A stretch of 64,000 nt of DNA from Chiloscyllium plagiosum (Eukaryota). The first letter of the stretch is position 1. Every line of letters begins with the position of its first letter. The translations under genes were made by a program, and so were the position numbers. The notes under the pieces were generated by a model. The model saw nothing but the letters and a program-made list of their open reading frames with translations. It had not been told where the DNA came from and searched no databases. Shown piece by piece: positions 1 through 64,000 of the stretch. The stretch spans positions 7,297,992 to 7,361,991 of the forward strand of contig NC_057739.1 in the NCBI RefSeq assembly GCF_004010195.1, written 5' to 3'.

Positions 1-270
1 TCCTGACCTCTCCGCCCCCACCCCACTCCGGCCTATCTCCCTCACCTTGACCTCCTTCCACCTATCGCATTTCCAACGCCCCTCCCCCAAGTCCCTCCTC
101 CCTACCTTTTATCTTCGCCTGCTGGGCACACTTTCCTCATTCCTGAAGAAGGGCTTATGCCCGAAACGTCGATTCTCCTGGTTCCCTGGATGCTGCCTGA
201 CCTGCTGCGCTTTTCCAGCAACACATTTTCAGCTCTGATCTCCAGCATCTGCAGTCCTCACTTTCTCCTG
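1..270 (+). mobile_element. Penelope-like element terminal repeat (family A) with hammerhead motif
   Basis: Contains CCTGAAGAAGGGCTTATGCCCGAAACGTCGATTCTCCTG...GATGCTGCCTGACCTGCTG...TCCAGCATCTGCAGTCCTCACT. The same repeat adjoins PLE endonuclease-region remnants at 13829-14420. Confidence 0.8.
139..174 (+). ncRNA. Minimal type I hammerhead ribozyme motif, intact core
   Basis: CTGAAGA (143-149), extra A, stem II GGGC-TTAT-GCCC, GAAA (163-166), CG, TC (predicted cleavage after 170). Stem I is short and imperfect; stem III is reduced to the palindrome ACGT. Confidence 0.7.
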
Positions 271-529
271 GGAAAAGCTAGAATAAGAGTAACTGTTTCA
301 ATGTCAGGGTCACCCATTTAAAACTGGGACGAGGTGAATATTGTTCTCTCAGAAGTTCATACATTTTTGGAACACGCTTCCTGAAAAGGTGCGGAAGAAC
401 AGTCTTGAATATCTTGAAATATATATCGATGCTTCCATTCTAACTATTTGAATTTGGTATTAGCTGTTGGTTTCCCAATAACAGCCCTTCTTTGGGGTAC
501 AGTCATGAGCGCCACACAATCTTTAATGC

Positions 530-770
530 TTATTAGAAGCTGCTATTGTACATGAATGATTTTATGGCCAATCTTTTTAAGTACAGTCACTGTTGTACTG
601 TGGAAAAATGTAGCATTTATTAATCGAACACAGTCCCACAAACAGCAATGAGATAATTCCGCAGGTAATTTGTTTTAGCAGCTCAGAAACAAGTTCTCAG
701 AGTACAGACTGCGGAGAATACTTCTATTCTACTTTTGATGCCTTGGAATCTTTTACGTCTGAAGCCTTAT
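530..770 (-). mobile_element. Degenerate Deu-domain (AmnSINE/SacSINE-like) SINE fragment
   Basis: Reverse-complement similarity to the copy at 21620-22040 (cccacaaacagcaatgagataat, gtcactgttgta). Confidence 0.5.
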
Positions 771-844
771 ACCTTTTGAATTGAAGATCACCTTTTTTAA
801 TGGTTCCACAAAGAAAGTGAGAGAAAAATGGTGCAAGTTGCTAA

Positions 845-1872
845 ATAGAGTCATGGAGATGTACAGCATGGAAACAGACCCTTCGGTCCAACCCGTCCAT
901 GCCGACCAGATATCCCAACCCAATCTCATCCCAACCCAATCTCGTCCCACCTGCCAGCACCCAGCCCATATCCCTCCAAACCCTTCCTAATCAAATACCC
1001 ATCCAAATGCCTCTTAAATGTTGCAATTGTACCAGCCTCCACCACATCCTCTGGCAGCTCATTCCATACACGTGCCACCCTCTGTGTGAAAGCGTTGCCC
1101 CTGAGGTTTCTTTTATATTTTCCCCTCTCACCCTAAACCTATGCCCTCTAGTTCTGGACTCCCCAACCCCAGGGAAAAGACTTTGTCTATTTATCCTATC
1201 CATGCCCCTCATAATTTTGTAAACCTCNNNNNNNNNNNNNNNNNNNNNNNNNNNNNNNNNNNNNNNNNNNNNNNNNNNNNNNNNNNNNNNNNNNNNNNNN
1301 NNNNNNNNNNNNNNNNNNNNNNNNNNNNNNNNNNNNNNNNNNNNNNNNNNNNNNNNNNNNNNNNNNNNNNNNNNNNNNNNNNNNNNNNNNNNNNNNNNNN
1401 NNNNNNNNNNNNNNNNNNNNNNNNNCCATTGGCTCATCTGGTCCAGATCCTGTTGTAATCTGAGGTAACCTTCTTCGCTGTCCACTACACCTCCAATTTT
1501 GGTGTCATCTGCAAACTTACTAACTGTACCTCTTATGCTCGCATCCAAATCATTTATGTAAATGACAAAAAGTAGAGGGCCCAGCACCAATCTTGTGGCA
1601 CTCCACTGGTCACAGGCCTCCAGTCTGAAAATCAACTCTCCACCACCATTCTCTGTCTTCTACCTTTGAACCAGTTCTGTATCCAAATGGCTAGTTCCCC
1701 CTGTATTCCATGAGATCTATCCTTGCTAATCAGTCTCCCATGGGGAACCTTGTCGAACACCTTACTGAAGGCCATATAGATCACATCTACTGCTCTGCCC
1801 TCATCAATCTTCTTTGTTACTTCTTCAAAAACTCAATCAAGTTTGTGAGATATGTTTTCCCACTCACAAAGC
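845..1872 (-). mobile_element. CR1-type LINE 3' fragment (RT C-terminus plus 3' UTR), spans a gap
   Basis: Minus ORF LGPLLFVIYINDLD...SKFADDTKIGG and EVYKIMRGMDR...GHRFRVRG; CR1 tail ...GGGTCTGTTTCCATGCTGTACATCTC. Confidence 0.92.
1228..1425. other. Assembly gap
   Basis: Run of N. Confidence 1.
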
Positions 1873-1884
1873 CGCAGTAGTTCT

Positions 1885-2205
1885 CATAGAGTCAAACAAT
1901 GTGGAAAGAGGCAATTTGGCCCATCAAACCTGCACTGACCTTCTGAACAGCATCCTATCCAGACCCAGTCCTTCACATTCCCATAACCTCCCATTTACCA
2001 TGGCTAACCCACCTGGCTTGCAGATCTCTGGACTCTATGGCATAATAAAGCATGGCCAATCCACCTAACCTGCACATCTTTGGACTGTTGGAGAAAATTG
2101 GAATGCCCAGAGGAATCCCAAGCAGACCCAGGACAATGTGCAAACACAACACAGACAGTTGTCCAACGCTGTAATTGAACCCAGGTTCCTGACGCTGTGA
2201 GGCTT
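1885..2205 (-). mobile_element. HE1-type V-SINE, degenerate
   Basis: gcatggccaatccacctaacctgcacatctttggactg...gtgcaaacacaacacagacag...gacgctgtgaggc. Confidence 0.85.
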
Positions 2206-2487
2206 TTTTCTTTATTCTTTCAAAGGATGGAGGTATCAGGAGGGTTATGTTTCTCCTTGCCTTGCCAGGCCATTTCATAGGACAGTTAAGAATCAACTAC
2301 ATTGCTGTGCAACTGGGGTCATGTATAGAACAGGCTGGGGAAGGATGGCAGATTTCCTTTCCTCAGAAATTTCCCAAACCAGTTTTTGTAACAGTTGATC
2401 GTTCCATGGGCACTGACATTCAAATTTTCTTTATACCCTAGATTATTGAATTGAATGTCAGTTTGCTGCCTGAGCTGGAAGGTTCGT

Positions 2488-2530
2488 TTTCAGACGTTTC
2501 ATCACCATACTCGGTAACATCATCAGTGAA
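2488..2530 (-). ncRNA. Minimal hammerhead ribozyme motif (family C), antisense arm
   Basis: Reverse complement reads ttca-CTGATGA-T-GTTACC-gagtat-GGTGAT-GAAA-CG-TC-tgaa with a 4-bp stem I. Confidence 0.72.
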
Positions 2531-2554
2531 CTTCTGGTGAAGCTTCACTGGAGG

Positions 2555-2596
2555 CTCACTGATGATGTTACCTAGTATGGTGACGAAACGTCTGAA
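2555..2596 (+). ncRNA. Minimal hammerhead ribozyme motif (family C), intact core
   Basis: tca-CTGATGA-T-GTTACC-tagtat-GGTGAC-GAAA-CG-TC-tga: 6-bp stem II, 3-bp stem I, GUC site. Confidence 0.75.
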
Positions 2597-3629
2597 AACA
2601 GACCTCCCAGCTCAGTGAGCAAATTTACATTCAGAAACTCAACTAAAGCTACAAATCTTCTCAAAACTTGCTAATTTATGAATTGAATTTAAATATCACC
2701 AGCTGCCATTAGCTTGGACTTCTGCATTAGTAGCCTAGTTACATTATCAATAAGCTGCTTTCTCCTCTATTGCAGGCAGCTGAATAACAAGGGCATTTTG
2801 CATTAAATAAGGAAACACTGCTCACAAGGTGGGATCAGCCCATTTCATCACTTGCAATTATGATTTTTTTCCATTACAGCATCCAGTTTTTGTGTCAGTG
2901 ATTTCTCCCTGTTAAACCAGTCTGTTTGTAAAACATTTACTTTCTGCCAGTGCTCAAAATACACTGAGTTGCTGGGTGAAGTTGCTCATGAAGGTCCCAA
3001 CCAGAATGCAAAGGAATGTTTGATCACAGTGTTGTGGGTGGGCTGAGAAAACTCACTCCCTGGGAATAGAATAGATGGAGTCTACATATAGCTGCTGCTC
3101 CAATTGTAGGTTGCTTTTCACTTGTATTTGCTGCTGAGAGCTCATGGGGGAGTTATGGGAGAGGAGGGGATGCTGCAAGAGGGGGAGGAAAGGGGAAACT
3201 GCAATCGAAGGAAGGTGAGTATTAGCCAGGGGTAGGAGAGAGAAGAATTCTGTGGCAAAAAGGGATAAGTGAAAGCTGCAATTGGCAAGAGTGGGAGTGC
3301 GTGGATGGGGAGTAAGGCAGGCTGCAGAGTGGATAGAATAGGTGGCTGCAGTGCGATGAGGGTTTAGTTGCAAACCTAAGAACCTGGTCTGCAACAAGAC
3401 AGCTCACCACCACCACCTGAAGGGCAACTAGGGACAGGCAATAAATGTTGGCCAGCCAGCGATGCCCACATCCTGTGAATGAATATATTCTAAAAAAAGA
3501 CGAGAGAACAGTTTACAATCTGTGAACAAAGGAATACACAGCTGACAAAGAATCAGGAAGAGATGATGATTTCTTTGCAAATGAATATGGAATCTCTAGC
3601 TTAAGGCTGCATATTTTCAGGAGTTGCTA

Positions 3630-4760
3630 TATGACACCATAAAACACAGGAGCAGAAGGAGGCCATTCAGCTTATTGAGTCTGCTCAATTCATTGAGATT
3701 GGGTCTGATCTGATGATCTCCAACTCCATTTTCCTGCCTTTCTATGATAACCCTTAGTTCCTCCGTCTCGAATATAGTTATCGACCTAGTCTTGACAGTC
3801 CACAGTGGTAATGAATTCCATAAATTCACTCCCCTCTTGGAGAAGAAATTCCTCCTCATCTCTGTTAAATTGGCAACACCTTATTCTGAAATTATGCTGG
3901 CTGGTATTAGACTCTCCTACAAGGGAGAACAACCTTTTCGCATCTATCCTGACGTTCCCTAAGAGTCCTGTATCTTTCAAAAAGGCTTCCTCTCATTCTT
4001 CTAAATTCCCGTGAGTACAGACCCAATTAACTCAGCTTCTCCTCATAAGAAAATCCCTCCATACCCAATATAAACTGAATTAACCTTCTCTGGACTGCCT
4101 CTGATACCAAAATATCTTTCCTTAGATCTGTGCCCAAAACTGTTCATAGTATTCAAGCTGTGGTCTGACTAGGCCTTTTGTATAGTTTTAGGAGACCTCC
4201 CTAATTTTAAGCTGCACCCCCTTTAAAATAAAAGCCAAAATTCCATTTGCCTTCCCTATTCCAAGCTGAACTTGGATGCTGGTTTTTTTGTGATTTGTGC
4301 CTGAAGATCCTAGGTGTATTGGTTTCTGCAGGCCTTCGCCATTTAAATACTAGTCAGCTCCGCTATTCTTCCTGCTAGAGTGCTTAACCTTAGATTTTCC
4401 CACATCATATTCCATCTACCAAGATTTTACCCACTCAACCCCCAGCCTGTCCATATCCCTGGGCAGACTACATCATTCCCTCCGTTTACCTTTCCACCTT
4501 TTTTGTGTCGTCTGCAATCTTGGCTATACTCCAATCAGTTTTCCCATCTAAGTCATATTGTAAATAATTGTGGCACCAGCATAGACCCCTGTGACATTCC
4601 ATTATATGCAGATTGCAATCCTGATAAACCCACCTTTTCCCAACTCTGGCTTCTAATTGTCAGCTAATCCTCTGTGCATGGTAATAAACTAACCCTAGCA
4701 CCATGGGGTCTTATCTTATTCAACAGCCTAATGTGTAGCATGCCTTCTGAAAATCCAAAT
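3630..4760 (-). mobile_element. Older CR1 LINE, 3' part (resumes at about 7830-8900)
   Basis: Minus ORFs MRRNFFSKRGVNLWNSLP and RLFSLVGESNTSQHNFRIR; the RT region ends at LDFQKA. Confidence 0.85.
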
Positions 4761-4765
4761 TGCTT

Positions 4766-6350
4766 AGAGTAATGCAGATGTTCAGCATGGAAACTAACCC
4801 TTTGGTCCAACTGATCCATGCCGACCAAATATCGTAACCTAATCTAGTCCCATTTGCCAGCAGTTGGCGCATATTCCCCCCCCCCCCCAAACCCTTCCTA
4901 TCCATATGCCCATCCAGATGTCTTTTAAATGTTGGAATTGTACTAGCCTCCACCACTTTCTCTGGCAGTTCATTCCATACACGCACCACTCTGTGCACAA
5001 AAAGTTGTCCCTTATACATTTTTCCGTTCTCATTCTAAAACAATGCCGTCTAGTTGTGGATTCCTCCACCCCAGGAAACAGACTTTGCATATTTACCTAT
5101 TCATTCTCCTCATGATTATATAAACCTCTATAAAGTCACCCCGATGCTCCACGGAAAACAATCTATTCAGCCTCTCCCTGTAGCTCAGATCTTCCAACCC
5201 TGGCAACATCCTTGTAAATCTTTTCTAAACCCTTTCAAGTTTCACAGCATTCTCCGATAGGAAGGGAACCAGAATTGCACACAATATTCCAAAAGTGGCC
5301 TAAGCAATGCCCTGTACAGCCACACCATGACCTCCCAACTCCTATACTCTATGCTCTGACCAATAAAGGAAAGTACAGTAAACACCTTCACTATCCTATC
5401 TACATGCAACTCCACTTTCAAGGAACTATGAACCTGCACTCCCAGGTCTCTTTGTTCAGCAACACTCCCTAGGACCTTCGCTTTAAATATATAAGTCCTT
5501 CTCTGATTTGTTTTTCCAAAATGCAGCACCTTGCATTTATCTCAATTAAACTCCATCTGCCACCCCTTGGCCCATTGGCCCATCTGATCACAATCTTGTT
5601 GTACTCTGAGGTAACCTTCTTCGCTGTCCCCTATACCACCTCTTTTGCTGCCATCTGCAAACTTACTAACTGTATCTCCTATGTTCGCTTCCAAAACATT
5701 TATATAAAATGACGAAAAGCAGTGGATCCAGCACCGATCTTTGTGGCACTCCACTGCTCACGGGCTTCCAGTCTGAAAAACAGCCTTCCACTAAAATTCC
5801 TGAAGAAGGGCCTGTGCACGAAACGTCGAATCTCCTGTTCCCTGGATGCTGCCTGACCTGCTGTGCTGTTCCAGCAATAAAGTTTCAGCCTTCCACCACA
5901 CCCTCTGCCTTCTACCTTCATGCCAGATCTGTATCTAAATGGCTGGTTCTCCCAGTATTCCATGAGATCTAACCTTGCTAACCAGTCTCCCATGAGAGAC
6001 TTTGTTGTACGCCATATTGAAGTCCACATAGATTACGTTCACCGCTTTGCCCTCATAATCCTCTTTGTTACTTCTTCAAAGAACTCAATAAATTTGAGGG
6101 ACATGATTTCCCATGCACAAAGCCATATTGACTATCCCTAATCAATCCTTGCCTTGCCAAATGTGTGTAAATCTTGTTCCTCAGGATTCCCACCAACAAC
6201 TTGTCCATGACCGATGTCAAGCTCACCAGTCGAGAGTTCCCTGCCTTTTCCTTACTGCCTTTCTTAAATAATAGCACACATTAGCTAATCTAGCAGCACC
6301 TCACCTGTGACTATCGATGATTCAAATATCTCAGCAAGGGACCCAGCAAA
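4766..6350 (-). mobile_element. CR1 LINE ORF2 RT and 3' UTR
   Basis: Minus ORFs LLFKKGSKEKAGNSRLVSLTSV..SQYGFVHGKSC, SKFADGSKRGG, LVRPLLEYCVQFW-like and VVRVWNELPEKVVEA; CR1 tail at 4766. Confidence 0.93.
5792..5885 (+). mobile_element. 94-bp PLE mini-insertion consisting essentially of a hammerhead, 11-bp TSD
   Basis: TSD cagccttccac at 5781-5791 and 5886-5896. attc-CTGAAGA-A-GGGC-ctgt-GCAC-GAAA-CG-TC-gaat gives a 4-bp stem I and one stem II mismatch. Confidence 0.85.
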
Positions 6351-7283
6351 TAGTGAGGAAAGAGATCAATCTGAGACTGGCTGAGTCAAACAGGCAGACA
6401 GCAACAAAGCAGAGAACAAGGTAGGACTGATAAATTAAACTGTAGTTATTTCAATGCAAGAGGCCTAACTGGGAAGGCAGGTGAACTCAGGGCATGGTTA
6501 GGAACACTGAACTGGGATATCATAGCAATTATAGAGATGTGGCTCAGGGATGGACAGGACTGGCAGCTAAATGTTCCAGGATACAAATGCTTCAGGAAGG
6601 ACGGAAAGGGAGGCAAGAGAGGAGAGGGAGTGGTGTTTTTGATAAGGGATAGCATTACAGCTCTACTAAGGGAGGATATTCCTAGCAATAGATCCAGGGA
6701 AGTTATTTGGGTGGAACTGAGAAATAGGAAAGGGATGATCACCTTATTGGGATTGTACTATAGGCCCCCCTCCCCCCAATAGTCAGCAGGAAATTGAGAA
6801 ACAAATTTGTCATGAGATCTCAGTTATCTGTAAGAATAATAGGATGGTTATGGTTGGGGATTTTAACTTTCCGAACATAGACTGGGACTGCCATAGCATA
6901 AAAGGTTTGGATGGAGTGGAATTTAAGTGTGTATATGGAAATTTTCTAATTCAGTATGTGGATGTACCTACTAGAGATGGTGCAAAAATCTTGTAAATAA
7001 GGCAGGGCAAGTGACTGAGGTGTCAGTGGGGAAGCATTTTGGGCCCAGTGACCATAATTCACTTAGTTTTAAAATAGTGATGGAAAAGGATAGACCAGAT
7101 CTAAAAGTTGAAGTTCTAAATTGGAGAAATGCCAATTTTGGTGGTATTTGGCAAGAACTTTCAAAAATCGATTGGGGGCAGATGTTCGCAGGTAAAGGGA
7201 TGGCTGGAAAATTGGAAGTCTTCAAAAATGAGATAACGAAAGTCCAGAGACAGCATGTTCCTGTTAGGGTGAAAGGCTGGTAG
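6350..7283 (+). mobile_element. CR1 LINE ORF2 N-terminal AP endonuclease segment (inverted relative to 4766-6350)
   Basis: + frames YFNARGL..., WLRDGQDWQLNVPGYKCFRKD, GLYYRPP, VGDFNFPNIDW, GPSDHNSLSF. Confidence 0.9.
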
Positions 7284-7289
7284 GTGTGC

Positions 7290-7800
7290 TTCCTTGTATT
7301 TATCCTAATTGTTACCTGCAAAGAATTCTTAAATGTTTGTCAGACACAATTTCCCATTTGTGAAGCCACACTGCCTCTGCTGTTGCATCCAGACAACCCT
7401 CCACTGCACCTCCTCCATTTCCCGCTCCACTGTTATAAGCCGCCTTCCCTCTCCAAACGCATTAAAGGCAGGGTCCTCCTTGTCCTTACCTACCACCCGA
7501 CGAGTTTCCACATCCAATGCATTTTCCTTAAGCACTTATGCCAACTCCAACTATACCCCGCCAGTAAAATCACCTTACCCCCCCCACCTCCCCCAAAACT
7601 CGTGGTCTCTACATCGGTGAGACCAAATGTAAGCTAACGGCATGTTTTGCTGAGCATCGCAGCTGGGCCTTCAGGGGCTGACCTGACCGTCCATTTTAAC
7701 TCCCCTTCCCACTCCCTTTCTGTCATGACGATCCTAAGCTTCCTCCATTGCCACAGCAAATCAGACCACAAATTGGAGGAGGAACACCTCATCTTCCCCC
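7290..7800 (+). mobile_element. Degenerate Penelope-like element fragment
   Basis: RVLLVLTYHPTS and HFNSPSHS..EEEHLIF motifs, shared with the PLE remnants at 12597-13400 and 13829-15590. Confidence 0.7.
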
Positions 7801-7829
7801 GTGACCTTCATTGCATCCTTTATAACAGA

Positions 7830-8900
7830 CTTTGATATTTTACCAGTAACAGATGCAAAGCTAATGGTCTCGGTCTTATCCGATTCTTTGTCTCCCTCCC
7901 TTTTTAAATAAAGTGTTACATTAGCAGTTTTCTAATTATATTGGACTTTTCCAGAGTCCAAGGATTCTTGGAAGATAATTAGGACAATGTCAACTATCTC
8001 TGTAACTACTTCTCGAGCATACTAGGGTATTTCCCACTGTTAGGGTCAGTTAGCTCAGTTAGCTGGATGGCTGGTTTGCAGTGGAATGCCAATAGCATTT
8101 CGTTCCTGTACTGGTTACCATGGAGGAAGCTCCTCCTCAACATCTCTCCTCACCTGAGGTATAGTGAACCTCAGGTTAAACCACCACCAGTTGGGTATCT
8201 CTCGCTCTCGCTCTGAGATCTGCCCTTTGGTCTGGTATGATTATTACATTACTTTACCTTGACCTCCCATCAAGAGCAGGGCCTTATCAGTCTTCAGCTC
8301 CATTAGTTTCTCTTACAATTTTTCACAAATGATAGATACTGTATTTATTTCTCCTCCTCTTGTCTCTTACTTAGTATTTTTATGATGTTAGTGCCATTTC
8401 CTGTGAAGATAGTTGTAAATTTATTCATCTCCTCTGCCATTTCCTGGTTCCCCGTTATTACTTCTTTAGCCTCATTTTCTAAGAGGCCTATGTTAACCTG
8501 GGGCCCCTCTTCCTTTTTACATAATTAAAGGAGCCCTTGCTGTCCATCTTGGTATTATTTGTACGTTTACCCTCAGTGTTTATCTTAACAGTCTTTATAT
8601 TACTATTGGTCATCTTTTATTGTTAATTAAAACTTGCCCAATCCTCTGGCTTACCAAAAATTTGTGCCAAATTTTTCTCTTTCTTTCGTTTTGATGCTAT
8701 CTTTTACTTTCCTGGTCGACCATCATTTTCTAATCCTTTTTGCCACTGGGATATATTCTTGTTGTGAGTCATATTTTGCCTAATGCTTGCCATTGTTCCT
8801 CAAGTTTCTTTGCTGTGAAATTCCTTTCCCAGTTCACTCCAACTAATTCTGCCCTTATTCTTTTGTAATTATCTTTGTTTAAGCCAAACGTAGTTTTTTT
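7830..8900 (-). mobile_element. Older CR1 LINE, upstream ORF2 portion
   Basis: Reverse complement resembles CR1 ORF2 (VTLYLKREGD.., KALLL..., GPQVNIGLLENE). A short SINE-like insertion lies at about 8040-8240. Confidence 0.6.
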
Positions 8901-9970
8901 TGACAAGTACCACCTCCTTGTTGAGGATGTTGATGAATTCTTCTAATTCTGCTTGTGTGAGAGCCCTATCATCCAAAGTGTCTGCACAAATGCAGAAGAC
9001 ATTGCTGCTACGTGTTGGCATTGCCAAATAAATGAATTAACAAGAATTAAAAGCAACACCAAAAATTACAAACTGTCCTTGGAAGAGTCTCGCGAACACC
9101 TGTTAAATAACCAATTTGTTCCCTCCTTCCTTCAATTCCTAAACTTGTGCAGTACTCTGAGGTAGAGTGACTGACTCAGCATTGGTTTACTCCAGTGATT
9201 GCCAGTGTAGGATGAAGAGATTAATCTTTGTTCTTCTGGTGTTTCTTTCACAAGTTTAATGTCGTGCACAGAAAAATAATAAATTAACTCTTCACAGCTC
9301 AATTCTGTTTCTCTTGTTTTGATTTCCCCAAATCTCTCGGGGTTTCAAAATGAGAAACTGTCAGTATTTATGTGCATTATATTAACATTCACTGTAGCAT
9401 TCTTCACAATAATCATTTCTCAAATGATTTTGTGACTCAGTACTGTCTTGAGTCTTACATCCACAAGGGGGTAATGTGGTTTTACATTTGAAAGCCGTGG
9501 AAAATACATCAAATTAGTTTAACCTCAAACATTTCTGGGAATTTTAACTGTACAAATCTATACAGAAAAATTCACAATGAGTTAACTTTACAGTTTGGAT
9601 TTGGGTTATATACAACATTAATGCCATGAGTTACACAGACACATATGTGCACATGCATGCAGCATCAGGATGACCTGTTATACCTCCCTAAGTAGAATAA
9701 TCTGCGATGTTTTGTGTTCAACCTTGCCTTGTACAGAATGCTCACTTGGCTAAGGTTTTGGAAAATATCAAACATCATGATATCCAATATATTCCAGCAT
9801 GGACCCGAAGGGCTAAAGGGCTTTTTTTTTCAGTGCTTTATTATCTCTCTTTGCCTCTTCAAGAAATGGAAAATAAATAAGAAAGTTACAATAAGAATAA
9901 ATTGATCATCAATAAGTTTTCCCATTGAATGTTTTATGCTGCTTAGTGTTTCTATGCTGAATCAATCCAG

Positions 9971-10110
9971 CTAAATTGCCCGTAGTGTTAGGTAAGGGGT
10001 AAATGTAGTGGTATGGGTGGGTTGCGCTTCGGCGGGGCGGTGTGGACTTGTTGGGCCGAAGGGCCTGTTTCCACACTGTAAGTAATCTAATCTAATGTAA
10101 TCTAATCTAA
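9971..10110 (+). mobile_element. 5'-truncated HE1 SINE with (TCTAA)n tail
   Basis: ctaaattgcccgtagtgttagg...ggacttgttgggccgaagggcctgtttccacactgtaagtaatctaatctaa, nearly identical to 43625-43750. Confidence 0.9.
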
Positions 10111-12596
10111 AGCTGTCCCGTGGTGTTTGGCTCTCTGCTGGTGATTGACTGTGTATGCACACACTGCAAATCCAGCTCTCAGTAACTCTCTCTGAGCAGG
10201 TTCCCCATCACGGCAATCATCACCGTTCAAACAGTTGTTTCAAATTAACAGAAACTGACGCTTCACGCAAAACCAGCAAATGCTGGAAGTAATCAACAAA
10301 TCTGGCAGTACCTGTAGGGGAGGAAAAGGATTAAAATTTCAAGTCAGCGACCTTTTGGAAAAAGCTGTCACTAGTTACTGAGAACTGTCTCCTTATTTTG
10401 TGATTTGCAAAATAACAATGACTTGCATTTTTATGTGCAGTGAGCATTTTTGGAGAAATCTGTTATATTCGCTGTAGCTCTGCATATTTCCCTTTATCAC
10501 CATGTGCAGTGACTCAAAGGTTCTTTTGTTCGCAATATCTTTCCAGGAGGGTGATAATTTTCCTCGTTTCAGCAGAGGCTTATCTCTGTCACAGTTCATT
10601 AGCAGGGACTGGGTGCTGGAAAAGTCACCTTGCGTAAAGAATGAATGATAAAATTGAACTGCTGAAGATTAATGAACTGCCTCTCCCAAGAGCTCCATTA
10701 TAGACCATCCAGTTTTTCTCTAAAGCTGCCTGGCAAGTTAAGTCCTTGAGGTGGGAAATGAGATGTTTTTACATTGTGCTTCGTTGTGTGAATTGAATGG
10801 TCCCAAACCAGACCTTCAATGGGGGATAAAGAACTCTTAGTATTGCCCCCCAAAACTCAGGAACCACACAGATATTCCCGGCTAGATAGCAACTTCGACC
10901 TCAAAACAGTAACTCTATTGTTTCTGTGCCTTTCCGTTTGAGACCGAGAGGAAACTATTTCATATTTTATGTTTTGCCCAAATATACTTCAGGCTTTCAC
11001 AGTGTGTAGGGTGAAGAGGCTTTACTTCCATTAATCTTGGTTTGAAGCCATGCTCCACAAATGACAGGATATTGCATCCTGATATATTTTCTCTTGGTCC
11101 ACACTTATTTCTAACCATTCTGATGAGTACAATTCTCCTATGTTTCAATTCCTGCAGCAAGATAGTTTTAAAATGTGTTTTAACACCCTTGAGTGCTCTG
11201 ACTCTTAAGAACAGATAAAATACAGATTATCGCAAAGCCTAATAGAAGAAGGAATAAATATAATGTCTTGACATCTTAAATTTAAATGCAACAGCGCTAT
11301 CTCATACATTTGCACAAGACACACTCCTGCAATGTGATTGCAAAAATGTGATTGCAAAAAAGGTAGCATGTACGTATAAGTTTAAAGAGTCCAAAAAATC
11401 ACTATTGCACTTCTTTTGAGGTGGAAGTTGGAAAACTGTGGGCGTGGTTATTCTCTATTGGTTGACTGAAGAAAATTGAGGATTTGGAAGTTATTGATGA
11501 TGAATTCACAGGAACAAATTCTTTGCAGCAACTGATTTGCTCCAGGTCACAAAGTTGAACTCCTATAGTGAAGATTTGGCTCAATTCGACAAATCAGTAC
11601 TTGAAGCGATAGTCCCACATCTCAAACTGTTGGTGAAATTCTAGGCAAATTCCTTTCTCTGCCTGTCCAGATTACTTTGTGGTTTCTTTATTTCCCAGAC
11701 TGACTAGTCTTTTGCTCTGAAGGTGTGTGTTAATAAATATTTCTTATCATAAACTGGATTCTGTCAGCTAACTATAGCATCTCTGTTCCCATTGTCCACA
11801 CCAAATCTATCATTGGCCAGTTGCTGCATCCAATGATTGAGTGGCTTTCCTTTACATCTTTTTGTGGAATTTCTGCAGTCATTAAGTCTGAGTGACTATT
11901 GTACATTTAGACAATAGTAACTGTGGATCTCCTCTGGAGATCTGTTACTTTTTTTTTGCTGATGCTTCAGTTGGATGTCCCGAAGAGATTTTTCTGTATT
12001 TTGCAGATGTGCCTGGACAAGCAGGCTCATTCTGCAGCAATGGATGGTTTCATACATACAGGCAACGGGGGAGAGAGGGAGAGAATATCAACTGAACCCT
12101 AGATTTCTCCTTGTTATAATGCAGTCTGTCCTTTCTCAATGCTATTTTTGAATCAGCAAAGTGTTCATTTTTCCATAACATCATGGGCAGAACTACATGG
12201 GTGAGACAACAAAAGAAAAATGATCTTGTTTTCCAAATGTCTGTATGCATTGAAAGATGTGTGGCTGTTCCCCAACATCAGGTTTGATTTTTTTTAAAAA
12301 GAAGTCTGTACTTCTGAATATGAAGGTTTTCTTGTTGTTTGTAATAGGATGTGGGTGTTGCTGGCAAGACTAGCATTTATCGCCTATCTGTAATTGTTCT
12401 TGAGAAGGTGGTGACAAACCATTTCATTAAGCTGCTGTAGTCTGTATTGTAGTACACCCACAGTGCTGTTGGAGAAGGAGTTCCAGGATTCTGATCCAGG
12501 AACGCTGAAAGTTTGAAGAAACCTTAGCTGTGGAGAGGCTTATAATGTTGTGCACATTTTCTTGTGGACATGACAAACTTCAGCAGGTTTTCATCT

Positions 12597-13400
12597 TCAG
12601 CAAAAATAGAAGCTGCTGCAAAAACCCAGCAGGTCTGGCAGCATCAGTGAAGAGAAATCAAAGTTAACATTTTGGGTCCGGTGAACCTTCCTCAGAACTG
12701 ATAGTAGCGAGGAAAATGTTGGTTTATATGCAGAAGATAATGTGTGGGGAGGGGCTAAGGAGTAAACAATAGGTAGAGATAGAGCCCAAAGAGAGAGGAG
12801 AACAGTTGGAAAACGATCTGGCTGGGAGGGTGAATAGCTGTTAATGGAGACATTTAGTGGCGAATAACAGGTAGCGTGTGATGGCAGACTATGGCATAAC
12901 AAGGCCGGATGTGTGGCGTAGGGCTCTAGGACATGGAGGAGTTCAGACCCTAAACTTATTGAACTTGATATTGAATCCGGAGGGCTGCAGGATTCCCAAG
13001 TGGAAAATGAGGTGTTGTTCTTCCAGCTTGCTCTGAGCTTCACTGCAGCACTGCGCAAGCTTGAGACAGAGATGTTGATCAGGGAACAGGGTGGTGTGTT
13101 AAAGTGGCAGGCAACTGGAAACTCAGGATCTCCTTTGCGGGCAGAACGTAGATGTTCTGCAAAGCGCTCACCTAGTCTACTCTTCATTTCCCCAAAGTAG
13201 AGGAGGCCATCATTGTGAGCAGCAAATGCAATAGACTAGATTTTGAGAAGTGTAGGTTGTGTGCTGCTTCATCTGGAAAGTATGTTTCAGACCTTGTATA
13301 CTGAAGAGGGAGGAGGTAGATTGGCAGGGGTTACACCTTCAGCAGTTGCAGGGGAAGGTCACATGTGGCTGTGGGGGTAGACAAGGGAGGGGAGGGGGAA
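12597..13400 (-). mobile_element. Penelope-like element (family B), GIY-YIG remnant plus terminal repeat
   Basis: Minus ORF KSRLGERFAEHLRSARKGDPEFPVACHFN. Terminal reverse complement cagttCTGAGGAaggttcaccggacccAAAATGTTaact is a decayed hammerhead. Confidence 0.85.
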
Positions 13401-13828
13401 TATGTGTCTAGTGGTGACATTTTGCTGGAGGTGGCGGCCACCTTGTTGGGTTGATGTTGGTGTTGGTGTTGAAGATATACTGGAACAACTTGACAAGGAG
13501 TACTGCTAGTTCTGAGCACAGTCTTTATCACAACACTTTACTGATATTTGAGTGTACAGCCGTTTTTTGATATTGCAATGGAAGGAATTGGAACAGCTAA
13601 ATGCAGTAGGATCTAGTGTTCATTTTCATTTAATTGAAAGGCTTGGATCAATAATTGTTATAGATTAAGTTGGAAAAGCAGATCTGAAGAGACTTTCAGC
13701 TCAGACTAGCTACAAAACTGCATCCATTATGAGGGTATTTTCATGAGCTTCATGGTCTTAAGAATACCATATTAAGACAGCATCTTGATACATAACAAAG
13801 GGTAGATGTCTTCACTTGTGTTCAGAGT

Positions 13829-15590
13829 AGAGAGTGTGGTTCTGGAAAAGCACCGCAGGTCAGGCAACATCCGAGGAGCAGCAGAGTCGACGTTTTAGCC
13901 CTAAGCCCTTCATCAGGAATGAGGCTAGTGGGCCTCTGGGGCTGAGATATATATGGGAGGGGGGTGAGGCTGGGGGGAAGGTAGCTGAGAGTGTGATAGG
14001 TAGATGAAAGTCGGGGAGAAGGTGATAGGGCAGAGAGGAGGGTGGAGCAGATAGATGGGAAGGATGATGGACAGGTGAAGAGGCCAGTGCCGGGTTGGAA
14101 AGTTGGGACAGGGATAAGGTGGGGGGAGGGGAAATGGGGAAACTGGTGAAATCCATACTGATCCTGTGTGGTTGCAGCGTCCTAAGGTGCAAGATGAGGA
14201 CTTCTTCCTCCAGGCAGGTGACTAGGTTTTAGTGATGGAGAAGGCCCAGGACCCCTGCATGTCCTTGGTGGAGTGGGAGGGGGAGTTGAAGTGTTCAGCC
14301 AGGAGGCAGTGGGGTTGGTTGTTGCAGGTGTCCCAGAGATGTTCTTTAAAATGATCTGCAAATTGGTGTCTGATCTCCCCGATGTAGAGGAGACCACATC
14401 GGGTGCAGTAGATGACATTTGTGGAAGTAGAGGTAAATATCTGTCAGAGTGGAAGGATCCTTTGGGGCCTTGGACCGAGGTGAAGGGAGTGGTGTGGGCC
14501 CAAGTTTTGCACTTTTTAGATTAGATTAGATTCCCTACAGTGTGGAAACAGGCCCTTCGGCCCAACAAATCCACACGGAATCTCCAAAGAGCAACCCAGT
14601 CAGATCCATTCCCCTGCATTCACCCCTGACTAATGCACCTAACACTATGGGCAATTTTGCATGGCCAATTCACCTGACCTGTACATCTTTGGACTGCAGG
14701 AAGAAACTGGAGCACCCAGAGGAAACCCACGCAGACACAGGGAGAATGTGCAAACTCCACACAGACAGTTGCCCGAGGCGGGAATTGAACCCGGGCCCCT
14801 GGCGATGTGAGGCAGCAGTGCTAACCACTGAGCCACTGTGCCGCCCAAAAGATTGGATTCCCTACAGCGTGGAAACAGACCCTTCAGCCCAACAAGTCCA
14901 CACCAACCCTCCGAAGAGTAACCACTCAGTCCAATTTCCCTCTGACTAATGCAACTAAGATTATGGGCAATTTAGCATGACCAATTCACCTGACCTGCAC
15001 ATCTTTGGACTTTGAAAAGAAACCTACACAGACACAGGGAGAATGTGCAAACTGCTCACAGACAGTCAGCCAAGGTGGGAATCAAACCCGGGTCCCTGGC
15101 ACTGTGAGACAGAAGTGCTAACCACTGAGCCACCGTGACGCCTAAGGGAGTCATGGAGGGAATGATCTCTCCAAAATGCTGATAGGGCTGGGGAGGGAAA
15201 TATATCCCTAGTGTAGGGATCTGTTTGTAGGTGGCAGAAGGGGTGGAGGATGATGCGATGTGTGGAGGTTGGTCAGGTGGAAGGTGAGGACCAGGGGGGT
15301 TTTGTCCTTGTTGCATTGAGAGGAATGGGGTTCAAAGGCGGAGGTGTGGGAATTGGAGGAGATGCACTGGCTGGGCAATTGCGATCTTTAAAGAAAGAGG
15401 CCATCTGGGATGTTCTATGGTGGAATTGGTCATCCTGGGAACAGATGAGGTAGAGGAATTGGGAATAATAGATGACGACATTTGTGGAAGTACAGGTAAA
15501 TTTCAGTACGGAAGGATCCTTTGGGGCTCTGATCGGTACTTTTCCAGCACCCCACACTCTAATCTCCAGAATCTGCAGTCCTCACTTTCT
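13829..15590 (-). mobile_element. Penelope-like element (family A) with short inverted terminal copy, interrupted by two HE1 SINEs
   Basis: Terminal repeat at 13829-13925 (-) and inverted remnant at 15540-15590 (+). Body has YCTRCGLLYIGE-like and DDQFHHRTSQMASFFKDRN remnants. Probable TSD ttca(c/g)ttgtgttca at 13811-13824 and 15591-15604. Confidence 0.82.
14516..15140 (-). mobile_element. Two tandem HE1 V-SINEs (14516-14848, 14850-15140)
   Basis: Each has the tRNA head (reverse complement GGCACAGTGGCTCAGTGGTTAGCACTGCTGCC), the V-domain (GTGTGGAGTTTGCACATTCTCCC) and a CR1-like tail. Confidence 0.93.
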
Positions 15591-16199
15591 TTCAGTTGTG
15601 TTCACAGTGGAGCACGATCCACTCAACCTCTAGTTGACTGAGCTGCTTGAATCTTGATTGAAATTAACTTCTTCTTGATGATGATGAAGCTCACTTTTAA
15701 TATCTTACAAATACTTATTTTATGTGCTGTTCCTGGCTTGGTTGTGAGCCATGTTAGATGTAAACTTTACTTCTGTTCATGTGATTAGACCCTCCATGGT
15801 AATACCTTGAGCCTGGTTTCGGTAACTACCATTCAAGTAAGCTTGGGAGTTGTGCATTGTTATTGTTCATTCATTATCGCTGACCACTTAAAAAGATGAA
15901 TTTGTACTTGTCCCATTTCACAGCAGTTTAGCAAGACATGTTCATAGTAGTTACTGGTGAAAAGGCTAACAGCCTCCCTAGATGTATCCACATTCAAACC
16001 ACTTTTAACAAGTGATTTCCATGTGGTCTGAGTTAGTCCTTTTTATCACTTCTGAACATGTCATGACTTGTATAGAGCTCTAGGTAATATTTAATGGAGT
16101 TTATCCATCATGAGTTTGCAATTATATTACATGTGGAATACAATTTTAACCAGTATATTTAACTAAGTTCGAAGAGTACTTTAAAAGGATGAACTCAGT

Positions 16200-17150
16200 C
16201 CTACCATTGTCACCTACGATGGTGGGGATCCAGGGTGGTAGTCAAGAGGTCATCAATCTACTTTGAAGGTGGTTGCAAGTGATGTGCTGGGCTTGGGGAT
16301 GGTGGTAGTCAGGAGTTGTCTTCTCTACTTAATTGTCCGAAGCCATTCAGGACTGGATGTGTCAGAAGCAGAGAACTTTGTCCTGATCCATTGGTTGTTA
16401 GATTGTTTAACTCTATAAATAGCTACCTATGCAATGCAACATGCATACAGCTCTGTGCCTTGGCCACCCAGTTTTATTTTATTCTTGGTGGCACCTATAT
16501 ACACTTTTCCACTTTCTTCATTGAACCAGTATTAGTTCCCAGGCTTGATGGTAATATTCATGTCGGAGATACACCAAACTGTGAGGTTTCAGACTGTGGT
16601 TGGGTTCAGTTTTGCTGGTGCAGATGTCCCATAGTGTCTCATGATTGCTCAGTTTTGAGCTGCAAGCTGTTACCACGTGTAACATTATCTGATGGAGTGT
16701 GACCTCTGTGAGGTCACTAGAATGGTATGGTGGTCACTCCTACCGAAGATGTGTCTTCGACAGGTGGTTTGGTGAGGACAAGATCGGGTATTTTTTTCTT
16801 CATATCAGTTCTCTCACCACCTGCAACAGACCCAAACTGTCCTTCAAATATCACCTAGCTTGATCAGTCATCTTGTTAATAGCCAGTCTAAATGGCCATG
16901 GAATTCCTCCATCCAGAGGACATTCTGGCACCTTGCTACCCTCAGTGTTTCTTCCAAGAGATGGAAGTGTACTGGTTCATCAGCAGTGCATGGTGGAAGG
17001 TGGGGGAGAGCACCTATTGACTGGGGTAAATAGGATTTAGTGTGTATCATTATGTCATGCTGTTGCCATCTCTCTGTTAGGCACAAGCTGCCAGATGCTG
17101 AGTGGTTGTCCTGGTTATATGCTAACTTTTTTTGTTGCAGTGTCATATGA
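16200..17150 (-). mobile_element. Old CR1/L2-clade LINE fragments
   Basis: Minus frame HLLEETLRVARCQNVLWMEEFHGH resembles an AP-endonuclease (LEEALRV..QNVLWVGDFN) remnant. Confidence 0.55.
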
Positions 17151-20100
17151 CTATGTAGGCTAATACAGAGGACAATTAGGAGTAAGTCATACTGCTGTGG
17201 GCCTGGAATTATGTTTAGGCCCTAAAGTGTAAGGGTGGTAGGTTTTCTTCCCTAAACAGCGTTAATGACTCAGATAGATTTTTTATGACAATCCATTCCA
17301 TGGTCACCATAGCTGCTAATGACTTTTTAATTCCAGGTGCTATCTAAATTAAAATTCTGCCAACAACTGTGGGGGAGATTTGAACTTGGGTCTGGATATA
17401 TATCCAAGGGTTACTGGTTCAGTAACAAAAGAGCCATTATAATAAAAGCAAAATGCTGAGCATCAAGGTAAAAACAGAAGATGCTGGAGAAACCCAGCAG
17501 GTCTATCATTGTCTGAGGAGAGAGGAGCAAAGTAAACCTTTCAAGTCCAATACTACAGTTCTTCGGGTCCCTTACACTACCCTACCAATAAATGGACAAT
17601 GAAACAAAGTGTTAGAAAACACTGTTCATCTGTGGAGAGACACAAGAGGTTAATGTGTTGTGTCAATAACTTCTCACCCAAATTAAATCTAATGGACTAT
17701 CCTAATTTAGAATTTTAAGAAGTAGATTTCACAGAGGGGGCTGCTTCAGTTGCTACCTGGTAGGCAAGGAGTTTGTACAAAGGCACTCAACTAAAATATT
17801 TCTGGCAAGTAGCACTGATAAAAGTCAGCTTACCTTTCACAACAACCTGTGGCATTTAGCCACCGAACAATAAGCTGCTTGCTCTCTTGAGCTTGCTAAG
17901 CGTGAGCTGGTATTTTTAGACCAAGTCTTCGTCATCAGCTGATGGAGTAATTGCTAAGGGATCGTTGATGCTGTCATCGCCTAGCAACCATAGATCACCT
18001 GTAAGCATATTTAACTGCTCTGATCATTTTCTGACTTGCTCACTTTTCATGCAATCCTTAGTTTTATATATATATATCTGAGTCAATTTAAAAATATAGT
18101 TTTAAAAATCAAAAACTGATGATTGTGTATCAGTAAACTGTTTGAGTAATTTGATAATCTTTGCAGTGAAATGCTATGGAGCTCCCAGAAGCTCAGTATG
18201 TGTGTATGGTGTGACCCTGAGCCAGTTAGAAAGGCAGGTTCCATGTTCTAATCCTGCCTGATGTAGTGTTCTGATCTGGGATGCCTGTAAGAGATTTGAC
18301 TGTGGGTACTAAACATCACTGGATGACGTAAGGGTTACCAAAAATCCCCTTAGAAGGCAGGAGTTAGTGCTTGGTGTGGATGATGTCCGAGATCAGAAAC
18401 CAGGGTCAGGTGGTGCCTCCAATGAAAGAAGGATTCTCGCCAATTTGATCATGAGCTAATGCATGCAGAATGGTCACTCGGACAATGGTTTAGAGAGTAG
18501 CTGTCCTCTCTTGATCTCATTCTTTTCAAGTGAGGAGGAGGAGCAAACAAGCTCCCCAGTATTTATTTTGTTGAAGCTATATTCATCATCTGAACTTAGA
18601 CAATGAATCCTGGTGAGATAAAAATCCATGGAGTGCTTCACCACTGACTCCATCCCTGACATAATTAGCAAGGATAACTAAAAGTGCAATCAGACACTGG
18701 AAGTTAATTTGACCCTCTAGACTTGGAGAGCACTGAAGCCTCTTGTAAAGACTTTATCTGCTGCCCTAGTTGAACATAGCCAACAGGCACTGCCCAGTAA
18801 CGGTCCTGTGTGACTCAGCACAACATTGTAGTGTATTTCTCCACTCAGACATTGATAGCAAAACACCCTTCTCTGGATTAGCCTGGATGCACTGAGTGAT
18901 CACCAGATGAAACACAATTAAAAGTTTAGGAATTGACTGGCTACAAATTCAGATTTCTTAGCACTGACATTTTGGACAAAAGGGCATTGAAGGAATTTAA
19001 GAAACGATTAATTTTCCCACTTTTGACCAGCAGGATGATAAATAGGTGTACAGAGGGGAGGATTATGCAATTTAATATTCTGTTGTTAAAGTGACCCAGC
19101 CGTCTTTAATGTCACAAAGTCTACTTGGTAAATAAACACAGTGATGTCAGCATTTAATTATTCGGTATTGAAGACTTTGCAGATTGGGGAATGCTTGTAA
19201 ATTTTAGGATTAAGGTCAGAAAATCCAGCTAAATTTATTGGATTTACTTTGTTTTTGAAATAGTAACAAATTAAAACTGTTTCAGTACCTGGTCATTCAA
19301 TCATATTCATATGTGATTAAAAATTACCATTAATTGGAAATGAGTACCATTCCGGGCTGGTTTGATGCTCAGAGTTCTTTTGTTGTTGAGAGTTCCTGAT
19401 TGGAAAACATAGTATTATCTAGAGTGATATTTGCTTTTTGTTAATTTTCTTTTTGCAACTCTGCATTAATTTCCCATTGGGATGAGGGAGGCTCACATTG
19501 CAACTCCCCACCCCCCTCCTGGACACCTCAGTTGCTTGCCCTGCCTTATTTCCCAAGGGAAAGTCAAATTTTGCTCCTTCTCTGTAGCCATATCCACACA
19601 CTGAATACAGATGTTTTCTTGTACACGCTTAAGAAATTTCTGTCCGTCCAAATGAGTGTAAACCGCAAAGGACAGAGTTGAAAAAGATACATACTGCTGG
19701 TGGGACTATTAGAATTTTTCATTTAATTGTCCTTTATGAGAAACATGTTATCATTGCAAGCATAGCAGCTTGGCTGGAAAACTTGAGCAATCATCTAATT
19801 AGAACCACCTAAACCTTCAATGAGGAACCATGCAGATATTGCATTTTCTGGGGCTCTGCTAAGCTGGGATTCACTCAGTTGGTTGAAGATAGGAATGGAG
19901 ATTTACAATAATTACGGTGTTTAAATGCTAAAATTAAAAGTGAACCGCAACACTCAATCTGAAACAGGATGGAAGTTTGGTATTTTGAGGAGTAAAAGTA
20001 ATGATAAAAAGATCCAATTGATGGGGAAGTTTTTCTGTCACAGAATTACTTGAGTCTGCTCTAGGGGTCAGTTGTAGCGTCAAGGGAAGAATCTTCACCA

Positions 20101-20231
20101 CCTTAACCAATCCATTTGAGGTAGAATGTACAGCTGCATCTGGCCAGACTTGTGTAGTCCGGCACTTGCAGTACAAAATCAGATGGTTTTGTGTTCTCCA
20201 TCATTGATCCTGGGAGACACCATTTACCGCT

Positions 20232-20313
20232 GAAAATGTGTTGCTGGAAAAGCGCAGCAGGTCAGGCAGCATCCAGGGAACAGGAGAATCGACGTTTCGG
20301 GCATAAGCCCTTC
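20232..20313 (-). mobile_element. Young family-A PLE terminal fragment, truncated within the hammerhead core
   Basis: Near-identical reverse complement of about 149-230. Confidence 0.85.
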
Positions 20314-21619
20314 CTGATCGATTTGCACACAGTAGTGTGAGAATGTGTAGCTGATACACTAATTTCCTTGCCCATTTCTTTTAATACCCTAAGTGAGAAA
20401 CCATTCAGGTGTGAAGGTACATCCAGCCTCCAACACATTGCTATTAATGTTTTTCTTATTGCATACTTCACCTTTACGAATTACAGTTTTGATAATATCT
20501 GAACTGCCTGTACATCTGGTATAGTATTCTCCTTCTTCACTAAAGTAAAATATTCATTTAGAAATCCATCAACTCATAATCCTTTGGTATTGTCCTACTT
20601 ATGTCTGTTTTTGATAAGCTCTCCTGTAGTTTTATCATTTTTCTTCCCTGATCTGTGTGCGGAAAATATTACTTTTGTCTTCATTAACACCTGAGACTTT
20701 CACACACCCACTCTGCACTCATTCTTTTCTTTGGTCTCCAATTGTTGCTTTCTGTTAGACCTGCAGTCCTTAAGTTTTGGAATTACATTTTCGTGCTTAA
20801 ACCTCTCTAACATTGATTCACTTTCCATTCAGATAGATCCCACTTTCAGTCACTTTACTATTACAATTTTATATTCAATTGGCAATTTTCTATTCCCTAA
20901 GTTAGTTTGACTGCAGCCCAAAGCCATGGTTTATGGACCTTTCACTTTCTTCTTCAGATCACATAGTGAATATTCTTATAATATGGTTATTGATTCTAAG
21001 TTGCTCCATACTGCCAAGAGGCTTCTTCTGATATGTTGCTTTTAATTACTATCCTGTGGTCTGTTATTGGGTTGAACATACCTTTTAAATGATTTGGTCA
21101 TAGAGGCATAGAGATGTACAGCACAGAAACAGTCTTCAGTCTTGATTCTATTTTATACTTGACCTATTAAATTAGAAATAGACTCTGTACTGGTTACCAC
21201 GTTTGACTGCCTGACCTTTGTATGCATAGTAATCCTTCTAATTCCTCACCATTGGGAATTTATATAAATCAGTGCAACATATCATTTCAGACCACCTATT
21301 CTCCTAAGGAGAGCCATCTTATAAAACATGTGGTCCGCTGCAAAAAGATAATCTGTAGCCCTAAATAATTGAAGAATGATTATGTGAATAACCATGGTGG
21401 GTACTGTTAAATATAGTTTTGTGGGAGCTTCTAAGTACTGGTAGTGAGTGTCTTGTGCACCCTCACCAAGTATCAACCCGTGCCAGTGATGCTTGGAAGA
21501 GCCATGTCAAATTAGCAATGTTGGTCCAATCTCCCACTTCCTGGAGAAAGTAAATCAAAATCATATAACGCATGGTTTAATCCAGGGTCTTTGATGCAAC
21601 CAATCCCTAAACCCAAGAT

Positions 21620-22040
21620 GACATGGCTCACTATTTAAGGAGCTGACACTCTTCAGAGCCGGAGGATTGCGCTCAAGTCCCATTCCAAAGACTTGAGCAC
21701 AACACCTACATTGACTCTCCAGAAAATACTTGAGGGAGTGCCACAGTTGTTCAGGTGAGATGTTAAATCAAGGCCTGATATATCCTCTCGGGTGGGCATA
21801 AAATATCTCATTGCATTATTTCAAAGAAAAGTCCAGAATTCTGGTCCTATTTAGTCCTCAGACTGCATTACTGGAGCGGATTCTCTGATCATCACAGTGC
21901 CCTTTGTGAGACCTTGCTTTTGGAAATTTAGTTGTGACTTCCAGTATGTTCTAACAGCAACTACATTTCAACAGTGCCTTACTTGTGTAATGTCTGTGGT
22001 GGTCTGAGGTTATGAAAAGCACTATATAAATGCATTTTTT
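21620..22040 (+). mobile_element. Deu-domain SINE (AmnSINE/SacSINE-like), degenerate
   Basis: ttcaagtcc-like B-box, gacttgagcac, tgagggagtgc, ggtgagatgttaaatcaaggcc and tail gaaaagcactatataaatgca. A similar copy lies at 62910-63290. Confidence 0.65.
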
Positions 22041-23212
22041 TTCCCATTGTGTGAAACGAGGCAACAGATTTCTGTTAAAAAACATTGTAGTCCAGTAGTA
22101 GGAAAGTCAGGACGTTAGATGTCAGCCATCCTTCATCCGAGAAAATATGGCCCAGAACTGTCACTGACCCTTAACTGCTTACCCAGAGAAAAGCAAAGTT
22201 AATACAATACAACGTAGAGATTATTTTTGGTCTACATTCCCTTGAGATAGTGATATTTAAGAAAGTATCTCTCTTCTTTTCCAAACCAAGGTCACTTTTT
22301 TTATGTATATCGCATTGATATATATTAGGTATAGCTATTTATGTGCTTATTGACTTTTAAGAATAGAGAGGAATCTGAGTTTGAAGGTGATACTAAATTG
22401 TAAATTGAGCAGAAAGTTACAAAGCAAGTGGGTGTAGATAAAAGAAGTCTGATGTGCTAAACATGTAAGAATGACAGATGGAAATAATGTTGAAAAGATA
22501 TTTGATGCTCCAGTGCATTTGTGAACAAAGGGATTTGAAGATAAAGTTACGTGAAAGACTAACTTGCAGGTGTAAAAATGATCAAAGCTTAGCCTCCCAT
22601 TTTTATTAAATGTATAATTAATAAAGAAATACCACCGGAGTTATTACAGAACAATTATCTGATTTCATTTGGAAAACTCTCTTTTTTGGCTGCTTACGTT
22701 TTTGAGAAAGAACATCAGGACGATATTTGAGGTTATTATGAGGAACTAAAAATGCTTTGGGCTTTGCACATGGAGAAGAAATTGTGGTTGGCGTGGGTGG
22801 GGGATCTGATCTGATCTAATTGAGATGTTTAGAAACCCTGTCAATTCCCTTTATACTTCGTGAATCTGGAAATACAACTAGTTCCTTGTCTCTAACTTCA
22901 GACTTGATGGAAAGGTATTAGGTCTGCAGACAAATGAAGGCCAAGGTCCAACAAAATACAAGTGACCTGAAGAACAGCTAGTGGGCAGGACAGGCTCAGG
23001 AAGTAAAACAACGGACTGTCAGCCATGATGTGTGTGGATTCTTCAGCACAGACAAGACCATCCACAGCTCAAGCACACAAGAACCTGTCCCACTGAGAGC
23101 TACCGACAGAGTTGTGCTTATGAACAGCAGACAGGCAGTGAGTATTCATTGGAAGTAGCACTTCGAGTATCTCCTCAACTGAGACTCTGCCGTCAATGTG
23201 AGAACCCTCAAC

Positions 23213-24010
23213 CATATCCAGAAATATTCTACTTAACAATTATCATCTCAAACCAGGATGTAGTCCAGGTGTGGCTGCACATTGGAATGATCACCTTCGG
23301 TGTCTAAGGAGTCATGAATAGTGCTGAACTTCCTGCGATCATCGGTGAACATCCCCACTTTTGATCTTCTAATGGAGGGAAAGTCATTGATAAAGCAGCT
23401 GAAGATGGTTGGACCTAGGACTATGCCAGGGAACTCTTGCACTAATGTTTGGGACTATGTGATCAACCTCCAACAACTAGAATTCCACATTTCTTTGTGC
23501 TAGGTATGAGCTCAACCAGTGGAGAATTTTCCCTCCATTTCCCATTGACTGCGATATTGCTGGAGCTCCTTAATATCACATTCCACAATCATAGAATCCC
23601 TACAGTGTGGAAACAGGCCATTCAGCCCAACAAGTCCACACCGACCCTCCAAATAATAGCCCAACCAGACCCATTTCCCCAACCCTATATTTATCCCTGA
23701 CTAATGCACCTAACCTATACATCCTTGAAAACTGTTGGCAATTTAGCACAGCCAGCTCACCTAGCCTGCACATCTTTGGACTGTGAAGGAAACCGGAGCA
23801 CCCAGAGGAAACTCACGCAGACACGGGGAGAATGTGCAAACTCCACACAGACAGTTGCCTGAGGCAGGAATCCAGCCCAGGTCCCTGGTGCTGTGAGGCA
23901 GCAGTGCTAACCACTGAGCCAGCATGCTGCCCACGGTGTTGAGGGTTTTCACACTTCCTTTGTCTCTTGAGTACAGCTCTTTTGTCCATGTTTGGACCAA
24001 GGTGGTGGTG
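23213..24010 (-). mobile_element. CR1/L2-clade LINE RT fragment, interrupted by an HE1 SINE
   Basis: Minus ORFs GIVLGPTIFSCFINDFPS..VGMFTDD and TTLVQTWTKELYSR. Confidence 0.8.
23588..23932 (-). mobile_element. HE1 V-SINE
   Basis: Full head, V-domain and tail present. Confidence 0.92.
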
Positions 24011-25815
24011 GATTCTCTGATCATCACAGTGCCCTTTGTGAGACCTTGCTTTTGGAAATTTAGTTGTGACTTCCAGTATGTTCTTTTGGAAGTGGTGGAG
24101 GAAACAAAAGCCAGAACTCTGGACATTTAGATGTAGGGCATGAAAGGTGACAGTTTGCTTTTATGTGAACTTAGAAAATCTTTGAAATGTGCTTCACAGG
24201 AGAGTAATCAGACCACAATGAATGCTAAGGTAAAGAAAGAGATATCTTGGTGTGGCCTAACAAGGTGTGTGTTGAGAGTTCTTATAAATCACCTGCACTC
24301 TCTTTTGCTTCTGTCCTTTCAGCAGGCCTCATGCACCTCATCATCTCTCATTCACACACGTGTGTGTGTGTGTAACAATAACATAAATCTAGGGGCAGGA
24401 GCTTGTTCTGGGGATTACTATCAGTGGTACACAAAGGGGGATGAGTTATTTTAGCTTGTTAAAGCATTTGACCAAAGCAGGAGTTGTGCTAACAAATAGC
24501 ACTGAAACCACACACCAATGCCATGCTTTAAAATGGGACTTGAAAGTTAATTACATCTGAACTGTGAGTTTGCGTAATTTGAAAGAACGTCCAAAGTCAT
24601 TTTGGAATTCCTTCTGCAGTACCTTCTGTTGTGTGGCCAGAGGTAACTATGAGTGTTGTGTACTAGCTTTAGCTTCTTTTTCCTTTCTTTTCACAAATTT
24701 ATTTGATAGGTATTTTCCTGCAATATATATAGCTCTTTGCCTAGAATTACTTGAACTATACTATCGGTTCTAGGGCCAAGAATTGCTCCAGGCAGATAAC
24801 AGTAAAAACTTTCACTCCACTTAAGCATGTCATTCAGCATAATACTATGAATTTGTCCAAAGACATCTGTTACCTAGGCTGTATTACTGCAGCAGTGTCA
24901 GAAATGTATTTACTACGGGAAACTATCATAGTGACAGTTTGAGCTATTTCAGAGTCTGAGGATCCAGTTAGTTCAAGAACAACATCTGGCACCATAACAA
25001 AATATGCAATGACTAAATTCTAATCCTATTGAAGAAGGTGACCCACCACCATCTTCCTGAATGACAAGGAATGGGCAGAAGATATCAATTTGTCAGAAAT
25101 GCCCTTGTCCCATGTATGATTCTGTTTTGATATGAAGTGTCAAATTTAAGACGAATAATGATGAGGGGACAGTTTGTTCAACCTTATGAGCCTCACCTAT
25201 ACAGTATGCCAACTCCTCCAACCTAGCCTTACACTCTTCTGAATATTCCAAACTTTACATCTCAGCTATTTTGTCTTATCGATAATTTAAGATGTTTATC
25301 ACAGTGTATGAACAAACTACTTCATCCTTGCAAATGATCTAAATTTATTTCTGACATTTTCATTTAAAACCCTTGATCCTATTACAACTCTTGTACTCGA
25401 ACATAAGGGCATTTCAAAACCATTTCCATTAACTTGCCAGGAACAGTGAACAGACGAGCAAGTGTTTCTGACATTGAGGTATGAGAGCCACAGCTAAAGT
25501 GTTGGTTGTGTATCGTGTAATTTAATTGATTGTAGTTGGTGGTCATTTACTGGGGACGATTGATTTGTGTGCCAGTATTTAGGGACTTGCCATCAGTGCT
25601 AGTGTTTCTACCTTTGGGCTAAGAGGTCCAGGTTCGAGTCTCCTCTGGTACAGAGGTGTGTTGCAACATGTCTGAACAGGTTGATGAAAAATAATGAAGG
25701 CCTCAGACTGTGTTTAAATATAAAGAGAAGATGCTGGAAATACTTGACAAGTTAGATATGACTGGAAACAGAATTAATGTTATAGTATCTGTGTCTTTTT
25801 AGCTGAACTCTGAAA

Positions 25816-26315
25816 NNNNNNNNNNNNNNNNNNNNNNNNNNNNNNNNNNNNNNNNNNNNNNNNNNNNNNNNNNNNNNNNNNNNNNNNNNNNNNNNNNNNN
25901 NNNNNNNNNNNNNNNNNNNNNNNNNNNNNNNNNNNNNNNNNNNNNNNNNNNNNNNNNNNNNNNNNNNNNNNNNNNNNNNNNNNNNNNNNNNNNNNNNNNN
26001 NNNNNNNNNNNNNNNNNNNNNNNNNNNNNNNNNNNNNNNNNNNNNNNNNNNNNNNNNNNNNNNNNNNNNNNNNNNNNNNNNNNNNNNNNNNNNNNNNNNN
26101 NNNNNNNNNNNNNNNNNNNNNNNNNNNNNNNNNNNNNNNNNNNNNNNNNNNNNNNNNNNNNNNNNNNNNNNNNNNNNNNNNNNNNNNNNNNNNNNNNNNN
26201 NNNNNNNNNNNNNNNNNNNNNNNNNNNNNNNNNNNNNNNNNNNNNNNNNNNNNNNNNNNNNNNNNNNNNNNNNNNNNNNNNNNNNNNNNNNNNNNNNNNN
26301 NNNNNNNNNNNNNNN
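25816..26315. other. Assembly gap (500 N), flanked by family-B PLE terminal remnants
   Basis: Run of N; cgacccaaaactttaactttg...gctgcctgatctgctgagtatttctag follows it. Confidence 1.
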
Positions 26316-26964
26316 TCTTACTGGGTCGCCGCCATCTTGGATCCCCGACCCAAAACTTTAACTTTGTTTCTCGCTCCACCAAAGCTGCCTGATCTGCTGA
26401 GTATTTCTAGTAATTTTGGTCTTCATGCTTGTGAAACCATGCTTGTTGGGATCGAGGTCTCTGTTCACAATGTGGATGAAAGCTCTGTAAAGGTGTTTAG
26501 AGATTGGCGCCAGTTCTATCCTCCATCTCCTGAGCTTTCTGAAATATAACAGGACACAGTTGAACCGAAGAATTTTGAGGAAATCTTTGAAGGAGGTAGT
26601 GTTGTGAAATCTTTAGAGTAGCATAGCAATCCCTAATGTCTTACTATGCAGCAATTTTCAGGGATTTACCTTAGCTAAACTATTAAATATTACATGTTTA
26701 ATGAGATCTGATATAATACTGAAGATATCGTGGTTGATAGGCTGAATGAACCTGTTGGTTGTTTTGTGTTCATTTTTGTATGTCCATTTTTATTCATCTG
26801 TCAGGAACAGCAAGTGAATCTTTTGAATCTATCTTTACAATTTCAACTATTCTGCCACCCTCTTTAAAGCTAATCACTTCTGAATAGTTTCCAGTGTTTA
26901 CCCTTCCCTTTTGTAAATGCCAATGGCTCAATTGCCCTAGAATCCATTCAAATTTCAGATATGA

Positions 26965-27127
26965 TTAGATTAGATTCCCTACAGTGTGGAAACAGGCCCT
27001 TCAGCCCAACAAGTCCACACCGACCCTCCAAAGAGTAACCCACCCAGACCCATTTCCCTCTGACTAATGCACCTAACACTATGAGCAATTTCGCGTGGCC
27101 AATTCACCTGACCTGCACATCCTTGGA
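26965..27127 (-). mobile_element. 5'-truncated HE1 SINE
   Basis: ttagattagattccctacagtgtggaaacaggccc...acctgacctgcacat. Confidence 0.9.
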
Positions 27128-27304
27128 AATAAGAAAGACTGAATCCTTTGTACCTTTTATCTCTTGCTACTTATTTCAATAATAGCCTAACTATGTGGCA
27201 CTTCCTTGACCAAAAGGGAAAAGTTGAATTGCTGACTCCTAACCCTGTAGATGGACCATTAGGACAAGATACAGGAGTGTCCCATTAGGGCATTAATCTT
27301 GTTG

Positions 27305-27520
27305 GGTCTCCTGCAATGGCAGCGTCCCTATGTCTGGTCCGCAAGGCCTGGGTTGAAATCCCACCTGAGCCAAAAGTGTGTCTGTGCAAGTTGATTAGGA
27401 AAAACATGTAGCATCTTGTGGCACAGTGGTAGTATCCTTTCTCGAAGCCAGGAGACCCATGTTCAAGTCCCACCTGCTCCAGTGGTATGTGATAACATCT
27501 CTGGACAAATCATTTAAAAC
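27305..27520 (+). mobile_element. Two tandem short (about 110 bp) tRNA-derived repeats
   Basis: A-box-like gtggcacagtggtag, B-box gttcaagtccc, then acctgctccag..taacatctctg. Related copies at 25590-25690, 48405-48640 (x2) and 51772-51880. Confidence 0.65.
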
Positions 27521-28224
27521 ATATCTAGATTTCTTTCTTGTTTCAGCTGTGCCACTCCACATTGCCAACAAATTCCTCAGGTGCCCGAGTGTTCCTTACC
27601 CTCGCTAAGATTGACAACACATGTTTGGTGATGGAATGTGCATTAATCATGTATTGATCAATTCCTCAATTTTACAGAGTCAGAACAGAGATATCAGGTT
27701 AGATGGCCAAACGCTGGGTAAAGGAGGTCGGCTGCAAGGAACCTGTTTCAGAGAAAAGCTTGGTAGAGATGGGGAAGGCAGTGTGAGTAGGTGGTTCTAG
27801 AGTTTAGGGCCCAAGTGATCCACCCTTGAGCTCCCTCTGAGTAGGAAGTCTAACTAGTACCAACTACTAATGGATTTGGAACTGCAGAAATTTCCTTTCA
27901 TTCTGGGGCCCTTATACCTAACAGAAAGAGGAAACATTTATCAAATGGGTCTGGACTCAATTCAGTTCAGTTTAGTAACCATTAGCTTGTGTTAGTAACT
28001 TTGTTTGTTCAGAGCTTTCAGCTTTTATAATTAATGCAGTGAAAGATTTTCCTAATGATGTGGAAAATTGAGTGGGTATTAGACTTTCAAATATTACTGT
28101 GCTAGGGCATAATACTACAACTTAACGTCTTCACTCCAATACTACCATAGATGAATGTCAGAAGTTGAATGACCAGGTTAACATTTATTCTTAATGTTTC
28201 CGTGGTTTTCTTGCCCTCACACAG

Positions 28225-28338
28225 GTGGAAGCTCTTACACGCCAGCCCTCCGCAACCACTGTTCATGCCGTGAGAGACTCTGAATTAGCCAAACTTCCTG
28301 AGGGAGCTTTGAACTCCATCAAGCGCAGGTACCCTCAG
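28225..28338 (+). CDS. PNPLA6: Internal coding exon of neuropathy target esterase family gene (end of cNMP-binding domain 3)
   Basis: Acceptor ttgccctcacacag|GTG and donor CAG|gtaagg; 114 nt, phase 0-0. Translates [38 protein letters not shown], matching recalled PNPLA6/7 [18 protein letters not shown][T/S]ELAKLP..IKRRYPQ. PNPLA6 versus PNPLA7 assignment is by eye only. Confidence 0.93.
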
Positions 28339-28597
28339 GTAAGGAAAACACGCCTCTTCAATAAACAGAATTTCCTGTCAGAATGTTACTTTCTTCGTGT
28401 CCAGAAACTGATTAAGTGCTCTTTCACATCACAATTTGCAGAAACATAACCAGTTTGCACCAGTCCCCAAGAATAGAGTTGAAAAAACTGTTTCGGTCTG
28501 AATGATTGACCCTTAAGAAGGTACATGACATGTCCTTCACCTATGGCTGTCGACTTTTTATTATAGCTGGGTTTTCAAACTCTCTGTGGGTCATAAA

Positions 28598-28951
28598 ATA
28601 GAATCATCGAATCCCAATATATGGAAACAGGTCATTCGGACCAACAAGTCCACACCGACCCTCCGAAGAGTAACCCACCCAGACCCATTCCCCTACCATT
28701 TTACTCCACTTTTACCCCTGACTAATGCACCTAACCACATATCCCAAAACACTATGGGCAAGTTAGCATGGCCAATGCACCTAACCTGCACATCTTTGGA
28801 TTGTGGGAGGAAACCAGAGCACCCGGAGGAAACCCATGCAGACACGGAGAATGTGCAAATTCCACACAGACAGTCACCCTAGGTTGGAATCAAACCTGAG
28901 ACCCTGGAACTGTGAGACAGCAGTGCTAACCACTGAGCCACTGTGCCGCCC
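28598..28951 (-). mobile_element. HE1 V-SINE
   Basis: Full head, V-domain and tail present. Confidence 0.92.
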
Positions 28952-29422
28952 TCAAATCCAAGAACGGCAAAAATCCTGTGGATGCGGAAAATCTGAAGCA
29001 AAAACAGAAAATGCTGGACCTACTCAACAGGTCAGGTATGGGATCATGAAAGGTCTATTGAAAAGTCATTTTAAATTAACTTCTCCAATGCTGACTGACA
29101 GCAGAGCATTTCCAGCAGTCTTTGTTTCTATTTCTTGAGCAGGTGAGCCTGTCCTTTGAAATCTTGCACTGCTGTGTTGTGTTTACAGTAAAACTGAATC
29201 TTTTATGCAACTATTGTGAAATAATTTATGTGGTGCTGATAGAGTTTTTCACAGCACTGAGAGAGAGGAGCTAGGTCTCCTTGAGCACTTGTATCACTGC
29301 CAAGTGGAAGAAGATTCTAATCATATGGGTGTGTGCCAGAAACGGGGAGCTGATCCTGGGGCTCTGGTTGTGGCACAGTGCCAATGCTGTCAGCACAGTA
29401 ACAAGACCGCACCTCTGAATTA

Positions 29423-29656
29423 AGATTAGAGTAGTGCTGGAAAAGCACCGCAGGTCAAGCAGCATCCGAGCAGCTGGAAGGTCGATGTCTTGGGCATAAG
29501 CCCTTCCTCAGGAATGAGAGGATTCCTTCCTGATGAAGGGCTTTTGCCCAAAAAAATCTCGATTTTCCTGCTCTGCGGATGCTGCCTGACCTGTCATGCT
29601 TTTCCAGCACCACTCTAATCTTGACTCCAGTCTCCAGCACCTGCAAGACCCACTTT
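29423..29656. mobile_element. Palindromic family-A PLE mini-element, 15-bp TSD
   Basis: Inverted arms about 29423-29514 and 29527-29623. TSD cgcacct(c/t)tgaatta at 29408-29422 and 29657-29671. Both hammerheads are decayed. Confidence 0.85.
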
Positions 29657-30025
29657 CGCACCTTTGAATTAGTCTTGGCGTTAGTGGCAAAATGGGTATC
29701 GTGGCAAAATCAACTATGCTACACTACGATTAACAAAGCACCAAGGTCTTATAAACAGTCTGAGTGCAACTTCATCTTGGAAACCAAAGCTTGATCACTC
29801 TAAATTAATTAAAAACAAGAGCCATTGCTGCACATGAAAATTGACTTCTACATCAAAGTAGACTTTTGACCTTTTTTGAACTTGTGTTTTTTTTACAAAG
29901 GATGCAATGTGGGAACCCACTTATTGTATTACGTACTGCAAAATTGTGTTTTCTCTGCGTGGGATTAACATTTAAGGATTTCATGTCAGCTTTCATGCAT
30001 TAAAGTGACAGGCAAATACTTCAAA

Positions 30026-30325
30026 TAGAATCATACAATCCTTACAGTGCTAATAAGACATCATTTGGCCCATCGAGTGCGCACTGACCCTCTGAGGAGC
30101 ATCCCGGCCAGACCTACTCATTCCCCCTTCCACCTACATTTAGCATGGCCAATCCACCTAACCTGCACATCTTTGGACTGTGGGAGGAAACCGGAGCACC
30201 CGGAGGAAACCCACGCAGACACTGGAAGAAAGTGCAAACTCCATACAGACAGTTTCCCGAGGCTGGAATCGAACCCAGGTCCCTGGCACTGTGAGGCAGC
30301 AGTGCTAACCACTGAGCCACCATGC
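30026..30325 (-). mobile_element. HE1 V-SINE
   Basis: Head, V-domain and tail present. Confidence 0.9.
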
Positions 30326-31829
30326 TGTTGCTGGCGGCAGGCTGTCACAAAGCATTTGTCACTTTTGGGATGACAAGGTGCCAACTTCCTGTATGGTGTT
30401 GTGAAATTTGACAGAATCATTACTCGATGCTGCTCAGGAACTGTTGTTATCTACTTGCTTTTCTTCCTTCCAGCTAAACACATGCTGCAGTGAAAACATT
30501 TTATTTCCCACTACTGAACATGCTTCCTTTGATTTTGTGTTATGTCCTTCACAGTGTTTCCAACTTGCATTCTGACTTTGTTTTTTCTGCTGGCCTTTCT
30601 GCAACTATTTCTTTCTGAGCTCTGGTGTTGAGCACATAATTCGTAAATTTACTTTAATAGAGGACTCAAAACAGGTCATCAAGGTCTTCAACATTTCTCC
30701 AATTTGGTTTTTCTGCTCCTCGACAATATCTAAGATGCAATACAACCAGTAGCACTGACTCCCACACCTATATAACTACTGTAATTTGTTCAGTTTCCTG
30801 TTTACCTCTATGGTTAGGTCATAATCTTGCCATCATGATAAAATGAAGAGCTGGAGATCTGAAACAAAAGCAAAATTGCTTGTGAAACATAGTGGACCCG
30901 AAAACATTTGTGGGAAGAAAGCAGAGCCAACGTCCAGAGTTGTCGAAGAAAGGCAGTTTAGAGCAAAACTAAAAGACGTTTGTCCCACATGTCATTAATT
31001 CTGCAAATTTATTACAGGAATCGGGTAAGATAGGATCTGCAATGTGGGGTAGGTAGGTTATACAGTGGGTCAGAAAATACTGGGTTCAGGAAGTCAGGTG
31101 AATCTGCTTGACAACATATGCTTGCCAGAACAATCCTGCACTCTTTTAAATCAATTCACACTGAAATAATTTAAAGAAGCTAAGCTATTACGGTCCATTC
31201 CCTCCTTTCAGAATTAGAATCCTGAAGAAATCTCCTTAAGTGCATTCCAGGCTCTCTCTTTACTTAATTTTGGTTTGACTGAGTGTTTCTGCAAATGTTG
31301 TCAATTCTTTTTTACTCTAATAATCATTAAATATCACATACACTAACCAGATTGTAAAATAAACTTGCATATGCAGGAACCCTGAAATTAAAATTCTCCA
31401 GTGCTGGAAATGTTTCAGAAATTGAGCTTGCTTCTCTACTCAGAGAGTTGTGTGAATGTGGAACTCATCATCACAAAGAGTAGCTGAGACCAGGAACATG
31501 GATACGTTTAAGAGAAAGTTAGATCAGAAGCTGATAGAGAAAGGAGAAGAAGGATAGTCCTAAATATGATGGCTTGATGTTTAGTAGCGGGGTCAGGGTC
31601 TAAGGGGAGGTAGAAGGAAGTTTGAGAAACTGACATCACCTTCGTCGGCAGGTTTGGTGTCAGTGTTGTGATCGGACCTGACAGAATGGAATGTAGCAAG
31701 TTCAGAAGAAGGCAAGTTAGATTGAATGGTGGGAGCAGAGAAATTGAGATGGGTAATGTCATTACTGGTAGCTTTCATTGAAGAGAGAGTCAGAGGTCAG
31801 AGGGAGAGTTCTAAGTGGGGTTGGTCGTA

Positions 31830-32330
31830 TAATGAGGGAAAAGACCCAGCTGGAGAGGGTTCAGGAGAGATTCACTAGGATGCTGCCACGTATGGAAGGT
31901 TTGAGTTATAAAAAAAGGCTAGAAAGACCGGGACACTTTTCACTGGAGTGTAGGAGATACATAGATGACCTAACAGAAGTTTATGCAATCATGAGGGATA
32001 AAGGTCGGGTTAATGGTAGGTGTCTTTTCCCGAGGATGGGGAATTTCCAGAGTAGGGGATATGTTTTTAAGGTGAGAGTAGAGAGATTTAAAAAGACATG
32101 AGGGATTAATTCTTTATAAAGAAGGTGGTTTGTGTGTGGAATGAACTTCTTGAAGAAGTGGTGGATGTGGGCACAATTACAACGTTTAAAAGGCATTTAG
32201 ATAAGTACATGAATTGAAGTGGTTAGGCAGGATATGGGTCAGGACCAGGCAGGTAGGACTAATTTAGTTTGGGATTATGCTTGGCATGGACTGTTGGACC
32301 AAAGGATCCGTTTCTGTGCTGTATGACTCT
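31830..32330 (+). mobile_element. CR1 LINE 3' fragment
   Basis: LERVQERFTRMLPRMEGLSYKKRLER...DLTEVYAIMR plus CR1 tail. Confidence 0.9.
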
Positions 32331-35195
32331 GATAAGGTGATATGTGGAGATCGAATTGGATAGGAGATGCTGGGGTAGCACATGAATGAATATTTAGGCT
32401 AACTGGTGAGTATCTCTGCTGCGTATTCTGTTTGATTGGAGGAAGCACATCAACGTTTGAAAAGGCAAGTTGTCTGAGTTATATTTCATCTGTCATATTT
32501 GAGATGGGGCTCAGCTGCCTATCCTGTCCAGTTCATGGTGTGGTTTGCTTTTCTTTCACGCTGAACAGTTACTCGGAAGGGGCTTTGAGTTCACTGATGA
32601 TCTAAATGACATTTTGTGTATTGCAAGGGCTGATTGTCATTGCATGCGCTTGAGTATGGATTAAAGTTTGCTTAGTTCACTGATGATTAAATTCTTCATT
32701 TAATTATCATTTTTTAATTAGGTCTCAGTGCAGCTTTGGGTACATTTTAGTTTATCAACAAATACGGTTGGCTGCTCAGTTATTACCATGGTTATTAAAG
32801 GTCTGTTCTGAGACACTCATACCAAAGAAGGTTAAAAGTTTTATTTGAATGATGCTTGTGACATTTCTGGAGGCGTTCATTCAGCATAACAGCATGGGGC
32901 TTTGTTTCCCTGGTAACAGTGGCCTGAGTCATCTTTCTTGAAAGCTGAAGCATTTTCTTTTGTTATTTTGCTAAATAAGAATGTTCAGAAAATGACGGAC
33001 ACGTGTTTTCCAGAAATTTCTGTGTGTGGTTGAGATCACCATCATCTTTGTGGCAGTAGATGAGGCTCTTTGTTCCCTTCAGAACTGGAAGTGGCTTGGA
33101 GAGCAGCTGCAACATGTGCATCTGAAGAATCGTCCATGGTTGGAGTGTGAGAAAATACATGGCACACTGTGCAACCGAGGATGGTACTGGGAGTGAGGGA
33201 ATGGGTAGCTCGCACTATGAATCTATTTGGAGATTGAGATGGGAAATAGGATTGGGCAGCACACTATGAAATCCCTGGAGATGGGGTTTGGGTTGAAAGA
33301 TTGCTGAGAGACTGGAAACTATGGCAGCTGGAGGAACATGACTATCCATGTACATGAATCAGAAAGCTAACTTGCAGATGCAACAAGTAATTAAGAAAGC
33401 AAATGTTCAGGCAAATGTTTAGGGCTATGGGTTTGAGTATCTCCATGACAGATAGTGAAACTTGAATTCAGTAGAAATCTGGTGTTATAAACCAGCCTAA
33501 TGGTGACCATGCACCATCTGTCAATTGTCATAGCATCTGGTTGATTAATATCCTTCTGAGTAGGATATCCAGCATCCTTACCTGGTCTGGTCTACATGTG
33601 ACTCCAGATTCACATAACTGCCATCTGGCCAATTAGGGATGGACAATAAATACTGCCAGGTCAGTGTGAGTGAATGAAAAAAGCACTGATCTTAACACTA
33701 GCTATTGTGGATCTTGATGAAGCCACACCTGATGTTTTGTCAACAATTTAGAACTTGGAGAAACCTTGTAGAAATTGCAACAGAGATTCACTAGACTAGG
33801 TACTGGTGAGTAGAGTTGACCTTTAACCTCTAAGAATTAGAATAATAATTGATCATGGGGAGCTTTAAAGTTTTGGTCACAGCCTTCAAATAAGACGTCA
33901 GTCCTTTAGGACTGCAATAAAACCTATCTTTATTCAAAGTGTTGTGAATCTTCGGATTGTCTGTTGTAGGGAGCTGTGAGTGCTCATTGTTGGTGTTTAT
34001 ACAAGACAGAGCTCAATGCTGTGGATGTTAAGGGAATTGACAGATGAGGAAAAGCATAGGAAGATGAAGTTGATGTAGAAATGTCAGACGAGATATTGAA
34101 TTGTAGTGCAGGCTTGACGGGTTGAGTGACCTACTCCAAATCCAATTTCTTTTCTTCTGGAAAGGAACTGTAAACTCTATTGAGGATGAAGTTAAGTTCA
34201 TGTGATGGGAAGCACAGTAATGGTCTGGGGATGTTGAAATGAGTTCTGTTTGGAAAGGGTCTTTCCCCTTGTTGATAGCTGGTAATTGTAGGGAATTCTA
34301 TAATTAGGGGGAATAGATAGTATCCTTTGTAAGCAGCATCAAGAGTCCCGCATGGTGTGTTGGTGCGGGACACCTCTGACCAGCTTAAAAGGGGATTGCA
34401 GAGGGAGGAGGAGGATCAAGTTGTTGTGGTCCACATCAAACCAAAAAACATAGGCAAGACTAGGAAAGAGGACCTCCTCAGGGGTTATCAAGAGCTAGAA
34501 GCCAAATTAAAGATTATGCCCCCAGGTCCTCAGGAGGCATAATCTGTGGATTACTGCCTGAGCCACATGCAAATTGGCATTCGGACACAAGAATAAACAA
34601 AGTAATCACATAGCTAAAAGTGTGGTGTGGGAAAGAGGGGTTCCTTTTCATGGGGCACGGGCATCAGTATTGGAACAGGAAGGATCTGTACTGTTGGTAC
34701 GGTCTCCACCTGAACCGAGCTGGGGCCAGTATTCTAGCAAAAAGGTGGTCAACAGGACTTTAAACAAGGAAGTGGAAGGGAAGAGTAAAACTCCTAAAAA
34801 GTGTAATGACCAATGGGAAGCAAAACTGCAGGTTAATGTCTGTAGGGCTGGACTCCACATTGAAAAATATGGAAAAAAAGAAAAGAAAGGAGAACTCAGG
34901 TTATTTAAATTTCCAGCACACAAAGTAGGACCGAGTGTTTGGAAAAGGTTAGGAATCAAACTTCAAACACTCTGCATAAATGATTAACAATGAGAAGAGG
35001 GATGTTCAGTACAGGACTGAAGATGTATCTGAATGTGAGCAGTATAAGAAAGAAGGTAAATGAGCTGGTGGCACAAACTGAAATTGGCAGGTATGATGTA
35101 GTGGGCATTACGGAGACGTGGCTGCAAGGGGATCAGGACTTAGAGCTAAACATGCAAAGCTATATGTCCTATTGAAAAGACGAGGGGGTGGGGTT

Positions 35196-35359
35196 AGAAT
35201 GGTTCTGGAAAAGCATAGCAGGTAAGGCAGCATCTGAGGAGCAGGAACATCGACGTTTTGGGCAAAAGCCCTTCATCAGGAATGGAGACCATCAGGAATT
35301 CCAGCACCACTCTAATCCTGACTCTGGTTTACAGCATCTGCAGTCCTCACTTTTGCCTA
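35196..35359 (-). mobile_element. Family-A PLE mini-element with partial inverted end, perfect 14-bp TSD
   Basis: TSD gagggggtggggtt at 35182-35195 and 35360-35373. Hammerhead reverse complement attcCTGATGAagggcttttgcccAAAACGTC (G12 to A). Confidence 0.87.
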
Positions 35360-35520
35360 GAGGGGGTGGGGTTGCCTTGTTAGTGAAAAATGACATTAAA
35401 TCAATAGCAATAAACAAAGTAGGGTCAGATGATGTAGAATCTGTGTGGGTAGAGTTGAACCGTAAAGGTGAGAAAACCATAATAGGAGTTATCTACAGGC
35501 CTCCAAACAGTAGTCAGGAT

Positions 35521-36353
35521 CTGGATATCTGTTTGCTTGCTGAGCTAGAAGGTTTGGTTTTAGATGTTTTGTCGCCATGCTAGGTAACATAATCAGTGAG
35601 CCTCCAGATGAAGCACTGGTGGCGTGGCCCACTTTCTATTTGTGTTTAGGTTGATGATGTCATTTCCTGCTCTTTTTCTCAGGGGGTGGTAAATGGGATC
35701 CAAGTCAATGTGTTTATTGATAGAATTGGAATGCCATGCTTCTAGGAATTCTTGTGCGTGTCTCTGTTTGGCTTGTCCTGGGATGGGTATGTTGTCCCAG
35801 TCGAAGTGGTATCTTTTCTCACCTGTATGTAACCATACTCGTGAGAGTGGGTCAATTCTTTTTGTGGCTAGTTGATGTTCACGTATCCTGGTGATTAGTT
35901 TTCTGCCTGTCCAATGTAATGTTTGTTACAGTACTTACAAGGTATTTTGTAAATGACATTAGTTTTGCTTGTTGTCTGTATAGGATCTTTCAAGTTCATT
36001 AGCTGCTGTTTTAGTGTGTTGGGGGAGTTTATGGGCTACCATGATGCCAAGGGGTCTGAGTAGGCTGGCAGTCATTTCCGAGATATCTTTGATGTAGGGG
36101 AGAGTGGCTAGGGTTTCTGGAATGTGTTCTGTCTGCTTGTTGGGGTTTGTTGCTGAGGAATCAGCGGACTGTGTTCATTGGTGCCCGTTCTTTGTGAATA
36201 CACTATATGTGATTTTCCTCTGTGCTGTAGGGTGTGGTGGCTCATTGAAATAATGTTCTATTATTTCCACCACACACTGCACTGAAACGTCTAAAAAGGA
36301 ACCTTCCAGCTCAGCGAGCAAACCTTGAGCTACAAACTTGCTCAAAACTCACT
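35521..36353 (-). mobile_element. Penelope-like element (family C), GIY-YIG endonuclease remnant with inverted termini
   Basis: Reverse complement about 35970-35720 reads TNVIYKIPCKYCNKHYIGQ..GRKLITRIREHQ..FDWDN..FLEAWHSN (frameshifted). Termini match 2457-2675. Possible TSD agtagtcaggat / aataatcaggat. Confidence 0.85.
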
Positions 36354-36424
36354 AATAATCAGGATTCGGGTAACAAAGACAAATTTGCACCTTGATTTTC
36401 TAAGACCTCGTGATACTGATAGGA

Positions 36425-36548
36425 TATGAAGGGCTTAAGCCTGAAAAGTTGACTCTCCTGCTCGGATGCTGCCTGACCTGCAGTGTTTTTCCAGTGCCAC
36501 ACTTTTCGACTCTGACTCTCCAGTGTCTGCAGTCCTCATTTTCTCCAA
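36425..36548 (+). mobile_element. Family-A PLE terminal fragment
   Basis: tgaagggcttaagcctgaaaagttgactctcctgctcggatgctgcctgacctg...ctgcagtcctca. Confidence 0.8.
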
Positions 36549-39149
36549 AGGGAAGATGGCTGACCAGAGAAGTCAGGGACTGCATAAAAATAAAAAACAC
36601 ATATAATGTGGTGAAGGGCAGTGGGAAGTCAGAAGGTTGGGAAACCTTCAAAGTCCAACAGAGGACAATGAAGAAAGAAATAAAGATGAGAGTCAGTTGG
36701 CCAGTAATATGAGGGAAGATTGCAACAGGTTTATTTAGATATACAAAGAGCAAAAGAGAGGCAAAAGTGGACATTGGACCTCTGGAAAGTGATGCTGGAG
36801 ATCTGCTAATAGGGAACAAAGAAATGCCTGAGGAACTGAATGAGTACTTTGTGTCAGTCTTCATGGTGGAAGACATGAGTAATATCCCAAAAATTCAAGA
36901 GAGTTAGGGGTTGGAAATGACTACGGTAGCCATCACAAAGGAGAAGGTGCTAGAAAAACTGAATGGCCTGAAGGTGGATAAATCACCTGGACAAGGTGGA
37001 CTACACCCTAGAGTTCTGAAGGAGATAACTGAAGAGATGGTGGAGCCTTTCATAGCGATCCTTCTGGTATCACTGGAATCGAGGATTGGAAAATTGCTAA
37101 TGTAACCTCCCTGTTTAAGAAGGGAGTAAGGCAAAAGATGGAAAGTTATAGGCCAGTTAGCCTGACCTCAGTCATTGGTAATATTTTGGAGTCCATTGTG
37201 AAGGGTGAGATTTCTGAATATTTGAAAGTGCATGGTAAAATAGGGCAAAATCAGCATGGTTATATCAAGGGGAGGTCATGCAGAATTCTTTGAGGAAGTA
37301 ACGAGCAGGTTAGACCAATGAGAGCCAAAGGATGTTATCCATCTGGACTTCCAGAAGGCCTTTGATAAGGTGCCACACAAGAGGCTGCTGAGTAAGATAA
37401 AGTCCCATGGTGTTAGAGACAAGGTACTAGCATGGATAGAAGCTTGGCTGTCTGGCAGAGAGTGGCGATAAAAGGGTCCTTCTCAGGATGGGAGCCAGTG
37501 ACTTCCGCAAGGGTCAATGTTGGAATCACAACTTTTCACTTTACACATTAATGATCTGGGTGAAGAAACTGGGGGCATTATGCTAAGTTTGCAGATAATA
37601 CAAAGATAGTGGAGGGGCAGGTAGTGTTGAGGAGGCAGGGAGGCTGAGAAAGATTTAAACCGGTTAGGAATGTGGACTAAGAAAAGGCAGATGAAATGCA
37701 ATGTGTGAAAAGTGAGAAGTCATGCACTTTGGTAGGAAGAATAGAGGCATGGGTTATTTTCTATATGGGAAGAAAATTCAGAAATCTGAAGTGCAAAGGG
37801 ACTTGAGAGTCCTAGTCCAGGATTCTCTTAAGGTAAACTTGCAGGTTGAGTTGGTAATTCGGAAGGCAAATAAAATGTTGTCATTTATCTTGAGAGGACT
37901 AGAATATAAAAGCATTCATTGAAAGCTTTATAAGACTCCGGTCAGACCAGATTTAGAGTATTGTTATCAATTTAAGGTTCCATATTTCAGGATGGATGTT
38001 TTGACCCTGGAGCAGATCCAGAGGAGTTTCACGAGAATGATTTCAGGAATGAAAGGCTTAACATATGAAGAACGTTTGAGAACTCTAGGACTAGCCTCGA
38101 TGTAGTTTAGAAGGATGACGGGGGATCTGATTGAAACTTACAGAATACTGAATGGCCTGAACAGAGTGGATGTTGGGAAGATGTTTCTATTGACAGGAGA
38201 GACGAGGACCCGAGGGCATAGCCTTAGAGTCAAGGGATGACCCTTTAGAACAGAGAGAACAAGAACCCTCTTTAGCCAGAGAGTGATGAATTAATTGCCA
38301 CAGAAGGCTGTGGAGGCCAGGTCATTGAGTATATTTAAGACTGAGGTAGATAGGTTTTTGTTTGCCAAGGGGATTAAAGGTTACTGGGAGAAAGCAGGAA
38401 AATGGGGTTGAAAAACCCATCAGCTGTGATCAAATGGTGGATCGAAGGGCCTAATTTCTGCTCCTGTGGTTGTAAGTTTGTACTTTTGCACTTTGTTGAC
38501 AGAAGCCAGCAGTTGTTTTAATGGGGACTATTAAATTCCTTGCCCCCACTCCCACACACCAGGCCTTGTTATCGTATGATCTGCTATTACCCACTACCCA
38601 TTGTTGATCACTAATAGTCCCCATAAAATTGCTCCTAGTTTCGAGTGCGTGTCAAATGAGAGTGTACACTGAGCAAAATATTTAAGATGTAGAACAGCAC
38701 ACCAGCAGCAGCAGCAATTCCTGTGAATTTATTTACCAACTACATAAGCATGTCTTGCCTTTCTATTTGGCAGTAAAGAGCTTTGAAAATACTTTCCCGG
38801 TTCTAGGACTGTTTATTGTGCGTGAAGATTCTTTTTGACTCGCATTAGCTGCGTTGTTGACTGAAAGGGAGCAGCATTCTTCAGTGTTTTAAGTGAATAA
38901 TGAGTCTGGAATAAATTAACATTTGACTGCTGTGCTCCAGGATTGTGCATTCTCAGGTGTCTCTGATGGCAGTGAGCTCAGGGTGAGGGGGTTGCCAGTT
39001 TGTTTTACAGCTCTGGTATGTTAGAGTAGAAATGTCTTTGTAAGATCACTGTCACTGTCATAGTATTGCACAAGTGCATTTTATCTGCTTGTGCAAATGA
39101 GTTTTTGAAAGAAAAGTTCCAAGAGTGCTTCAGTAGTGAGTTATAGATG

Positions 39150-39830
39150 TCCACACCTTTCAGGTGATTTAGCAGTTCACCTGCACCTCACTCAATCTGG
39201 TCTACTACATTCGCTGCTGACTATGTCGTCTCCTTGACATTGGGGAAATGAAGCATAGGCCGGGTGACCGCTTTGCAGAACACCTACGTTCCATCCTCAG
39301 AAAAAGAACCTGAGCTTCCAGTTGCCTGCTGTTGTTCCCTGGCCAACATCTCCATCTCAGACTTGCTGCAGTGCTCCAGTGAATTCATTCCAATCTGGAA
39401 CAACATAATCTCATTTTCCACTTAGGGACCCTGTAAGCTTCTGGGCTCGATATAGAGTTCAGCAATTTTAGGGCTTGAGGCATCTTCTCCCAATTCCTTA
39501 CCCCCACCCCCACACACCAGACCTTGTTATCGTATGATCTGCTAGTACCCACTACCCATTGTTGGTCACTAATAGTCCCCATTAATAGCTATTCGTTCTC
39601 CTAGGCTGACAGTTATCCACTTTCTGTCCCAACTGTTCTCTCTTTGGGCTCCAGCTCCACCTATCAGTTAATCCTTACCCCCCGCTGTACCTGATCTTCT
39701 GCACAAAAAACAATTACTTACAACTACTATCAGTTCTGAGGAAGAGTTACTAGACCTGAAATGTTAATTCTGATTTCTCTCCACAGATGCTGTCAGACCT
39801 GAGCTTTTTTAGCAATTTATGTTTTTGTTA
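39150..39830 (+). mobile_element. Penelope-like element (family B) 3' part with terminal hammerhead remnant
   Basis: FTCTSLNLVYYIRC..LLDIGEMKHRPGDRFAEHLRS; terminus cagttCTGAGGAagagttactagacctGAAATGTTaatt. Homologous to 12597-13400. Confidence 0.85.
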
Positions 39831-40153
39831 TTGAAAATTCTGGTCCATTTTATTGATTTTCAATCCTTCAGTTGCCTAGATACTAATCTCTAAAATTCCT
39901 TCCCTAGTTATTTTCACATTGCTACTCTCTATGTTCCTTTATAATATTTCTGAGAGCTACCTGTGTGACAAAGGTGCTGGTCACAAAATGGAATAGTTAC
40001 ATATGTAGCTTGGTTTTAAATTCTGTTTGAAAATGCGTCTTGTGGCATTTTGCTTTATTAAAGGTGCTTTACGAATAAGTTGTTTCTGAAATTGCTATCT
40101 TTTAGTTAATTTGATTCCAGAGTTACACATGAATTGGTGTTATTGTGTTTTAG

Positions 40154-40229
40154 GTGGTTACTCGACTCATTCATCTACTTGGCCAAAAAATCCTTGGTAA
40201 CCTGCAGCAAGTCAGTGGTCCATTAACAG
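40154..40229 (+). CDS. PNPLA6: Internal coding exon of PNPLA6-like gene
   Basis: Acceptor tgtgttttag|GTG and donor ACAG|gtaata; 76 nt, phase 0-1. Translates VVTRLIHLLGQKILGNLQQVSGPLT(G), the direct continuation of the previous exon (PNPLA6 VVTRLIHLLSQKILGNLQQ). Confidence 0.93.
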
Positions 40230-40299
40230 GTAATAACATTAACAACACTCGCACGTTCCCCCTACCATTATATTACATGGACAATAACTACAAGTTGAG

Positions 40300-40630
40300 T
40301 TCCTAGAATCCCTTGTGTCTGGAAACAGACCATTTGGCTAAATAAGTCCACGCCAACCATCTGAGGAGCATCTTCTTAACCCTATCCCTGCATCCTTGTA
40401 TTTTGCAAGGCTAATGCACCTAACGTACACATCCCTGGACGCTTTGGGCAATTTAGCATGGCCAATCCACCTAACGTGCACTTTGGACAGTGAGAGGGAA
40501 CTGGAGCACCCGGAGGGAACCCATGTAGACGAGCAGAATTTACAAACTCCGCACAGACAGTCACCTGAGGTTGGAATCAAACCCAGGTCCCTGGTACTGT
40601 GAGGCAGCAGTGTGAACCGCTGAGCCACCA
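40300..40630 (-). mobile_element. HE1 V-SINE
   Basis: Degenerate head, V-domain and tail. Confidence 0.88.
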
Positions 40631-42199
40631 TTTTTTCTCTGTCAGCCTTTTAGAAGTGAAGGAGGGAAACCGTTCTCCACATAATTGAAACTGCTTATCA
40701 GAGAACTGGTGACAAATAGACTTATTAACCTGAAATATTTTCGGAAAATATAAAATAAGTTTTCTTCCTCGAATTGTAAATGTACCTTCTTTTCGTCATT
40801 TGGTAGTATAGAACTTGAGTAACGCTGAAAATAAAAAGCACATTTCGTGGAGGCCTTTTGTCTTGCACTCAGATTTGCACCAATGCCAGTGTAAAGTGAA
40901 ACATCATCTTTATACTGTCTGGGCAGAGCATGCTGATTGGTTGGCAACTGGTAGATTGATAGAGATGTTGCCATGGAGAGTACACTAGTTAGATGGCGGC
41001 TAACTGGCAAGCTTTGTTTACATTTGAATTCTGACTGATGAAGGCAATGCCCTGAGGAATGAACCAGCAAATGACTATGATCTGTTTTGTTTATTTGAAA
41101 TAGGCTCAGTTTATACACATTTTTTCATTCCAAATCCTTTATATTGATACGTGTAACCTTCAGGACTTGTAAGTGCACCATGCTGCGAGCCAACTTTCAA
41201 TCTTCCATTGGTTGTCAGCATATTTATTTACAGAATGAGGATTATTTAGTGATGGGGACACACCCATAATTATGCATTATGAGAACTGGAAAATGGAAAA
41301 TTCCTGGGTTGCAAAGGGAATTCTTGGAACTAAAATGTCAAAAGATTAAAGAGAACTGGGAATGCCTGCGGTCTCCAAACATCAATGACATTGTGAAAAA
41401 TACAAGCCAAAACTTTTAAGAGAGATGAAAAGGATGGGTTTTACTGCTTTAATTGTTTGACAAACAAACAGACTTGGACAAATTGTGCTATTCATGACCT
41501 AGCAGCAGCCTCTGAATTGAATTGCTGTGGTTTTTGCAATACATACTTAGATGTGGCTGATGCTGGATGGGTTTGTAAAGAAAGGAGCTCTCTCTGTCTC
41601 TCCAATAAAGTAATTATGAATCAGAAATTTTCAACTGTCAGGATTCCTAACTGTTTCCTAGCTAAATCTGAAATGTGGCCAAAGATTTTCTGTTGCTATT
41701 CAACCAATATCTCTGTAGAGTTGTGTCGAACTTAGTTATGCTTTAAGGATGTAACATTAAACTTCCCTGATGGCCTATTGGGTAAAGACACTGCTCTCTG
41801 TAACACTGAGTCACACGCAGAACATCCCGCTTTGTCTGCTGGTAACTTTGGAGCAGAGAGAGCAAATCTCATCCAGCGTTCAGCTGCTATATAGTGTTGT
41901 GTGAGATCAGGATTGGACAGTTGTAGTGCAGTAATTTCTAGCTCCATACGTGAAGAACAGTCACTTTAGAGCAGCTACCTCACACACAACTTGAATTCAG
42001 TGAGACAGAACCTTTAGAAGTGCTATAGAGTACTGGATAGTACAACATTCAGGAAGGTCCAAGTTTGGATGGTTACTGCTTCTGTAGGTTCCAGATGTAC
42101 CTTGATGGGAGCAAAAATCCCAGCACACTGTAGGTATGTCAGAATCGTGCTAACATTTTTGCTTGTCATTGCATGTGGTAATTATTTTTTCTGTGTCAG

Positions 42200-42355
42200 G
42201 TCGTAGCATTGGAATCACTCATGCACTGAGCAACAAACTGGAATCAGTGGGAAATCCTGCCAGTAATCTCGCCACTGTGGCCATTCTGCCAGTTTCTGAG
42301 GATGTTCCCATTACTGCTTTCACTCTGGAACTCCGACATGCCCTTAGTGCCATAG
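42200..42355 (+). CDS. PNPLA6: Internal coding exon of PNPLA6-like gene
   Basis: Acceptor tttttctgtgtcag|GT and donor ATAG|gtaaag; 156 nt, phase 1-1. Translates (G)[51 protein letters not shown](G). [14 protein letters not shown] matches PNPLA6 as recalled. Confidence 0.93.
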
Positions 42356-42976
42356 GTAAAGTACAACTTCAATAATACTCTTGTCTAAAAAGCTTATACT
42401 CTACACAGCACAATGCCTAGATCTGTATACAGTTTATCCACACTGTAAACTGTCTGCATTCACCCACAACACACATGTCTATAGTATTTATTTTATGTAA
42501 TTTTTGAATCAAGTTTGTGACTTTGTTAGGTCAGCAGTATTTCTGACCAGAGATTGATTTTTGTGAAAATATTCAAGTAATCTATTCTGAAACCAGTAAC
42601 AATATAGTTCAATTATGTTAGTAGAAGATGTCATTGGAAGAAATGGAGGTGGATGAAAATGGTGAGATGGAATCTTAAGCTGCAGTCAAGGCTGGGATTG
42701 TGGACTTGCAGGCTGTTTTTAATATCAATTTTGTATCAGTGTATTTGTTATCTCTTGTGCGGAACATGAGCACACTAACATATTCATAAATGGTCATTCA
42801 AACAAGAAATGTAGAACATAGACAAAATGGTAAATAAGTGCAGTGCCATCTGCACTTAATGGCAGGTGAGGCTTTCACCAGTTATCAGCATGTCAAGTTA
42901 CTGTGTGTCCTAGGGTTTAAGGCTAGAATTCAGGGTCTTGTGCTACTGCAGCTCTTTAACGGAATGAGTTGCCTGG

Positions 42977-43125
42977 TCATAGAGTCATAGAGATATACAG
43001 CATGGAAACAGACCCTTCGGTCCAACCTGTCCATGCTGGCCAGATATCCCAACCCAATCTAGTCCCACCTGCCTGCACCCAGCCCATATCCCTCCAAACC
43101 CTTCCTATTCATATACCCATCCAGG
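42977..43125 (-). mobile_element. CR1 LINE 3' end (about 150 bp)
   Basis: Close match to 845-1005. Confidence 0.9.
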
Positions 43126-43448
43126 TCCTGTTGTGTTGTCTATCCTGAACTTGCCAGTAATGCACTCCACTTTGATAATGGACTCCTATTTGGACTCCTA
43201 TTCTGGGTTATCTGGTAGCATGTGGAGTAATTAGCGAGCATTAAAGTCCAATTCTCTGCCACAGTAGCCAGGATGGGATTTTGTGACCTCTTTCTCGAGC
43301 ACAGTTAGAAATATGCAATGAATATTGGCCTAGCCAGCAAGGACCACAGAAAGATAATAAAAACGAGGCTGCCTTATTTGTGAATATGTTGAATGTGCAT
43401 TTTCAGGTGCAGACAGATCTGTTGTGTTTGTTTTCATGGCTTTCGTAG

Positions 43449-43750
43449 GGGGCTCGGTGGCACAGTGGTTAGCACTGCTGCCTCACAGCGCCTGAGACCC
43501 GGGTTCAATTCCCGCCTTAGGCGACTGACTGTGTGGAGTTTGCACCTTCTCCCCGTGTCTGCGTGGGTTTCCTCCGGTTTCCTCCCACAGTCCAAAGATG
43601 TGCAGGTCAGGTGAATTGGCCATGCTAAATTGCCCGTAGTGTTAGGTAAGGGGTAAATGTAGGGGTATGGGTGGGTGGCGGGTCGGTGTGGACTTGTTGG
43701 GCCGAAGGGCCTGTTTCCACACTGTAATGTAGTGTAATCTAATCTAATCA
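43449..43750 (+). mobile_element. HE1 V-SINE, young, (TCTAA)n tail
   Basis: ggtggcacagtggttagcactgctgcctcacagcg..cgggttcaattccc (A and B boxes), V-domain and tail. Confidence 0.95.
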
Positions 43751-44629
43751 TCCTTGCGAACCAAACTGTAAATGTAGGACTTCACTTGGCTTTGTTTTTC
43801 ATAAATGTTAATGTATCAAAACATTTGGACAGGTTTCCAGTTTTCATTATATCATACAATGGTTATTTGAGCAGGAAAATTTCACTTAAAGTTGCCATTT
43901 GCTAAATGGCAGCAAGTGTGGATTAATCCACTCCATGAATTGGTAACTAAGACACAGCAGTGGGTCTGATGGCTAAAAGCATTGTCTGAAATGGCACCAC
44001 CCAGTTTAGCTGAGTCACTCCTGCAGTGAACCAACTCTGACATGACTGACCATACAGGCTCCTGTGCAGTATAAGTTCTATGATTCTAGATTGCATGACC
44101 CTGAGTTGTAGCACCAACACATGCCAAACCTAAAGACCAGAAAGTCTCAAGTTGTAACACTAATCCATCAGGACCAGCAGGGCCTCTGATGAAAACTGAC
44201 CTCTGTGAGGATTGCTGATCTCAACCATGGCAACAGTAGACATGCTAGTTGATCCCAATTTGAATATTTTTATATACATAGACGCACGCATATGAGTGCT
44301 TGTTGATGTTAAGCAAGAACAAGACTCTCCTGAATATCACCACACTATCACGACAACTGCCTCTTTCCACTTCTGTAATATTGAGCTTCTCTGTTCTTGC
44401 TTCATCTTATCCACTGTAATTCTCATTCATGCCTTTTTCTTAACCTCCACATTTAACTATTCCAATACATTTCCAATCTCCAATTATATCTTCCATAATC
44501 TTGAAATCATAAAAGAAATCAAATCCTGTTCACCCTTCACTCCTATCCTTGCTGACCTACATTGGCTCCAATATACATTGCGTTTGATCGTTAAACACTT
44601 TATATCATCTGCATTTTTCTGGTTCTTGT

Positions 44630-44730
44630 GCGCGCTCTCTCTCTCTCTCTCTCTCGCTGTCTCTCAGGAACGTGCACTCGCTCTCGCGCTCTCTCTACCT
44701 CACTTTTGCTCTTGCGCTCTCTCTCTCTCC
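44630..44730. repeat. Imperfect (CT)n/(CG)n microsatellite
   Basis: gcgcgctctctctctctctctctctcgct... Confidence 0.85.
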
Positions 44731-46909
44731 ACCCAATCTTTGTAATCTCTTGTAAGACCCACAGCCCCTTGGGCTCTGCTAACTTTGGCCTCTTGAACAT
44801 CTCTGATTTTCCATCATTGGTGATTGTTCGCTGAGATGCTAGGCTCTGAAACTTTGATAACATTCCTGTAAAACCCCCTTATGATATTTTGCTGGAGTAG
44901 CAAAGGATACAAGTGCTCATGAAATGCAGCTGCAACACAGTGTCATGCTAGAGAGTGTGTGACTGCTACCTCTGCCAGTATTCATTATACTTCCCACGCT
45001 ATCATCACACCTATTCTCTGTTCTAGTTCACTTCTATCCCTCCCGCGCTCATCATCTGTTTGGCCTGTTTGTTGTTGGATGTGGTAGCTACTGGCTGGGC
45101 CACCATTTAATACCAATGTTTAGTTACCAAGAGGGCAGTTTAGAATTGCTGTGGGTCTGGAGTCACGTTTCGTCCAGATCAGAGGAAAGGCGAAGATTTC
45201 CTTACCTAAAGGGCATCTGTGAACCAAATGGATTTGTACAACAACCAACAGAGTTGCATGGTCGCCATTAATCCGCTTTCGATCCCAGATGTTTGTTGAA
45301 TTTAAAGTTCACCATCTAATTCAAATTCATGCCTGCAGAACATTGGCCTGGAGCTCTAGACTGCTATGACCAGTGACATTACCAGTACGCTACCACCTCC
45401 TTATAACTAAACGTTCTTCCATTGATCTTCCTGCTCTGAAGAAGGGTGCTGGATTTGCAACATTAACTCTGATTTCTCTCCAGATACTGTCAGACCTGAG
45501 TTTTCCAGCCATTTCTGCTCCAATTTCCAGCATCTGCCATTCTTTGTTTTTTTTTGTTCTTCCATTTATGCCAATATCTATGTAGAAAACCTGGTGCGAT
45601 CATGAGACCTATCAGTCCGGTGACATTGACCATCAACTGACTCTGTGATAATCTCCCATCATCAGCGTCTGGTGCATCAGACCTGCAAAATAAGTTGCTT
45701 TGCTGTTAGCAAGTGTCTAAATTCCAAGGGACTTGACATGAGCACAGAATATTTGTGAAGTCGGGCTGCAGTGGGAGAAGGGGAGTGTGGTTAATTCCCC
45801 AGGTGACTCTTATCCAGGCCCTCCTATCCCAGCACAATATAGAATCAAGGTGAGAGACTTGTGTAAGGCATCCATTCTTTCTGATGAAAAGTAACATCAC
45901 ATTACTGCACACAGATGAATCAGCCCGAATCTTGAGCGCATGCCCTTCAGGAAATACAAGGATGCAGAATGGGTTATTGTCAGGACATTTTAAAAGTCTC
46001 TACTCTGCCATACAGTATTATATAGAATGTCCTGTCAACATTGAGGGAGAGGAACTAAAGGTTGACCTCCTTTGTGCAAGAAAGGCTAAAGGGTGACTTG
46101 AATAATTGAGAAAGAAAAAGGCTTGGCAATATGTTTCTCTTTTACTCTGTGAGCTAGGATCTGGAGTGATGTACCTGGAAGGATCGTGGAAGCAGATTTA
46201 AATATTGTTATGAGAAGGAATTAGATGAATACTTGAAAGGGAAATTATTTCTGGGCTGTGGGACAAAGCAGAGGAGTGGTACTAATGGGATGGGTCTTTC
46301 AGAGAGAAAGAGAGAGAACCCAGTCATGATTTCACCTCCTGCTGTATAATGCTATGATGTAATGTAAAAGCCCTGTCACACCTCTAGATAAGATTCTATT
46401 ACAGCCATCACCTGCATCCCAACAGTGGTTTCATCGAGAAATAATTATTTGCTTATCCTTAAACTTCATGTCTAGTATAAATAATATTGCACAGGAAGCT
46501 GAAAGCCACAAAAGCAATTATTGTTGTTATTATTGTTGTCCTGAGAAGAAATTGTCATTAGAATTGGCCTTGTAGTCCCAGTGCTTGTTTATTGCTTTTT
46601 ATACGGTGGGTATCATTAATAATCAGGAGACTGGCTGACCTCCTGGTATGTGGAAATTATTTTGGAGTGTTAGGAGATGGAGTGATTGACGATAGCCATC
46701 AGGGTGTGTTCAATTTCAGCTGGAGTGCACTGATAGATTCTCACTGAGAGATGCATGCAACTAATGTTGTTTCTGAAATTTGTTTTGAGTTTCATTGTCT
46801 TTGCCTACTTTCTCCTGTTGTTAGGCAGGATGGAAACACTTGGCATTTCAACATCTATCTCCTTTTACATGGTGCATTACGAATTGATTGCTTTTATATT
46901 TCCTGTTGT

Positions 46910-48140
46910 CAGAGTCATACAGCAAGGAGTCAAACCCTTTCGTCCAACCAGTCCATGCAGAACATTACTCCAAACTGAACTAATCCCACCTGCCTGCTCC
47001 TAGCCCATACCCCTCGAAACCTTTTCCATTCATGTATACCATAGTCTCCTCAAGGTAGAGCCATGGCTGCCTGTTACACAGGAAGTAGGAGGTCACTGGG
47101 AAGCTCAGAGGGCAGTTGGCGATGAGAGACATCAGTGGAGGTGAAAGAGGAGTGGAACCACAAAGTGGTTGGAGGGGCACCATTAACATTGATGTGGGGA
47201 AAGGAGGATAATGAGTGGGGTGAGTGGGAACAGAGAATTGGTGATGAGAAACTTGGCACTCGAACATAGAATAGTACAGCACAGTACTATTCCATGTTGT
47301 GCTGACCTTTTATCCTATTCTAATATCAAATTAACCTACATACTCTACATTTTACTAACTTCCATGTGCCTATCCAAGAGTTGCTTAAATGTCCCTGATG
47401 TATCTGACTCTACTACCACTGCTGGCAGTGTATTCCACACACCCACCACTCTCTGTGTAAAGAACCTACCTCTGACATCTCCCCTAAACCTTCCTCCAAT
47501 CACCTTAAAGTTATGCTCCCTCATGATAGCCATTTCCACCCTGGGAAAAAGTCTCTGGCTATCCACTCCATCTATGCCTCTCATCATCTTGTACACCTCT
47601 ACCAAGTCACCTCTCATCCTTCTTCACTCCAATGAGAAAAGCCCTAACTCCCTCAACCTTTCTTCATAAGTCATGCTCCCAGTCCGGGCAGCATCCTCTG
47701 GACCTTCTCTAAAGCTTCCACATCTTCCTTATAATGAGGCAACCAGAACTGAATATAGTATTCCAAGTGTGGTTTAACCAGGGCTTCAGAGAACTGCAGC
47801 ATAACCATGTGGCTCTTAAACTCAATCCCCCTGCTAATGAAAGCCAACACACCAAATGCTACTTTAACAACCATATTAAGCTGGGTGGCAACTTTGAGGG
47901 ATCTATGGATGTGGACCCCAAGATCCCTCTGTACCTCTACACTCCCAAGAATCCTGCCTTTAACCCTGTATCCTGCATTCAAATTTGACCTTCCAAAATG
48001 AATCACTTCACACTTTTCCAGGTTGAACTCCATCTGCCACTCCTCAGCCCAGCTCTGCATCCTGCCAATGTCCTGTCGCAACCTACAACAGCACTCCACA
48101 CTATCCACCACTCCACCAACCTTCTGTCATCGGCGAACCT
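46910..48140 (-). mobile_element. CR1 LINE fragments (46910-47040 tail; 47262-48140 RT C-terminus plus tail)
   Basis: MRGDLVEVYKMMRGID..FFTQRVVGVWNTLP; WQMEFNLEKCEVIHFG; KPHLEYYIQFW. Confidence 0.92.
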
Positions 48141-48967
48141 ACTAGAAGTGAAGATATCCAAAAGGAATAGGAGTTGGTGAGGGTTTGGCACCATCTTGGT
48201 TGAATTTGATCATGTCCTGAAACGATGGGGGCAGGTGAACATTCTCTGATTATGCAGTGTCCAAACATTTGAAGGGCTGTAGTCAACTGAAGGGTCTGAT
48301 ATCCTTCTGGAATTCAATGCAAGTTAACAATGGTCTGTGACACCTTATGAGTCAGAACAGCTGTGTCACATGACAGCATGTATGTCCCTGTGAATTATGG
48401 GCTCTTGTGGGGCAGTGGTGGTGTCTCTACATCTGGACCAGGAGGATCATGGTCATGCTGTAGATGTATGCTATAACATCTCCAAACAGATTGATTCACT
48501 CGATTTTAAAAAAAGAAATCAGAGCAGGGTTTTTGTGCAGTGGTAGTATCTCTACCTTTGAGCTAGGTGGCTTGGGTTCAAGCTCCAACTGCACCAGAGA
48601 TGTGAAATAATATCCCTGAACAAATTGGTTAAAAAATATCTAAAATAGTTAGAGGCTCTCACTGATCACTGTAAATAACATTGTTGTGTGCAGCGGTCAA
48701 GTGTTAATTTTGTGGTTTTTATTATTATGCATGATAGCATGTGTGTACATGCCTGAGAAAATGAGACAGAGAATTGAATCAGGATTTGCTGTATCCAAGG
48801 TTGTTGCACTAAATTGGATTATTGTGATTACAGATTTTAAACAAAACTACAATTGCTTTTTCACTTCCAGCAAGCTGCTAAAGTAAATATAATCATCTAG
48901 GTGGTATATAACAGTAAATCATTCAGTTCTAACCCTGTCGTCTGATTCTCTATTCAAAGCTAGATTT

Positions 48968-49283
48968 TCATAGAATCAGAGAATTCCTACAGTGTGGAAG
49001 CAGGCCATTCGGCCCTTCAAGTCCACACTGACCCTCAGAATAGCATTCCACCTAGACCCTGTGACCCTGCATTTCTCATAGCTAAGCCACCTAGAGTGCA
49101 CATCCCTAGACACTTTGGACAACTTAACATGGCCAGTCCACCTAACCTGCACTCTGAGGAAACCCATGCAGACAAGGGGAGAATGTGCAAACTCCACACA
49201 GACAGTTGCTTGAGGGTGGAATTTAAACCATGTCCCTGCTGCTGTGGGGCAGCAGTGCTAACCACTGAGCCACTGTGCTGCCC
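48968..49283 (-). mobile_element. HE1 V-SINE
   Basis: Head at about 49283, tail at about 48970. Confidence 0.9.
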
Positions 49284-49414
49284 CAATCTATAATGCCCAA
49301 ACAACTTTATATGCTGCTTACTCAAATGTTATGTTCTTGGTAAACTATTTACCTCTTCAATACAGTACAGATTAATGCTGTAGACACAAAAGGCAGAAAA
49401 GTGCACAACATTTG

Positions 49415-49770
49415 TGCAGCACAATGGCTTAGCGGTTAGCACTGCTGCCTCACAGTGCCAGGGATCTGGGTTCAGTTCCAGCCTTGGGTGACTTATCTGT
49501 GTGGAGTTTGCACCTTCTCCCCATGTCTGCGTGGGTTTCCTCTGGGTGCTCTGGTTTCCTCCCATAGTCTAAAGATTTGCAGGTTAGGTGGATTGGCCAT
49601 GCTAAATTGCCTACTGTATTCAGGCATGTACAGGTTAGTTGGGTTAGCCATGGGAAATTCAGGGTTGGGGGATAGGGTAGGGGGATGGATCTGACTAGGA
49701 TGCACTTCAGAGGATTGGTGGGGACTTGAAGGGCCAAATGGCCTCTCTTTCACATTAAAGGGATTCTATA
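49415..49770 (+). mobile_element. HE1 V-SINE
   Basis: tggcttagcggttagcactgctgcctcacag, V-domain and tail. Confidence 0.9.
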
Positions 49771-50342
49771 ATTTGTAATTGGTTAGTTGACATCAACAAT
49801 TACAATTTCATTGCCATGTTAGATCTGTTGCTACATTTCTCTTTGCTGCATTCTCGAAATCAGGCTGGAGCAAAACTTCAGATCTTTAAATGTTCCCTTG
49901 TGCACTCACCCTCCACGTACAGTTTAATGAGCTTTATCCATTGATTTTTTATTGGAACACCATCTTGTAAATACCATATTGTGCTTACTCCAGGTTTCAA
50001 AAAAAACACTCTCTGCTCAACTCATAAGGGATTGTTCCAGATCCATATCTCCAGCCTTTCACTCCATTATTTAACTCTGTGCCTGCAGAATTTATTGAAT
50101 ATTTAGGTTTCGGTAGCAAGTGCTTTGGTTGTCTCGTATATGAATCATAGCCTTTTTCACAGGATGTGGGTATTTCAGGCACTGAACATGTCATTCATGT
50201 AATCCGGACAGAGCCCTTGGATTTTTCAGTAAAATCTCTGTCACGCGCTCTTCCTTGCGTGCTCTCTCTCCCTCCCTCGAGCTCTGTCTGTCTGTCTCTC
50301 GCTCTCCCTCGAGCTCTGTTTCTCTCTCTCACCCCCTTGGGC

Positions 50343-50894
50343 TCTCTCTGTCCCTCTCTCTGTCCCTCTCTCTGTCCCTCTCTCTGTCCCTCTCTCTGTC
50401 CCTCTCTCTGTCCCTCTCTCTGTCCCTCTCTCTGTCCCTCTCTCTGTCCCTCTCTCTGTCCCTCTCTCTGTCCCTCTCTCTGTCCCTCTCTCTGTCCCTC
50501 TCTCTGTCCCTCTCTCTGTCCCTCTCTCTGTCCCTCTCTCTGTCCCTCTCTCTGTCCCTCTCTCTGTCCCTCTCTCTGTCCCTCTCTCTGTCCCTCTCTC
50601 TGTCCCTCTCTCTGTCCCTCTCTCTGTCCCTCTCTCTGTCCCTCTCTCTGTCCCTCTCTCTGTCCCTCTCTCTGTCCCTCTCTCTGTCCCTCTCTCTGTC
50701 CCTCTCTCTGTCCCTCTCTCTGTCCCTCTCTCTGTCCCTCTCTCTGTCCCTCTCTCTGTCCCTCTCTCTGTCCCTCTCTCTGTCCCTCTCTCTGTCCCTC
50801 TCTCTGTCCCTCTCTCTGTCCCTCTCTCTGTCCCTCTCTCTGTCCCTCTCTCTGTCCCTCTCTCTGTCCCTCTCTCTGTCCCTCTCTCTGTCTC
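50343..50894. repeat. Homogeneous 12-bp tandem repeat (TCTCTCTGTCCC)n, about 46 units, running into a gap
   Basis: Direct inspection. Confidence 0.98.
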
Positions 50895-51143
50895 NNNNNN
50901 NNNNNNNNNNNNNNNNNNNNNNNNNNNNNNNNNNNNNNNNNNNNNNNNNNNNNNNNNNNNNNNNNNNNNNNNNNNNNNNNNNNNNNNNNNNNNNNNNNNN
51001 NNNNNNNNNNNNNNNNNNNNNNNNNNNNNNNNNNNNNNNNNNNNNNNNNNNNNNNNNNNNNNNNNNNNNNNNNNNNNNNNNNNNNNNNNNNNNNNNNNNN
51101 NNNNNNNNNNNNNNNNNNNNNNNNNNNNNNNNNNNNNNNNNNN
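50895..51143. other. Assembly gap
   Basis: Run of N. Confidence 1.
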
Positions 51144-53018
51144 CCACCAACCCTGTCTCTCTCTACCCCCCCGCCCCCCCCTTGCACGTTTGCCTTCATT
51201 TTGTCTCTTACCCCTCTCAATGTTCTGTTACATTTCATTCAACTTGACAAGAGATCACAATTCTTTCCCTTTGCTGATTTGGGCTTGAAATTTCCTTATG
51301 AACTGATCTCACATTGATTGCCTCAATTCCTGTTCCCTGTCTTTCTCCCCTCCTCCGCGCTCCCTCCCTCCCTGTCCCTCGTTCTCTCACTTTCGCCTTC
51401 CCTTTGTCTCTTCCAGTCTCAATGTGTTGTTAAAGCTCATTCAACTCTACAATAGATCACGATTCTTTCCTTTTGCTGATCTAGGTTTGAAATTTCCTCT
51501 TGAATTGCTCTCACATTGATTGCCTCACTTCCTGCTCCTGTTTTTGGTTCGTCACCCTCTCCTCCTGAGTCCACATTCCGCAGCTCTCCCAGAAACTATC
51601 ATCCGATCTTTCTCTCAGACACAAAAACAGACAGTAGCATGTGACGTCCAAGTTAAAAATGACCCCAAAAATGAATTCTTTGGGATTAAAACAGGGTAAG
51701 GTTTATCCCTGCATTTGAAGCCCAGGGAAGTGATTTGTGACACAGATTCTTGCAATCCTGTAAGAAGGTTGTAGTGGTGCAGTATAGTGCCGTGCCTGCT
51801 GGGCTAATGGTTCCTTGGTCCACATCCCACTGCTCCAGAGGTATGTAACAATATCTCTGAACAGGTAGATTGCAAAATATCACACAGCCCTGTATAAAAG
51901 AAAGCAAACAGAAAGAACAGAAGTCACAAATTACTTAAAATCAAAGATATTGGAATTTGTTCACCTGAATTAGAGTCCATTAAGTCCATGCATGGTTGAG
52001 GTTCTTCCAGCTGGCTGTATGCAGACATCGCTTTCATAGGAGCGTAGATGCAGTCCGATTGCTGACGGTGCATTAGCTGTTTACAGGCGAAAAGCAGGTT
52101 TCTTTTGAGAGATATTGAAATCATCGCCAAGCATTTAGCTCAGCCCGACTACTTTTCTTGTTGTATGTATATTCGCTCATGAGATTTGAGCGCTGCTAGC
52201 CAGGCCAACATTGGTATTGACCGCAGAGCAATTGAAAGTCAACCACATTGCGGTATCCCATGTAAAGGTGGGATAAAGATCAGGTAAAGATGGAAGGTTC
52301 CTTCCCTAAAGGGAATCAGTGACCCTAGTGAAAAATCCTCAAATATTGTCATGAAGTTAAGTAAGATATGGTGATTGTTGATGCAGTGGCTTATCAGAAA
52401 ACAAAAGTTTGTTTGTCCCATTGTTATATCTCAGATGATTTAATTGAGCTGTTTTTATTATTCTAGTAGTTTATTTCTATTCTGTAATATCAACTGCCCT
52501 TAGTCCTGTGTGAATTAAATGGCTTAGCAGTTAAGAAGCTAAAGGAAAACATTTGCCTTAAATGTTTGTTTTTATGCCTTATTCTCCATCAGCAGGCATT
52601 TTCTTTTCTGAAATATATTCCTGGGATTTGGTGACATTGATGAGGCTGCACTTAATGCTCAATGAAGTTATGGTTATCTTTTTCACTAAATTACTGTTTT
52701 CCTCTCACTGATGGTTCTCTTACAGCAGTGAATTTGGTCAGAAATTTCAGGGTATTGATTCAAAATGTTAAAATATATCCATGTCGGACTATGTAGTGAT
52801 TGACTGATGGTGTTTCCATGACCTCAGTCAATTGTGTGAACATCTGAAAACTAATCCTTCTTTAGTTATAGTTTCCTGAGCTCGGTTCAACCTAGTCAGG
52901 TGATCAACAGCAACCATTTCAGTTCAGCATTTGTTCTTTTCAAAACCATTTTTAGTTCATGAGCAATCGGTGATATTAAAATCAAATGAGGGATGTCAAA
53001 CATTGGTAATCCATGTTT

Positions 53019-54690
53019 GCGATTATTGTAACAAGTTAGATAAAGAGAAGCACTCCCCCGGAACCCAGTTACACACTGAAATTGACACCTACTATGACTA
53101 ATGTGGTCCAGTTAAAAGCACCATGCAGCATATTGCACACGGGTAGATATGAAGGCTAGAATATTGTCAAGCTTTAGTCACTAATATATCAACACTGGCT
53201 GCTGCCCGTTCTCCCTGGCACTGGCTGGGCGGCGCTGCCGTTCTCACTGTCACTGGCTGGGCGACGCTGTCGTTCTCCCTGGCACTGGCTGGGCGGTGCT
53301 GCTGTTCTCCCTGGCACTAGCTGGGCGGTGCTGCCGTTCTCCCTGGCACTGGCTGGGCGGTGCTGCCGTTCTCCCTGGCACTGGCTGGGCGGTGCTGCCA
53401 TTCTCCCTGGCACTGGCTGGGTGGCACTGTCGTTCTCTCTAGCTGGGCGGCGCTGCTGTTTTCCCTGGCGCTGTCGGCCTCACCGGCACTGGCTGGGCGA
53501 CGCTGCCGTTTTCCCTGGCGCTGCCGTTCTCCGTGGTGCTGTCGGCCTCACCGGCACTGGCTGGGCGGCGATGTCGGCCTCACCGGCACTGGCTGGGCGG
53601 CGATGTCGGCCTCACTGGCACTGGATGGGCGGCACTATTGGCCTCATCCGCACTGGCTGGGTGGCGCTGCCATTCTCTCTGGCGCTGTCGGCCTCACCAA
53701 CACTGGCTGGGCGGCAATGTCGGCCTCACTGGCACTGGCTGGGCGGCGATGTCGGCCTCACTGGCACTGGATGGGCGGCACTATTGGCCTCATCCGCACT
53801 GGCTGGGCGGCGCTGCCGTTCTCCCTCGCAGTGGCTGGGCGGCGCTGCCGTTCTCCCTCGCGCGATTATTGTAACAAGTTAGATAAAGAGAAGCACTCCC
53901 CCGGAACCCAGTTACACACTGAAATTGACACCTACTATGACTAATGTGGTCCAGTTAAAAGCACCATGCAGCATATTTGGCACACGGGTAGATGTGAAGG
54001 CTAGAATATTGTCAAGCTTTAGTCACTAATATACCAACACTGGCTGCTGCCCATTCTCCCTGGCACTGGCTGGGCGGCGCTGCCGTTCTCACTGTCACTG
54101 GCTGGGCGGTGCTGCTGTTCTCACTGTCACTGGCTGGGCGGTGCTGCTGTTCTCCCTGGCACTGGCTGGGCGGTGCTGCCGTTCTCCCTGGCACTGGCTG
54201 GGCGGTGCTGCCGTTCTCCCTGGCACTGGCTGGGCGGTGCTGCCATTTTCCCTGGCACTGGCTGGGCGGCGCTGTCGTTCTCACTAGCTGGGTGGCGTTG
54301 CTGTTCTCACTGGCACTGGCTGGGCGGCGCTGTCGGCCTCACCGGCACTGGCTGGGAGACGCTGCCATTTTCCCTGGCGCTGCCGTTCTCCGTGGTGCTG
54401 TTGGCCTCACCGGCACTGGCTGGGCGGCGATGTCGGCCTCACCGGCACTGGCTGGGTGGCGCTGCCATTCTCTCTGGCGCTGTCGGCCTCACTGGCACTG
54501 GCTGGGCGGCGATGTCAGCCTCACTGGCACTGGCTGGGCGGCAATGTCGGCCTCACTGGCACTGGCTGGGTGGCGCTGCCGTTCTCCCTGGCACTGGCTG
54601 GGCGGCGCTGTCGATCTCATTGGCACTGACTGGGCAGCACTGTGATTCTCACTGGCACTGGCTGGGTGGCGCTGCCACTCCCACAGCCAG
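53019..54690. repeat. 843-bp tandem duplication; each copy is about 190 bp unique sequence plus a 32-bp GC-rich minisatellite
   Basis: gcgattattgtaacaagttagataaagag... starts at 53019 and 53862. Units are ttctccctggcactggctgggcggtgctgccg and gtcggcctcaccggcactggctgggcggcgat. Confidence 0.95.
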
Positions 54691-54694
54691 TGAC

Positions 54695-54800
54695 AAAGAA
54701 GCCGAAAAGTCATATCAGACTTGAAACATTAACTCTGTTTCTATCTGCACAGTTGCTGCCAGACGTACTGAGTTTCTCCAGCATTCTCTGTGTTTGTATT
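54695..54800 (+). mobile_element. Family-B PLE terminal remnant
   Basis: cttgaaacattaactctgtttct..gctgccagacgtactgagtttctccagcatt. Similar remnants near 10265, 17460, 28965, 30850 and 45430. Confidence 0.65.
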
Positions 54801-55782
54801 TAGAGATTATGCATGGGGATTGCTGGAATTGGAGTGCAGTGATGATATTGCAGGATTCATAATGCAGACTGATGCTGTGGAGACATGAGTCCAAATCTCC
54901 TTGCAGCAGCTGAGTGCATTTAAATAGTTATCGGCGATTTAAACCTGGAATGAAAGGCTGCCCTCACTAATGAGCGTGAAGCTGCGAGCTGAAACAAAAA
55001 CTCACCTGGTTCCCCCATGTCTGTTGGGGAAGGAAATCTAACCTTACACACTGGGGCCTACTCATGATTCCAGGACCACAGTAATGCACTTCACCCATAA
55101 CTGCCCTTTTGTAATGGCTGTGAGGCTCATGGTTGATTTCAAAAAGACGGCTCTCTATCAGCCTTTTGAGGACAAGGGGCAGTAGGCATGATCTTTGCCA
55201 GCAAAGCCTACATTCACTGGATGGGATTTTCTCAAAGGTTACTGGTAATGTGAATAAGTAGTTTGACAAACAACTTGAGGTAAGGTAAGCTGCTGCTGCA
55301 TGTTGTTTAATGTGGATAAGGGTTAGTTTCGCATTTTGGAAGCCATTGGAGCACATTTCGGTGGGTGAAGGTTGCGGATGAAAAGCGGCTCCAAGTGCAG
55401 AATTCTTTGAACGTTCAGGTACAGGTTAATTAGACAAAAACAAAGACTGGTGACATTTTGAATTTTATTAGTAGGAGTGTGTAGTAAGAGAGGTAAGAGC
55501 AAAGGGATTGAGAAGTACTTGATGGATTATTGAATGCTGTGAACATCGCTGTATCGTTCTCTAATTTTGGTTGCCTTATTCAAGCAGAATTGTAGATTCT
55601 CACTTTTGTTGGGTCAATTATTTTAGCATTGGAATAAGGGTCAAAAAGGCATAAATGGAAACAGCAGTAGGTCATTCGACCTTCAGGTGTGCTTTCACAA
55701 TCAGTAAGATTATAGCTGATCTATTTCAGCTCCACCTTGCTGCAGTAACCCCATATCCCCTTTGTAGACAAAAATCCATAGA

Positions 55783-55878
55783 TGGAGAAAGTGAGGACTG
55801 CTGATGCTGGAGATCAGAGTCAAGGGAGTGGTGCTGGAAAAGCACAGCAGGTCAGGCAGCATCTGAGGAGCAGGAACA
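55783..55878 (-). mobile_element. Family-A PLE terminal fragment
   Basis: ggagaaagtgaggactgctgatgctggagatcagag..ctggaaaagcacagcaggtcaggcagcatc; another copy at 56752-56815 (+). Confidence 0.8.
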
Positions 55879-55959
55879 CTTGAATATAGTCAGCAACTGA
55901 GCCTCAACAGCCATGTGCGGTAGAAAATTTCCAAGATTCATCAACCTTTAAGTGAAATC

Positions 55960-56280
55960 TTGTAGGGATAGTGATGTCCTTCTCACTAACCTACTAATCC
56001 AGAGATCCAGGTAATGTTCTGGAACGCCGGGTTTGAATCCTGCCATGGCAGGTGATGGAATTTGAATTCAGTAAAAACCTGGAATAAAGAGTCTAATGAC
56101 CATGAAACTGCTGGACGTTTAGAGAAAACCTATTTGGTTCACTAATGCTCTTCGGGAAGGAAACTGCCATCCTTTCCTGGTCTGGCCAAATGTGACTGCA
56201 AACCTACAGCTGGTTTATTGCTGAATTAGCAATGCAAGCGGACCTAGCCAGTGACCCCACATTCAGTGAATTAGAAAGAA
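55960..56280 (+). mobile_element. Second tRNA-derived SINE family
   Basis: B-box-like gggtttgaatcctgccatggcag, ggaatttgaattca, ggaaggaaactgccatcc. Related copies at about 17160-17430 (-), 33410-33680 (+), 45080-45400 (-) and 54830-55220 (+). Confidence 0.65.
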
Positions 56281-57827
56281 ATCATTTCAATTGAGTCCAA
56301 AGTGGCCAACCGTTTATTTTGGGACTGTGACCCTGTGTTCTCTGTTCCCCAGCTAGAGGGAGTCTTCTCACAGCATTACTCCTGTCGAACCCATCACAAT
56401 TTGCATTTCAATGGGATCATCTCAGCTTTCAAATAATATAGACCTTGTTGTCTTAGTTTCTGCTTGTACCTTTATCCTAAGAATCTTTCTGGAGAACTTC
56501 TGAACCTTCAAGGGTTAACGTGGCCTTACGATGGTAAGGAGATAAAACCTGCACATTGTACTCTGGTTAAGACCCTATCAGTGTAAAACCTATCATCTAT
56601 ATGTCATTGTTAAGACTTTTTCACTCTTATACATCAACCCAATAAATTATCTTTCAGACTGATAGCATTTGCTTTCCATGGAAGGTTTTTAAATCCCAAT
56701 CAATGTAAACAAAACCATAACTTCCCCATGTAATTGGTAACGTGTAAGGCAAGAACGTCGATTTCGCTGCTCGTTGGATGCTGCCTGAACTGCTGTGCTC
56801 TTCCAGCACCACTGATCCAGAAGTATACAGGGTCTGTTTAACTGAAGCAGGTACAACAGAGCTTTCTTCAAACAGCTTAATGGCTGGTTAATGTGTCTTG
56901 CATCTATGAATATTAACTGTTGTTTTTGAAATGTATTCATGTTCCAGCATATTAAAGGAAATGAAAGAAAGGATTCAGTGAATAAATGAATATTTCATTT
57001 TGAAGTAATTCAAGTGGGGAGAAAATGCAAGAATTTTTCCCCTCTGTTCTGTCAGAATCAGAATGGCAAATTATCATTTCTTTGAAAATGAACATTGATT
57101 TTGAATATCAGCATCTATCTGACCTGTGACCTTTTGTTTTTATTGCTGTTGCTTGTTTTTAAATTGTGCGTAATTACACCTTAGTTACACCTTGTGAGCA
57201 GATATTAAAAGGTTGCAATCAAGAGTTATTTAGAATTAGTTTGGCAATCAGTGTGATCATTCTGGAAACGTCAGTGCTACATTGAGAAATGAGCAGCCTG
57301 AGCAATGCCTTCGACCACAGGAATGGTCTGTCATTGCTGTGCTTTGATCATTTGTATCTGGACTTGCAGCCTTGGTTTTGAGAGTTGGTATTTCTATATT
57401 TCTCTTTTCCATCAATATTTTCACCTTTTGTGGGAGAATGTCATTGCCTGTATTCATATGGAATCCTAAAGCTTTACAACATAGAAACAGACCCTTCGAC
57501 TGGCTGAGATCAGGTTAGAGAGTCAAATCCTTTTGTGGCTTCTCCTCCTTTGGCCAACAGTGACATTCCAAGCTTATAATTTAAGGCTAATTGTTTTGTA
57601 AATGGATGAATGGAAATTGTATTGCAGTGAGAATGCTGGATTGATCATCTGCAGCTTGAAGGCTCTATTGTGTGCAATGATTCTGCGTTTATCCTTCTCC
57701 CAGTTATAGAATCTATGTCTAAAAGTACTTGCTTCAATCCTCAGGCAAGACTTTTCCCCTTACTCTATGATGAAGCTTCCCTTTATCATTGTTGTGATGT
57801 TTCATTTGATAGCAGCAATGCATTGTT

Positions 57828-59150
57828 TAGAGTCAAAGAGTTGTACAGTATGAAAACAGACTCTTTGGACCAACTCATTCATGCAGACCACATATCTTAA
57901 ATTAATCTAGTCCCATTTACCAGTATTTTGCCCATATCCTTCAACCTTTCCTATTCAAATAACCAACCAGATGGCTTTTAAATGTTGCAACTGTATCAGC
58001 CTTCACCATTTTCTCTGGCAGTTCATTCCATGCATGGACTGTCCTCTGCATGAAGAAATTATCACTTAGGTCCCTTTTAAATCTTTTCTCTCTCACTTTA
58101 AATCTAATTTTGGACTCCCCTACCCTGGGGAAAAAGACATTGGGTATTCACAATTTTATAAACCTCGATAAGGTTCTCAGCCTCCAATGCTCCAAGGTAA
58201 ATAGGCCCAGTTTTTCAGCCTTTCCCTGTAGCTCAAACCCTCCAACCCTGGCAACGTCTTTGTCAATCTTTTCTGCACCCTTTCAAGTTTCACAATGTCT
58301 TTCCTATGGCAGGAAGACCAGAATTGAATGCAGTATTCCAAAAGTGGCCTAACCAATGTCCTGTAAAGCCACAAAATGACATCCCAACTCCTATACTCAA
58401 TGTACTGACCAATAAAGGCAAGTGTACCAAATGTTGTGATCACTACCCTATCTGCCTGTGACTCCACCTTTAAGGAACTATGAACCTACACACCAAGATC
58501 TGTACCACAAGATCTCATTGTTTGGCAACACTCCCTCGGAGGCGAAAGTGAGGACTGCAGATGCTGGAGATCCGAGTCAAGATTAGAGTGGTGCTGGAAA
58601 AGCACAGCAGGTCAGGCAGCATCCGAGGAGCAGGAAAATCAATGTTTTGGGCAAAAGCCCTTCCTGGTTAAGGGCTTTTGCCCAAATCGTCGATTTTCTT
58701 GATCCTCGGATGCTGCCTGACCTGCTGTGCTTTTCCAGCACCACTCTAATCATCCTGCCCTGATTTGCCTTACCTAAATGCAACATCTCACATTTATCTA
58801 AATTAAATTCCATCTGCCACTCATCGGCCCATCTGCTCAAGGTCTTATTGTACTCTGAGGTAACTTTCTTCACTGTACACTATGCCATCAATTTTGGTAT
58901 CATCAGCAAATTTACTTATTATTCCTCCTACATTGACATCCAAAACATTTATATAAATGTCAAAAAGCAGTGGACTCAGCACCAATCCTTGCAGCACACC
59001 GCTGGTCATAACTCTCCAGTCCGAAAAACAACCCTGCACCACTACTCTCTCTGTCCTACCTTCAAGACAATTTTATGTCCAAATGGCTTGCTCTCCTAAA
59101 TTCCGTGTGATCTAACCTTGCTAACCAGTCCACCTTGTTGAATGCCTTGC
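57828..59150 (-). mobile_element. CR1 LINE 3' fragment with PLE insertion
   Basis: SGVLQGLVLSPLLFDIYIN..SKFADDTKI; LVRPLLEYCIQFWS..LERVQKR; tail at about 57830. Confidence 0.92.
58539..58752. mobile_element. Palindromic family-A PLE mini-element
   Basis: gattagagtggtgctggaaaagcacagcagg... (58581-58663) is inverted against ...cctgctgtgcttttccagcaccactctaatc (58670-58751), with loop cctggtt. Confidence 0.87.
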
Positions 59151-62100
59151 AATAAGAACCAAATTGCAAGTGACTCCTTCGTTAGAAATGCATTCCTTTT
59201 TTAAACTACAGAGCATATCATCCAAGTAACTGCAACAAGGAACCATTCAGAGAAATTTCTCCATTCTACCCTGGCTGACTTTGCTGATTTGGTACATGAG
59301 GGCTCCATGAGAAGGAATAGCCACAATTAATTCTACCCCGAGTTCACCTGCAACCCAAAATGGTAACTGTGCTGTTACTAATCACAATTAGGACCAAGCA
59401 TCGTTGTGCTACATTATGTTTTCCTTTTTATCTATTTGATGGCATTTGCATTATTCTGTGAAATTTTTTTGTGTTGTAATGTTTTTCTCGCTATCAAGAG
59501 GTATGCATGCTGTTTGTCTATGACATAGTGCTGTGCATACGACTGTTAAATTATCCGGATCTTTGTTTTGCAGGCCTGATATTTCTGCTTAATGCAGATC
59601 CATCTAATTTCCAATAATCTAATATTTCACAAAGAGTATAAAAAAAATTGTCCCCTCTTATTGATTCTTTCAGAACTTACAGATCACCTGACTCTTAATT
59701 TTGTGGTTTATGCTTCCACGGCAAGGAAATCTCTTTCAATTTTTTTGCTTCCCAACATCAATCCTAATTTGATTGTTGTCAGTTTTGACTCTGTCACTCC
59801 CATCATCATGATTGAGTTTGAAATAGCCAGGCTTATCAGTACTGTTTGCAACCTTGATTCCTGGGCAAAAGATCAATAGGTTGTGAACTGATATATCCAG
59901 ACATTGATCAATGGAGAGTGTTGCCCACTGGTTAGTTATCTGGTTTACTCTGGTTCCAGAACACAAATAACTCCTTGTCTCCATTTGTGATATCTTTAGC
60001 CCTAATTCATCGAATCATAAAATACAGGAGGCTTTTCCACCCTTCGGATCTGAACTGTTCTTTAAAGGAACCACCAAGTTAGTCTTGTTTCCTTGGGCTT
60101 TATCTGTGGCCCTGAAATTGTCTCCTTTTCAAGTACAGTGCTTACGTCCAATTACTATTCAATTTGCTTAAATGATTATTTGCTGAGTAAGAAAAGATTT
60201 ATTTCTTTTAGGTGAAGACTTGCTGAATTGCTCCAACAATTTTGGTTTTTACTTCAAAGCCATAATATTGAATGCCCTGTTAAATCTTCCTTGCTGTAAG
60301 CAGAAGAATTGAAACTTCTGTAGTCTTTCCACATAACCAGATTCTCTCTCAAACTTAGAACAGTATCAGTAATTAGTGTTTAATTGCCAATTTTTTCCTG
60401 ACTTGTTTGTTAAAGTTTGTACCCACTATCATTAGTTATCTTGTTATTCACTTGACCACACCATCTACTCTTGGGAGAACTCTAGGGAGGAGAGCAGTTA
60501 CCTCATTTATGGCAGATTCACTGTTCTGCTGTAACTAGATGTTAGAGTTGGTAAGAGTGGATAAGAGGGATTCTTGTATTTGTTTTCCTTATCCTTCCAG
60601 TCTTGGGAAATGGTAGGTGTTGAAGTATCGAACTCTGGCTCATCATTGATGCTTAAAAGCACAGATGTGCTGGAACTCTTTCCATAAATCTTGTCCTCAC
60701 CACTCTTTACCACGATCTTTCCTGCTGAACTATTCCAGTTCACTATAGACTACTCCTTTTGCATGTGCTTTGTAAAACAATAGAATATGTTAATTTCTTC
60801 ATCTATTTCCTTTCCCTTTTCTATAGAATAGTACTTCATTACTGATTTGTGTTCTTCCACCCTCACCCAATCAACTAACTAGCCAATTGCTCTAGTTTTC
60901 TTTTCAGTTTAGAATTTAGAATTAGCTTTATTGTCACATGTACTCACATGAGGACAGTGAAATGTTTACAAGTCGCCACTTATGGTGCCATCTTAGGTAC
61001 AAAGGTACCTAAGTACAGATTCTTAAGTACAAGTACTGAGGAAAAAGAAAGAAAAATAAGGAAATAAAAAGTCCAGTATTACAGATCTTCAAAAGTACAA
61101 AGTCATGATAATAAATTAGAAAAATAAGGAAATAAAAAGTTTAGAATAACAGTCCTTCCACGATAATATAATATTTTATAAAAAACTTTTTAAAAAAGGA
61201 CAATTTAAGACCAAGTCAATCCTAGTCCATTTCAGAGTGTCTGGGCTCAAGGACCTGAGCTCTCCTTGGAATCCCAGGCCAGACTGCTGAAGGGAAAAAA
61301 ACCATATGGAGTCACAACTCTGAGACTGACAAAAACTGCCTCCGAAGCCACTGAAAGAGGTCCCAGGCTGCCATAGCCACCAACAAGGTGTCCCAGATTG
61401 GTCATTGGAGTCTGGGGAATGGATCCATCTCATCTTCAGCCATCGCCTAAGTAGCTTAGTTGAAGGCCCCACTAGGAGTCAGCCACGACCAGATACATAC
61501 CCCATTCTCCACTGCAGCAGCCTCCCAGAACCTCCTTCCTTACCAAAGCCACCAAAAGAAGGGAAGATGAACTTCTTGTTTAAAAAATAATTTAAAAATG
61601 AGATGGCAATTGGGTGCCAAGGAGGTAGAGGGGTTAGGAGGAATCCTCATACATGTGGGAACTCTGTAAGGTCATTGTTGAGTACAGCTGATTTGGAATG
61701 GAGAGACAGGGTATGGGAACACTGGCCAGGAGGTTGAGCTTGTGGTTTTGTTTTGGTGATTACATTAACCTGTTCTGTAAGAGGAAACAACACTGGTACA
61801 GCTTTCCTTGGGTCACTGTTGGTGAAACGTTTAAGTTCCTCTTCACCACTGTCACCATCACAGTTGTCGTGATGTGCCTGGATTTATGTAGTTATGGAGT
61901 GAGAGACTGGTGGCAGCATTGCCTTCATCAATGGTGAGGACACAATCTGTCAAAACATTTTACTTTCCTCCGGTAACAAATGGCAAACTGGCCCTTATTC
62001 AGATTAATTGGTGCCAAGAACTTAATTTTGCACAAAAGAAATGCAATTATTGGGAAAATTCTGAACAGATCAGCCCTCTGATAGCTTTCAGAGCTTAGAT

Positions 62101-62613
62101 CCATCTGGGATCAGATCAGTTCAGGATCTGTGACGGGCAGGTAGAGTGGGGCTGGTGTATGATGGGATGGTGTTGGTGTGTGTGTGTCGAGATTCTGTAG
62201 TAAAAGGACCTGGAAGTTGGAGCTCCAAACCTGACTCCCCGAATCGGTTGTGGATAGCACTAACCAAGACCATTTATTACAGTTTTAGCTAGACCTGTCG
62301 CGGCTTAGTGACAGATGCACCTACTTACCTTGAAAATTAGCCTTCACAAAGCTGGTGACCGAAATGAATTAGCAAAGACCAGTTGCAGCAGCCAGGTGTG
62401 ACAGATAGATGTTACAAATAACTATGAGAGAAAAATATTGCCTCTAATCAAGTATATCTAAAACATTTATAGTTGGCCTGAGTATATATTTAGACATCCT
62501 TTAAATATAAGTTCTTCACATTATTCACACAGACAAGACTTTTTATCAGTCCCTCAATGACACATGCTATTATTTTGAGGATATGTTTTCCTGCACACCC
62601 TTCAATTTTTTTT

Positions 62614-62872
62614 TTAGATTAGATTCCCTTCAGTGTGGAAACAGGCCCTTTGGCCCAACAAATCCACACCAACCCTCCGAAGAGTAACCCACCCAGTTCC
62701 ATTTCCCTCTGACTAATGCACCTTACACTATGGGCAATTTACCTGACCTGTACATCTTTGGACTGTGGGAGGAAACCCACGCAGATACTGGGAGAATGTG
62801 CAAACTCCACACAGATAGTCGCCTGAGGCTGGAATCAAACCTGGGACCCTGATGCTGAGCCACCGTGCCGCC
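62614..62872 (-). mobile_element. HE1 V-SINE with internal deletions
   Basis: ttagattagattccct..., V-domain and head remnant. Confidence 0.9.
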
Positions 62873-62909
62873 ACATTGCCACTGCTTTCTCTGTTTCAAC
62901 ATTAGTCAC

Positions 62910-63290
62910 GTTATAATGAGGGATATTCTCATCTTGAGTCCGAAGGCTGTGGCTTCAAACTCCAGTCCAGAAAATAGAGTACAAAAATCTGACGCGCAGT
63001 ATGATGCAGAGAGAACATAATGCTGTCTGTCGGGTCCCATCTGCCCATTTTTAAGAGTGTAAAAGATTCTTTTGAAGAGAGCAGAGATGTTGTCTCTAGT
63101 GTCATGGCTGAATATTAATCTCTCAACATCATAAAAAAAATTGTGCTTTTGTTATCACATTGTGTCTGAAGACTTTACTGTGTGTAAATTGTCTGCTGTG
63201 TTTCTGAAAACAGCAGAGACCACACTTTGAAAGTTCTTCATTGGCCATAAATCAGATTGGGCAGTCCTAAGATTGTAAACAGCAAGTATT
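62910..63290 (+). mobile_element. Deu-domain SINE, degenerate
   Basis: tgagtccgaaggctgtggcttcaaactccagtccaga...ttatcacattg..tgtgtgtaaattgtctgctgtgttt; resembles 21620-22040. Confidence 0.55.
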
Positions 63291-64000
63291 TTTTCACTTC
63301 TAGTTTTCTCTCTCTGTGCTAGTCACTCACTGCATCTGCTTCATTCTCCTTTCTGATGGATGGCACTGTGCCACATAAGGAGATATTAGGGCAAGAGTCC
63401 AAAAGGGATAAGTTTTAAGAAATGCATCTTTATTGTTTGAGGGCTGTGGACACTGCTAGCAAAGCCAATATTTATTGTGGTGTTCCTAAGCATTTGTAAT
63501 AAGGTGAAGGATCTTCCTGCAGGTACACCCTCGAAGCTGTTATTGAGTTTGTTTTAGGATTTTGATCGAGCAACAGCGAAGGAATGGTGGTATAGTTTCA
63601 ATTCGGGATGGTGAGCAACTTTGAGGGGAACTTTGAGGCAGGTCTGACAAGGAACTGCTTGGTAGAGATTCCTCCAGAAGTTTGTTACTGTGTCATTGGA
63701 GTGCCTTAACCAGAACTGCGCACACCGTATTTCAGACACCATCTTAAACCTACAACCTTTAACCTTTTTAAACATCAATCGTAATCAGTTGGCAACAATA
63801 CCTGGGCATGTCACCAGTCTCCCTTTAAAAGTTCTAATTGCAAGTAAACAACAAGCTAATGTCAGTTCCAAGGGAAATAGGGTTACTATAACAATTAACA
63901 GAAGTCATTATAAGGAATACACTTTATTTCATGACTTGGAAATTAGATAACAAGTAGTGACCCCTTAGCAGCTGTCCAGGGTGTTGGTGAGACCACATAC

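Follow-up and report, generated by a model that had tools for sequence, protein, structure and literature searches.

The window analyzed here, a stretch of 64,000 nt of the Chiloscyllium plagiosum genome, carries coding exons of the shark gene PNPLA7 on the + strand, and in the introns of this gene lie short repeats with minimal hammerhead motifs (Table 1). The sequence-only reading had placed three repeat families at 16 positions, and all 16 indeed hold a member of one of these families. They correspond to 17 arms, because position 58640 belongs to a fold-back pair. A profile search adds five arms, at 17490, 26344, 36283, 55834 and 56748, which gives 22 arms in the window, 12 of family A, six of family B and four of family C. 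Eight of the copies located earlier are antisense to the host gene. The repeat density of the window is ordinary, with 104 arms per 389,942 bases sampled elsewhere.

Table 1. Hammerhead-bearing repeats and PNPLA7 coding exons in the window. PLE, Penelope-like element.
Feature	Position	Strand	Remarks
Young family A (probably Neptune-type) PLE 3' end	1..269	+	Strict-intact; hammerhead 139-174, core from 143, predicted site after 170; tail to 269
Family C (Poseidon-type) inverted arm	2452..2542	-	Strict-intact; core from 2526; antisense to host
Family C arm	2543..2680	+	Strict-intact; core from 2559, predicted site after 2592
Family A mini-insertion	5796..5889	+	Begins at stem I first base, tail absent; target-site duplication of ~11 bp; inside LINE RT fragment
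Family B (probably Neptune-type) 5'-truncated PLE	12601..13425	-	GIY-YIG remnant 12946-13425; decayed hammerhead, core from 12695
Older family A PLE	13822..14517	-	GIY-YIG remnant 14139-14517; decayed hammerhead, core from 13916
Family B fragment	17470..17551	-	Coreless
Young family A copy	20229..20313	-	Truncated within core; 85/86 columns identical to 143 copy
Family B fragment	26344..26410	+	Coreless
PNPLA7 coding exon	28201..28362	+	tblastn span, slightly wider than exon
Family A fold-back pair	29435..29645		Arms 29435-29518 (-) and 29524-29645 (+); both cores broken
Family A copy	35205..35286	-	G12 gone
Family C 5'-truncated PLE	35523..36327	-	GIY-YIG remnant 35596-36233, followed directly by decayed hammerhead
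Short inverted arm of the preceding family C copy	36283-36327		
Family A copy	36426..36538	+	Truncated within core
Family B 5'-truncated PLE	39152..39830	+	GIY-YIG remnant 39152-39475; core bases from 39736
PNPLA7 coding exon	40160..40258	+	tblastn span
PNPLA7 coding exon	42193..42357	+	tblastn span
Old family B mini-copy	45431..45517	+	GAAA gone
Family B fragment	54714..54795	+	CUGANGA missing
Family A fragment	55792..55876	-	Tail only
Family A fragment	56748..56812	+	Begins past stem II
Family A fold-back pair	58549..58744		Arms 58549-58665 (-) and 58660-58744 (+); both cores broken

The core CUGANGA...GAAA...NUH with a stem II and a short stem I is formed by the majority bases of the family alignments (78, 53 and 61 copies). 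A helix III loop is absent, and positions 15.2-16.2 are palindromic, with CG in the families A, B and C and GC in a fourth family, E; an extra base between A9 and G10.1 and the pair G10.1-C11.1 are present as well. A strict descriptor comprising the core bases, a stem II of at least 3 bp, a stem I of at least 2 bp and a palindromic helix III is passed by three of the 22 arms, 143(+), 2559(+) and 2526(-), and by no sequence in 200 dinucleotide-resampled windows. The cleavage positions 170, 2592 and 5827 had been read correctly before, and the intact cores ascribed to the sense copies at 143, 2559 and 5800 hold in the strict sense for the first two, whereas 5800 keeps the core but has a stem II broken by a G.A mismatch at its second pair. 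The copy at 39735 retains the core bases, with stem II and the CG palindrome gone, and the remaining 17 arms lack core bases by CpG decay of G12 or the CG or by 5' truncation; in 54715 and 20290 CUGANGA is wholly absent. Throughout the families A, B and C, G12 is retained in 73%, 61% and 85% of the copies, respectively, and the non-CpG core bases in 89-97%. Inserted copies would decay neutrally, with G12 and the helix III CG lost first because both sit in CpGs. Rfam at gathering thresholds gives no match in the window, which is expected because the motif has no helix III. The differing stems of the three families had also been taken as covariation-like support, which was not borne out: the stems of one family do not align with those of another, so that their differences are not covariation. 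Compensatory changes were found only among the subfamilies of C, where two of nine pairs change both sides (UA/GC/CG; UG/CG/UA) and stems are 95.7% paired vs. 29-47% when slid, values that derive from three lineages only and from 13 rows of which 12 are descriptor hits, a choice favouring pairing.

The repeats are the 3' ends of 5'-truncated PLEs with minimal hammerheads of a known kind, in line with the earlier proposal of PLE terminal repeats carrying minimal type I hammerheads. Four copies of the window have a GIY-YIG remnant immediately 5' on the same strand, the arrangement of EN+ PLEs, in which a C-terminal GIY-YIG lies upstream of the terminal repeat. Pfam searches with 40 window ORFs returned LINE-type RT and endonuclease fragments only and no GIY-YIG match. 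Among genome copies, RVT_1 matches the family C copy L026 (E 4e-10), and three of 16 genome-copy proteins match GIY-YIG with E values of 0.0006-0.0013, which stay below the curated Pfam cut-off. The family B copy L039 has an RT-like stretch with DKG and without a Pfam match, and no RT domain was seen in genome-copy proteins of family A. A CX2-5CxxC linker before the endonuclease is used to recognize the Neptune clade (PMC8557442); such a linker, CX4CxxC, precedes the endonuclease in L010, L035 and L039 and was not seen in the family C copies L020 and L028. By this linker, families A and B can be classified as Neptune-type, with Nematis as a formal alternative, and family C is Poseidon-type. 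The repeats also share with EN+ PLEs the 5' truncation, the inverted arm and an optional tail of 30-40 bp; 3' ends cluster near +85-94 and +121-131, and 44 of 70 family A arms have an inverted partner. No full-length family A element, and hence no junction of 5' repeat and ORF, was found, with no shared sequence beyond the tail in 288 ATG-anchored copies, and the best full-length candidate, an inverted pair on C24, has an assembly gap between its inverted ends.

The motif agrees with the minimal hammerheads (min-HHRs) described for PLE pLTRs of metazoans in CUGANGA, one extra base, a stem II opening with G-C, GAAA, a two-base palindrome, NUH and a short stem I, and also in occurring mainly as solo truncated copies and opposite-strand pairs (Cervera and de la Peña, 2014; PMC4209133). 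Family A resembles the Acropora Neptune motif (4-bp stem II, CG, GUC) and family C2 the Clonorchis motifs listed there, and neither Table S1 nor the examined text of that study includes a shark. The shark has about 0.24 million strict motifs by extrapolation, compared to 4,000 in coelacanth and 9,000 in Xenopus (PMC4209133), although the descriptors differ. The head-to-head fold-backs at 2452-2680, 29435-29645 and 58549-58744 carry the tail on one arm, like the inverted pLTRs with a one-sided tail of EN+ PLEs (PMC8557442, PMC3846280); however, in many shark fold-backs the apex lies at the first bases of the hammerhead, and these contain no coding sequence. Non-LTR retrozymes are likewise PLE-derived, non-coding, hammerhead-bearing repeats (bioRxiv 10.64898/2026.07.22.740005), but they form tandem arrays, whereas the window contains dispersed solos and fold-backs and no tandem hammerhead pair, and thus not the tandem units with complete hammerheads that define a retrozyme.

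The 5' ends of many insertions are clustered. In family A, the 5' end of 6,402 genome copies coincides exactly with the first base of stem I (-4 from the core), within an initiator-like TCATTCC, whereas the positions from about -6 to -17 together have 2,733 ends and +8 has 935. These totals can be compared only roughly, since the CpG content and the upstream filter were not the same in the three patterns. Position 139 of the first window copy is this very position. Ends at -5 to 0 of the core account for 35 of 70 arms in family A, 21 of 70 in B and 16 of 46 in E, which shows the same pile-up yet has no TCAKTY motif; family C has no pile-up, with 4 of 47 ends in -6 to +1 and 33 of 47 beyond -50. 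Moreover, a G directly precedes the end at -4 in 54 of the first 100 of the 6,402 copies, compared to 17 of 100 at the control position +8 (Fisher p=6e-8). Fold-backs, in which the G can derive from the other arm, make up 55 of the 100 ends examined; the G is found in 22 of 40 solo insertions. Of these 40, 23 lack a resolvable target-site duplication (TSD), and in eight the target itself has the G. In all five TSD-resolved cases the untemplated base is G. A small unselected local sample of ends at -4 had two G and three A, all in fold-backs. At 5' junctions of full-length L1, an extra G is the mark of capping (PMC11702581). The extra G at the stem I base suggests, as far as insertion sequences can tell, that it marks the start of the element's capped, uncut transcript, which would be copied into mini-insertions of 95-130 nt. 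Such a 5'-end pile-up at a hammerhead with a cap signature was not found in the literature searched, nor is either reported in the examined text of PMC4209133.

Splicing was rejected as source of this 5' wall, because an AG is missing at this point in family A and the copies have no upstream exon in common, and so was cleavage, which predicts ends at +28, while one of 70 arms ends at +21 to +30. Outside the window the genome contains 232 adjacent hammerhead pairs; in most of the 100 tandem junctions viewed the upstream unit overruns the cleavage site by a few bases, and short GATTCC junctions are readable in two ways.

The pile-up at stem I might also be no start site at all, with the element identity unaffected, if it resulted from microhomology between ATT at -4 and an AT-rich nicked target, if an exonuclease trimmed the ends as far as a hammerhead bound by protein, or if the geometry of the fold-backs produced it. 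The Anolis endonuclease favours ATT (PMC11167929), the target goes on with A or AT past the TSD in several solo junctions, in both A and E the wall lies where stem I begins, regardless of an initiator-like motif, and the ends dwindle gradually from -4 to +5. However, there is no peak at +28, where GATT recurs, ATT is absent at the wall in the families B and E, and trimming leaves the untemplated and the solo G unexplained, because a trimmed 5' end carries no cap. We regard a source other than a start site as unlikely.

For the Neptune-type PLEs of the shark we lean towards a life cycle in which nucleotide 1 of the hammerhead is the start of transcription. Reverse transcription would set in within the tail, some 90 or 125 nt further downstream, comparable to the Anolis PLE in vitro, and we infer that the enzyme would read through the uncut hammerhead and copy the cap as an extra base. 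The outcome would be solo mini-insertions, or fold-backs in cases where the enzyme reverses onto the cDNA it has just made; together they may have left close to 1 million hammerhead stubs. Longer copies (143, 12695, 13916, 39736) would arise when priming takes place at the 3' repeat. Cleavage, if any, would need a dimer together with the element's protein and would remove the cap with the first 32 nt, so that the ribozyme would be a protein-gated switch rather than a device for monomer release. The Poseidon element PAc of Anolis carolinensis also has a hammerhead just upstream of the tail, and cleavage by this hammerhead requires the PAc protein; most of the template is RNA that has not been cut, the cDNA passes the uncut site and RNA-seq ends at the hammerhead site are absent (Frangieh et al., 2024; PMC11167929). 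Its two RT start sites lie about 30-40 nt apart, and the shark 3' ends lie near +90 and +123/126. Nevertheless, the shark families A and B are Neptune-type and the Poseidon-type family C has no 5' pile-up, and the PAc data were obtained in vitro, with no transcription start given in the examined text of that paper. In Drosophila virilis, Penelope has an initiator-type start in the pLTR that transcribes the downstream copy, but this start is 46 nt upstream of a 75-nt intron ending at helix I (PMC2377424), whereas the putative shark start is at helix I itself.

According to the earlier proposal, the sense copies at 143, 2559 and 5800 could cut the host pre-mRNA. They would do so as cis or trans dimers and would thereby affect PNPLA7 expression. 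Two of them, 143 and 2559, are strict-intact in the sense orientation, trans partners could come from an estimated 0.2 million intact motifs genome-wide, with family A reads present in polyA RNA, and canonical intronic hammerheads are conserved in amniotes (PMC6155905). Gene copies with any core sequence lean antisense (14 vs. 8), but with p=0.29, and across the 308-kb gene there is no strand bias, with 31 sense vs. 39 antisense arms (p=0.40) and four vs. five intact ones. In nearest-neighbour models, which ignore tertiary contacts of the core, stem II of 5800 pairs in its context with a probability of about 0.01 or less, and that of 2559 drops from 0.995 to 0.0 once the inverted arm is included, a predicted sequestration in a 91-bp hairpin. 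For 143, the same models favour two separate hairpins (-16.4 kcal/mol) over the double-hammerhead fold (-13.3 kcal/mol), and the copy at 20229-20313, being near-identical on the opposite strand, is a complement of 143 in the same intron RNA, with which it can pair (-178). Furthermore, stem I of 143 measures 2 bp, and the window offers it no second intact sense copy of family A; three of the four intact sense copies of the gene have an inverted partner within about 500 nt; and monomers of the published min-HHRs show no activity and their dimers a weak one (PMC4209133), one min-HHR requiring its protein. On positions 1-14600 one RNA run gave 1,409 reads, 78% of them continuing into other repeat copies, and a second run gave 0 reads; end pile-ups are absent from these data, which with zero depth on unique intron speak neither for nor against cleavage. 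A domesticated intronic hammerhead of the RECK type, which has a canonical fold with tertiary loops and is conserved at the orthologous site in different species, does not fit either: the window repeats have a minimal fold and are either young or in decay. Judged from sequence and predicted folds, cutting of the PNPLA7 pre-mRNA is unlikely, and an effect on host expression by the three sense copies very much so. Of the 22 copies, 19 are broken and probably harmless to the host transcript.

It is hardly credible that the motif is a chance match or a conserved non-ribozyme signal of an ordinary SINE-like repeat, even though Rfam is silent, stem I has just 2-4 bp and the shark motifs are known from sequence, since three strict matches stand against none in the 200 shuffles, PLE coding remnants adjoin the motifs, pairs are compensated among the C subfamilies and the published PLE alignment shows near-identical layouts. 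We are fairly confident that the window contains PLE hammerhead 3' ends, mostly decayed and likely inert to the host, and that the motif likely has its role in the RNA of the element itself; in the Neptune-type families this RNA would start capped at the first base of the hammerhead.

Cleavage of the host transcript would be of greater consequence, as such motifs would be present in most long introns of sharks, but the findings presented here oppose it. The hammerheads of PLEs have been described before; what is added is the record of insertion ends of the very young and very abundant family A. These ends give in vivo support at genome scale for the in vitro finding of internal priming on uncut RNA and assign the likely start site to nucleotide 1 of the ribozyme. 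The mini-insertion model would account for solo stubs being most of the genomic min-HHRs, and the purpose of the PLE hammerheads becomes experimentally testable.

All 16 positions that the sequence-only reading had assigned to hammerheads are occupied by a family A, B or C repeat, and every hammerhead copy in the window is intronic, as it had proposed, the host gene being PNPLA7: an upstream exon best matches PNPLA7 of sharks and rays, and tblastn with a carpet-shark PNPLA7 query places three exons on the + strand of the window and the coding span at -102,872 to +205,367 (window coordinates). Profile HMMs built from 78 (A), 53 (B) and 61 (C) copies find 22 arms, i.e., single copies (12 A, 6 B, 4 C). 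A strict descriptor (core bases, stem II ≥3 bp, stem I ≥2 bp, palindromic helix III) is matched by 143(+), 2559(+) and 2526(-) and by nothing in 200 dinucleotide-resampled windows, whereas the other 19 of the 22 arms fail; an Rfam search of the window gave no matches. Among the sense copies thought intact, 143 and 2559 thus pass, but 5800, with its core present, has a G.A mismatch in stem II. At 39735 the core bases alone are kept, and in 17/22 arms core bases are missing. Copies decay once inserted: G12 is kept in 73% of A (n=80), 61% of B (n=36) and 85% of C (n=20), lower than the non-CpG core bases (89-97%). The insertions at 5800 and 58640 are located within decayed LINE-type fragments, and the window also holds many copies of a ~300-nt SINE-like repeat, putatively the shark HE1 family.

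The hammerheads are real and belong to the described motif class of Penelope-like elements (PLEs). GIY-YIG remnants lie directly upstream and co-oriented at copies 12695(-), 13916(-), 35597(-) and 39736(+), a genome copy of family C contains an RVT_1 domain (Pfam, E 4e-10), and GIY-YIG was detected below the curated cut-off (E 0.0006-0.0013) in 3/16 scanned proteins of genome copies. The layouts agree with the available part of the published minimal hammerhead alignment, in which an Acropora Neptune motif is close to family A and Clonorchis motifs are close to subfamily C2 (PMC4209133). Moreover, the 3' ends form two clusters ~35 nt apart and an inverted partner accompanies 44/70 young A arms, which is the known PLE tail and fold-back pattern. 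Since the CX4CxxC linker is present in A and B and absent in C, A and B are classed as Neptune-type and C as Poseidon-type, by the linker criterion in the accessible part of PMC8557442. Motif class, dimer requirement and fold-back pattern are already in the literature; PLE hammerheads of sharks did not come up in a literature search with most subscription journals outside its coverage, and the available part of bioRxiv 10.64898/2026.07.22.740005 names one cartilaginous fish in its sampling. A and B tails share an ATG-started frame (MLPDLL.FSS, 189-269) with a synonymous difference; the ORF of the element may begin here. Elsewhere, a family B copy adjoins an exon-like sequence that presumably resembles a MICAL-type N-terminal exon; its Pfam matches are weak and unrelated.

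The covariation-like support suggested earlier fails between families, as the A, B and C stems are unalignable, but compensatory pairs exist among the C subfamilies: among 13 copies of three subfamilies two stem pairs changed on both sides, and pairing is 95.7% vs 29-47% with slid partners, in a set with 12/13 rows from descriptor hits and few independent events. A fourth family, E, with no copy in the window, carries a GC instead of a CG palindrome in helix III. A sample of forty 10-kb stretches, taken at round coordinates from 32 large contigs (389,942 bases in total), contained 104 arms and 26 strict motifs. Scaled up to the genome, this gives an estimated ~0.9 million arms and ~0.24 million strict motifs; with 22 arms in 63 kb, the window has a density that is ordinary for this genome. 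For coelacanth and Xenopus, ~4,000 and ~9,000 motifs, respectively, are given by a different descriptor in the part of PMC4209133 available.

Features in the window and elsewhere in the C. plagiosum genome
Feature	Location	Remarks
5800 copy	5796-5889	insertion starting at first base of stem I, with target-site duplication (TSD)
Family E	L169:478-522; L193:2502-2546; L209:4587-4631	abundant; CAC/GUG stem I, GC palindrome, CUA site; at L193 a GIY-YIG remnant ~1 kb upstream, same strand
Family A units	L173:6900-7140	contig C30, ~123 kb upstream of window; fold-back, then three hammerhead units, ~39-nt spacing, two strict-intact
Family B copy at exon-like sequence	L034:567-1178	
Decayed LINE-type RT and endonuclease fragments	840-1830; 4760-7160; 47190-48130; 57820-59100	
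SINE-like repeat	14520-15150; 23590-23935; 26960-27140; 28600-28950; 30060-30325; 40300-40630; 43435-43580; 48970-49680; 62610-62860	
Tandem repeats	53100-54700; 50140-50900	32-nt minisatellite (GC-rich, two duplicated blocks); 12-nt array (pyrimidine-rich, stops at assembly gap)

That the copies at 143, 2559 and 5800 cut the PNPLA7 pre-mRNA, as had been suggested, is unlikely. Sense and antisense do not clearly differ in a comparison of low power, neither for all arms of the gene (31 vs 39, p=0.40) nor for copies with core sequence (8 vs 14, p=0.29) or strict copies (4 vs 5). In folding models, which leave out tertiary contacts, 2559 is paired with its own inverted arm as a long hairpin (stem II probability 0.0 with and 0.995 without that arm), stem II of 5800 is unformed, and the double hammerhead of 143 reaches -13.3 kcal/mol vs -16.4 for two free hairpins; another possible pairing partner of 143 is the copy at 20229-20313. 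According to the parts of the sources available, minimal hammerhead monomers are inactive and dimers weakly active (PMC4209133), and an Anolis PLE hammerhead is cleaved only with the element's protein, RNA-seq ends being absent at the site (PMC11167929). Sequencing reads placed on 1-14600 derive from other repeat copies and do not bear on cleavage of the intron. The intron that holds the near-identical sense and antisense copies at 148-233 and 20229-20313 could give rise, by their pairing, to long double-stranded RNA subject to A-to-I editing. Tandem units, as in the family A array upstream and at 232 places genome-wide with two adjacent units, are better candidates for dimer cleavage in cis than the window copies.

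The 5' ends pile up at stem I. Ends were numbered from the C of CUGA, leaving out loci fetched by a same-family query spanning the hammerhead, arms that abut gaps or edges, starts after +30 and, for family A, arms <90% identity or <55 nt. Of the family A ends, 35/70 fall in -5..0, with a peak at -4, and 5 in -50..-6; families B (21/70) and E (16/46) also end in -5..0; in these counts the paired arms of a fold-back lack independence, and divergence of a subfamily may stop the alignment early. Family C has no such peak (33/47 incidental arms reach beyond -50, 4/47 end in -6..+1). A genome-wide pattern search, with patterns comparable only roughly, found exact family A starts at -4 without a templated C before at 6,402 places; the positions from about -6 to -17 together gave 2,733 and +8 gave 935, part of the latter being substitutions. 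Stem I opens at -4, which in A is also the A of TCATTCC (TCAGTT in B), motifs that fit the initiator consensus; family E is without an initiator-like motif. By eye, TCAGT or TCATT stands ≤~10 nt upstream of the core in several PLE hammerheads of other animals in the available part of the published alignment (PMC4209133), and the overlap of start site and hammerhead may thus extend beyond the shark families.

The first 100 listed family A ends at -4 were all retrieved; the base just before the end is G in 54, A in 24 and T in 22, vs G in 17/100 at the control position +8, counted by eye (Fisher p=6e-8). They comprise 55 fold-backs (30 G), five tandem or longer arrangements (2 G) and 40 solos, i.e., single insertions (22 G, p=2e-4 vs 27%; two of the 40 are one duplicated locus). 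G precedes 5/5 solos whose TSD excludes the base, 8 of 12 with the base inside the TSD and 9 of 23 without TSD by the rule used. An unselected local sample (5 ends at -4, all fold-backs, 2 G) counts against the excess. An extra G is reported to mark capping at full-length L1 5' junctions in the part of PMC11702581 available.

Beside the observed identity, decay, fold-backs, pile-up and G excess, a copying model can be set in which transcription would begin at stem I of the hammerhead and the RT would prime within the tail, pass the uncut hammerhead site and copy the cap, after which the cDNA would join the target or the RT turn back. Passage of an uncut site is suggested because cleavage would leave ends at +28, yet only 1/70 arms ends in +21..+30. 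We regard the transcription start at stem I as fairly probable, and the full model, including a decapping role for the hammerhead, as at most modestly favored. The literature search, most subscription journals lying outside its coverage, turned up no earlier proposal of this start site and cap, which would be one testable addition on how these elements copy themselves.

Follow-up and report, generated by a model that had tools for sequence, protein, structure and literature searches.

Two head-to-head Penelope-like ends in a shark genome: a palindromic insert probably formed by one very short integration

The insert at 2457-2674 of the window (the whole stretch of 64,000 nucleotides analysed here, from Chiloscyllium plagiosum) is made of two ends of a Penelope-like element (PLE), joined head to head and only one of them tailed, and most likely arose from a single, very short integration; its mirror arm was likely built on the spot and not copied from a palindromic parent. 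The insert measures 218 bp and is bounded by 10-bp direct repeats, TGAATTGAAT, exact at 2447-2456 and 2679-2688, in agreement with the original prediction of an insert of about 220 bp between such repeats. These repeats can be extended to 15 nt at 87% identity (2442-2456 and 2674-2688), and the combination of a short target-site duplication (TSD) with an A/T-rich site is that of a PLE insertion. The features of the locus and of its longer relative are the following.

2256-2446, no strand assigned: older host repeat, left part, from depth and joints, limits approximate
2447-2456, plus strand: left TSD copy, 10 bp exact, may extend to 2442/2443
2457-2542, minus strand: left arm, inverted tail-less pLTR end, translating to a PLE C-terminus; outer end uncertain by 5 bp
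2489-2530, minus strand: minimal type I hammerhead motif of the left arm, with CTGATGA at 2526-2520, GAAA at 2500-2497 and GTC at 2495-2493
2538-2547, no strand assigned: fold-back centre TGAAG/CTTCA, no spacer, possible 2-nt GC overlap
2543-2633, plus strand: right arm, direct pLTR end, with the last ORF codons and a stop at 2573-2575 in one frame
2556-2595, plus strand: minimal type I hammerhead motif of the right arm, with CTGATGA at 2559-2565, GAAA at 2585-2588 and GTC at 2590-2592
2634-2674, plus strand: one-sided 41-bp PLE tail, at family depth, aligning with the tail at 36324-36353
2679-2688, plus strand: right TSD copy, may begin at 2674/2675
2689-2730, no strand assigned: older host repeat, right part, from depth and joints, limits approximate
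35521-36353, minus strand: longer insertion of the same family and layout, its long tail-less arm carrying a broken GIY-YIG ORF end

The inverted repeat arms (2452-2542 and 2543-2633) measure 91 nt each and are 86% complementary, with 13 differences; because 2452-2456 also pairs with 2629-2633, the outer end of the left arm is uncertain to that extent. They meet without spacer at the centre TGAAG/CTTCA. The near-perfect hairpin of about 70 bp that had been predicted was thus recovered as regards the hairpin and its centre, but not its size and perfection, since it extends over about 90 bp. Folded as RNA, the stretch reached a minimum free energy of -130.1 kcal/mol, whereas shuffled sequences averaged -52.7 (z -18.2), with no shuffle out of 200 equalling it. 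The template base at which the arms start is the same for both and lies 16 nt upstream of the hammerhead core. The unmirrored 41-bp tail (2634-2674) extends the right arm only and ends 110 nt past an ATG at 2565, which opens a second frame in this arm, as in the Poseidon element of the anole.

The two flanks of the insert belong to one interspersed repeat, according to read depth and to contig joints connecting 2291, 2308, 2325 and 2363 with 2674-2678. This repeat may be a tRNA-derived, SacSINE1-like SINE, given its resemblance to SacSINE1/Deu. Insertion into an older SINE had been proposed; depth and joints bear out the older interspersed repeat, its identity as a SINE being putative.

By sequence, the arms represent the 3' end (pLTR) of a Penelope/Poseidon retroelement of GIY-YIG type that is present in very high copy number. 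Compared with the element at 35521-36353, whose two ends they match at 76-90% identity, they lack one near-centre base. The original prediction had identified the arms with the terminus of that element; the family was right, that very copy was not. Translated, each arm matches the C-terminus of P0001, a GIY-YIG PLE protein model (residues 353-381), at 72-76% identity, with E-values of 1e-6 and 2e-8, so that the PLE origin already proposed for the palindrome was upheld by both alignment and translation, while the statement that it contains no coding sequence proved too strong. The segment 35608-36259 matched four PLE proteins, up to E 2e-50, and a search with a 110-residue piece of the broken ORF of 35521-36353 retained 18 relatives out of 68 candidates; those with names come mostly from carpet sharks. 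The models P0001, P0004, P0014 and P0017 exhibit RT and/or GIY-YIG motifs and a linker that, judged by eye, has no Zn-finger; as a Zn-finger-free linker is the criterion for Penelope/Poseidon in the accessible text of PMC8557442, we placed the family there. Pfam gave no name to any of the four short broken ORF pieces scanned. Four shark gene models bearing host-gene names (P0002, P0003, P0007 and P0015) carry the GIY-YIG segment of this PLE, either as exonised pieces or through annotation errors.

Four further inverted-pLTR insertions are present within the 64-kb window. The one of the same family, 35521-36353, has a short forward tailed arm at about 36283-36353, a junction different from the centre at 2543 and a candidate 10-bp TSD with one mismatch. 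It sits among LINE-like coding remnants, between ends of a second hammerhead family at 35205-35353 and 36426-36546; these remnants, at 35380-35520 and from 36540 onward, are presumably of CR1/L2 type, which they resemble. The second family, whose core is CTGAAGA (at 143 and 5800), occurs as inverted pairs at 29422-29622, 35195-35353 and 58581-58751, whose junctions differ from one another. A self-search recovered about a dozen of its pieces within the window, and 8 of the 14 matches to one copy start no more than 7 nt from the core start. A longer minus-strand copy of this second family (13822-14440) is weakly GIY-YIG-like at 14273-14440 (match to P0017, E 7e-4) and probably represents its coding parent. 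The window also includes an 800-bp degenerate inverted repeat with 65% self-match (48974-49773) and three assembly gaps (1228-1425, 25816-26315 and 50895-51143; 947 N in all), at which several long ORF calls are gap artefacts.

Contigs from three DNA runs of three species were placed on 2150-3000 (851 bp). We obtained 18,211, 17,550 and 10,249 of them, with depth concentrated on the arms, and the genome probably contains family ends in the tens of thousands. The best-supported loose ends before 2542 (231, 288 and 219 contigs per run) continue into the element body and not into the mirror, the family sequence upstream of the centre thus being different from the mirror. Among the contigs listed from the three runs, none with near-zero differences spans the insert's own centre, which therefore rests on the window assembly. 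An assembly artefact is an unlikely source of the palindrome, as the 13 arm differences speak against it.

Contigs of species B and C link the unique left flank to the left arm (13 differences in 349 and 7 in 326) and the tail to the unique right flank (14 and 16 differences in 350), with only 24 tail letters before the TSD in these right-side contigs. The boundaries of the insert are common to the three species, the orthologous contigs of the two others differing by 2-5%, and the insertion thus predates the species split. The orthologous centre of these two species was not among the pieces listed, and no empty allele of the locus was seen in the three DNA runs. The two arms deviate from the majority letters of the family at separate positions, about 5 of the 13 arm differences lie at CpG, and the differences between the arms are not compensatory. 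This separate drift, the CpG changes and a chance-level survival of the hammerhead cores fit neutral decay, and we infer that this copy has decayed since its insertion without sign of constraint.

The original prediction had opposed a junction unique in the genome, which would mean a one-off inversion, to a family sharing the same centre. We surveyed 2495-2590 through the 24 longest of 16,893 pieces, a selection that favours long gap-free pieces and does not reflect frequencies. All 24 cross the centre, each deviating in 5-18 letters, and are 81-93% alike to the insert. Their net length relative to the window was 0 in 10 and +2 in 5, the remaining 9 being +1, +1, +3, +6, +7, -3, -3, -6 and -10; in the subset of 15 that extend 31 letters or more on both sides of the centre, it was 0 in 5, +2 in 3 and another value in 7. 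The +2 class would fit the same centre in a family variant with one more base per arm, and the recurrence of both 0 and +2 fits the same stop in two variants of the family. Depth at 2541 amounted to 0.054%, 0.042% and 0.36% of the family peak, or roughly 45, 31 and 61 times single-copy depth, a figure that is not a copy number. Left arms were also joined to right arms at other positions, with at least 10 distinct joints (among the 15 of 121 joints and 12 of 33 spacer rows listed). The zero-spacer junction is thus neither unique nor the rule, and recurs at or near the centre at other loci in the three species. A pattern scan of metagenome contigs with 21 nt gave three loci whose likeness is limited to about 25-39 nt around the pattern, and which we treated as chance matches.

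The bridging pieces at other loci show that the junction is not unique. A family copied as a unit would be a MITE-like, non-autonomous palindromic PLE derivative, transcribed and re-inserted as such by the PLE protein. Same or near-same centres at other loci in three species are what it would produce, the depth of some bridging contigs reaches 2-9 times that of a single copy, and pLTR sequences suffice for trans mobilisation in a rotifer according to the accessible part of PMC3846280. The bridging copies are however only 81-93% alike, 9 of the 24 listed have net lengths that are neither 0 nor +2, they represent less than 0.4% of family depth beside many other junctions, and the same layout is found both in the second family and in the longer copy at 35521-36353. 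A 90-bp hairpin would moreover be expected to hinder reverse transcription. We consider such unit copying quite unlikely, although it would also give the high-depth joints that count against building on the spot, namely one centre-bridging contig with a depth of 57 versus about 6.5 for a single copy (about 9 times) and a joint from 2525 to 2565 with a depth of 500 versus 22-28 (about 20 times). These two indicate that certain junctions are common to several near-identical copies, possibly young bursts or small junction-sharing families. A recurrent by-product of integration, with a preferred stop, fits the survey better than a self-spreading family. The longer relative in the window would also be compatible with an initial insertion of that kind whose middle was later lost by cruciform or microhomology-mediated deletion, and microhomology deletions in PLE copies are described in the sections of PMC3846280 available to us, but the same centre would not then be expected at many loci in three species and we hold this origin to be very improbable.

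An inverted pLTR with a one-sided tail and a short TSD is an already published footprint of PLEs. The parts of PMC8557442 at hand describe an inverted 5'-truncated copy adjoining the pLTR and a tail of 30-40 bp, often at one end only, and those of PMC3846280 an inverted pLTR, a 31-bp tail, TSDs of 8-10 bp and abundant head-to-head palindromic junctions. In the available portion of PMC11167929, a Poseidon protein (PAc) cuts and extends both strands at ATT, with uncut RNA as template, and two internal RT start sites bound the tail.

In the reading that we prefer, the endonuclease of the element would nick the A/T-rich target on its two strands, at sites some 10 bp from each other, and each 3' end would then prime reverse transcription on uncut element RNA. 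One cDNA would start at the outer site and include the tail, the other at the inner site and be tail-less. Both would halt at one template base located 16 nt upstream of the hammerhead core and probably corresponding to a preferred 5' end of the element RNA, and the junction between the two cDNA ends would be blunt or rely on a 2-nt GC overlap. Such a preferred 5' end appears to be the simplest cause of the stop, since the latter is symmetric and recurring (compare the starts near the core in the second family). In LINE-1 twin priming, both target strands reportedly prime cDNA, with joining by microhomology, but L1 inversions are said to copy non-overlapping parts of one RNA, whereas the two arms of the insert copy the same stretch. 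Our literature search, with most subscription journals outside its scope, found no report linking the Penelope pLTR to twin priming and no palindromic non-autonomous Penelope element of sharks.

The available text of PMC3846280 favours self-priming, not two-sided priming: after priming on one side only, the cDNA or an antisense template would fold back and prime its own mirror (Arkhipova et al., 2013). This is the published reading of head-to-head palindromic junctions in that same text. A small natural hairpin starts exactly at 2543, and the one-base-shorter variant is present in both arms, as would be expected if one arm had been copied from the other. A snap-back on this hairpin would however lose about 12 nt from the centre, the loose ends show a family upstream sequence without the TTCA required for a zero-spacer centre, and the arrest of the mirror arm at the inner start site would not be accounted for by self-priming alone. 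We therefore regard self-priming as rather unlikely for this insert and retain priming from both sides. A further and tentative extension, which we find somewhat doubtful, is that zero-spacer centres reflect a fixed RNA 5' end run off by both cDNAs while stubs ending at the cut site are copies of ribozyme-cut RNA. The mirror arm is left at 2492 in 4, and at 2491 in 1, of the 10 other joints listed, often with a few extra letters between the arms, and 2492 mirrors T2593, the first base past the predicted hammerhead cut. The 2492 joints could thus record copied ribozyme-cut RNA, a reading confounded by the 20-23 matching letters or so that a joint needs on its short side, which set a detection floor near 2490.

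A scan for CTGANGA...GAAAC gave 5 sites in the 64 kb, two of them in the arms of the insert, and the complete hammerhead core announced for each strand was found, from 2559 on the plus strand and, as its mirror, from 2526 on the minus strand. Both motifs display the CUGANGA and GAAA boxes, a UH site, a helix II and a short helix I, in the order core, one unpaired base, helix II, GAAA, CGTC and helix I of 3-4 bp, with the palindrome ACGU alone as helix III. The plus-strand motif has a 6-bp helix II, a 3-bp helix I and a predicted cut after C2592, 28 nt past the ATG at 2565, which lies inside the hammerhead; that of the minus strand has a 6-bp helix II closed by G-U and a 4-bp helix I. Rfam recovered no hammerhead at gathering score over the window, and none locally at E up to 10.

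That the insert presents a ribozyme whichever strand is transcribed did not withstand the folding computation. With the arms head to head, the antisense arm is transcribed before the core on either strand, the 7 core bases of both strands are all paired at every one of the 5 nascent lengths computed, the probability of helix II is negligible (about 1e-15; 5e-15 or lower), and enforcing the hammerhead fold costs 59.4 and 63.2 kcal/mol. With one motif per strand, the insert has no same-strand partner motif and no accessible fold. The motifs are thus predicted to be blocked by the hairpin and to be passengers of the pLTR. Single minimal PLE hammerheads gave no cleavage and dimers low cleavage in the accessible part of PMC4209133, and that of PMC11167929 reports that the PAc ribozyme depends on the protein, and that insertion in vitro can do without this ribozyme.

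The two intact cores and the boundaries present in three species could suggest that selection has maintained a functional hairpin or a strand-independent ribozyme, but we find this scarcely credible. The probability of leaving all 13 core bases intact by chance is about 0.12-0.28, so that their intactness is no sign of selection, and selection on the cores was rejected on this ground; the fold is disfavoured by some 60 kcal/mol, the arm differences are not compensatory, and the microRNA hits in Rfam are far below gathering score. A microRNA precursor was likewise rejected, the best Rfam score being 46.6 bits versus a gathering score of 90, with hits that reflect the hairpin only. A non-LTR retrozyme was rejected too, as there are no tandem units and no second same-strand hammerhead. 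The hairpin, if transcribed, would be a dsRNA substrate. The polyA single-cell RNA run X21, of which about 2% was read, gave 381 family reads, one of them at 99% identity or more, with mostly zero depth over the unique flank, and run X22 gave no family reads; neither showed RNA specific to the locus, and both are too weak as an expression test.

Taken alone, the locus matters little, being one decayed stub among many family ends. The class of stubs to which it belongs bears on two questions raised in the literature, namely the way in which the inverted half of PLEs is formed and the ability of their weak hammerheads to cleave in vivo, and the distribution of junctions across a shark assembly would be a cheap test of both. 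Should the fixed 5' end and the ribozyme-cut copies be true, shark stubs would preserve in the genome the traces of two-sided priming and of germ-line hammerhead cleavage.

Among known systems, compared here on the accessible text of the papers cited, the EN+ PLEs of Adineta vaga (Pen2a_Av, Pen2_Av and Pen3a; PMC3846280, scheme in PMC8557442) likewise have an inverted pLTR beside a 5'-truncated direct pLTR. They share with the shark insert a one-sided tail (30-40 bp, versus 41), a TSD of 8-10 bp and a palindromic junction. Unlike them, the insert consists of two pLTR ends only, in 218 bp, and its symmetric zero-spacer centre recurs elsewhere. Poseidon of Anolis carolinensis (PAc, PMC11167929) combines an RT with a C-terminal GIY-YIG domain and has its ATG inside the hammerhead, as in the shark family. 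The distance from ATG to cut is 28 nt in the insert versus 26 in PAc, the tail ends at +110 from the ATG where PAc RT starts at +111-118, and both use an A/T-rich target with ATT; unlike PAc, the insert belongs to a shark family and is only a decayed stub. The minimal hammerheads of metazoan PLEs (PMC4209133) share with ours the conserved core, long helix II, unpaired 5' base, short helix I and tiny palindromic helix III, but each strand of the insert offers one motif and its own antisense, hence no same-strand dimer within it. Finally, the non-LTR retrozymes (bioRxiv 10.64898/2026.07.22.740005) are also non-coding, hammerhead-bearing and derived from PLE pLTRs, but they are built of tandem same-strand units, at least 2 of them consecutive, whereas the shark insert is a single inverted pair.
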